Positions 1 to 33,194 of a stretch of 33,194 bases of DNA are shown here, piece after piece. The stretch is from the NCBI GenBank assembly GCA_009928745.1, contig SACC01000001.1, positions 1 through 33,194 of the forward strand, written 5' to 3'. The notes under the pieces are model-generated. The model was not told the origin of the DNA and did no database searches. It worked only from the letters and a program-made list of their open reading frames with translations. A program made the translations under genes and the position numbers. Numbering within the stretch: position 1 is the first letter of the stretch; every line of letters begins with the position of its first letter. The stretch comes from Clostridia bacterium (GTDB lineage: Bacteria > Bacillota > Clostridia > Christensenellales > CAG-1252).

Positions 1-1153
1 CCTTAAGGTCGGGCGCAACTTGACGCTGTTTTTCGTACACCGCCATAAGCCCTTCTCTGTCGGTTGACTCGTCCTCTCTTTCGATAACCTCAAAGGCGCT
101 AGGCCCTATAAGTAGATTGTTATCAATAGTCTTAATTACTCCTCCGCCCTTAGTGTGCGATTTGCCCGAACTTCCCAAAATAAAACGTCCTAAGACTGTT
201 GACGTCAGCTTAGATGCCTTACTGTCTAAGACTCCCTCAACGCCCTTTCTTGGGTGAATGGTAAAGAACCTGTCTCCAGCCATCTCGGCTATTATATCAG
301 AAAAAACTCCTGAAGCGTTAATAACCACTTTCGGGTATATCTTACCTCTGTTTGTGGTAACCGAAAGTATCTTTTTGCCGTCGTTTTCTATATCAGTAAC
401 GGCTGTATTCAGGCACACTTGCGCGCCGTTTTTTATGGCGTTTTCTGCCAAAGCTACCGTCATTAGGTATGGGCTTACTATCCCAGCGCCATAGCACATA
501 AGCCCGCCAAACTTAAAGCCCGCCTTAGGAAGCATTTCCGCTATTTCTTTGTTGTTTACATACTTTATAGGTATATTGTTTTTTCTAGCCCGAAGCTTTA
601 TTATTGGCATAATAAGCTTTTGCCAACGCTCGGTAAACAGTACGCATTGCCCGCACTTACTTATCGGCACGTCAAGCTCCTTGCTAAGCGTGTCATATAG
701 CTTGTTTCCGCGCATATTATATTTTACTTTGTTAGAATCAGGTTTCAAGTCTATTCCTGCGTGAATCATTCCGTCATTCCTTGAAGATTGCGCTACGGCA
801 ACGTCATATTCCTTTTCCAAAAGCATAATATTAAGCTTATAGCGTGACAGTTCTCTTGCTATCGCGCAACCTACAATCCCTCCGCCGATAATAACCACGT
901 CGGGAGTTTCGCCGTCATATAGCTTGTCCTCAATACTGGGCATCCTCATTGGTTTAGGAGCATAATTTTTTAGCCTAATATTGTTAATTACTCCGCGTGA
1001 ATTTTTGTCTACGGCAAGTCTTCCCGCCTCAACTATGTCGGAATAATCGTCCATTTCCCCTTGGAGCAAAACACCGCCGTTTTTCTCAGAAACGACCACT
1101 TTAGCATACCCTGCTTTCGCCATTTTTCGCTTTATTTCGTTAATATCTACCAT
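1..1153 (-). CDS. FAD-dependent oxidoreductase (DAO family; GlpA / glycerol-3-phosphate dehydrogenase / L-2-hydroxyglutarate oxidase-like). Only the 5' 384 codons are present; the C-terminus lies left of the window
   Basis: Hand translation of the minus strand from ATG 1153-1151 stays open to base 1 with no stop, which is why the ORF track omits it. Sequence: MVDINEIKRKMAKAGYAKVVVSEKNGGVLLQGEMDDYSDIVEAGRLAVDKNSRGVINNIRLKNYAPKPMRMPSIEDKLYDGETPDVVIIGGGIVGCAIARELSRYKLNIMLLEKEYDVAVAQSSRNDGMIHAGIDLKPDSNKVKYNMRGNKLYDTLSKELDVP...VVINASGVFSDIIAEMAGDRFFTIHPRKG...GKSHTKGGGVIKTIDNNLLIGPSA. DVVIIGGGIVGCAIARELS is the FAD Rossmann GxGxxG motif. The SSRNDGMIHAG and HPRKG blocks are typical of clostridial GlpA-like / LhgO-like flavoproteins. 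Plus-strand track ORFs 258..494 and 549..764 are antisense shadows of this gene. Confidence 0.85.
   Translation of the reverse strand, partial: MVDINEIKRKMAKAGYAKVVVSEKNGGVLLQGEMDDYSDIVEAGRLAVDKNSRGVINNIRLKNYAPKPMRMPSIEDKLYDGETPDVVIIGGGIVGCAIARELSRYKLNIMLLEKEYDVAVAQSSRNDGMIHAGIDLKPDSNKVKYNMRGNKLYDTLSKELDVPISKCGQCVLFTERWQKLIMPIIKLRARKNNIPIKYVNNKEIAEMLPKAGFKFGGLMCYGAGIVSPYLMTVALAENAIKNGAQVCLNTAVTDIENDGKKILSVTTNRGKIYPKVVINASGVFSDIIAEMAGDRFFTIHPRKGVEGVLDSKASKLTSTVLGRFILGSSGKSHTKGGGVIKTIDNNLLIGPSAFEVIEREDESTDREGLMAVYEKQRQVAPDLK
902..1153 (-). other. About 84-aa N-terminal extension of the oxidoreductase with a BON-like pattern, preceding the Rossmann motif
   Basis: The GxGxxG motif normally sits within the first ~10 residues of this family; here it starts at about residue 85. 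Residues ~17-62 (AKVVVSEKNGGVLLQGEMDDYSDIVEAGRLAVDKNSRGVINNIRL) follow the BON-domain pattern V.V.V..G.V.L.G.v......a...a....GV..v.N.i.l. They are in frame with the enzyme, with no intervening stop. Confidence 0.4.
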
Positions 1154-1162
1154 AATAACTTA

Positions 1163-1191
1163 ATTATAACATAGCAAAAAATGACTGTAAA
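1163..1191 (-). promoter_or_regulatory. Sigma-A/sigma-70-like promoter with extended -10, placed for a leaderless or near-leaderless oxidoreductase mRNA
   Basis: Read on the minus strand: TTTACA (1191-1186), 17-nt spacer, TGt (TG at 1171-1170), TATAAT (1168-1163). Only 9 nt (TAAGTTATT) follow before ATG 1153, with no Shine-Dalgarno-like purine run in that gap. Confidence 0.45.
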
Positions 1192-1205
1192 TACACAGTT
1201 TTTTG
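1176..1205 (-). terminator. Weak candidate intrinsic terminator downstream of the 604-aa gene
   Basis: Minus-strand RNA reads CAAAAAACUGU-GUAUUU-ACAGUCAUUUUUUGC. The stem is 5 bp (1184-1188 with 1195-1199, plus one G.U) flanked by A6 and U6 runs, about 60 nt after the TAG stop at 1264-1262. The stem is short and AT-rich and overlaps the proposed -35, so read-through is likely. Confidence 0.25.
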
Positions 1206-1261
1206 AAAGTGTAGATTATCGAGAAATCACCTTATTTTTCTGCTAAAGCTTACAAAAAAGA

Positions 1262-3076
1262 CTAAAATAAGTCAAGGTCGGTAAATTTTCTATATTTTCC
1301 AATTGGGCGAAATGCCCATTTTGCATACAAAACTATATTTTTATCAGGCATATTTTTTAGGCTGATTAACTTGCTGTTTAATGTATCCTCCAAGTGCCAC
1401 CCGTCAAAAATCAAGGAGCCAAAACTTGCGTCAGGTATATCTATTTCTATGCCTGCGCTGCCTATAATAGGCTTTAATTCATATCCGATTATATTTGTTA
1501 CAAAGCTGATTTTGTATGTTTTACTGCGGTAGATAACGATTATAACCGTCAGCGCAAGCATCGCCGCGATGCAAATTATAAGTCCGATTATCCAATATAA
1601 TTGATAGTCGTCGGCATATATCACAAACATACCTAAGCTTTCGGGCTGAAAAACAATTTCATTTTGTCCATTATAAGTATACTCTATAGGCTTGCCTAAT
1701 CCGTTTTCGTTATAATACAGACGCAAATTCCTACCGTTTGGCGGTGTTATTACTATGGTTGTACCCTCGGGGACGGCTAAAATTTCTCCCTCATACAAAA
1801 GCGACACCGTATACACTCCTGCAAGCTTGCGGAAGGCGTTTTCTTCGGTATCTATCAAGGCATTTTCGTTTTTTGTCACAACCACGTCAGCTCCGTACTT
1901 AAAGCCCTCTTGACTAATAAGAGTAATATTAAAGCCTTCATTTTGCATAGAAATAACCGGGCTTAATACATTAATTTCAACCATAACTTCCTCGGCAGGC
2001 AAATAATTGGCTGTGCCGATAGTTGTTATTCTAACGAAATAATTGCCTACGTCAATGAATCTATTACTTCCAAGCTGGTTGTTAATAATAAAAACGGCGT
2101 TGCGCTTTTCTTCGCCTGTCAACGTGTAGGGAATAACAAAAGGCGTTCCGTCGTATCTTCTTTTATACAAATTTTCTTCCACGTTAATAACGCTTTTTGC
2201 CTTGTTGATAATAATTTCGGCATAGAGATTGTTTTTTTCCATTTCATAATCGCCGTTAAAAAGCTTATAGTTATTTTTGTTATAGTCTAGTATCGCAGTT
2301 ACCCTATATCGCCCCACCGTTTGGGCAAGGTTGCCTTGATACCTTACGCTGACAGTTTCCGGAATATCCCCTGTTACCGCTAAATTCTTCGGCTCACCGT
2401 CATAAATAAAGGTTTTATCTTCAAAAACAATTCCGCTGATGTCAATAATGGCTTTCTCTATTATAAGCGTTGCGTAAGCCGTACCGCCTTCTATGGTGTA
2501 GTTGCCGCTATTACAGGCAAAAACCGCGCTAACTAAATACTGCCCCGCTTGACTTTGGTTGTTAGAAACATAGCTTACGTCTATTTCGCTAGGCATAAAG
2601 CCTTCCAATGCCAAACTTTTTACCGTTCCGTCATAGGTATAGGTTTTGTTTTCAAAAAATAAATCTCTGGTGTCGAAAACTGCGGGAATAATGGTATATA
2701 TTCCGTTAATTCTTTGTATGTCGTAAGTGTCGGAAGCATTGCAAACTACCGTTATTACGTATTCTCCGACGTCTCCGCCCTCTTCTTTAACAAGAGTGAT
2801 ATCTAATTCTTCAATCTCGCTTTGGGAAAGTGTCTCGCCGCTTATAGTATAGTCAAGAGCAACAAAATCTTCGCCATAAACTTGCGTTTTATCGTTAGCT
2901 GTAATAGTAACGACTTCACCGCCGAAGGCAAATGCAGGAGCGATTTTTTCTTCAGAAAAAGCTATGCCGAAAAATGCGCCCATAACTAACGCTAAGCTAA
3001 AAAATAAGTATGCTATTTTTTTCGACACAAAAGCTCCCCCCCCCCCTTTATTTTTTTCTTTTTGTTTCTTAATCAA
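1262..3076 (-). CDS. Membrane-anchored surface protein: N-terminal signal/anchor, one MBG (YGX-type) domain, three YDG domains, a beta-sandwich stalk, a TM helix, and a C-terminal Listeria-Bacteroides (Flg_new) repeat
   Basis: Track ORF of 604 aa with stop TAG 1264-1262. The N-terminus KKIAYLFFSLALVMGAFFGIAFS is a hydrophobic signal/anchor. VTITANDKTQVYGEDFVALDYTISGE...GEYVITV...YDIQRINGIYTI matches the MBG YGX-type pattern. KTYTYDGTVKSL, KTFIYDGEPKNL and YKRRYDGTPFVI are YDG-domain starts. The start codon is ambiguous: TTG 3076 (as in the track), or GTG 3028, which gives MSKKIAYLFF..., a textbook signal-peptide N-terminus, and is preceded by GGGGGAG plus 5 nt. Confidence 0.85.
   Translation of the reverse strand: MIKKQKEKNKGGGGAFVSKKIAYLFFSLALVMGAFFGIAFSEEKIAPAFAFGGEVVTITANDKTQVYGEDFVALDYTISGETLSQSEIEELDITLVKEEGGDVGEYVITVVCNASDTYDIQRINGIYTIIPAVFDTRDLFFENKTYTYDGTVKSLALEGFMPSEIDVSYVSNNQSQAGQYLVSAVFACNSGNYTIEGGTAYATLIIEKAIIDISGIVFEDKTFIYDGEPKNLAVTGDIPETVSVRYQGNLAQTVGRYRVTAILDYNKNNYKLFNGDYEMEKNNLYAEIIINKAKSVINVEENLYKRRYDGTPFVIPYTLTGEEKRNAVFIINNQLGSNRFIDVGNYFVRITTIGTANYLPAEEVMVEINVLSPVISMQNEGFNITLISQEGFKYGADVVVTKNENALIDTEENAFRKLAGVYTVSLLYEGEILAVPEGTTIVITPPNGRNLRLYYNENGLGKPIEYTYNGQNEIVFQPESLGMFVIYADDYQLYWIIGLIICIAAMLALTVIIVIYRSKTYKISFVTNIIGYELKPIIGSAGIEIDIPDASFGSLIFDGWHLEDTLNSKLISLKNMPDKNIVLYAKWAFRPIGKYRKFTDLDLF
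1316..1513 (-). other. Listeria-Bacteroides repeat (Flg_new-type) located C-terminal to the TM helix (aa ~522-587)
   Basis: KISFVTNIIGYELKPIIGSAGIEIDIPDASFGSLIFDGWHLEDTLNSKLISLKNMPDKNIVLYAKW shows the family hallmarks: V.F...G, GY.F.GW-like FDGW, a D..L...... segment, and a terminal LYAKW. Confidence 0.65.
1529..1597 (-). other. Transmembrane helix of the 604-aa protein (aa 494-516)
   Basis: YWIIGLIICIAAMLALTVIIVIY is 23 uncharged, mostly aliphatic residues. It is followed directly by RSKTYK, consistent with a positive-inside cytoplasmic flank. Confidence 0.7.
1964..2671 (-). other. Three tandem YDG-type domains of the 604-aa protein (aa ~136-371)
   Basis: Each unit starts with F(F/V)E(N/D)KT(Y/F).YDG..K.L... 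or the variant LYKRRYDGTPF. Each ends with G.Y.V.A......NY......A.L.I.KA. Confidence 0.6.
2684..2914 (-). other. MBG (YGX-type) domain of the 604-aa protein (aa ~55-131)
   Basis: VVTITANDKTQVYGEDFVALDYTISGETLSQSEIEELDITLVKEEGGDVGEYVITVVCNASDTYDIQRINGIYTIIP. It shows the ITA.D..K.YG, Y...G, G.Y.I and Y.I....G..TI spacing characteristic of the family. Confidence 0.6.
3036..3046. repeat. Homopolymer C11 on the plus strand (G11 in the mRNA) at the 5' end of the 604-aa gene
   Basis: Counted directly: aagct-ccccccccccc-tttat. On the coding strand this reads AAA GGG GGG GGG GGA GCT and encodes GGGG at residues 11-14 if TTG 3076 is the start. If GTG 3028 is the start, the tract forms the SD region instead. 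A T7 run lies adjacent at 3051-3057. Confidence 0.95.
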
Positions 3077-3087
3077 AAAATATTATC

Positions 3088-3119
3088 CTTCCCCCTCCTC
3101 AAGCTTGAAGAGGGGAAAG
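3088..3119 (-). promoter_or_regulatory. Strand-specific 13-bp RNA hairpin between the giant ORF stop and the 604-aa gene start; its 3' arm contains the SD-like purine run
   Basis: Minus-strand RNA reads CUUUCCCCUCUUC-AAGCUU-GAGGAGGGGGAAG. All 13 positions pair: 11 Watson-Crick plus 2 G.U. On the plus strand the same two positions would be C-A mismatches, so the structure is complete only in the minus-sense transcript. It starts 6 nt after stop TAG 3128-3126. The 3' arm is followed by GAUAAUAUUUU and then UUG 3076. Confidence 0.6.
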
Positions 3120-3125
3120 AAATTA

Positions 3126-6100
3126 CTATTTACTTGCAATATAGATATAGGTGTAGATTACGAAGGTCTTTGGCGTCATGCCTTGCTGCGAATAAACCCC
3201 GTCATAGATTGTTTCGGCATCCGTTGTAGTACCCATAGTAATTGAGAAGGTTGTTTCAACAAGATACCTTGTGCCAATTTGCGCCATTGTATTGATTGCG
3301 GTAAAGTCTCCTATCGGTATTCTTGTTTGTCCGTTCATTCTGTAAACATTGCTGTTATACCAAGGCAGGTAAGTCGCCGCCGAAGAGTTGAACATTGTGT
3401 AGTCGGTGCCTAGGTTTATTCCGCCAAAAAGCGGTAAATCCGTGGTCGTCTTAACCGAGAATATATAGTTCATTTGGAATAAAGGCAAGTTCCTGATATT
3501 AAACATAGTTCCTTGCGTTACATAAAGCGTAGGTATGCTCTGAGCTGACTGAGCGCCTGCCTGCCAATAATAATTGCTGGTTGCTGTTAGCTTAGCATCA
3601 TCGTCATAGCGGTAACCTTTAGCGAGCATCACTCCCGAATTCTTATAAGACACTTCGTTTTCGTCCACATTCTCATCGGAGTTGGGCACATAAAGGTAAT
3701 GCTTATTACTTATTGCGTCGGAAATGTAGAACGACCTAGCGCCAGTTTCGTCCTTCTTGAAAATGCTTGCTACAAGACCTGTGCTTATCGGGTCAATGAA
3801 GTGAACGATAGAACTGTCGTATCCGGAAATAATCGTTTCTCCCTGTATTGCTGTGGAAGCGGCAGGATATGCCCTTCTTCCAACTGCTCTCCAATAGAGT
3901 ATACCGATTTGATATTCGTTAACCAGTTGATTTTCGTTTTCGTCCAAACCAAAGTCTACGTTCTGCAAGGATGCAGGGCTGAAGTTGTTGGCAACAACCT
4001 CTCTTTGTGAGAGCTCTCCGCCCGCTACTGTGTCAAACCTTTCCGACTTAACCGGCTTTTCTAATTTGTAATATTCGAGCGGTATAAAGTCGTTAGTATC
4101 TGTAGAGAACAAGTTGTAAGAGGTATTCATACCGAAGTACTGAATCAGGTTTTCCGGAAGAGCGTAGGTTGTTCCCTTCGGCAAACTTAGCATTCCTGGA
4201 ACGTTGCTGTTAATCCAGCTTCTTGTAGAGGTGTTAGATAACTTCCAACGGAAGGTTTGTCCGCCCTTGCCGCCCAAGGTTATCGTTGCATATTGGGCAG
4301 CTTTGTCGCCGAACGCCACAGCTCCGAAGTACCATCTGTTATAATTATTCCTATACGTTCCGCCGCCGTTAATGTTGGTAACAAAGGTTTCTTTGGCAAT
4401 ACCGTTAACTTTGTAATGGACTCTATAGCCGTAGCTTGAATCATAAACAGGGTGTCCGTTTTCTTCATTATAAACAACTTCGATATAGAAGTCAGGGTTG
4501 TTTTCTTCGGTTAAACTGCTTACTTTAGGCAATAGTATGATATCTTGAGGTCCATACGCTATAGTACTGATAAAGGCGTCTACCGCTCCTTCGGTATCAA
4601 AGAACAGCCACGGGTCTACTGCAAACTTCTTGGTATACAACTGGTCGTCTAAGCTCATGGTAAAGGAGGTCTTTCTCTCGGTATCATTAAAGTATACCGT
4701 TATTTTGCCCTGGTTTGCGCCCGTCCACAAAGCTTCTGTCTTATATTTCTTACAAGTTGCTAAGAAGTTGTTTATAGCTAAGCTGTTGTGCGGCACTGCC
4801 ATCAAAGCGTTATATTGTTCATACCCTTGTTTTGTTGTGGTATAAATCATAACGTCGTCGGGCATCTTAAGTCCGCCAAGCTGGATGAAATAATACGGGT
4901 CGATAATTCTCCAGTTATTGATACTATCGTCGTATTCTATTGCCCCGTCAACAATGGCATTCTTGTATCTGTCAGCCGATTCGTCAGAAACAAGGTCGTT
5001 TAATATATTTCTGAAATATGTGTCATAGTCTATTTCAAACCCGCTGTCATTAACAGGATTGGCAAATACAATATACTCTTCGGTTAAATTGAACATTATT
5101 TGAGCATTTTGTTGTCCTTTTGCGCCTAGTCCGTAACCGGGTATTACCATATTAAACTTAGCCTTACCGCCCTTATAGTTTAATCCTTGAGTGGTATCTA
5201 GGGTAAAGCTCATTTGAACTGCGTTGTTATATGCGTTGCCTCTATTATCTGTGCCGTTTGTTTCTTCAACGCTTAAGATATAGTTGCCGCTGCTTTCGGC
5301 TATTTGGTTGAGCGTATAATAAATAGGGTCATTAAAGTCTTCAAAGTATACACCGAAAACTAAGGTTGTAGAACTACTGAAGTGCTTTGCTATAAGCTTG
5401 CTTTCTATATTGGATTGTCCTATATAGTCATAAACGCTTATTGTGGTATCGTAGCCTATGGTTTCATTCTTAAGTATATTGGATGTAAATCCGTAGAAGC
5501 CTCTTTCGATATCTACTTTCCTGCTCAATATCTTAACGGGATATACCATCTTTTGATAAGCGTTGCCGCTGCCTATGCTTACTTCAACCTCTCCGCTGCC
5601 GCCCGAATATCTCCAGAACATATCAGCGTCGTAGAACTTAACCCCAAGTTTGTTCTCGCCCTGTTCGGTAGAAAGGTTGTAATTGATATAATACTTACCT
5701 CCCTCAACGTATCCCGGCAGAGAGCCAAACAGCACGTCGAATTCCGTCCTTTCGAACTTGAGTACGGTATCATATTGACCGCCGGCTAAATAGCCTTGCT
5801 GCGTTGCCGCATTGAAGCCTAGGTCAGAATTTACGTACTTAACAAACGGGTCAAACTCAAAGCCTTTTACCGTCGTTGTCGTACCGCCCGAAGACAATGT
5901 TATATTCTTAAAATTAGGAGCGTTGCTTGCATTAAAGCCAAAGTCGCTGATTGTACGGTTTACGTATACAATCGGTATGCTATAGGTTTGAATACCTGCA
6001 TACAAGCCTTCCTCTGCGCTGCCGAAGCTGGCCACGAGCTTGCCGGCGCCGCCACCGTAATTTATCTTGCCGCCCGACCTTCTAAGCTCTGCGCTTAGTA

Positions 6101-9100
6101 TTGCCCCACTATTGTTAACCGAGCTTACTTCAAAGAACTTGTTGTTTATATTTGTTCCGTCATAGTTTATTTCGCTGAACGTATAGCTGACTATTTCCAC
6201 CCTTTCGCCGTTGTCTAAGCGATAGTAGTCTTCTTTGTCTGCGCCATAAATTGTAGCGTTAGTAACCTTAGAGCTATAAACAACGCTGTTTTCGAACTTA
6301 ATTAAACTGCTTTCCGAACTCTTAATCAGTCCGTATTGGTCTATATAATAGATGTCCTTATTTAATCCTCCGCCAACAGCGTACTTCATATTAAGTATTC
6401 TTACCTTAATATTTTCGTCGAACTTGTCATTTAGGGTGCCGCCTTTCTTAAGAGGAGCAATATTAATATCCATTGCTTCTTTTGCACAGCTAAGCGTGGA
6501 GCCAATAGTGGCGTTCATACTCTCTGACACTTTAAGTTTTACCGTCACTCTTCTGCCTGTATAAAGGTCGGTTGTCTTAGTGGCATAGTTCGTTGCAGTG
6601 TCATAAATTGTATAATTATCAGCCCCAAGGTTGTAGGTACGGGTATAGTTATCTGCGCCGCTAGTTATAATCCTTACACTTCTGAAGTAAGTAAAGTGAG
6701 CGCTTGTAAAGTCCTCGCTATACATGTTATCGGGTGAATTATATCTTGTATCGTTATTTAATGCGTTACGCATCGTGTAAGGATTGAGAAGCAGCTCATT
6801 GGTTGCCTTGAGTTCGTTGACGCTGTCATTGTACAGCAAGCTGTCAAGGTCAATGAAGTCAACGCCATTGTAGCTGACCTGATATTTTTGTATCGTACGG
6901 TCGCGTACGACAACGCTAATAGGAATAATTTGCAATATTCTTCTGCTTATCTCATTGCCCTCGTTGTCAAGCTCTGCGTCATAAAGCTTAACATAAACTA
7001 CGTTGTTAGTGCTTTCTTTGTCAAAGACTCCGCCGGCAAGGGTCATAGTGCTTGCAAACTGAGTATAATCCCATTCCACGGGCACTTCTTTTTCTCTTAC
7101 GTTACCCTGATAGTCGATGGAAATAACAGCTCCAAGGGTACTGGGAAGGCCGACAAAGCCTTCGAAAGGTTCTATCACCAAATTGTTAAATTCTTTTGTG
7201 TTGACGTTGTAACTGAGCTGTTGATAATTAACTCCGGTCTGTCCTTCCACAACTTTAAGCATATTTACTTGCGCCCTGTTAATATAAACAGTAACTTCAA
7301 GCTCTTGTTTCAGTATGCCTTCTCCTATAGATGCAGTAACCATGTATGTTCCGCCACCTGTGCTGTAGACAATGTTTTCTATGCCTTCCCAAGCGATGGT
7401 ATTTATCTGCGTCAAATCACTTCCGCTGCCGTAAGCTACCCAATAGGTATATGCGTCAAAGTCAACTCTGTTATAGATGTCACCGCTAAGCTCAACAACC
7501 TTTTCTCCGTCCTTAATATACAAGCCGGCAACCTTTCTTGACCACAATGTAACGTCTACTATTTTTTCTGACCTTATATCGAATTCTCCGTAAATACCGT
7601 TAGGAACGCTGACTCCGATATTGAAGGATACTTTGTAGGTTGCCTGTTCGAAGTCATTTTGCGCGTAAGAAATTAGGTCTATGTCGCTTTCGTCAACGCG
7701 TACGGTAACTTCCTTGGTGGTGTATCTTACCTCGCCGTTATTGTTGTAATAGCGTGTATAAACTAGACAGCTCGTATTGTTCGCTATCAACCAGTCGATG
7801 TTTTCCGCGCCGTAAGGATCTAGGTATATATCTTCGCTTATTCCGCTTATAACATTTACTATGGTTTCCTCACCGATAATCAGTTCTAGTTCTCTGTAAA
7901 TATATCCAAAAGTAGCGTCTCCGATTACTGCCGTAGCTCTGGGATTTTGTCCGTTTGTTTTCTTTCCGGTATAATCGTAGGTTTCTATTCCTCTGAAGCT
8001 TACGCTTAAGACCTCACTTTCCGATACTCCGTTCCTTACGCCGGTAACAGTAGCTCTTGTGGGTAGTTTTGCATTAATATCATCATAAGCAGTAGCTATT
8101 TGACTGTTAAAGTTAACTATTTCCCATTGTCCTAATCCGCTATTGAATCTCTCATAAACAATACTGGATATAGAGCTGAACTTTCTGATAGCGGTATTTC
8201 TTAATACTACCGAAATAACCTGTCTGTTATTGAACTTCGTTCCGAAGGTAATACTGCTGTTTACCGTAGCCTTACTATAGAATTCGCTATTGTTGGATAA
8301 ATCAATAACTCCCTTAAGCGAGCCCGTTGTTCCGTCAACGTATCTTACCGAGAATATTATGTTTTGCTCGTCACCTAATTTGATTACCGCGGGGTCTATA
8401 GCTAGTCTGATACTTCCTTCAATATTTTCGATAGGTATGTTCTGTCCGTCGCTCGTTGCGCTTTCTATAGAGCTAATAACGGTGTTTTTCTGAATATTTG
8501 TGACAAGATACGACCCGTTGTTGTATTTTACCACTTTGGTTAAATCAATTATTATCCATCTGCTCCACCTGTTTCCAGCCTGAGTAATAGAGTCATAGTT
8601 TTTACTTCTTACAAGCACCTTAATCGAGTGGGCTCCGCTATTAGGTAAGTTATGATAGCTTATTCCGTCATCGGTATAATCGTTGTTTCCGTTGGTATCA
8701 TAAACATATTCCCAACGTACTTTCCTAAACTCGGTACCGTCATAATTCTCGCTGATTGTATCCAGTTCCCAAATGGCGTTATTAAAGTTTTCTCTGCTTC
8801 CAACCTCATCGCTGGCTATGCCGAAACGGGTTCCTGCTGTAGTGCCGTCTTCGATTACCAAGCCGAAGTTGTACTCTCTGGTGTTTACCTTATCGTCGTT
8901 ATAGTACAGTCTGAGCAAATTGTCTATGGTAGCTTCGTTATAGGTGTTTATAGATATTTGCGCATTGTAGTTGAGGTAAAGTTCTCTTATATTTACCTGT
9001 TTTACTTGAATTACCACACCTCTTATCAGCTGGTCGCCGAATAAATCATCTTTTAGCAGTACTTCAGCATAAAGAATGGTGCCGTTATAGCTCAGATTAT

Positions 9101-12100
9101 CGTTAATATGCTCTAAATCAACCTTCCAAATAATTTGTGTTTTCTTCAAATCAAGTACCGTCTTGTTGTAGCTCTCTCCGGTAATAGGATCTACTATGAT
9201 TTCTATCTTCTCAACACCGTCAAAGCCAACATTGATATAGCTGCCCAAATCTTCCATAGTAATTTCGCTTAGGTCGCTGCCCGATACGCTCTTGGATTCC
9301 ACACTCTTGGCAACTCTTCTTTCCACCGACCTATTAATACTTAAGCTCTTACGGGAATAATCGTTATACCATTTTTCCCAAGTATAAGCTTGCAAAGACG
9401 TATTAGAAGCGCCGAAATGTTCTGTCCTCATTTCCTCTAATACTTCATTTAGAGCATCAACGGAAATTTTATTGTTGCTTTGGTTAATATTGCTGTTGTC
9501 TGCAATCAACTTTTCATAAGCTAATGATTTCGCTGCGGTATAACTTAATGTTGTGTAAGACAGCTTAGCTTCCAAAAGCACTGTATCCAAATAAAGGGTT
9601 GTGTTGTTGTTGTAGGTATCGTTTGCGGCATCACTGTATTTTTCATACCAAGCGTCCCAAGCTCTTGCCTTGTTGTTCTCTTTTTCATTAAGAATAGCCG
9701 AAAGTTCTAGTTTTTCAAACTTAGTAAGCTTTTCGTATATAGAATCGTAAGCTTTTTCCTTAGCGTTATTTAGAGAATATCTTAAAGATAAGTTACTTAA
9801 CATAATTTCCGTCAAAATCAAGTCCATATCTAATTTGCTGTAGCCGTTTTGTCCGATTGAAGCATAGATCGTGGCGTCTTGATTTTGATTGTAACTCATA
9901 TAAGGAATACTATAGCTAAAACCACTGCCCATTATCGCTACCACGCCGTTTGCCTCTAACTTGCCTGTCGCTTCGTTGTAGCTTACGTATGTCTTATTGG
10001 CTTGGGTATATTGTCCCAAAACAGCTTTTTCAAAGTATCCGCTGGTATATACTACATAAATTTCTTCGCTTAAGCCAAGTCTCTTCATGTAGCTGTCGTT
10101 GATAGTGTCAATGGGACTTAAATCACTGCCTGTGTCGTAAGGAGTAATTAGCTTATTGTTTTCAATATATATCTTTGTTTCTCCGTCATAGAAATAGCTT
10201 GCTCCGCTTTGAATATCACTGGAAAGTATTTTGACTAGTATCTTTACTGTCTGAACGAAACCTGTTCCGTCGGTAATATCATAGCTTATTGCATAATCTT
10301 CTGCCTTTGTGCTCAAGCTCTTGTAATCTCTTAGCGTTTTACCGTTTAATTTAAGAAGTTTTAAGCTGCCCTCGATTATCTCCCAATTTTGTACTACATC
10401 TCCGCATTTGACGGTAACACTGTCAAATGAAGTTATCTCCGTTACTGTAGTTAGCGGATTGTTGTTATAAAGAGGATTGATGGTAAGTACGCCGTGATAA
10501 CCACTTGGAACGGTTGCATCGTTTACTATTCCGCCTACTGTGTTTTCCACTTCGCTTTCCACCTTGACAAGCTCATAATTCTTAACGGTAAGCGGTATCT
10601 TGACGTCGGTAAATTCGGTGTTGGAAGATAGCTCATTACCCTCGCTGTCATAGCCAAACGAACGGAAGCTCAAATCAATATACGGCTGCTCGTCGGCAAA
10701 CGGGCTGTTGTATTTTAGACTGGTAAAGCGCCTTATGGAATTAACCGTCTGATAATCCAAACTCCACTTCAAATCGTTGAATATATAGGTCTTTTCTCTT
10801 ACGTTGCCTTCGTTATCTGTATTGGAATAATTATAGTTAAACACAAGCGGAAGTGACGCTAAAAATTCTTCGGCATCAAAATCTCTCGGATTGATTACTA
10901 TACTGCTTATATCGGATATTATTTGCGCCTTAGCTTGGTCAACGTCAATTACGAAAGGCTCAATTATTACCTTAACCGTGGAGCATATCGCATTGCCTAT
11001 ATAGCCTTGTAAATAAACTGTTTCGCCATTGGTCCCTTGCGCGCTCGTGCCTAACGCGTCAATGTTCCAGGTTATTTTCATACCCTGAGTACCTTTAGAA
11101 CTGCCGTCGGTAAATGTAGCGAAGTATCTGTTAGGCAAAGCGTCTATTATTGATATAGAGGAATCGTTATTCCTTCTTACTCCCAAATAGCCGTCCGAAT
11201 ATGCCCATGTGCCGCCCTCTACGGTAAAGTCAGTAAGGTCAAACGGATCATGGAACACTATTTTGGTAGGCAGTGTACGGATTTCTTTGGTCCAAACAGC
11301 ATTGACCGGCTCCAAAGAAATATGCCAGAACTCGCCGTTAAAGGTGGTATCTGCCACTTGACGAATATCCATTCCGTTAAGGTCAATATCTACTTCTTGA
11401 TAAATATCCTCTTTGGGATTATTGTTGACATCGTAGATAAATACCCTTGAATAAATAACTTTTTCTCCGGTCAGCGGATGCAAATAATAGGTGTCGCTAA
11501 TGGCATAGGACTTATAGTTAGATGTAGCCATAAACTGTTCCATAAAGACCTTTGCAACAGTATCTTCAACTCCCGCAGACACAATTGTTTTTGTTTCGAT
11601 GTCGCAGCTCTTAATTTCATAAGTTGCGGTGGCATCTGTCTTATAGGTATATGACCTCTTTGTTACGTCGTCGGACTCTATTCTTTCCTCGAAATACATT
11701 CTTTCTATTGTTTCGCTGTTAGAATTGGTTATCATCTCATAAGTCTGTCCGGTGGTCTTTGTTGTTTCATACTCGGGCAAGCCTAATTCCTGACGATTAT
11801 CCGAAACATTGTGATAGTATAGCTGAACGCCCCTGTCTCGATAATCATCGGGGTCTTCATCGGCTTCCAATCCCGTCATATTTATAGTATACGCGTTCTC
11901 TTTCACCACGGAATAGAATGAACCGACTCTGCCGTTCTTCTGCCAATAAGCATAATCCCAATCACCTTGCATCATTGCGTTGTAAGAAGGCATTTCGTTT
12001 TCTTCGCGCAAGGCTATTTTTTCACTGTTCTTGCTAAAGCTGGACCCGTTAATAAACAAACTTATTCTGTCAATATATCCGCCTTCGGAATCGCTGTTAA

Positions 12101-12200
12101 GGGTTATCTTTGCATATACGCTTAAATCATAGGTTCTTGCTTCGCGGTAAAGCGTTCTGCTATAGGTTGTACCGTCTTCCAAAGTTACCGTAGCCGTTGA
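3126..12200 (-). other. Giant ORF region IV (aa ~7000-10019): array of diverged Ig-like beta-sandwich repeats, one ~170-aa helical insert, and a distinct C-terminal end
   Basis: Repeated domain-end signature: W/F...Y.GG.G.y.v.a.IG......Q...v.V.V..R.I. Examples: KITWNIDALGTSAQGTNGETVYLQGYIGNAICSTVKVIIEPFVI (~10950-11100), IAWEGIENIVYSTGGGTYMVTASIGEGILKQELEVTVYINRA (~7270-7400), KINYGGGAGKLVASFGSAEEGLYAGIQTYSIPIVYVNRTI (~5940-6075), MFWRYSGGSGEVEVSIGSGNAYQKMVYPVKILSRKV (~5510-5625). Domain starts often read LP..(a/v).V, as in LPNRYFATF, LPTRATVTG and LPSTLGAVISI. This resembles Big-type bacterial Ig-like domains. The helical insert is at ~9290-9800. Confidence 0.5.
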
Positions 12201-15200
12201 TGATAAAGTTTGGTCAGTTAGTAAGTCTTGATAAGGCTTCAGCGGACTGGACGGTAAATCCATGGTAGAGAATATATTATAGCTTACCTGGAAAGGCAGT
12301 ACATGAGCAATCAGCAAGGAAGCCTCTTCAAGAACGGCGCCCACCTGCTCGCCTACAGTCTTAAGCAGACCGCCAATCAAAGGAATAATGGATAAGGTCG
12401 TAGGACTATAAACCAACAAGGCAATAAGGTCGTTTACGCCTATTCTTTCTCCCAAAATATCTACAGCTATATTTTTGAGATTAGACAGCGCGAATTCCTG
12501 CAATAAATAATGCACAAGCCCTGCGCCTTCTTTAGCAAGAGCGCTTTGAGCCGCTTGCATATAAGCTCCCTTTTCCTGATAAATATAATTATATATCTTT
12601 ATATCGTCTTCTTCGTTATATCTGCCGCGATAGCGTTTTACAAACTTGTCAAGCAATTCGCCCTCGCCCTTTTCTGCTAACTCCTCGTCGGTGTACTGGG
12701 TAAGGTCAAAATCTTCCTCTTCGGTATATGCTCCCAAACTTATATCGGATGCCGACACAGTTTGTCCCATAGTTACTCCGGTTATACCCAACATTCCAAA
12801 GAACATATTCTGAACAGAAAGTAACAAATTGGTTATCATATTGGAGTCTATCCAAGCTTCAATATAGGTATAAGTGTTATATCTATCGGCAATATGGCTG
12901 CCTTCATAGACTAAATTGCTGGTGTCATCCAAATAAGAGTAGTCATATTGCTGTTCGCCGTTGTCGCCGTCGTCATGAGGCTCGCTGTCTATTATGTCCG
13001 CACCCAAACGAATACGGAGTTTTTGTATCATAGAGGCGCTTTCAGTTACTGTTTCCGACCAATGCTTTGGACGTTTGGTAAGATTTATCTCTACGTTGTA
13101 ACTTGCTGTTCTGTCGTCAGAAACGCTCACTATCTCGGCTATTCCCATTGTCGATGTAGTATGGGAAGCATCTAAGCTATCGCCGATAACGGTACCGCCC
13201 TCGGTCAAATTAAAGTTCTGATAAACTTTGGAACGCAATTTGAATATATAGTTGCCGCCCACTAAGAATTCAGGCGCAGTGAAGCTGAATTTACCTGCCT
13301 CGTCTACGTTTATACTATAGTTTTCCGGTTCCAAATCGTAGAAATCCGTCACTCCTATTGTATGTTCGTTTAGTGAAATCCAAAATTCAAAATCACTGGA
13401 AGACGGTACGACATATTCTCCAATCTCGCTGTCATAATAACGTACGTAGCCAATAAAAGTAACGCTTGTAACTTCTACTTTGCTGAATATTACATCTATT
13501 TGAAGTGTGCTTCCATCGCTTGCTGAGGCTATATAGGTGTCAAGTAAATTAATATCTATACTTACTCTGCTGCCTCCGATTGTATAAACAAATCCTTCAA
13601 ACTTATAGCCCGATAGCTTGCCAAGCATAGAGTGATAAGATTTTGCCAAATTCGTATAATAATCTCTCAAATCGGTATATTCGTCAACGGTAACAGAATA
13701 GTCGCCTTTAGTTGCCGTTGTCAAACTGCTTACCGCACGGGTTAGTCCGCCGTCTATAATAATACTAGCTCCGCCGAAAGCCGATAGATTGGTAATCTCA
13801 CTCATGCTCTGGTCGGGATTTATCATATAGTAGGTCTTTCCGCTTAATGTGATTGTTTTCTTTCTTTCTACATTTGCCTTAGCCAAAACCTGCGAGCAAT
13901 TAATAGCCGCGCTTGTTTCTTTGGGTACAATCAAGAGGTCATTTTCCGAATAGGAGGTATAGCCTTCTTTATAGATAGTTACCGTGCTTCTGTCATTAAG
14001 AGCGTAATAGAAGGCGCCAACTTTTCTATAAATTATATTATTGTAAACAAAGCCCGCTTCCGCTTCTGGATCAACGTCATAATTGTTATTGAGATATTTT
14101 TCCACGCGGGAAACTTCTTGCTTTCCAGTAATATGGTCGGTTATGGGTAATTCTAAGAAGTAATAATAACCGTCCTTATCTGTAGTCGCCTTATTAACAA
14201 TTCCGCTGCCAGAGGTTATTTCAACAGTGGCTCCCTCAACCGGGGCTCCGTCGGTATCCTTAATTATTCCGTAGAATCTGCCTGTTTCTCCCGCCGTGTC
14301 GGTATCAGGGAACATGGTGTCCGGGAAGATAACAATCGTGGCAATTGCAATACCCTTACTGATAAAGCCTTCGATATCTCCTTGTAAGAAGCTCTTAACG
14401 TCTAGGTTAATTCCCAAAATACTGATGGAAATGGACATTCCTAAAGTGATAACCAAGGTATGATTTTCCACATGAACGGATATATCCCCTTGCTTATAAG
14501 AAGGAGTTTTAATAGCCGCGTCTATTACGTTATCCATAGACTTGTTAATCTCTAATTTACCACGCGCATAGCGATTCCTGAAGAATTTGGCTTCGTTGGT
14601 ATCGTCCTCAAATATAGCAGTTGCTCCGCTGCGCAAATTGGATATAAGTTTATAGCCGGTCTGTATTATTTGCCACCAGCCAACTGGGTTGCCCATAGCC
14701 GCCGTAGCGATATTAGAAACTATCTGCGCTATTTTTATCAATTTTACTATTTGAATAATGCCTTGAGCTACAGATTCTGCTCCGTCATAGCCGTCATCCT
14801 CATCCGCATAGTTATTAGGTCCGGTTTTGTGAACAGCCGGATACTTAGTAAATACGTCCTTTCTTGTCCAATAATCAGTACGCTTTTCTACATACAAAGT
14901 AAGGTCATCTAGGAAAATGCCGTCAAGTACGCTGTTTACAAGGTTTGCCATGTTCATGGAAATTCCGCCCGAGCTTAAAATGAGTCCATTTACTCCGCCG
15001 TAATCATTTAGACTTTCGGGTAAGGAAATAATATCTGTAAGCTCCTTATCACGGCCGCCTGCGGCTTCTCCCACGCCGTCATTAATCTTAATCTTTAATC
15101 CTTTTTCGGGAATAGACAAGCCGAGTCTATTACCTTGAGAGTCTACCTTTACGCTTAAGCTTAGGTTGTTAAGTCCCTCATAAGTATTCATGCTTATACT

Positions 15201-18200
15201 TATTTTTTCGAAAGCGGGTATATCCATACCAAGCAGAAGCTTAAATACTCCTGCGCTTGGATTAATTGTTATTCCCTTATTGCCCAGTAATATATTAACT
15301 ATCGCCGCGCTCTTTTTGCCGCCATCTGTAGATGTGTTATCGCTACCTGTGCCGCCTATGCCTACCGCCTGAGACAAAGATGTCAACTCTTTGTTATATT
15401 CGTCATCGGTCATGGGGAATTCTTCTCTTATTTCCGAAAGTCCCTCTGAAATAATATCAATAACTTCTTGGTCGCTCATCTTGCCAAATCTACCAGACAA
15501 GTTGTCGCTAATAAGAGAAGCTCTAAGCTCGGCTAGTCTTGATTCCTTTGTTATCTCTTCCTCATAACTTATCTTTCTATGAGAAACAAGTTGCAAAGTT
15601 TTGCCTTCAGCGGTGTCAAAGTTGAGCATTTCGGTCAGTAGGGCGCTGACATCTATACCGTTTGCCCCTGAGAATTCCGAAACAATATCAATTCCGCCCA
15701 GAAGCTTGCTTAAAATGCTGCCTAGGTCAATACCGTTAAGTGAGGTTTTGAATAATCCTAAAGTGCTTAGGTCAACGTATACCGTCTTGTTTACATAATA
15801 AACAGCAAGCATAATATCGTCGTTGTAGTATACTTCCAACACCAATATAGAATTGTTGTAATTAACCAAATCTATTGCTAAGTCGAAGTTAAGAGTAAAC
15901 GTCATCATGGTGTCTTGCATATCAAAGTTAACGGTATCTTCTTCAAGCTCAAGCAGTTTTTCGAGGAATTCCTCCAAATCTTCCACCACTTCGCTCTTCG
16001 TGCCGTCAGGCTTAAGGGTTTGCAAGGTAATATCCAGTTGCAAACTTAGATGCAAGTTCTTTATTTGGTCTATACTGGTGCATTCTTCGGCATCATAATC
16101 ATTTACTATAGTCATATCTACAACCGAAGATAAGTTGTTTTTCTTGACCAGGTGAGAATAGCTCTTTCTGATATTATAACGGATTGAGAACTGTTTGCTT
16201 TCGTCCATAACAAGCTGAATACCGGACACTTCGGAAACTCCGTCACCGTCACTATCCACACGGCCTATCTTCAAATAGCTGAACATAGGCAGATTCAAAA
16301 TAGCGGCTGGCAAGGTGCCTTTCTTCAATATCTCTTCCCTTTCTTCATCGGTTAGAGGACCGTTCTCTTCCTCGGCTTTCTCTAGCGCGCTTCTGGTTAG
16401 TATGGTATCTAAGTTTCCAAGCAGCGCCATTAACAAGCCGCCGGTTATTGCTATGCTTACTTCGTCATAATCATAAATAAACAGAAGCATATTTTGTCCG
16501 AACTCCATATCGGCTATGGTGTTATATCTCTGCGCTCTCTCTTCTGCCTCGCTTATATCGTTGGATATGCTTGAAGCATTTTGAGGCTCAATTACCTCAT
16601 CTTGTTCGGGCGCAAAACCACTTGCCAAATCAGACAAAAGCCCTTTCACAATACTGCCTAAATCCACGCCTGATAGGCTTAATAGTGAATATCCTAATCC
16701 GCGCAAATCAATATATACCGTTCCGCCTCCGGCCGTTCCGATAAAAGTAATGCTTAGTATTCTCTTTGTAACATTGCCGTTTCCGTCGCCATAGCCTATA
16801 TCCAGCTCCAGTCTCATATTGCTGATATCGCTAAAATCAATGTAAGTGCGAAGAGCAAAAGTAAGCTCTATGTTAAGGCTGTCTTCACTGCTAAGTATAT
16901 TTAGACCTAGACCTCTTATTATGCTGTTGGATAACTGTGACATATTAAGTATGGTGTTAAAGTCGTCATTAACCAGCAATGAGCTGTTGACCTCGGCAAC
17001 CCATACGTAATCGGCAATATCCTGATAGTTGGCAAACTTCGTATAAATAGCCTCTCCAAAGAAATTGCTCTTTTGTCCGAAGCTGATATTGACATTGCTT
17101 ATGCTGAAAGAGTAGTTTATTTTGGAATCGTTGATAACATTATCGTTTGTATCCTTGATAGAAGCGTCTACCGGCACAGTAATACTTAGGCTGTTATTAA
17201 TTAAATCAATTTCCAGCTGAATATTTCCGAATTCGTCAAAGTTGAAGTTGAAGAACGAGGACATTATAGCCTGAATTATTGCAGAAGAAAATTTAATACC
17301 CAAAGAGCCTTTGCCGAAAGTAATACTTTCTACAATTTTACCCCAGTCAAGGTTGGAGAACATACTTTCTTCCTCTTCCGGCTGTCCGCCCTCATTCTCG
17401 TCCTCGGCATATAACAACTGACTGTACAGATAAGAACTGTAGCTTGCTCCGTCTATTTCATAAACTGTATCAGACTTCAGTATGTCAAAGAACAATTGAA
17501 CGAAGTTAATACCCAAGAAGTCATAGCCTGTCTTAGGGGTAAGCATAAGTTTGTCATGCTCGGATTCTCCGCAGTCGAAGTAGAATTTCGGGTCAAGTAT
17601 TCCTTCTCCCTCGCCGTCATGGTTGAGCAGTCCTCCCACAAAATAGATATTGGCGAAGTTTTCCCCGCTTAAATTATACATTCTTATGCTAAAATCAAAG
17701 GCTTCTTGCTCTATGTCAATATCCAGCGCAATGTCAATTCTGATAAGCCCTTTTGCATTTCGTAAAAATCTTAATTGGAAATAAGTATCCATTTCTTGAA
17801 CGTCGAATAATTTGCTCCAGTCAAGTATGGTTTTTAATACGTCGCTTTCCAAATAGATGCTAAGCGATGCGGTAACGCGCGCGCCGATTATTTCCCTAAG
17901 AACACTTATTAAATCAGCGCCCTCTTCGATATCGGTACCTAATTCATAGAGGTCGTCAAAGAAGCCGTTGTCATAATCGCCCTTGATTCCGTTAAATAAC
18001 GCATTGAAGGTATCAATATTGGTGCTTATCAAAGTATCGTTCAGCAAGGTCAAATTGACGTCATAGCCGACGGTTTCGCTGTCTTCAGGGGAGTTCTTGT
18101 GTAAATTAAGGTTTAGTGAGAAGTCGTCACTGTAGTCTATGCCCAAATAACCCGTGGTCATAATAAGGTTAAGCAGGTCCTTCATATCGCCGGTCAGACT

Positions 18201-21200
18201 GTCTTGTCCGACGAATACTTTGACAATTTCCACCAACATGTCGATGGTTATTATTAGGGCTGTTTCTTTGCTGCTTATTCTGATTAGCGCCTCAATAGCC
18301 TCTCCTAATGTACTTTCAGCATTACTAACCACAGCAAACATCTGCTCAAACGGAGTCATTGCGTTTTGGGCTTCCTCATCGGTATAGCCGTGGTAAGACT
18401 GCATAATAAAACTATTAAGAGCGTTTATTTCCTCGTCTTCGTTAGCTCCGAACATACCGAGCACTATATTGCCCAAATTAACAGGAACGGCAACGTTAAG
18501 CTTACTATCAAATATTTCGGCTTGTCCGTAAATATTTCCGCCGTAAATCCATATATGAAGTATTACTTGTTCAAACCTTACATTTTCTCCGTTGACGTCG
18601 TGTTCAATTATATAATAGGTCAGCATCAGCTCGCCCACTACAGACTCTGCCACTTCGCTTGAATTGCCGGAGAATAGGGCGGCAAAATTAATGCCTATTT
18701 GTCCTTGAATGGTTACATAAATCATACTGCTTTCTAAGAAGCTGATGTCTAGGTCCAAATCTATAGGAAGACTGATAAGGTCTAATATATCGGTAATATT
18801 AAGGTCGCCTTGATTATAGCTAAACGAGAAAGAAGCATTAACATTTATACGCAAAGTAAGGTCGGCATATTCGGTATATTCTGCCTTTTCTTCATCGGTC
18901 AGAACGTCTTTGATACTGCTTACGGTTTCTCCGCTTTCGTTGATATAATTTGACTTAATATCAACCAGCAAGCTGGAGTCTTCCCCTATTATACCTATGC
19001 CTAACGAAAGCAGTGCGCGGTTATTTTTCCTTGCCATAGCCTCGTCATAAATCATAGTAAAGGCTCTTTCGGCAATCAGTCCGCTGTTAGTCACGCTCAT
19101 AAGCTCAGTAATAGAAGCCGCTTCTTCCAAAAGCAAATACTCCTTCAAATATTGACTCTTTTCCACAAAGCTCAGCATTTCCAAAATTTGCTCGGCGCTA
19201 TAGCCTTGTCCAAGGTTAGCTTTAAGCGTCAATTTTTCGGCTACCTGCGGATATAAACCAATATAATCTGCAAAATAATTATTCCATATTGACAGATCAA
19301 GAGAATCCTTAGTAGTGCCAAGAACGTTGACGGCTATTACTATATCGTCATATAGTTCTTTGCTATCTAAGCTTAAGGTTACATTATTTACAGTATTTGC
19401 TATATAATCCAATACCAAAAGCAAGGCTTCGGCTTTAGCTTTAGCGGTAGAAACATCTAAGGTAGATATATAGTTATGCAAAGCTATTTCGTCACTATCG
19501 TTTGCTATAAGTAATGCAAGTAAATCGTCAAAGTCACTAGCTAGTGCATTAGCGTAAGCGTTTGACGCTTGAATATAGTATATACTTCCGCCTAAGCTGT
19601 ATGTGTTGAAGATAGCGCGGAACGCTGTATTGATGCCCGATACGGTATAATTGCCGTTGAAATACGTTTCTATCATATCGCGCATTCTTAGATAATCCTC
19701 GGTGCGGCCGTTGGTTGTCGACAATGCTGCCGATGCTGCCACTATCTCCGCCAAATCTTCGCTAAGTGTCAATATGTTGGTATAAGCAAGAGCGGCAAAC
19801 TCATCAAAAAGCCCTAGTTCGCTGATATATTCCATAAAGTAGGTGTTTACAACTGCTTTATAGCTTGCCCATACGCTATTTAGTATGGAAATCAATTCTA
19901 CATTTAACAATACGTTTTCGTTTTCAAAGTCAGCGGTCGTTGCGTTATAGCTAAGGGCAATAATGGAAGCAAACAATTCACGTTTGTCCTCGTTAGTCAG
20001 CACGCCTAAGCCGCCGTCTTCAGCCGCTACAATTATATTAGATATACTGCGACAGAAGTTAACTGTTTCTTTATAGGCGGTAGGTACTGCGAAGCCGCCT
20101 TGAGATATCATTAGGTCTATGGCGCTGACTACGTCTGATAAATCATAATTACCGGTTATTTCTTCTCCGCCGAATTCTACGGTGTAGATATTATACAGAT
20201 GGTTGCGCAAGGCTAATACAAATCCGTCATAATTTGTCACAATACCGCTAAGCATCGCGATTACGTCTAACTGACTGTTATAAACTATATTATCTGCTAA
20301 GGCACTAACGATGGTGTCCATATTATAAGCCATTATTTCATAATATCTTAGGTCATAATTGTCTACCCACTCGTTAAAGTTGCTTATCTTGGGAGCTAAA
20401 CCGCCTGTAAATGAAAGAGCAAATTGCTCGCGGTAAGCTGCCGCCATTTTTACTATGCCGCTATCGGTAAGGTTAGTTATAAGAAGCTCTTTAAGCGCAA
20501 GCAGCATAGATTCCTGCATAGAAGAATCGTTAAGCACAACCTGCTTTAATGAAGCATATTCTCCGCTATTGTTGTCAACTCCTTCAATAAAGCTTTCAAT
20601 ATCGGTAATTTTGTATATCTTTCCGTCTTGGAATAACTCTTTTGCCGTGGTAAGGAAGAGTTGTTTGGACTGAGCCATTGTCAAAGAATGTTCTTCACTT
20701 AAAGAAAATTCATAGCTCTCACACTTTTCTATCAGTTCATACCAAAGTTCTCTGTAATCTTTTTTGGAAACCTCAGCATTAAGCATAAGTATGTTTTCCA
20801 TACGACCGTAAATATAGTATATGGCTTGATAATAAGTCTTTCCGCCTGCATTAAGTTGGTCTTGCACACTTGCACTGTTTACAATGCTAAGTTCCTCGGT
20901 AATATATTTTAGTTTGGAAAGTTTAGCAAACAGCTGTGTTTCCAAAATATTGCGGTAATTGTTGCAATAATCGGGTATTAAGACAACACCGTAAGTTGCT
21001 AATGCCAAATTATTTATTCTTATATTTTCCGCCGTCTTTTCCGGAGATGCTTCGCTGTAATTATTGGCAGCCTGATATACTGCTTTGATATAAGCAAGCA
21101 GCTTCGCTGCATAACCAAACGCTATATCAATATCGGTAACGGTATTAACATCTTCTACTGTAGGACAATAACCTAAGCTCGCTTCTATTGTAGCAAGAGC

Positions 21201-24200
21201 CTGACCGTATTCTTCGGAATACTGAGGATTGCCGTATTCGTCATCCTCTATTCTGTATTTTACCTTCTCAATTTCGTCAAGTGTAGTCTTAGCGTTATTT
21301 AGGTCGCTTATCATATCCAAAAGCGGCTGCCTTTCGTTATCGACGATAACGGGCATCAATATGGTAGACCACATACCTATGCTGTCATTTATTAGGTTAA
21401 CTATATTGCTATAGTAATTATCCGACAAATTGATTGAACTGAGTCTGGCGGGAAGAACGCTGAATATATTTTCGCTTACCGCTTCAAAATTAGCATCCAA
21501 GAGTACTTCCAATCTATCGTTATAACCGTCAACACCATAATACCAAGTATGGAAGGAATTATAACTTGCGGCATCATAATACTCTTCCCATAGCTCTAAA
21601 TTAGCGCTGCGCAAGAATAAATTATCCAATAAAAACGCTTTATTCTCGGCATTAATTTTCTTTTCCAGTTCCAAAGTTACGTTTGCCGAAGCATATTCGT
21701 TAATATCAACTATTATCAAGCTTTCATCCAAAATGTCGCTATAAAGCGTTTCCGCATCTTCTCTGAACTCATTAATAAAATCTAAATAAGTATCAATATT
21801 ACTGATAACGTATTCTTTGGATTTTGCGACAAGACTGGTTAGGGTGCTGTCAATTACACTGTTCGCCGAGGAAATAACGGTACTGTTGATAATCTCTTGA
21901 ATATCGCTGTATAATCTTTCGAATAAGCAGGATTTCAAAATATTATTGAGTTCGGTTATTCTCTCTAATGTAGAGCTGTAACGCATCCATTTGTCCCAAG
22001 CATATTTCTTTATATATTGCTCATTAGACAAATACCCAAATAATTTGCTTATTCTGTTAACGGCGGCAGTAACTTCGGCTATATTAGTACTATCTCCTAC
22101 ATAATCACTCATGGAAGAAAGCCATACCGCCTCTGTTAAACAGCTGTAGTTGCCCAAAGCAAAATTATTATATATTTGGTTTAATAGCGTAAATTCTTCG
22201 CCGACAAGACTCTTCAATAAATAACCGAAGGAAATTACCTCTTCTATTGCATTATCGTAGCTTCCAAAGTAGGACGCCGCATAGTTTTGCGCTTCAACAA
22301 CAGCGGCGGTTAAGCCTTTTATTTCCACATATTGATTAAACGCTAAGTAGGCATTATAGAAGCTATAACTTCTTATGTCGAATAAATATCCGTCGGTAAT
22401 ACTCTGATTAAGCCCGGTAATGTTCATATCGACTACTTGAGACTTGAGCAATACAGCCTTTACCGCTACGTCTATTGCCGCGCGGTTTTGGGTGTTTAGC
22501 TCTTCCTTTGTTTCATCGAAGGTATCGCATATGTCGGAGGTTATTTTTAAGGCGGTGGCTATGGAAATATTATGTTCCAAATCCACACCCTTGTATTTCT
22601 CTAATAAAGCCTTAATAGCCTCCATAGGAACATTAGAATAGTTCCCTTGAGCTATCTCATTAATTACGCTTATATTGCTAAAAGTACTTATATCATAACG
22701 TTTTAAGACATACGCAAAAGCTCTGACCGCTATATAACAATCTGCCAAATAGCCGTCTCCGCCGTAATTATCGCTAAGAGTAATCGGATTGCCTATATTG
22801 TTAACGTTGCTTACGTATGAATTTGCCGAAGAAATATAACCTTGAAGCACTTCATCGGTTGTGTCAAGAGAAAGTACAAGCCACGCTATTACCAGTTTGA
22901 ATAAATCATTAGATGTCCAATTTAATTCAGCTTTCGGGTCGGTTTCTTGAGTAGCTCCGTTATTTATTGCAAACTCGGAAGCAGGCAGGTCTATTGGCTT
23001 ATAAATACTCTCCATTTCTAAGTTAATGAGCTCGTCAAAGCTTAGCTGCTTTAAGGAGAAGTCTGCACCGTAGCTGTTAATATAGGCTGTTGCCTCGGAA
23101 AAATCTTGCAAAAGAGTTGTCAGCTTGGTATAATAACGGCTTATTAAGGTATTATAAGCTACGCTTAGGTCATATTCTGAGGAGCTTTGTGTCACTCCTT
23201 CCAATATCAAAGAATAATCTATACTCTCTTCCAAGAAAAGTTTCCTTACTATAGCGGCTTTAATTGCTCTTATCGACATGGTTGCATCGATTGTATAACT
23301 GCCCGCCGCCGTTATAAGCGCCGATATGCTGTTAAATACTAGATCGTAAGTAAATCCGCCCTCTTGATAAGCGCTCATTGTTGCGCCTTTGGACAGGTTA
23401 TAACTTTGCAACGTCTTTGAAGTAGTTGTAAGAATGTTGCCTATTATTTTGACGTCGTCCCTATTCACTCCAAGAAGCGCTAGCTTTTCATCGCTGTAAA
23501 ACTCCGCTTTTGCCAAATTGTTCCAAACAACGTATTTAAGTATGTTTACATCGTCTTCGATAAGAGCGTTGTTAATTGCATTGGAACCAAGGAGCAAGTC
23601 TTGCTTAAACTTATCGTAAGCATAAGCTTTAATCTCAATTTCGCTTGCCTTTGAGTACTTTGCTCTAGCAAAGCTTTCCGCCGAAAGCATCAACGCCTTT
23701 TGATAATAATCGGTGGTTTCTTCATAATATCTTTCGTAAGCCAGCGCCTTTTGGTATACATATAGTTCGTCGTATTTGGCGGTATATACCTTGATACCTC
23801 CGGCTGAATCGGCATAGTATATTTGCTCGTATAAATACTTAAACCAAGCGCTCTGCCTTGCGTATAAGTTGCGGAACAAATTAGTAACAAGATAAGTATA
23901 AGATACCGAGTCGCTGCCGCTGCCGAACATATTTCTTATAGAATCAATCTTCTTCTTATAGGTATTGCCGTTATATCCTTCCGACATGCTTACTCCAGCT
24001 TCTCTTCCCAAAGAAACGCACGCATCGAAAGCCAAAGCCTTGCTTCCGTATGTGGCAAGAAGAACGTTCAACTCATTCTTTACTTCCAAATCAGTTATTG
24101 TCTCATATACTTTATCCCACTCAACTTCCTTCAAATAATTAGAGTAGAATAATTCAAGCTTTATATTCTTTTGATTGATATCACGCTCATTGTCTAAGGA

Positions 24201-27200
24201 GTAGTCAAAACCGTACGTGGTAGCAAGAGCCTCGCTAAAGTAGCATTCTATTGCAACATAATCGTATAAGAATAGTTTTGCCTGCGTTTCGCTAAAGTCT
24301 GTCAGACGCGCTCTTATCCTGCTCATAATAGCCGGAGCATCGGTTGCAGTATCGGTCAGCCAAGCATTTACTCTAGAAAGTTTTTGCGCATCCGATAGAT
24401 TATAGTTTTGGTAAAGCAGAGTGTTCTCAACCAAAACAGCCCAAACCTTGTCATAAATAATCGACGTTGCCGAAACGTTGTTTTGGTACCAATAGACAAA
24501 TTCATTATTTAGCAGCTCACTCATGAGAATGCTGTCGGCATCGTCTATTTCTTTACTGGGCAAATCTAATTGAATAAGTATTGTTATACTTGGGTCAATT
24601 GACAGGCTAAGGGCGGGAGTGGTTACCGAATTAATAACTTCTTCCACCACGACAATCTTTTCTGCCAAATCAACGCCCATAAAGTATTTAACAAGGGAGA
24701 ATATTGCGCCTTGAGTAAGATTAATCGCCACACCTTTGATTACGTCGCCGATTATTGCAAGGGTACCTATACCTTGAGTAGCTCCTGCAATGTTTTGAGG
24801 ACGTTCGCCATTATAATAATTTTCTATGCCGGCTATCCTTTCTCTTAATTCGGCAGCTTCCTGAGTATCTCCCCCGGTTATTGAAGAAATAAGCCCCATT
24901 ACGTTGGTTATTTTTACCTTACCCACATAGAAGTTTTCGTTATTGGAAAGACCCGATGCATCAATAAACAAATCTCCGCGGATATAGGATATACCGGCAA
25001 TCTGCGTTATTTCTCCTGTGCTCTTATTAAGCACATTGAGGTATACTTTTGCTTGCAGGTCGTCTAATATGGATTTTATATTAACAGTCAAGCTTATATC
25101 AACGTATACAATAGAGTCAACGTCATTTATAAGCTCCAATATAGGCGCTATCTGCCTAGTAAAGCCTTGGGCGGTCAAATCTATATCTGTCATAGAAAGG
25201 ATATAATAGAGCAATTCTTCCAAATTATATATACCTTTTTCATCGGTAAGATTTATCATAATTTTGGTTTTGAAATAAATCGTATCAATACGGGTTAATT
25301 CTCTATATTCCTCAACACCGCTTACCGAAGTGCCTGACGCTTCAAAGCCTACATATAAGCCGTTTAGCCTTACAGTTATTCCCAAAACAGGTTTCATTTG
25401 GGTTGTGCCCACGTTTAACGGGTCGTCACTCATAGCTATCTGCAAACCGAAAGCAAAGCTTCTTACGTTTTCGCTTACTTCGGTGCCTTTTAGATAAATT
25501 TGCAAAGCTGCATCGTTAAATAAGTCAAAGCCGCCAAAGCCGAACATCTTAAGCAGCGCCGAAATAGCCGCCTTTTTAACAATCAAGTAGAAGCCGTCGT
25601 TAGTAATGTTCGCAGACAAGCCTAAATTAACGTTATTGTTTGCTGCAAAACGCAAATCCTTCGCTATGCTTTCCCAGCTTGCGGCGGCAGGACTGTCTTG
25701 CGCGCCAAACAAAGAATCGGCTATATTCGCCACATACACCTTATCACTGTTGAGCTTGCTTATATCTACATATAGATTCTTATTGTAATATGTGATTACC
25801 GCCCATTCTTTATTTTGGTCAAAATACATGCCCTCGGCTGTGCGATAAATCCTTAGTCCTATTCTTAACGTAGAGCCTGATTTCAAATGCTCAAGGAAAT
25901 TATTATCTTCGCCGTTTCCAAAATCCAAATCGGCAAGTACGTCTAGCGCAATAGTAATTTTATGTGTATTATTGAGGGTTAGCAATACCTCGGCAAGACT
26001 GGTAATCAGTCCGCTCAAAGTTTGCTCAAGCAGGGAATAAACAGGGTCTTTGGACAAATCTTTGCCTTCTGTCGCCCCCAAATCAAACTCTAAATACAGC
26101 GTCGTGCTTATGGAAATTTTGGGGAGAGCGTTTTCTACAACGACATATCCTACGGGATCGCCGTTCTCGTCTTTTTCCAGACTTGCTTCGTCAAAGGTAA
26201 TGTATTTTTCTTGGTCTAAATCAAGCTCTATTGTGTGAATACTTAGGTTAAGGCTTATGCCTCTGCCTGTAGAAATACCCTTGTTGTTTACGCTCTCAAA
26301 GCGTAAGCCCACTCTTATCAAATCCCTGTCATTGTCGGTAAATATCCCGGGGACCTCTCCGCCGTAAGTTGCCACGCTGAATATATCCAAAGTAACGCTG
26401 GGTTCGCCCACTTGGGTTATCATACTCTTGATATTGTCCATTCCGCCCAAATTCAAGAAGCCAAGTATGGCGTATATAGCGTTGGCGGCTATTTGAATAG
26501 AAAGTCCGCTCTTAAGCAGGTCAAGGTTGACTTGAGCGTTCTCGCCGTCCGAAGCGTTAGCAATTTTGGCAGCCATAGCAGCAGCCACGACTATTTTAGA
26601 TACAGAAGCTTCTTCGTCAATGTCAATACCCAAAGGATATGCGCCGTTTGAAGCAAACACGGTGCCAAACAATCCTCTTATATACTCTACCGCGTTTTTA
26701 ATATAAATTCTTTGTATGTTAAACCTTTCCGCGTTCAGATAAATATAGTTGGTCTCTTCTCCCGTAGTAGGGTCGACTTCGGAGCCTAGCACAAATTGCA
26801 GTACAACGTCGTTGACTCCGTCTCTTTGTTTTATGTTGCCTTCACTGTCTAAAGCATAAAGGGTTATGGATAGGTCTGTGGTGCTCAGGTTGCCGTCAAA
26901 CAAATCGAACAGATTGAACCTGGCTTCCATAATGATTCGATAGTAATTGCTTATATCATTAAGTATTGCAAGCACTGGAGATAGGTCAATGCCTTGTCCT
27001 TGTACTTCCAAATTAAAATTCATTCCGCTTAGAAGAGTGTTGATGAGCGTTGTAAAATCATATTCTGTGTTCTCTTCCAAATCCCAGCCGAAGTCTATTT
27101 CCAATGCGGCGTAAACGTATCCGAAGTTCTTATCAAATACCGCAAACTCGCCGTTTTCGTCGGTTTGAACTTGCTGTATATATTCGGCAATAGTTATTGC

Positions 27201-30200
27201 TTCTCTCTTTTGAATAATATTATGATTTTCATCCTCATAATTTACCCAAACTTTCTTGGTAAGCTGATTGTCTTCAAACTTAATGCCGGCTTCGTTAAAT
27301 TTTGCGCTTATATATAGATTGGCAACTTCGGCATCTACGCTGACTATGGAGTTGTCATAGAGAAGACCGAGCCTTATTTGACCTTGCTCGTGAGCTGCTT
27401 CTACTATCAATTGGGGCAAATTAGAATATGCTTCTTCGTAGTACCTATTAATCTTATCGGTCTGAGAATCATCTATATCCTCTCTATACCATATTTGTGC
27501 GCCTTCTTCTGTAAGAACGTCGCTTAATGCAACCATGATACTGTTTGATGCGTCTTTCCTCGGTTTGCCTTCGCTGTCGGTTAGTATGGTGTAAGTTTGT
27601 TCTTTGCGTAAAATAAATTTATAATCACCGTTAAGGGCGGCGGTTATTTCTTCTTTGTAGTACGTCCAAGCGGTATACTTATACTCGTTACCCGTCAATT
27701 CTTTTTGTGCGTTTGCAACATAAGTTAACAAACTGTCATTTAGATAAGCCTCGGCTTTCTCTAAGCTAAAACCATCGGATGCAACAAGCATATCCCATGC
27801 GTAAGCCTTCCATATGGTGGTAACAGACTCATTAAAGCTTCTATAATAATTTTCTTCAAAGATAAATACATCCCCGTCTATTTGGTACTGTCCTGCAGGG
27901 TCTTTGGCAATATTATTGATAGCCTTCATTTTATCGGTAATATTACGGTATTCACCTTCTATATTACCTTTTATTTCCAACCAAGACTTGCTCTTTGCGT
28001 CAAGTTCCAAACTTCCGTTGGCTGAGTAATGTCTTAAATAAATAGCGTTATATTCAGCCTTATCGTCTTCCGACCACATATAATTCTTTGTAAAATACTC
28101 AAATGCTAACTTTTGGATATTAAGCAGGCGATTTGCCGCGGGAATATCGGGAAGCGCCGCTACTGCGCTTGTTGCGCTCAAATACACATCGCTTAAAGCC
28201 GTCAGCTTGGTATATACGTCTTCCAAATAAGCTTCCAAAGCCTTACCCTTTGCAAAATAAAGGGTATATTCCATTGACATTGCCGAGGTTTCGGCATCAA
28301 TGGCATCGTTGTCGTTCTGTTTATCTTTCAGCTCGCTTATTTCATCGGAAATCAGCTTCTTATATAAATCCCATGCTTGTATCTTCTTTTCTTTTGTTGT
28401 ACCCGGTGCGGTCTGCGTTTCCAAAATAATACCCGCTCTCGTGTATTCCTCATCGGAAAGACTTTCCAAAAGAGCATCCCACGCGCGCGACTTATCATTA
28501 TAGTTTTCTTCCAATACCTCGTCCATTAGGGTAAGAATTACGTCTTTTTTGTACTGCTCGTCTTGAAGCTGTCCAATGATTATTTCTTTTACTAACTGCT
28601 TAAATGCGCGATTGTTCAAACTCTTAACGTCGTTGAATGCCTCGTTAAGCAATTTCACCAAAACGTTGGCGGTAGCGGTAATGGTAAAGCCGTAAGTATT
28701 GCCGATAACGCCGCTGATAAAGTCCTCTAAGGGAGTTTCGGTAATTGTTCCGGGAGCTGCCGAAGCAAGACCGGAATTATTTGACAACTCAAGATTTTTA
28801 TTAACGGCATATTTTAGATACAATGCATATTGCATATAATCGTAATCCGTTGCCATAGAGGTATTAACCACGGGAGCGGCGGGACTTTCTCCCTCTTCCT
28901 CTGTGTTATTGCCAAGTAATTTGCCTAAGTTGTCCATAACTTCTTTGGCGGTATTTTGGAAGTCTACTATTTTAATTCTTCCTACGTTAAATGCCGATAA
29001 ATCCAAATAAAGGGTCAAAAACTCGTCGATTCCGTCGGTTTCTTTGACCAAATAGACTCCTATAATCAGCGCTTCGCTATAATATCCTGCTTCAACAGAA
29101 GTATTATAAAGCTCCAAATAAGCTTCTATGCCCGACGCGCTAAGAAGACCGAGAATATCTAAGGAAAGCTCGGGATTTTCTAGTTTCGCCGCGTTATAGG
29201 CGGAAATTGTCCCGACTAGCTGCATCAAATTAGCTTTTAATTCCAATCTGAAGGTAACGTTGGCGTATACAGATTGTATTACGTTAAGTATAACGTCTAA
29301 TGCAAAGCTGTCGTCTTCAAGTAGAGCCCTGAGCAAATCTCCAAAATTGATACTCGTCATATCCATTTCGGTTTCTGCGGTGTCCTCGCCCTCTGCTCCT
29401 AAATTCAACTGTCCTTCAAAAAATACCTTAAAGTCCGAAGTCCAATCCTTATCTATTATTGTATAGTAATCAACATATTTACCGTTTTGCAAAATTTTCT
29501 CTCTAATCGACAAGGATAACGGGTCGGTAAGCGATAACTTAGGATATTCTATGCTAAGACCAAGATTAAACAAGCCCTCTAACTGCAGGTCTACTCCCAC
29601 AAGGTTTTCACCGAGAGCATTGATCGTTAGATTAGGAGTATATCTATTGAAATATCCTTCGATATCTATGCCAAAAGTAGCTAGCAAGGAATACAGAGCG
29701 GCTCCTGTTACTTCTAGCAAAATAACTGAAGTGTTTGCGCCCTCTCTTTGGGTGCTTATGCTGAGTATAATTTCCTTAGCAATGGCATTTGCCGCGGCGT
29801 TATTTAGTCCCGCTACATCATTTCCTGCCGCATCTGAGGGTTCTGTCTCCCCGCCGCCAGTTATCAAATCTCCTAAGTGTATGCCGAACGCTTCGCTTAA
29901 AGCAATAATAATTGCGCTGACATTGTGTAGCTTAATAGGTTCAACGCCCAAGAACTTTAAGGAAATATAAACGTCTGCAACACCGTCCGCGCCTACTACT
30001 ATATATAGTGATAATACATTGCCAAGATAGTAGTCGCCTGCTAGTCCGTACATTTCGTCCCAGAACTTACCATTTCTTTCGGCTTCGGAAAGGTCGGAGT
30101 AGAAAGTAAAGAACTCTCCCTGCTCCAATTCCATCATTTTTTGATAGCAATAATATCCGTCGTTAATAACAAGTTCGTCTATATATTGAGTGCTTCCCGG

Positions 30201-33185
30201 AGTGGGATTTTCCTGAAGAAGTCTGTTCTTCATGGCCTTCCATGCAAGGTCCTTATTATAATTAAACTCGGCAAGTATATTTTGCATATACTCCCTTCTT
30301 ATACTAAGTCCATCATACAATACCTCTTGATTATATTTCGAAGTCAAATTGAGGTATAGCTCCACGTTCTTCAGGTCTTTTAGGGTAGTTAAATTTACAT
30401 TAGCGCTGATATTAAAGTATGTCGCTTGCGAAAATACTTCATCTATTGCCACGTCTAACTGCATTCCTATTTCAGGGTCGCGGTTATCCAGCCAATAATT
30501 AGTAAACATCTTGACAGCGTAGTCAAAATTCCAATTGGTGGCGACATCGGACAGTTCAAAAGAGGCTTTACCTCCCCAGCTTAAGCCAACGGTTGTAAAC
30601 TCTTCTACTTCTGCCCAATCTACGTTGTTTATATCGTTAGCGTAATCAATAACGGTATCGGTAAAGGATATATCAATATTATGCAAAGTAATACCCATTT
30701 CCGTTCTATGATCTTCAAATGTGGATACTCTGCCTTCTTCGTCAAGATAAACGACCGCTGTTACTCCCAAATCTCCTGTAAGATTAAGGTTAAGCCTGAC
30801 TCCGAAATCAATTGCGCTGAGCTCTTCCTCTAGGTCAAGTCCCGCCAGTGCGAAAACCGTTATGAAAGAGGATTTTGTCAACGCTATACCTATATTGCCT
30901 TCCAAGAATAAAAGGTCTATATATGTACGTAAATCTATGCCTTCTGCTTCGGCATTAGAAGCCGCTGCGCCTAAGGCGCGAGTATATGCGGCGTTTAATG
31001 TCGCCGCGGAAGCCGGCTCTTGCTCGGGTTCTTCTTCTACGTCGATACCCACAAACTGTCTTAAAGCTTTGGTAAGCGAGACTAGGAATGTAGAATCAAA
31101 CACCTCTGTTATTCCTGTAACAACACTATTTACGTTGCGCAAAACAACGTCGCCGATGTTGAATATATTGGTGGAAACATATACCTCTCCGGTAAGCTTG
31201 GAAGCATTATCGTCAATATTACTTCCGTCGTATATTAAGGTTAATACCTTTGTTTCTCCGTCATTAAGCTTGTTTTGAGTTAAGGTGATTTTGAACTTAC
31301 TCTTATAGAAATTGCTGAATGCAATCCAAGCCTCAACCTTTATATTTAGACTGTCGTTCATTTCTCCAAAGAATTGGAGAAGTATGCTCGTACCCATATC
31401 GTTTAGGTCGATAAGAACAGAACCGCTTACAAGTAAATCCCAAGCAACTGCCGAGAAAATAACGTCTCCGGGAACTGCGTTTGCATAGTCCTCTCTTTCA
31501 TCCTTTTTTTCTTTTATCTCATTTTCCGCAGCAATAAAACGTTCGTTCATTTCACTTCTTTGAGCATCTGTCAAACTGTCTTTATTGTAATATTCCGACC
31601 ACGCCAAAGCTTTGAGAGCATTTTCCGTCATAGAAGTACCTCTGTTGGCTTCTACTATTTGCTCATAATGTGCTTTTAGATCGGCATTCCTAAATTCGGA
31701 ATTGCTGAACAAAGAACTAATGGCATCGGTCAAATCGTAGTCATTACGGTTGGTTGTGTTGCCGTCAGACATGGAGTTCTTAATAAACAACGCCGCTTCC
31801 ACCGAAACATATATAGCGTCGGGAACGCCGTCCGTTGCTCCTTCGGGAAGATAGGTGTTGTTACTCGATACTCTATAATTAGGACGCTTTGCAGGGTCAA
31901 CGCTTACACTTATATTACCTACGCTTAGGTCTATATGGTATACGCTTGCTAAGCCCAAGGATAAAGTTACGTCCAAACCGTTATTCATATCCAAGTCAAG
32001 TTCCAAACTGTCTATTGTGATAAAGTCGGTAATCTTGGCAAACCCAGCCATGTTAAGTACAACTCTGATTGCCGCTTCGGCCAGTTTAACCGAAACTTTA
32101 CTGTAAGCATATAATATTTCTAAAGAAATCTCGGTATTATTTTCAATTAAAGTGCTGGCATGGTTAATTGTATAACCTTCGTATCCGCTCTGCCTGGGAC
32201 TGAACGCATCGGTAACTTCCTGTAAAGTCGCCGGCGAAGAAGAATTTGCCGCATAAGAGGGATTATTTATTACATTGCCGTCGGCATCGTAATAGGTAAG
32301 CGATGCGGCATTTATGGGATTTATCACGGCATAAGCAGCCAATACTTGCCTTATTCGATAGTATGTTACCGCTTTTATTTCCTGCTCAGTTACATTCCTT
32401 GAAGTATATCTAGTTTCAATTTCTTTATTTAAGTTTTCTTCAAAAGCTTGTTCATACCTTATTTGATAATCAGCGCTTTGGCGAATAGCCGATGAAGTTG
32501 CATTCTTATATATACCTGCGTACAAGTTGTCTTTGTCGGCTCTAAGCTCGTCAATAACTACTTGCGCGATACGGGTTTGCAGAGTAGAGTAAGCGGTGGA
32601 ATTTACATAAACGGCTTTAAGATAATTTTTAATTTCCGCAACGGTGGCCACTATTTCGCTATCCATTAAAGCCTTAATTTCTCCAAGAATACCAGTCTGT
32701 TTATAGGTGTTTTCCCATATTTTTTCGTACCTTGCGGCTATTTCTTTATAGTAACTGTAAGCATTTGCCTGCAATTCGTTTAGTAGCATTTTTTCGTCAA
32801 ACTCATAACTTTCGTCATCTTCGGGAATTCCGCTGTCTGCTCTGTCTTTTGCCTCAGCCAGGTCATAAACACTTATTTTTAACACGTTTCCATTGCCTTG
32901 CTGCATTGGATTGATAAACGCCACAAGAATGTTATTGTTGTAAATATTTATTACTCCGCTATCGTTAATTTCGAAAATCCTTGCGGTGTTTTTCAGCGTC
33001 ATTTCATTTTCAAAATCGGTAAAATTGAAATTGTTGCTTACGTTATTGTAGTTATAAAGATAAATAAAACCATCATTACCCACCAAATACTTATAGTTGG
33101 TAATAGGATAAGATCTGGAATAATCTTTGTAAAAATTGTCAAAGAAATAACTGAGAGTCTGCTGTTTCATAACAGAATCCATCAA
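3126..33185 (-). CDS. Giant mosaic protein of 10,019 aa with unknown function; probable cell-surface fibre or adhesin-like protein; N-terminus possibly incomplete
   Basis: The 30,060-nt frame has no stop in AT-rich DNA and ends at TAG 3128-3126. The largest competing ORF anywhere inside it is 217 aa. Composition is coherent and domain-like segments occur along the whole length. The track start is TTG 33185 followed by ATG 33182-33180. The three in-frame codons upstream to the window edge (AAG CGT AAT) contain no stop. Confidence 0.9.
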   Translation of the reverse strand: MMDSVMKQQTLSYFFDNFYKDYSRSYPITNYKYLVGNDGFIYLYNYNNVSNNFNFTDFENEMTLKNTARIFEINDSGVINIYNNNILVAFINPMQQGNGNVLKISVYDLAEAKDRADSGIPEDDESYEFDEKMLLNELQANAYSYYKEIAARYEKIWENTYKQTGILGEIKALMDSEIVATVAEIKNYLKAVYVNSTAYSTLQTRIAQVVIDELRADKDNLYAGIYKNATSSAIRQSADYQIRYEQAFEENLNKEIETRYTSRNVTEQEIKAVTYYRIRQVLAAYAVINPINAASLTYYDADGNVINNPSYAANSSSPATLQEVTDAFSPRQSGYEGYTINHASTLIENNTEISLEILYAYSKVSVKLAEAAIRVVLNMAGFAKITDFITIDSLELDLDMNNGLDVTLSLGLASVYHIDLSVGNISVSVDPAKRPNYRVSSNNTYLPEGATDGVPDAIYVSVEAALFIKNSMSDGNTTNRNDYDLTDAISSLFSNSEFRNADLKAHYEQIVEANRGTSMTENALKALAWSEYYNKDSLTDAQRSEMNERFIAAENEIKEKKDEREDYANAVPGDVIFSAVAWDLLVSGSVLIDLNDMGTSILLQFFGEMNDSLNIKVEAWIAFSNFYKSKFKITLTQNKLNDGETKVLTLIYDGSNIDDNASKLTGEVYVSTNIFNIGDVVLRNVNSVVTGITEVFDSTFLVSLTKALRQFVGIDVEEEPEQEPASAATLNAAYTRALGAAASNAEAEGIDLRTYIDLLFLEGNIGIALTKSSFITVFALAGLDLEEELSAIDFGVRLNLNLTGDLGVTAVVYLDEEGRVSTFEDHRTEMGITLHNIDISFTDTVIDYANDINNVDWAEVEEFTTVGLSWGGKASFELSDVATNWNFDYAVKMFTNYWLDNRDPEIGMQLDVAIDEVFSQATYFNISANVNLTTLKDLKNVELYLNLTSKYNQEVLYDGLSIRREYMQNILAEFNYNKDLAWKAMKNRLLQENPTPGSTQYIDELVINDGYYCYQKMMELEQGEFFTFYSDLSEAERNGKFWDEMYGLAGDYYLGNVLSLYIVVGADGVADVYISLKFLGVEPIKLHNVSAIIIALSEAFGIHLGDLITGGGETEPSDAAGNDVAGLNNAAANAIAKEIILSISTQREGANTSVILLEVTGAALYSLLATFGIDIEGYFNRYTPNLTINALGENLVGVDLQLEGLFNLGLSIEYPKLSLTDPLSLSIREKILQNGKYVDYYTIIDKDWTSDFKVFFEGQLNLGAEGEDTAETEMDMTSINFGDLLRALLEDDSFALDVILNVIQSVYANVTFRLELKANLMQLVGTISAYNAAKLENPELSLDILGLLSASGIEAYLELYNTSVEAGYYSEALIIGVYLVKETDGIDEFLTLYLDLSAFNVGRIKIVDFQNTAKEVMDNLGKLLGNNTEEEGESPAAPVVNTSMATDYDYMQYALYLKYAVNKNLELSNNSGLASAAPGTITETPLEDFISGVIGNTYGFTITATANVLVKLLNEAFNDVKSLNNRAFKQLVKEIIIGQLQDEQYKKDVILTLMDEVLEENYNDKSRAWDALLESLSDEEYTRAGIILETQTAPGTTKEKKIQAWDLYKKLISDEISELKDKQNDNDAIDAETSAMSMEYTLYFAKGKALEAYLEDVYTKLTALSDVYLSATSAVAALPDIPAANRLLNIQKLAFEYFTKNYMWSEDDKAEYNAIYLRHYSANGSLELDAKSKSWLEIKGNIEGEYRNITDKMKAINNIAKDPAGQYQIDGDVFIFEENYYRSFNESVTTIWKAYAWDMLVASDGFSLEKAEAYLNDSLLTYVANAQKELTGNEYKYTAWTYYKEEITAALNGDYKFILRKEQTYTILTDSEGKPRKDASNSIMVALSDVLTEEGAQIWYREDIDDSQTDKINRYYEEAYSNLPQLIVEAAHEQGQIRLGLLYDNSIVSVDAEVANLYISAKFNEAGIKFEDNQLTKKVWVNYEDENHNIIQKREAITIAEYIQQVQTDENGEFAVFDKNFGYVYAALEIDFGWDLEENTEYDFTTLINTLLSGMNFNLEVQGQGIDLSPVLAILNDISNYYRIIMEARFNLFDLFDGNLSTTDLSITLYALDSEGNIKQRDGVNDVVLQFVLGSEVDPTTGEETNYIYLNAERFNIQRIYIKNAVEYIRGLFGTVFASNGAYPLGIDIDEEASVSKIVVAAAMAAKIANASDGENAQVNLDLLKSGLSIQIAANAIYAILGFLNLGGMDNIKSMITQVGEPSVTLDIFSVATYGGEVPGIFTDNDRDLIRVGLRFESVNNKGISTGRGISLNLSIHTIELDLDQEKYITFDEASLEKDENGDPVGYVVVENALPKISISTTLYLEFDLGATEGKDLSKDPVYSLLEQTLSGLITSLAEVLLTLNNTHKITIALDVLADLDFGNGEDNNFLEHLKSGSTLRIGLRIYRTAEGMYFDQNKEWAVITYYNKNLYVDISKLNSDKVYVANIADSLFGAQDSPAAASWESIAKDLRFAANNNVNLGLSANITNDGFYLIVKKAAISALLKMFGFGGFDLFNDAALQIYLKGTEVSENVRSFAFGLQIAMSDDPLNVGTTQMKPVLGITVRLNGLYVGFEASGTSVSGVEEYRELTRIDTIYFKTKIMINLTDEKGIYNLEELLYYILSMTDIDLTAQGFTRQIAPILELINDVDSIVYVDISLTVNIKSILDDLQAKVYLNVLNKSTGEITQIAGISYIRGDLFIDASGLSNNENFYVGKVKITNVMGLISSITGGDTQEAAELRERIAGIENYYNGERPQNIAGATQGIGTLAIIGDVIKGVAINLTQGAIFSLVKYFMGVDLAEKIVVVEEVINSVTTPALSLSIDPSITILIQLDLPSKEIDDADSILMSELLNNEFVYWYQNNVSATSIIYDKVWAVLVENTLLYQNYNLSDAQKLSRVNAWLTDTATDAPAIMSRIRARLTDFSETQAKLFLYDYVAIECYFSEALATTYGFDYSLDNERDINQKNIKLELFYSNYLKEVEWDKVYETITDLEVKNELNVLLATYGSKALAFDACVSLGREAGVSMSEGYNGNTYKKKIDSIRNMFGSGSDSVSYTYLVTNLFRNLYARQSAWFKYLYEQIYYADSAGGIKVYTAKYDELYVYQKALAYERYYEETTDYYQKALMLSAESFARAKYSKASEIEIKAYAYDKFKQDLLLGSNAINNALIEDDVNILKYVVWNNLAKAEFYSDEKLALLGVNRDDVKIIGNILTTTSKTLQSYNLSKGATMSAYQEGGFTYDLVFNSISALITAAGSYTIDATMSIRAIKAAIVRKLFLEESIDYSLILEGVTQSSSEYDLSVAYNTLISRYYTKLTTLLQDFSEATAYINSYGADFSLKQLSFDELINLEMESIYKPIDLPASEFAINNGATQETDPKAELNWTSNDLFKLVIAWLVLSLDTTDEVLQGYISSANSYVSNVNNIGNPITLSDNYGGDGYLADCYIAVRAFAYVLKRYDISTFSNISVINEIAQGNYSNVPMEAIKALLEKYKGVDLEHNISIATALKITSDICDTFDETKEELNTQNRAAIDVAVKAVLLKSQVVDMNITGLNQSITDGYLFDIRSYSFYNAYLAFNQYVEIKGLTAAVVEAQNYAASYFGSYDNAIEEVISFGYLLKSLVGEEFTLLNQIYNNFALGNYSCLTEAVWLSSMSDYVGDSTNIAEVTAAVNRISKLFGYLSNEQYIKKYAWDKWMRYSSTLERITELNNILKSCLFERLYSDIQEIINSTVISSANSVIDSTLTSLVAKSKEYVISNIDTYLDFINEFREDAETLYSDILDESLIIVDINEYASANVTLELEKKINAENKAFLLDNLFLRSANLELWEEYYDAASYNSFHTWYYGVDGYNDRLEVLLDANFEAVSENIFSVLPARLSSINLSDNYYSNIVNLINDSIGMWSTILMPVIVDNERQPLLDMISDLNNAKTTLDEIEKVKYRIEDDEYGNPQYSEEYGQALATIEASLGYCPTVEDVNTVTDIDIAFGYAAKLLAYIKAVYQAANNYSEASPEKTAENIRINNLALATYGVVLIPDYCNNYRNILETQLFAKLSKLKYITEELSIVNSASVQDQLNAGGKTYYQAIYYIYGRMENILMLNAEVSKKDYRELWYELIEKCESYEFSLSEEHSLTMAQSKQLFLTTAKELFQDGKIYKITDIESFIEGVDNNSGEYASLKQVVLNDSSMQESMLLALKELLITNLTDSGIVKMAAAYREQFALSFTGGLAPKISNFNEWVDNYDLRYYEIMAYNMDTIVSALADNIVYNSQLDVIAMLSGIVTNYDGFVLALRNHLYNIYTVEFGGEEITGNYDLSDVVSAIDLMISQGGFAVPTAYKETVNFCRSISNIIVAAEDGGLGVLTNEDKRELFASIIALSYNATTADFENENVLLNVELISILNSVWASYKAVVNTYFMEYISELGLFDEFAALAYTNILTLSEDLAEIVAASAALSTTNGRTEDYLRMRDMIETYFNGNYTVSGINTAFRAIFNTYSLGGSIYYIQASNAYANALASDFDDLLALLIANDSDEIALHNYISTLDVSTAKAKAEALLLVLDYIANTVNNVTLSLDSKELYDDIVIAVNVLGTTKDSLDLSIWNNYFADYIGLYPQVAEKLTLKANLGQGYSAEQILEMLSFVEKSQYLKEYLLLEEAASITELMSVTNSGLIAERAFTMIYDEAMARKNNRALLSLGIGIIGEDSSLLVDIKSNYINESGETVSSIKDVLTDEEKAEYTEYADLTLRINVNASFSFSYNQGDLNITDILDLISLPIDLDLDISFLESSMIYVTIQGQIGINFAALFSGNSSEVAESVVGELMLTYYIIEHDVNGENVRFEQVILHIWIYGGNIYGQAEIFDSKLNVAVPVNLGNIVLGMFGANEDEEINALNSFIMQSYHGYTDEEAQNAMTPFEQMFAVVSNAESTLGEAIEALIRISSKETALIITIDMLVEIVKVFVGQDSLTGDMKDLLNLIMTTGYLGIDYSDDFSLNLNLHKNSPEDSETVGYDVNLTLLNDTLISTNIDTFNALFNGIKGDYDNGFFDDLYELGTDIEEGADLISVLREIIGARVTASLSIYLESDVLKTILDWSKLFDVQEMDTYFQLRFLRNAKGLIRIDIALDIDIEQEAFDFSIRMYNLSGENFANIYFVGGLLNHDGEGEGILDPKFYFDCGESEHDKLMLTPKTGYDFLGINFVQLFFDILKSDTVYEIDGASYSSYLYSQLLYAEDENEGGQPEEEESMFSNLDWGKIVESITFGKGSLGIKFSSAIIQAIMSSFFNFNFDEFGNIQLEIDLINNSLSITVPVDASIKDTNDNVINDSKINYSFSISNVNISFGQKSNFFGEAIYTKFANYQDIADYVWVAEVNSSLLVNDDFNTILNMSQLSNSIIRGLGLNILSSEDSLNIELTFALRTYIDFSDISNMRLELDIGYGDGNGNVTKRILSITFIGTAGGGTVYIDLRGLGYSLLSLSGVDLGSIVKGLLSDLASGFAPEQDEVIEPQNASSISNDISEAEERAQRYNTIADMEFGQNMLLFIYDYDEVSIAITGGLLMALLGNLDTILTRSALEKAEEENGPLTDEEREEILKKGTLPAAILNLPMFSYLKIGRVDSDGDGVSEVSGIQLVMDESKQFSIRYNIRKSYSHLVKKNNLSSVVDMTIVNDYDAEECTSIDQIKNLHLSLQLDITLQTLKPDGTKSEVVEDLEEFLEKLLELEEDTVNFDMQDTMMTFTLNFDLAIDLVNYNNSILVLEVYYNDDIMLAVYYVNKTVYVDLSTLGLFKTSLNGIDLGSILSKLLGGIDIVSEFSGANGIDVSALLTEMLNFDTAEGKTLQLVSHRKISYEEEITKESRLAELRASLISDNLSGRFGKMSDQEVIDIISEGLSEIREEFPMTDDEYNKELTSLSQAVGIGGTGSDNTSTDGGKKSAAIVNILLGNKGITINPSAGVFKLLLGMDIPAFEKISISMNTYEGLNNLSLSVKVDSQGNRLGLSIPEKGLKIKINDGVGEAAGGRDKELTDIISLPESLNDYGGVNGLILSSGGISMNMANLVNSVLDGIFLDDLTLYVEKRTDYWTRKDVFTKYPAVHKTGPNNYADEDDGYDGAESVAQGIIQIVKLIKIAQIVSNIATAAMGNPVGWWQIIQTGYKLISNLRSGATAIFEDDTNEAKFFRNRYARGKLEINKSMDNVIDAAIKTPSYKQGDISVHVENHTLVITLGMSISISILGINLDVKSFLQGDIEGFISKGIAIATIVIFPDTMFPDTDTAGETGRFYGIIKDTDGAPVEGATVEITSGSGIVNKATTDKDGYYYFLELPITDHITGKQEVSRVEKYLNNNYDVDPEAEAGFVYNNIIYRKVGAFYYALNDRSTVTIYKEGYTSYSENDLLIVPKETSAAINCSQVLAKANVERKKTITLSGKTYYMINPDQSMSEITNLSAFGGASIIIDGGLTRAVSSLTTATKGDYSVTVDEYTDLRDYYTNLAKSYHSMLGKLSGYKFEGFVYTIGGSRVSIDINLLDTYIASASDGSTLQIDVIFSKVEVTSVTFIGYVRYYDSEIGEYVVPSSSDFEFWISLNEHTIGVTDFYDLEPENYSINVDEAGKFSFTAPEFLVGGNYIFKLRSKVYQNFNLTEGGTVIGDSLDASHTTSTMGIAEIVSVSDDRTASYNVEINLTKRPKHWSETVTESASMIQKLRIRLGADIIDSEPHDDGDNGEQQYDYSYLDDTSNLVYEGSHIADRYNTYTYIEAWIDSNMITNLLLSVQNMFFGMLGITGVTMGQTVSASDISLGAYTEEEDFDLTQYTDEELAEKGEGELLDKFVKRYRGRYNEEDDIKIYNYIYQEKGAYMQAAQSALAKEGAGLVHYLLQEFALSNLKNIAVDILGERIGVNDLIALLVYSPTTLSIIPLIGGLLKTVGEQVGAVLEEASLLIAHVLPFQVSYNIFSTMDLPSSPLKPYQDLLTDQTLSSTATVTLEDGTTYSRTLYREARTYDLSVYAKITLNSDSEGGYIDRISLFINGSSFSKNSEKIALREENEMPSYNAMMQGDWDYAYWQKNGRVGSFYSVVKENAYTINMTGLEADEDPDDYRDRGVQLYYHNVSDNRQELGLPEYETTKTTGQTYEMITNSNSETIERMYFEERIESDDVTKRSYTYKTDATATYEIKSCDIETKTIVSAGVEDTVAKVFMEQFMATSNYKSYAISDTYYLHPLTGEKVIYSRVFIYDVNNNPKEDIYQEVDIDLNGMDIRQVADTTFNGEFWHISLEPVNAVWTKEIRTLPTKIVFHDPFDLTDFTVEGGTWAYSDGYLGVRRNNDSSISIIDALPNRYFATFTDGSSKGTQGMKITWNIDALGTSAQGTNGETVYLQGYIGNAICSTVKVIIEPFVIDVDQAKAQIISDISSIVINPRDFDAEEFLASLPLVFNYNYSNTDNEGNVREKTYIFNDLKWSLDYQTVNSIRRFTSLKYNSPFADEQPYIDLSFRSFGYDSEGNELSSNTEFTDVKIPLTVKNYELVKVESEVENTVGGIVNDATVPSGYHGVLTINPLYNNNPLTTVTEITSFDSVTVKCGDVVQNWEIIEGSLKLLKLNGKTLRDYKSLSTKAEDYAISYDITDGTGFVQTVKILVKILSSDIQSGASYFYDGETKIYIENNKLITPYDTGSDLSPIDTINDSYMKRLGLSEEIYVVYTSGYFEKAVLGQYTQANKTYVSYNEATGKLEANGVVAIMGSGFSYSIPYMSYNQNQDATIYASIGQNGYSKLDMDLILTEIMLSNLSLRYSLNNAKEKAYDSIYEKLTKFEKLELSAILNEKENNKARAWDAWYEKYSDAANDTYNNNTTLYLDTVLLEAKLSYTTLSYTAAKSLAYEKLIADNSNINQSNNKISVDALNEVLEEMRTEHFGASNTSLQAYTWEKWYNDYSRKSLSINRSVERRVAKSVESKSVSGSDLSEITMEDLGSYINVGFDGVEKIEIIVDPITGESYNKTVLDLKKTQIIWKVDLEHINDNLSYNGTILYAEVLLKDDLFGDQLIRGVVIQVKQVNIRELYLNYNAQISINTYNEATIDNLLRLYYNDDKVNTREYNFGLVIEDGTTAGTRFGIASDEVGSRENFNNAIWELDTISENYDGTEFRKVRWEYVYDTNGNNDYTDDGISYHNLPNSGAHSIKVLVRSKNYDSITQAGNRWSRWIIIDLTKVVKYNNGSYLVTNIQKNTVISSIESATSDGQNIPIENIEGSIRLAIDPAVIKLGDEQNIIFSVRYVDGTTGSLKGVIDLSNNSEFYSKATVNSSITFGTKFNNRQVISVVLRNTAIRKFSSISSIVYERFNSGLGQWEIVNFNSQIATAYDDINAKLPTRATVTGVRNGVSESEVLSVSFRGIETYDYTGKKTNGQNPRATAVIGDATFGYIYRELELIIGEETIVNVISGISEDIYLDPYGAENIDWLIANNTSCLVYTRYYNNNGEVRYTTKEVTVRVDESDIDLISYAQNDFEQATYKVSFNIGVSVPNGIYGEFDIRSEKIVDVTLWSRKVAGLYIKDGEKVVELSGDIYNRVDFDAYTYWVAYGSGSDLTQINTIAWEGIENIVYSTGGGTYMVTASIGEGILKQELEVTVYINRAQVNMLKVVEGQTGVNYQQLSYNVNTKEFNNLVIEPFEGFVGLPSTLGAVISIDYQGNVREKEVPVEWDYTQFASTMTLAGGVFDKESTNNVVYVKLYDAELDNEGNEISRRILQIIPISVVVRDRTIQKYQVSYNGVDFIDLDSLLYNDSVNELKATNELLLNPYTMRNALNNDTRYNSPDNMYSEDFTSAHFTYFRSVRIITSGADNYTRTYNLGADNYTIYDTATNYATKTTDLYTGRRVTVKLKVSESMNATIGSTLSCAKEAMDINIAPLKKGGTLNDKFDENIKVRILNMKYAVGGGLNKDIYYIDQYGLIKSSESSLIKFENSVVYSSKVTNATIYGADKEDYYRLDNGERVEIVSYTFSEINYDGTNINNKFFEVSSVNNSGAILSAELRRSGGKINYGGGAGKLVASFGSAEEGLYAGIQTYSIPIVYVNRTISDFGFNASNAPNFKNITLSSGGTTTTVKGFEFDPFVKYVNSDLGFNAATQQGYLAGGQYDTVLKFERTEFDVLFGSLPGYVEGGKYYINYNLSTEQGENKLGVKFYDADMFWRYSGGSGEVEVSIGSGNAYQKMVYPVKILSRKVDIERGFYGFTSNILKNETIGYDTTISVYDYIGQSNIESKLIAKHFSSSTTLVFGVYFEDFNDPIYYTLNQIAESSGNYILSVEETNGTDNRGNAYNNAVQMSFTLDTTQGLNYKGGKAKFNMVIPGYGLGAKGQQNAQIMFNLTEEYIVFANPVNDSGFEIDYDTYFRNILNDLVSDESADRYKNAIVDGAIEYDDSINNWRIIDPYYFIQLGGLKMPDDVMIYTTTKQGYEQYNALMAVPHNSLAINNFLATCKKYKTEALWTGANQGKITVYFNDTERKTSFTMSLDDQLYTKKFAVDPWLFFDTEGAVDAFISTIAYGPQDIILLPKVSSLTEENNPDFYIEVVYNEENGHPVYDSSYGYRVHYKVNGIAKETFVTNINGGGTYRNNYNRWYFGAVAFGDKAAQYATITLGGKGGQTFRWKLSNTSTRSWINSNVPGMLSLPKGTTYALPENLIQYFGMNTSYNLFSTDTNDFIPLEYYKLEKPVKSERFDTVAGGELSQREVVANNFSPASLQNVDFGLDENENQLVNEYQIGILYWRAVGRRAYPAASTAIQGETIISGYDSSIVHFIDPISTGLVASIFKKDETGARSFYISDAISNKHYLYVPNSDENVDENEVSYKNSGVMLAKGYRYDDDAKLTATSNYYWQAGAQSAQSIPTLYVTQGTMFNIRNLPLFQMNYIFSVKTTTDLPLFGGINLGTDYTMFNSSAATYLPWYNSNVYRMNGQTRIPIGDFTAINTMAQIGTRYLVETTFSITMGTTTDAETIYDGVYSQQGMTPKTFVIYTYIYIASK
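12360..12840 (-). other. Two hydrophobic segments inside the giant ORF; candidate membrane-interacting or buried helices
   Basis: MITNLLLSVQNMFFGMLGITGVTMG lies at 12781-12840 and LIALLVYSPTTLSIIPLIGGLL at ~12360-12430. Both are 22-25 residues with no charged side chains, separated by an acidic helical stretch. No TM predictor was run. Confidence 0.3.
13210..14282 (-). other. Three tandem prealbumin-fold / carboxypeptidase-regulatory-like (CarboxypepD_reg, Cna-B-like) domains within the giant ORF (from aa 6302)
   Basis: The first copy is clear: GRFYGIIKDTDGAPVEGATVEITSGSGIVNKATTDKDGYYYFLELP...TVTIYKEGYTSY (14282 down to ~13935). It fits the G.v.D..G.P..GA.V......g....TD..G.Y.f..l...Y.v...k.GY pattern. 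Two weaker copies follow: TITLSGKTYYM...GGASIIIDGG...KGDYSVTV (~13690-13870) and VTFIGYVRYYDSEIGEYV...DEAGKFSF...GGNYIFKL (~13210-13480). Confidence 0.6.
14880..19019 (-). other. Giant ORF region III (aa ~4723-6100): four more copies of the ~300-aa beta-rich module
   Basis: Signatures: NIYGQAEIFDSKLNVAVPV (18481-18540), VGGLLNHDGEGEGILDPKFY (17581-17640), TVYIDLRGLGYSLL (16681-16740), TVYVDLSTLGLFKTSLNGIDLG (15741-15800). Linkers: ENEGGQPEEEES (17341-17400), GFAPEQDEVIEPQ (16561-16620). Copies 9 and 10 are the most alike: TVYIDLRGLGYSLLSLSGVDLGSIVKGLLSDL versus TVYVDLSTLGLFKTSLNGIDLGSILSKLLGGI. Confidence 0.6.
19020..24559 (-). other. Giant ORF region II (aa ~2876-4722): ~1,840-aa block with helix-favouring composition and no recognisable domain
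   Basis: The block runs from ...LDLPSKEIDDADSILMSELLNNEFVYWYQ (24481-24560) to ...LIAERAFTMIYDEAMARKNN (19021-19080). It is rich in A, L, E, K, Y, N and S. Runs of Gly or Pro are almost absent, as are the alternating beta patterns seen in the flanking regions. The secondary-structure call is by eye only. Confidence 0.5.
24560..33185 (-). other. Giant ORF region I (aa ~1-2875): six diverged copies of a ~300-aa beta-rich module, with helical inserts
   Basis: Module signatures, each verified by back-translation: GEVYVSTNIFNIGDVVL (31141-31200), DVYISLKFLGVE (29941-30000), TLYLDLSAFNVG (28981-29040), NYIYLNAERFNIQRIYI (26701-26760), NLYVDISKLNSDK (25741-25800), DLFIDASGLSNNENF (24941-24990). Most are followed within ~25-45 aa by an acidic or Pro/Ala linker: EEEPEQEPASAA (~30995-31045), GGGETEPSDAAGN (29821-29870), NNTEEEGESPAAPV (28861-28920), AQDSPAAAS (25681-25720). 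Confidence 0.6.
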
Positions 33186-33194
33186 ATTACGCTT

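Follow-up and report, generated by a model that had tools for sequence, protein, structure and literature searches.

The window analysed here, a stretch of 33,194 nucleotides from a Clostridia bacterium, is taken up for most of its length by a single ORF on the minus strand, which the ORF listing of the window places at 3126..33185 and translates from a TTG start into 10,019 amino acids. Upstream of this TTG, the frame continues without a stop to the end of the window at 33194, giving 10,022 sense codons in all, and because it is open at the window edge, the 5' end of the gene is missing. The two other frames of the minus strand are interrupted by 851 and 970 stops over 11,064 codons, and against these sister frames, the run of 10,022 open codons rules out a chance frame. 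An earlier note on this DNA, made from the letters alone, had described just such an uninterrupted frame, without naming its strand, together with broken alternative frames, a largest competing ORF of 217 aa (found here at 6888..7541 on the plus strand) and a product of about 1.1 MDa, and all these points are borne out: the in-window product is computed at 1,119 kDa, with a pI of 4.4 and 20 cysteines among its 10,022 residues. The next gene downstream encodes a 604-aa MBG_2 surface protein, for which (604/588 aa) exact look-ups gave no record, and the downstream genes of the window have no synteny with the homologue loci. The recognisable regions of the giant protein are collected in Table 1.

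Table 1. Map of the giant gene in the window, with residues numbered along the in-window product
Feature	Position	Strand	Basis
Giant ORF	3126..33194	(-)	10,022 sense codons plus stop at 3126-3128; 5' end open at window edge
Tail of an upstream module, then helix-rich stretch, aa 1-362	32109..33194	(-)	HHalign to complete homologue P0004; sequence reading
Beta modules 1-6, aa 363-761, 760-1150, 1152-1458, 1490-2225, 2223-2511, 2527-2818	24741..32108	(-)	Strict alternation of motifs B and A; iterated module HMM, E 1e-10 to 1e-37
Module 7, N-terminal part, aa 2812-2884	24543..24761	(-)	Motif B at aa 2822; P0004 colinear up to its residue 2834
Alpha block, aa 2885-4708 (about 1,824 aa)	19071..24542	(-)	Helical insertion inside module 7, lineage-specific
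Module 7, C-terminal part, aa 4709-4960	18315..19070	(-)	Module HMM, profile positions 70-272, E 3.9e-23
Beta modules 8-10, aa 4971-5283, 5290-5564, 5577-5879	15558..18284	(-)	Module HMM
Conserved junction, aa 5940-6300	14295..15377	(-)	Family alignments; identity to L020
CarboxypepD_reg (prealbumin-like) domain, about aa 6305-6390	14025..14282	(-)	PF13620 match
Conserved central region, aa 6560-7300	11295..13517	(-)	Invariant columns in family alignments
Array of degenerate beta domains at the C-terminus, Ig-like and putatively Big_4-like, aa 7301-10022	3129..11294	(-)	Sequence pattern; Pfam matches of homologues

Coding evidence and purifying selection

That the giant ORF is a real coding gene is confirmed. 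Its closest relative is the locus L020 of a Bacillota MAG (JAEXAB010000001.1), with which it aligns colinearly over 7,015 residues at 83% identity and with very few gap positions. As the closest relative is only this similar, the giant protein is new as a sequence and does not correspond to an existing database entry. In the same comparison, pN is 0.10 (0.099) and pS is 0.71 (0.714), which indicates strong purifying selection, and the pattern holds along the entire overlap, so that the selection is uniform, the alpha block included, with synonymous sites near saturation and few replacements. The overlap reaches residue 9447 of 10,022, the last 575 residues or so being outside the L020 locus, and the segment at its end (residues 9001-9447) is 88% identical, that is, conserved like the rest of the protein. 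Nucleotide-level repeats, reported as missing by the earlier note, are indeed confined to one 29-nt array detected by Tandem Repeats Finder and three two-copy families of 30-38 nt with 71-77% identity.

Repeat modules, the helical insertion and the C-terminal array

The description of the protein-level repeats as extremely diverged proved accurate, with self-BLAST yielding one weak pair and an iterated profile being required to reveal the repeats. The unit is a tandem module of approximately 285 aa, in which a helix carrying motif B is followed by motif A, 'VY.DLS.LG'. In all, the module HMM detected 321 instances; the giant protein has 10-11 of them (E 1e-10 to 1e-71), a complete homologue has 13-15, and the repeats are less than 20% identical to one another. 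Helical inserts interrupt module 1 (about 65 aa) and module 4 (about 380 aa). The module has no match in Pfam, NCBIfam, PHROGs or the PDB sequences, and more than half of the giant protein consists of this repeat and of conserved motifs without a counterpart in curated libraries or solved structures. Modelled with AlphaFold2 (mean pLDDT 74, pTM 0.54), module 9 contains about 12 strands and three amphipathic helices and has no significant Foldseek neighbour in the PDB, the best TM-scores being <=0.3; the model of residues 5290-6400, built from 18 sequences, is too poor to interpret (pLDDT 53.6), and its Foldseek list is non-significant. An AsmA/TamB-like assignment (AsmA, DUF490, taco-fold) was rejected, given that there was no Pfam match in 12 module arrays or, at E<=10, in the module consensus, and no such Foldseek neighbour in the PDB.

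The order of blocks in the earlier note, namely, beta modules, an alpha block, further beta modules, a prealbumin-like junction and an Ig-like tail, was upheld, but two of its elements have to be revised. First, the alpha block does not form a region of its own between two sets of modules. It is absent in the family members P0004/5/6/8/10/12, and residues 2834|2835 of P0004 are contiguous across the insertion point; it is present in P0002 and in L018-L029, and amounts to only about 440 aa in L012/L014/L016. The alpha block is a lineage-specific insertion inside the seventh module that is confined to a closer clade, most family members being devoid of it. It is 72-78% identical to its L020 counterpart, and its self-comparison yields a weak internal duplication (probabilities of 79% and 55%), on which grounds a regular helical repeat of the Ebh type was rejected. 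Second, the 'hydrophobic' junction is not convincing as a transmembrane segment: the maximal Kyte-Doolittle value over 19 residues is 1.9, attained on beta-like or charged stretches, and a transmembrane anchor at this position was dismissed for this reason.

Few parts of the gene are as well conserved relative to L020 as the junction, from which the motifs for the family-wide searches were taken; the bins of residues 5501-6500 are 89% identical. The junction holds a last motif-B unit, GLNNL at aa 6007 and EKRTDYW at aa 6103, and an amphipathic helical hairpin starts at aa 6143; Y.DLS.LGLF lies at aa 5805. The adjacent CarboxypepD_reg domain (PF13620) reaches 39.7 bits over aa 6309-6351, the cut-off being 32.3, and 11 of 13 family members possess it, but it covers less than 1% of the giant protein and does not define it. 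This domain is the only hit of the Pfam, NCBIfam, PHROGs and PDB-sequence searches, in agreement with the claim that signatures of known giant proteins are missing, and the profile searches thus did not place most of the length in any characterised adhesin or toxin family; PDB sequence searches with both halves singly and with two family profiles gave only a marginal match to the prealbumin domain of carboxypeptidase M. Beyond single chance matches, HExxH, RTX, YD and an LPXTG-type C-terminus are absent, as previously stated. Several candidate classes were rejected in the same manner: Rhs/YD, T1SS RTX (LapA/SiiE), TPS/FhaB and NRPS/PKS proteins (none by Pfam/NCBIfam, with single chance GGxGxD and YD-like matches), sortase-anchored adhesins (no C-terminal LPXTG with a hydrophobic segment and a basic tail) and Ebh/Embp-type giants (no FIVAR/GA Pfam match on any 1,000-aa tile).

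The conserved central region contains the family-invariant motifs K.RS..Y, HWS...RIRLGADI.D and YIEAW, and its profile has no match among the PDB sequences. In the C-terminal array, which includes a helical insert of about 200 aa near aa 7800-7990, the pattern 'LP..V....G....V.W' can be recognised by eye. Big_4 (PF07532) stays below threshold in the giant protein itself and is matched in 4 of 13 homologous C-terminal regions (best E 2.9e-6), and SpaA, SdrD_B and Big_1 matches occur in the C-terminal third of other family members. A seeded HMM for these repeats matched its own seeds only, so that the number of Ig-like domains, roughly 25-30, is an estimate. The protein ends in a beta strand (...YIYIASK), all family members having an Ig-like strand at this end, and there is no anchor motif or LPXTG tail at the C-terminus, the sole LPXTG-like match being an internal LPNSG at aa 8183.

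A small family in uncultured Clostridia

Homologues are carried by 26 of 185,579 species genomes, all of them uncultured MAGs labelled Clostridia or Christensenellaceae, with no named cultured Christensenella among them. At nearly all of the 26 loci, one frame runs through the entire fetched stretch (mostly about 20 kb) and is open on either side; at two loci, a stop closes the frame on one side. Among 1.84 billion proteins, there are 24 cluster representatives, six of them complete (7,125-7,879 aa) and colinear by BLAST with residues from about 355 to about 9,960 of the giant protein (these residues map onto aa 1145-7691 of P0004, and similarly onto the other members). Seven loci come from JGI metagenomes, and altogether, family members are found in NCBI, JGI, ENA and Logan data. 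The genomes carrying the gene are deeply diverged, with 23-47% identity to each other. Viral contigs/IMG/VR, 50,697 phage records (searched with tblastn) and PHROGs contain no homologue, and a giant protein of a phage or mobile element was rejected because there are no viral relatives and the flanking genes are cellular. Thus, the family has been found only in uncultured gut and digester Clostridia of the Christensenellales type, and the giant protein is not an orphan but belongs to a small, unstudied family that is already present in public databases under no specific name.

The N-terminus of the giant protein lies outside the window. By HHalign, residues 22-698 are placed opposite residues 720-1373 of the complete homologue P0004 (probability 98%), an offset which implies that the full protein is longer; approximately 700 residues would be missing by this estimate from distant homologues. 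In line with this, the first 362 residues include neither a signal peptide nor a credible start context by sequence reading, and a metagenome scan with the first 400 residues of the in-window product found no relative. All seven complete N-termini in the family carry a signal peptide with a lipobox (LVGC, IAAC, LLSC, VVAC, MFAC, LIGC and IAGC), and in complete homologues, the modules begin soon after the signal peptide, at about aa 70-300. A lipobox of the form [LVI][ASTVI][GAS]C does not occur within the window product, the N-terminus of which is beyond the window edge; by homology, the full protein is probably lipidated. The genes next to the homologues likewise encode large surface proteins or lipoproteins, namely, Big_2/Big_3/RCC1-like, LRR/Flg_new and Transglut_core lipoproteins, and the upstream order of Transglut_core lipoprotein, ROK and PIG-L is conserved in four of six contexts; dedicated secretion-system genes were not found beside any of the homologues examined.

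A putative surface fibre, its alternatives and the known giants

We propose, with a probability of about 0.6, that the 30 kb at the 3' end of an intact gene lie in the window and that the product of this gene is a surface fibre or adhesin, very long and acidic, of an uncultured anaerobic Christensenellales-type Clostridia bacterium, which would be lipid-anchored at its N-terminus. In the proposed scheme, the full protein would start, outside the window, with a lipoprotein signal peptide and be exported by Sec, and lipidation of the lipobox cysteine would fix it to the cytoplasmic membrane on the outer side. Proximal to the anchor, about 14 tandem alpha+beta modules of approximately 285 aa would follow, each perhaps a long antiparallel sheet packed by amphipathic helices, with the array broken up by large helical insertions in this lineage. 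Outward from the modules, there would come the conserved junction, the single prealbumin-like CarboxypepD_reg domain and the conserved central region, and then the distal array of roughly 25-30 degenerate Ig/Big_4-like domains with a free C-terminus. This distal part would most likely bind glycans, host material or partner cells, so that the protein might function as an adhesin or aggregation fibre; the binding function, the fibre geometry and the lipidation of this particular protein are inferred. The CarboxypepD_reg and Ig-like matches, the acidity, the scarcity of cysteines and the neighbouring surface proteins and lipoproteins seem to support the surface location. Several observations count against the fibre or adhesin. 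The giant protein has no recognisable adhesive or lectin domain, its own signal peptide and lipobox would lie outside the window, and Big_4 is below threshold in it and matched in only 4 of 13 relatives. The uniform strong purifying selection would seem to be more than a passive stalk needs and is unlike the diversifying pattern common in adhesins, and the predicted module fold, having no structural neighbour, would provide no tie to known stalk domains.

The same uniform selection over 7,000 aa is compatible with a structural component of the envelope, where the lipid-anchored array and the Ig-like tail would form a wall-spanning scaffold, a sheath or an S-layer-like coat that maintains envelope integrity. 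The retention of one giant ORF across deeply diverged genomes would fit such a role, as would the failure to detect a recognisable adhesive or lectin domain in the giant protein, and the conserved Transglut_core-ROK-PIG-L order could reflect wall-linked processing or cross-linking. However, profile searches detected no SLH, CWB2 or other wall-binding or S-layer domains, the presence of the gene in only 26 species genomes, all MAGs, does not look like an order-wide envelope requirement, and a 1.1-MDa monomer would be an unusual building block for a lattice. On balance, we consider an envelope component unlikely, although worth keeping in view. A bolder proposal, which we rate as distinctly doubtful, is that the modules represent a new fold class and that about 14 of them, strung from the lipid anchor, comprise a novel envelope-spanning machine, conceivably, an amphipathic sheet or groove for hydrophobic molecules or else an essential sheath; should that be the case, the helical insertion and the invariant central motifs (RIRLGADI.D and FHDPFD..DFT..GGTW) would be functional sites rather than spacers.

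Another proposal holds that the modules are half-barrels with a helix lid, similar to LolA/LprG/MucB or ApoB, that bind lipids or other hydrophobic ligands, the array binding, storing or conveying hydrophobic molecules at the cell surface. The weak leads in this direction are the long amphipathic strands and amphipathic helices of each module, the probable lipoprotein nature of the giant protein itself and the sub-threshold Foldseek lists, which include the ApoB100 beta-barrel (E 0.017, probability 0.20), LprG, MucB, DUF1849 and LmcA. Given that no Foldseek match is significant, that AsmA, TamB, LolA and LppX have no Pfam match in 12 module arrays or, even at E<=10, in the module consensus, and that ordinary sandwich domains are equally expected to have amphipathic strands, this function seems improbable. 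Very little speaks for a toxin or a protein for effector delivery, be it secreted or contact-dependent, of the kind known from polymorphic toxins or Rhs/CdiA: its sole points are the very large size and the extracellular nature of the protein, whereas there are no Rhs/YD, RTX, TPS or toxin domains, PHROGs gave nothing, the C-terminal region matched by L020 is conserved rather than polymorphic, every family member has an Ig-like end, and the adjacent gene encodes a surface protein instead of a small immunity-like one. That the frame is an artefact of assembly, belongs to a pseudogene or is open by chance is hardly credible, for although the frame was read from a single window, colinear giant ORFs exist in independent assemblies from many studies, L020 aligns with few gap positions, replacements are few next to nearly saturated synonymous sites, and there are no nucleotide repeats able to cause mis-joins.

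Returning to the surface fibre or adhesin, 20-30 kb of coding sequence devoted to one protein under strong purifying selection must matter to the contact of these cells with their surroundings. Clostridia of the Christensenellales type, most of them uncultured, are widely distributed in the guts of animals and in anaerobic digesters. The protein might attach them to host glycans or plant fibre, make them flocculate or bring them into contact with methanogens or other partners.

The giant protein sets no record for size, and as a class, giant surface proteins are already known. Its nearest counterparts in the databases are homologues from Clostridia/Bacillota MAGs, such as MFA5448907.1 (7,809 aa), MCL2629995.1 (6,732 aa) and HKL74311.1 (partial, 5,267 aa), which are labelled 'hypothetical protein' or 'carboxypeptidase-like regulatory domain-containing protein'. 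These proteins are colinear with the giant protein over almost the full length at 22-46% identity and share the module array, the junction motifs (Y.DLSGLGLF and EKR.DYW), the CarboxypepD_reg domain and the Ig-like tail; most database homologues differ in being 7,100-7,900 aa long, with neither the alpha block of 1,824 aa nor the remaining helical inserts, and none has been characterised.

Among better-known proteins, Ebh of Staphylococcus aureus consists of near-identical FIVAR/GA repeats between a YSIRK signal and a C-terminal membrane anchor. Ebh and Embp of S. epidermidis resemble the giant protein as Sec-exported surface proteins of about 1.1 MDa from Bacillota (Firmicutes), with long tandem arrays that include helical segments. 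The giant protein, in contrast, has no FIVAR, GA or YSIRK matches (its N-terminus being outside the window), its repeats are less than 20% identical, and it would be anchored by an N-terminal lipid, leaving the C-terminus free. The Giant1-5 proteins of Apilactobacillus kunkeei, extracellular Bacillota giants of 3,000-8,000 aa that have been studied mainly by structure prediction, are set apart by their description: they possess an N-terminal beta-solenoid related to serine-rich-repeat adhesins (PMC12863079), and neither such a domain nor a solenoid pattern was seen in the giant protein. Clostridia giants of 10,000-30,000 aa from mammalian gut metagenomes are described as being composed of recognised repeats, namely, RCC1, Listeria-Bacteroides repeat, YG and dockerin (bioRxiv 10.1101/2023.11.21.568195). 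The giant protein shares with them the class, the type of habitat and the size range but contains none of these repeats.

A further comparison is with fibrillar adhesins with Ig-like stalks, which in Gram-positive bacteria are typically sortase-anchored at the C-terminus. One member of this class, the 7,651-aa adhesin of Mobiluncus mulieris, is described as having 51 repeat Ig-like domains with intramolecular cross-links (PMC10619420). Like these adhesins, the giant protein is apparently a giant surface protein with a long run of Ig-like beta-sandwiches, but these domains are highly diverged, and the polarity, with an N-terminal lipid anchor by homology and a free Ig-like C-terminus, would be reversed and unusual for a giant surface protein of a monoderm. 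Furthermore, more than half of the giant protein is built of a different, unclassified module, which is a candidate for a new Pfam family and a defined target for structural and functional discovery.

A giant gene maintained by purifying selection

ORF listing and translation bear out the uninterrupted giant frame described in the earlier note, and add that it lies on the minus strand and is truncated by the edge of the window. The ORF (3126..33185) encodes 10,019 amino acids (aa) if TTG is taken as the start; upstream of this TTG, there is no stop up to the window edge, so the frame is open at its 5' end and comprises 10,022 sense codons (aa numbers below count from the edge). No ribosome-binding site was found at TTG 33185, ATG 33182 or ATG 33170, nor in the nine upstream bases, and the first residues within the window (KRNLMDSVMKQQTLSYFF...) do not form a signal peptide. 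The remaining two minus-strand frames contain 851 and 970 stops per 11,064 codons; the largest competing ORF is, as had been claimed, 217 aa long, and the claimed lack of nucleotide-level repeats also holds, repeat searches of the window having detected just a tandem array of 29 nt and three families of two copies each that look like chance. The G+C content of the window is even (38-42%). The in-window product has a mass of 1,119 kDa and a pI of 4.4, with 1,410 acidic versus 766 basic residues and 20 cysteines.

The family of the giant and its taxonomic range are established. Searched exhaustively by phmmer with aa 4950-6149 as the query, 1.84 billion cluster representatives yielded only 24 proteins, six of them complete giants (7,125-7,879 aa) that are colinear with the present one from aa ~355 to ~9,960 at 22-37% identity (BLAST). 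These homologues, from Clostridia or Bacillota MAGs, are named only 'hypothetical protein' or 'carboxypeptidase-like regulatory domain-containing protein'. A pattern scan of 185,579 species (one genome each) identified 26 loci, every one in an uncultured Clostridia MAG, many labelled Christensenellaceae, Christensenellales or Christensenella sp., plus Candidatus Stercoripulliclostridium, with isolate names that indicate metagenomes from rumen, roe-deer rumen and other sources; JGI metagenomes contributed seven further loci, and viral contigs and phage records none. With few exceptions, the fetched stretch (~20 kb in most of the 26 genome loci) is from end to end a single frame open on both sides; in two loci, a stop bounds the frame at one end.

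The nearest relative, locus L020 on a 516-kb contig (JAEXAB010000001.1), is 83% identical across 7,015 aa and colinear with aa 2437-9447; another locus, L021, is 66% identical. Comparison with L020 gave a pN of 0.099 versus a pS of 0.714, the latter near saturation (Jukes-Cantor dN/dS ~0.05), with roughly uniform constraint over 500-codon bins; the gene is thus real and intact, and strong purifying selection acts on all of it.

Module array and helical insertions

The repeat architecture of the giant is established as well. By eye, an amphipathic 'S.I.LT..A...LL..FG.D' stretch (motif B, 11 copies) strictly alternates along the protein with '[VI]Y[VL]D[LI]S.LG...K' (motif A, 10 copies), and a profile seeded with orthologues of module 9 converged, after four iterations, on a module of ~285 positions; the data set contains 321 instances of this module, including 10-11 in the giant and 13-15 per complete homologue. 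In the homologues, the modules follow one another in tandem from aa ~70-300, shortly past the signal peptide, to aa ~4,050-4,370.

Module 4 of the giant contains a ~380-aa helical insert, and module 7 is interrupted by the alpha block, a helical stretch of 1,824 aa (aa 2885-4708). The alpha block is an insertion; in proteins of the type of homologue P0004, the halves of module 7 adjoin directly (residues 2834 and 2835). The block is carried by homologue P0002 and the L018-L029 clade, ~440 aa occupy the same site in L012, L014 and L016, and inserts differ in other family members, one kind being the Listeria-Bacteroides repeat. Internal duplication in the alpha block is weak, and its amino-acid identity to L020 (72-78%) is slightly below that of the rest of the gene. 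A helical '..A[WY][DT].[WLM]...' motif (e.g., SRAWDALLESLSDEEY and KARAWDAWYEKYSD) recurs and marks helical inserts of the modules, the alpha block and the Ig-like tail; the helical inserts may have a common origin.

Pfam gave no matches in 12 module arrays, nor for the module consensus at E<=10, and in ten 1,000-aa tiles of the giant its sole match was CarboxypepD_reg (aa 6309-6351, 39.7 bits; cut-off, 32.3 bits), with overlapping sub-threshold matches to SdrD_B and SpaA. The giant has no matches in NCBIfam, PHROGs or PDB sequences, and family profiles, including the invariant-motif region described below, have none among PDB sequences. In agreement with the earlier note regarding RTX, YD, LPXTG and HExxH, a pattern search of the giant for these motifs, Walker A and the lipobox found none or lone chance matches. 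The AlphaFold2 model of aa 5290-6400 from 18 family sequences is poor (mean pLDDT 53.6); that of module 9 alone, from an alignment of 43 orthologous and paralogous modules, is usable (mean pLDDT 74, 85-95 in the C-terminal half; pTM 0.54), with ~12 strands, several of 10-13 residues, three amphipathic helices and, after these, a disordered linker that is acidic and rich in Ala. Foldseek found nothing significant for this model in the PDB (best E 0.47, TM-scores <=0.35) or BFVD (best E 0.014, probability 0.18).

C-terminal half and gene neighbourhood

Module 10 is followed by the junction (aa 5940-6300), among the best-conserved stretches of the gene, which comprises the last B-type unit, GLNNL, EKRTDYW and an amphipathic helical hairpin, with CarboxypepD_reg next. 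Past this domain, the central region (aa 6560-7300) contains the motifs K.RS..Y, HWS...RIRLGADI.D, YIEAW and IVFHDPFDLTDFT..GGTW; these and LPNR are invariant in the family although the proteins elsewhere are ~25% identical, and are possible functional sites. In the final ~2,700 aa, the Big_4-type Ig-like domain pattern 'LP..V....G....V.W' is visible by eye. A domain scan of 13 homologous C-terminal regions detected CarboxypepD_reg in 11, Big_4 in four (best E 2.9e-6), SpaA in two, and SdrD_B and Big_1 in one each. The giant and every homologue end in a beta strand without an anchor motif, and no Kyte-Doolittle peak in the giant (maximum 1.9) resembles a transmembrane helix.

The 3' arm of the hairpin downstream of the giant gene is GAGGAGGGGGAAGG, which is also the Shine-Dalgarno sequence of the gene for a downstream surface protein; translation of this protein could therefore be gated by the structure or by termination. 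The protein has a membrane segment close to its C-terminus and a tail that resembles the Listeria-Bacteroides repeat by eye only, with no Pfam match; no counterpart was found beside homologous giants, after which a different large surface protein is usually encoded. At the extreme start of its gene, an 11-G run (3036-3046, minus strand) codes for GGGG if the start is TTG 3076 and falls in the Shine-Dalgarno region if it is GTG 3028; the run is a candidate slipped-strand phase-variation tract. The oxidoreductase gene further downstream has no obvious Shine-Dalgarno sequence.

In four of six upstream contexts, the giant is preceded by a ~950-1,050-aa Transglut_core lipoprotein (Big_2), a 283-aa unknown protein, ROK and, usually, a PIG-L deacetylase. 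Because this cassette is common to four loci whose giants are mutually just 23-47% identical, a functional link, perhaps in processing, cross-linking or sugar handling, is possible. The homologue loci examined showed no dedicated secretion system next to the giants.

Features of the giant, its neighbours and homologue loci
Feature	Position	Strand	Remarks
Invariant short motifs, incl. LPNR	aa 6652-6781 and 7312-7376; window ~12852-13241 and ~11067-11261
'..A[WY][DT].[WLM]...' sites	aa 531, 984, 1571, 1607, 1799, 1842, 3192, 3732, 7845, 7939
Hairpin	window 3086-3121	minus	16-bp stem, T-run; 5 nt past giant's stop
604-aa surface protein	window 1262-3076	minus	signal peptide, one Pfam MBG_2, further YDG-type repeats
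Oxidoreductase promoter	window 1163-1191	minus	strong, near-consensus extended -10; 11/12 matches
BON + FAD-dependent (DAO) oxidoreductase gene	window 2-1159	minus	cut by window start
Upstream Transglut_core cassette	L001 4286-9647; L002 4351-9700; L039 1404-7706; L041 1732-7659
Giant in pieces, L005	4443-9983 and 10001-30163		1,846-aa ORF (lipobox) and 6,720-aa ORF; gap 18 nt
Break, L004	~7316-10001		100-N run and frame change immediately upstream

Membrane anchor and probable function

The lipobox in the homologues is established, all six complete proteins starting with a signal peptide and a lipobox (LVGC, IAAC, LLSC, VVAC, MFAC, LIGC). HHalign places aa 22-698 of the giant opposite aa 720-1373 of P0004 (probability 98%), so the window begins within the module array; judging from such distant relatives, ~700 residues, signal included, would be expected upstream, and the giant itself would be lipidated. 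Gene calls split the giant in two public MAGs, probably owing to assembly or sequencing breaks or recent pseudogenization; in one (L005), the ORF just before the split giant also has a signal peptide and a lipobox (...IAGC) and evidently belongs to it.

The giant would most likely be exported by Sec and lipid-anchored at its N-terminus, with the module array as the putative wall-proximal part and the Ig-like array as the distal, ligand-facing part. Such a protein would be an acidic surface fibre or adhesin of great length, a reading with a probability of roughly 0.6; we infer both this geometry and a binding function. A structural envelope layer appears unlikely. Sub-threshold Foldseek matches to half-barrel lipid binders (ApoB100 barrel, LprG, MucB, LmcA, DUF1849) and to OspA are a lead only, and an array binding lipids or other hydrophobic ligands is distinctly improbable; a toxin is more improbable still. 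An artefact, given the purifying selection along the entire gene, is hardly credible.

Giant surface proteins as a kind are known, unnamed homologues of the giant had been deposited, and earlier work has noted large genes of Clostridia, built of recognised repeats, in gut metagenomes (bioRxiv 10.1101/2023.11.21.568195). New are the definition of the family, its ~285-aa module, unmatched in curated libraries of domains or structures, the reversed polarity of the anchor, the helical insertion of 1.8 kaa and the unexpectedly uniform constraint along the giant gene.

Follow-up and report, generated by a model that had tools for sequence, protein, structure and literature searches.

A previously undescribed beta-rich domain repeated in tandem in a giant, putatively lipid-anchored protein of uncultured Clostridia

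The front half of a giant protein encoded by an uncultured Christensenella-like member of Clostridia is, on the evidence of sequence, built from tandem copies of one beta-rich domain of ~290 residues, and this module is a previously undescribed domain family. The window, by which is meant the whole stretch of 33,194 nucleotides analysed here, carries the giant open reading frame (ORF) with its 5' end open at the window edge, and as the frame reads there is no in-frame stop in nt 33186-33194 upstream of it (Table 1). From alignment to homologs the window copy is without ~1,290 N-terminal residues, which correspond to three more modules, the full-length protein being >11,000 aa and the window covering residues ~1,290 onward. 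The architecture points to a membrane-anchored extracellular stalk as the likeliest role, and the reading preferred here, at a probability of roughly 0.55, is that the giant is an extracellular lipoprotein in which a 13-module array serves as a membrane-anchored stalk or spacer for adhesion or surface coating.

Within the window the array runs over aa 276-6105 as ten full copies and one half copy, ~290 aa each, the window holding positions 4-13 of the 13-module array with modules 1-3 upstream of it. A Y/F-x-D/S-L/I-S signature recurs at aa 659, 1073, 1393, 2148, 2472, 2740, 4885, 5202, 5491 and 5803, neighbouring sites lying as a rule 270-330 aa, or roughly 800-1,000 nt, apart.

Table 1. Features of the window. 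Residue i of the giant ORF begins at nt 33185-3(i-1); array positions are those of the 13-module array.
Feature	Array position	Coordinates (nt)	Strand	Residues (aa)	Match and signature
Giant ORF		3126..33185	minus	10,019 aa
M0	4	30972..32360	minus	276-738	family HMM 276-520 (E 4.5e-10) and 544-738 (E 5.9e-5); signature Y at aa 659
M1	5	29745..31073	minus	705-1147	HMM 705-970 (E 2.2e-18), 1044-1147 weak (E 0.058); signature at aa 1073
M2	6	28800..29843	minus	1115-1462	HMM E 8.1e-22; signature TLYLDLSAFNVG at aa 1391
M3	7	26583..28739	minus	N-part 1483-1520, C-part 1921-2201	spliced, end-to-end HMM match, E 2.4e-5; C-part by itself E 1.3e-7
M4	8	25662..26651	minus	2179-2508	HMM E 3.7e-20; signature NLYVDISKLNSDK at aa 2470
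M5	9	24774..25706	minus	2494-2804	HMM E 1.1e-25; signature DLFIDASGLS at aa 2738
M6, split	10	18303..24797	minus	N-part 2797-2872, C-part 4719-4961	spliced, HMM positions 18-247, E 0.0035; C-part E 2.3e-6
Helical insertion within M6, ~1,850 aa		19032..24569	minus	2873-4718	not modules
M7	11	17433..18395	minus	4931-5251	HMM E 7.7e-8; signature at aa 4885-5202
M8	12	16518..17474	minus	5238-5556	HMM E 4.2e-25; signature TVYIDLRGLGYSLL at aa 5489
M9	13	15567..16589	minus	5533-5873	HMM E 1.5e-24; signature TVYVDLSTLGLFK at aa 5801
M10, tentative half module		14871..15464	minus	5908-6105	N-terminal profile half only, HMM positions 41-175, E 0.0029
CarboxypepD_reg beta-sandwich		14142..14270	minus	6306-6348	PF13620, E 1.2e-7
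MBG_2-domain protein, membrane-anchored, downstream		1262..3076	minus	604 aa	PF18676, E 1.5e-10

A first-pass annotation of this DNA had described diverged copies of one module, and the motifs it quoted are all present in the translation of the minus-strand ORF. Whole-protein self-BLAST returned the identity match only, because contained HSPs were culled, windowed self-BLAST gave four weak pairs (best 5489-5525 against 5801-5839, E 1e-4), and hhalign with thin profiles of 1-4 near-identical sequences linked M8 to M9 and no other pair. A self-BLAST this empty, and thin profiles that tie only M8 to M9, would suit the view that there are no homologous copies and that what looks like repetition is an artefact of composition in a protein that is beta-rich and of low complexity. 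The decoy-controlled searches speak against this. An iterative HMM seeded with M8 and M9 recruited M5, M7, M4, spliced M6, spliced M3 and M0 at entry E-values of 2e-5 to 9e-3, with zero composition-matched reversed or window-shuffled decoys accepted (best decoy 0.05-1.3), and a family HMM made from 205 module copies found 11 matches in the giant at E<1e-3 and, at E 0.003, the half module as well, where the top reversed decoy stood at 0.004. Profile-profile comparison, the point at which the first-pass annotation had said its claim could fail, gave a median hhalign probability of 89.8% when each of the 13 module positions was represented by a profile of its orthologs, with 39 of the 78 pairs at >=90%, against at most 2.9% for reversed decoys. 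The register is also kept across 13 positions in independent homologs, and the chance that the repeats are an artefact is close to nil. M10 is put forward as a half module only tentatively, because its E-value is close to that of the best reversed decoy. When overlapping segments centred on the anchors were aligned with MAFFT, the outcome was scrambled.

The modules are not uninterrupted. A short helical insert breaks M0 near aa 520-545, another insert lies in M1 at aa ~970-1044, and M3 carries a helical insert of ~400 aa (aa ~1520-1920) that the homolog P0002 is without. The largest by far splits M6; its insertion point is bridged by ~13 residues in P0002, P0003 and P0005, the insertion is much shorter in L001 and P0001, and the long form, a lineage-specific insertion, is common to P0004, L002 and L003. 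It is apparent that the array accommodates helical insertions of very large size within the loops of its modules. The range over which copies had been described in the first pass does contain the modules, but not throughout, as aa 2873-4718 are this helical insertion inside M6 and aa 1-275 are an inter-module insert.

A profile of the window modules searched against 1.84 billion proteins recovered 33 protein clusters only, all of them belonging to this family. Most of the clusters are collinear proteins of 5-8 kaa from Clostridia MAGs with 13 contiguous modules, and the names of further members point to MAGs of Clostridia or Bacillota. The giant homologs are collinear along their entire length, each with 8-14 matched stretches in the HMM search, and their array of 13 contiguous modules extends from aa ~200 to ~4,100. 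The homolog L001 carries four in-frame TAA codons, which may reflect errors, decay or recoding. The giant itself is collinear with the 7-8 kaa homologs P0002-P0008 at ~25% identity and is 67-84% identical to L002 and L003, MAGs of an uncultured Christensenella sp. and of Bacillota respectively; the source host is an uncultured Christensenella-like member of Clostridia. A homolog search with a 1,383-aa query found P0001 alone, such searching being insensitive for the family of the giant.

Paralogous modules within the giant have a mean identity of 17.6% (maximum 24.9%), whereas module i of the giant is 23-36% identical to module i+3 of the 13-module homologs. Module orthologs are thus more alike than paralogs, which shows that the array arose through ancient duplication within the protein and is older than the divergence of the family, and the age given to the duplications in the first-pass annotation is borne out.

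That annotation was also unable to assign the module to a known domain, and wider searching agrees. Pfam has no match to the module in the giant (E<=0.1) or in 24 module pairs (E<=1), NCBIfam has none either, a profile search of PDB sequences found no match to the module, and no description of the module family was found in the literature. What is defined is a new domain family for which there are now a consensus, domain boundaries and a set of about 240 copies; these come without exception from a family of 7-11 kaa lipoproteins that is very rare and restricted to uncultured Clostridia, including Christensenella-like genomes. The module is a concrete target for structure determination, because no solved or curated relative exists. 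Databases label the genes of this family 'hypothetical' or name them by a single 40-residue CarboxypepD_reg match.

The AlphaFold model of two modules is of moderate confidence (mean pLDDT 61.8, pTM 0.45) and predicts 11 long antiparallel strands and three helices per module. The first half is predicted to run as a beta-hairpin and helix, four more strands and a short Leu-rich helix, the second half as five long antiparallel strands, the last of which carries the invariant Tyr (dLYIDLs.LG), followed by the L..LLG helix. Most of the predicted strands have 5-16 residues and the conserved ones at the C-terminal end 10-14; joined by short connections, the strands form a back-to-back meander. The module cores have a pLDDT of 70-90 (M8 core strands 74-85, M9 core 70-90), and after each module follows a predicted disordered linker of ~20-40 residues (median 37 aa) with a pLDDT below 50, in which Ala is enriched 1.9x, Pro 1.5x, and Glu also; disorder in these segments had been anticipated in the first pass. 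Foldseek with the module model gave no match at E<1e-3, and nothing when run against BFVD. A model of M8 made with the nine window paralogs only had a pLDDT of 48, and the Foldseek matches that resulted from it are meaningless.

Two folds had been raised as speculation in the first pass, and neither is supported by these predictions. For a beta-solenoid fibre the one favourable feature is the abundance of strands that alternate hydrophobic and polar residues, but the strands are predicted to be long and to form a back-to-back meander with three helices per module, a coil period of 18-30 residues is absent, and the top Foldseek PDB matches include no beta-helix, so that a solenoid is rejected as scarcely credible.

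The other was a groove of the AsmA/TamB type. Such a repeating-beta-groove (RBG) bridge, as in AsmA, TamB, YhdP or VPS13, would have one continuous hydrophobic groove across the modules that conducts lipids from the membrane, with the acidic or Pro/Ala segments as groove-crossing loops. There is a general likeness to AsmA/TamB/YhdP and VPS13/ATG2 in that all are very long, beta-rich and, in the homologs of the giant, N-terminally membrane-anchored, with repeated antiparallel-strand blocks between disordered loops. The predicted strands are long, amphipathic, antiparallel and back-to-back, the second half of the module is predicted to have exactly five strands and then a helix leading into a disordered segment, which resembles one RBG unit, and the array spans ~4,000 aa. 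However, no AsmA, AsmA_2, TamB/DUF490 or Chorein_N match was found by Pfam in the giant or in 24 module pairs, the module HMM recovered nothing but its own family from the 1.84 billion proteins, and no TamB, VPS13, ATG2 or Lpt structure is among the best 50 Foldseek matches. The giant repeats every ~290 aa and each unit has three helices, and the low pTM together with good per-module pLDDT speaks against a rigid continuous sheet. The anchor of the homologs is a lipobox and not a transmembrane helix, and the hosts are Clostridia and not classical diderms, their envelope type being assumed from taxonomy; Clostridia are not known to have a second membrane to bridge to. A continuous AsmA/TamB-type groove is unsupported by the model and by these searches, and has at best a slim chance of being correct.

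The best Foldseek leads are of another kind, LolA3 (9tp6, E 0.05, probability 0.93 and 0.69) and DUF1329 (4z48, probability 0.77), with RseB (2p4b) listed too. They raise the idea that each module is an open beta-barrel of the LolA/LolB/RseB kind whose hydrophobic cavity is plugged by a helix, and that 13 such cavities, strung together in a chain anchored by lipid, bind hydrophobic cargo (lipids, glycolipids or the acyl chains of lipoproteins) or relay it between the membrane and either the cell surface or a partner cell. LolA and LolB have 11 strands and three helices, a layout that the topology of the module resembles, as the model predicts about 11 antiparallel strands and three helices inserted in loops, one of them in the middle loop. 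All Foldseek matches of non-trivial probability have a LolA-like fold, a fold associated with lipoprotein biology, and the protein itself, judged by its homologs, is anchored in the membrane by lipid. Yet the alignments, which come from a structure model of only moderate confidence, are not significant (E>=0.05) and superpose badly (TM 0.24, rmsd 6-7 A across ~120 columns), and a Pfam scan of 24 module pairs with a limit as permissive as E<=1 gave no LolA, LolB, MucB_RseB or DUF1329 match. Comparison by hhalign of the 205-copy module profile with a LolA profile gave a probability of 0.05%, a weak test because the LolA profile had a Neff of 2. LolA is also far smaller (~180-200 aa) than the ~290-aa module, which occurs as 13 tandem copies in one polypeptide, and the hosts of the giant are Clostridia, which are not known to have a Lol pathway. 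A LolA-like barrel is a possible but doubtful identity for the module.

A broader version, that the 13 lipid-anchored modules are helix-plugged hydrophobic half-barrels, either LolA-like or of a new groove fold, which take lipids, or molecules anchored by lipid, from the cytoplasmic membrane and relay them through the Clostridium wall to the surface or a partner cell, is decidedly unlikely. If true, it would be an analogue of AsmA/TamB or Lol made from an unrelated domain, and should the modules bind lipid they would represent a new type of trans-envelope lipid device. That the best leads are lipid-binding open barrels hints, as far as the model goes, at a function beyond spacing.

The stalk reading draws on the organisation of the whole protein. 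A cleavable lipoprotein signal peptide with a lipobox at its end is present in all N-terminally complete homologs, with 12 matching the strict pattern [LVI][ASTVI][GAS]C and 2 more having L/M-F-A-C, at residues ~24-28 and after a K/R-rich n-region and a hydrophobic h-region. The giant, whose own N-terminus lies outside the window, is thus probably a lipid-anchored lipoprotein like them. Its extracellular character is supported by the low Cys content (0-0.5% in each region), its acidity, the CarboxypepD_reg domain, the conserved MBG_2 neighbour and a Kyte-Doolittle scan with no convincing transmembrane segment, the peaks of 1.7-1.9 being amphipathic module helices. Core pLDDT of 70-90, linkers below 50 and a pTM of 0.45 support an organisation of domains plus linkers. 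The array would be a stalk or spacer, tens of nanometres long and segmentally flexible, that carries a conserved central region and a beta-rich C-terminal region of ~3,000 aa across the cell wall and out past it, where these would serve adhesion or surface coating, possibly with the neighbouring MBG-domain surface protein as a partner. Set against this, no adhesive domain was identified in the giant. The envelope type of the host is an assumption based on taxonomy. The architecture of lipid anchor, 13-module stalk, conserved core and beta-rich distal region provides a basis for testing surface biology, adhesion and lipid handling.

Outside the modules little is recognisable. The CarboxypepD_reg domain is the sole Pfam match in the entire giant, at 32.4 bits against a cut-off of 32.3, and apart from it neither Pfam nor PDB matches any part of the C-terminal 3,700 aa; phmmer against PDB with aa 6100-7300 and aa 7300-10019 likewise found none. 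A phage or plasmid origin was considered and is unlikely, because tblastn against phage and plasmid collections matched the giant in neither.

Giant repetitive surface proteins with stalk architectures are familiar from Gram-positive bacteria in the form of Ebh, SasG and the Rib/alpha-like proteins. The giant is comparable to them in being a multi-thousand-residue, Cys-poor, acidic and presumably extracellular protein with tandem domains as a stalk, in its case a proposed one, that projects a distal region. It differs in that its family is anchored by an N-terminal lipid and not by sortase/LPXTG or a C-terminal transmembrane segment, in having a new ~290-aa domain at ~18% identity in place of near-identical Ig-like or helical repeats, and in having no known adhesive domain. 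Giants are also known from metagenomes, as in the giant genes of Omnitrophota (bioRxiv 10.1101/2023.11.21.568195) and a survey of proteins over 5,000 aa (PMC11573180). The giant shares with these a length in the range from over 5,000 up to more than 10,000 aa, an origin in metagenome assemblies only and a general lack of domain annotation, and is unlike them in its Clostridia/Christensenellales-like lineage. No mention of Clostridia or lipoproteins was found in PMC11573180, and one of Firmicutes is unrelated.

A record look-up of the 604-aa MBG_2 neighbour found none; the reference starts at TTG, which may have been read as Leu. A counterpart of this neighbour also lies downstream of the giant gene in L003 (75% identity) and in L002 (56%).

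The giant protein encoded on the minus strand carries a long array of diverged copies of one beta-rich module of ~290 residues, ten of them full (M0-M9) and one a half copy (M10). At least ten such copies had been proposed in the first-pass annotation for 14880-33185, which corresponds to giant residues 1-6102, and all of the motifs quoted there are found in the giant translation, with the Y/F-x-D/S-L/I-S signature at aa 659, 1073, 1393, 2148, 2472, 2740, 4885, 5202, 5491 and 5803. By windowed BLASTP of the giant against itself only four pairs emerged, the best at E 1e-4 and the others at 0.004-0.04, and with thin profiles hhalign joined no copies other than M8 and M9. An iterative HMM seeded with M8, M9 and their orthologs, and searched against the giant, three orthologs and reversed and window-shuffled copies as decoys, gained M5, M7, M4, M6 and M3 (both with the insert spliced out) and M0 at entry E values of 2e-5 to 9e-3, and accepted none of the decoys. 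A family-wide HMM of 205 copies matched the giant 11 times at E<1e-3; the half module had an E value of 0.003, close to the 0.004 of the top reversed decoy. When 13 position-wise orthologous profiles, drawn from four 13-module homologs and the giant, were compared by hhalign in all 78 pairs, the median probability was 89.8%, half of the pairs (39/78) reached at least 90%, and each position was linked to some other at this level, with reversed decoys at 2.9% or less. As this self-similarity is present between profiles the repeats are confirmed, except that the stretch is not modular throughout: residues 1-275 are an inter-module insert, and a far longer part is a helical insertion within M6.

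Features of the window discussed in the text
Feature	Position (nt)	Residues (aa)	Strand	Remarks
Giant ORF	3126-33185		minus	10,019 codons; nearly entire window
Helical insertion in M3	~27426-28625	~1520-1920	minus	~400 aa
Helical insertion in M6	19032-24569	2873-4718	minus	~1,850 aa
MBG_2-domain protein, membrane-anchored	1262-3076		minus	604 aa; downstream of giant; PF18676, E 1.5e-10
DAO-family FAD oxidoreductase, start only			minus	downstream of MBG_2 gene

The family is extremely rare and comes entirely from uncultured sources. A profile of nine window modules found only 33 proteins among 1.84 billion representatives at E<=1e-3, of which 7-10 are giants of 5-8 kaa with 8-14 matched stretches each, named 'hypothetical protein' or 'carboxypeptidase-like regulatory domain-containing protein' and found in Clostridia or Bacillota MAGs. 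These giants are collinear with ours along the full length at ~25% identity, and four (P0002, P0003, P0005, P0008) have 13 contiguous modules apiece from residues ~200 to ~4,100. The nearest genomes are an uncultured Christensenella sp. MAG (locus L002, 74% identity in the query region and 67% over the entire shared length) and a Bacillota MAG (L003, 88% and 84%). In the 13-module homologs the best counterpart of giant module i is module i+3 (23-36% identity), and the window therefore begins after the third module. Paralogous modules within the giant share a mean identity of only 17.6%, less than these orthologs, thus the 13-fold array predates the divergence of the family, and the duplications are ancient as had been suggested.

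The giant ORF has no 5' limit within the window, since the 9 nt from its first TTG to the window edge (33186-33194) contain no in-frame stop. Residue 1293 of the homolog P0021 aligns with giant residue 1, therefore ~1,290 residues are missing upstream, and these would be made up of the signal peptide of a lipoprotein, an N-terminal domain and three modules. In every homolog with a complete N-terminus a K/R-rich n-region is followed by a hydrophobic h-region and, at position ~24-28, by a lipobox Cys, features that mark these proteins as giant lipoproteins.

The family consensus (...yi.L.LseegL.L.Itka-aL..LL.lLGl.dl ... dY ... idLddLLgaLLg ... L.LdLeA.IDL.DLsn.eL.L.Ly....k.lL.IYY.gg..dLYIDLs.LGlpKIkIsGIDL.sLL.gLl) reproduces the six-element order first described, and the signature Tyr is its most conserved position by a wide margin (4.0 bits). 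Giant repetitive surface proteins are already known as a kind; the present repeat unit is absent from Pfam (giant and 24 two-module segments scanned), NCBIfam and all PDB sequences (HMM of module pairs, no match at E<=10), in keeping with the earlier failure to assign it, and no published description of the giant or its module family was found in the literature. With nine paralogous rows AlphaFold reached a pLDDT of only 48; 24 rows of orthologous and paralogous module pairs gave a mean of 61.8 (pTM 0.45, conserved cores 70-90). The predicted order is b1-b2-helix, b3-b6, a short Leu-rich helix, b7-b11 with conserved strands of 7-14 residues set back to back, the L..LLG helix and a segment of pLDDT <50. 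This last segment falls on the inter-module linkers (n=147, median 37 aa), in which Ala (1.9x), Pro (1.5x) and Glu (1.3x) are over-represented, bearing out the disorder expected of them. An N-A dipeptide, often as P-Q-N-A or L-N-A, occurs in 90 of the 147 linkers against ~48 expected from composition (in the giant, for example, at aa 715-759, 4925-4970 and 5520-5571); it may serve in processing or as a capping motif, or be fortuitous.

Two folds had been speculated upon, and the predicted strand pattern is incompatible with one of them, a beta-solenoid fibre. Foldseek of the module model against PDB gave nothing below E 1e-3, the only matches of appreciable probability being LolA-like open barrels (LolA3 9tp6, E 0.05, prob 0.93; DUF1329 4z48, prob 0.77; also RseB). 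It is therefore conceivable, if rather unlikely, that the modules are LolA-like cavities binding lipid, which if true would make the family of much higher interest. As the matches are insignificant and of poor geometry (TM 0.24), and the 205-copy profile gave no match to a shallow LolA profile in hhalign, a LolA-like fold is a lead from modelling rather than an assignment.

The other fold, an AsmA/TamB-type repeating beta-groove by which the array would form a bridge, finds no support in Pfam, the exhaustive HMM scan or Foldseek, and a lipobox anchor and clostridial hosts do not suit that family, making it very improbable. The M3 and M6 inserts also bear on this, as module loops that tolerate ~400 and ~1,850 residues are more easily reconciled with domains that fold on their own than with one unbroken functional groove. 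Both inserts are lineage-specific and absent from most homologs: neither is present in P0002, P0003 or P0005, where the gap at the M6 site is of 13 residues; P0004, L002 and L003 share the long inserts, and that of the locus L001 is much shorter. A helix motif, x-A-W-[DE]-x-[LWY], occurs at aa 528, 981, 1568, 1604, 1796, 1839, 3729, 7842 and 7935.

With a probability of roughly 0.55, we infer that the giant is a lipid-anchored extracellular stalk protein of 13 flexibly linked modules. It is Cys-poor, acidic and without transmembrane helices, and would be anchored on the outside of the cytoplasmic membrane, with modules and linkers forming a long stalk that may keep both the conserved central region and the beta-rich C-terminal part (~3,000 aa) at a distance from the cell. 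The best-conserved region is aa ~6000-7500 (window ~10686-15185), where identity with the most distant ortholog is 40-46%, compared with ~30% in the rest of the protein. Its only match in Pfam, NCBIfam or PDB is a 43-residue CarboxypepD_reg, and it is probably the functional core.

That most distant ortholog, L001:1-13174 (ENA ERZ18242344, NODE_876, GC 32%), is called as three separate genes because its single reading frame is interrupted by TAA at four places in 4,391 codons, across which homology to the giant runs; these stops could reflect a decaying gene, errors of a low-coverage (~5x) assembly or recoding. P0016, apparently its 498-aa protein, is 31% identical to the giant and is among the family proteins that a word-indexed search missed and the exhaustive HMM scan recovered, thus negatives of the former are unreliable for giant proteins of low identity.

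The MBG_2 protein has a membrane anchor at its N-terminus and a hydrophobic segment at its C-terminus, and L002 and L003 likewise have its gene directly 3' of the one for the giant, at 56% and 75% identity respectively. The 49-nt spacer between the two genes carries a GC-rich hairpin, CCCCTCTTCAAGCTTGAGGAGGGG.
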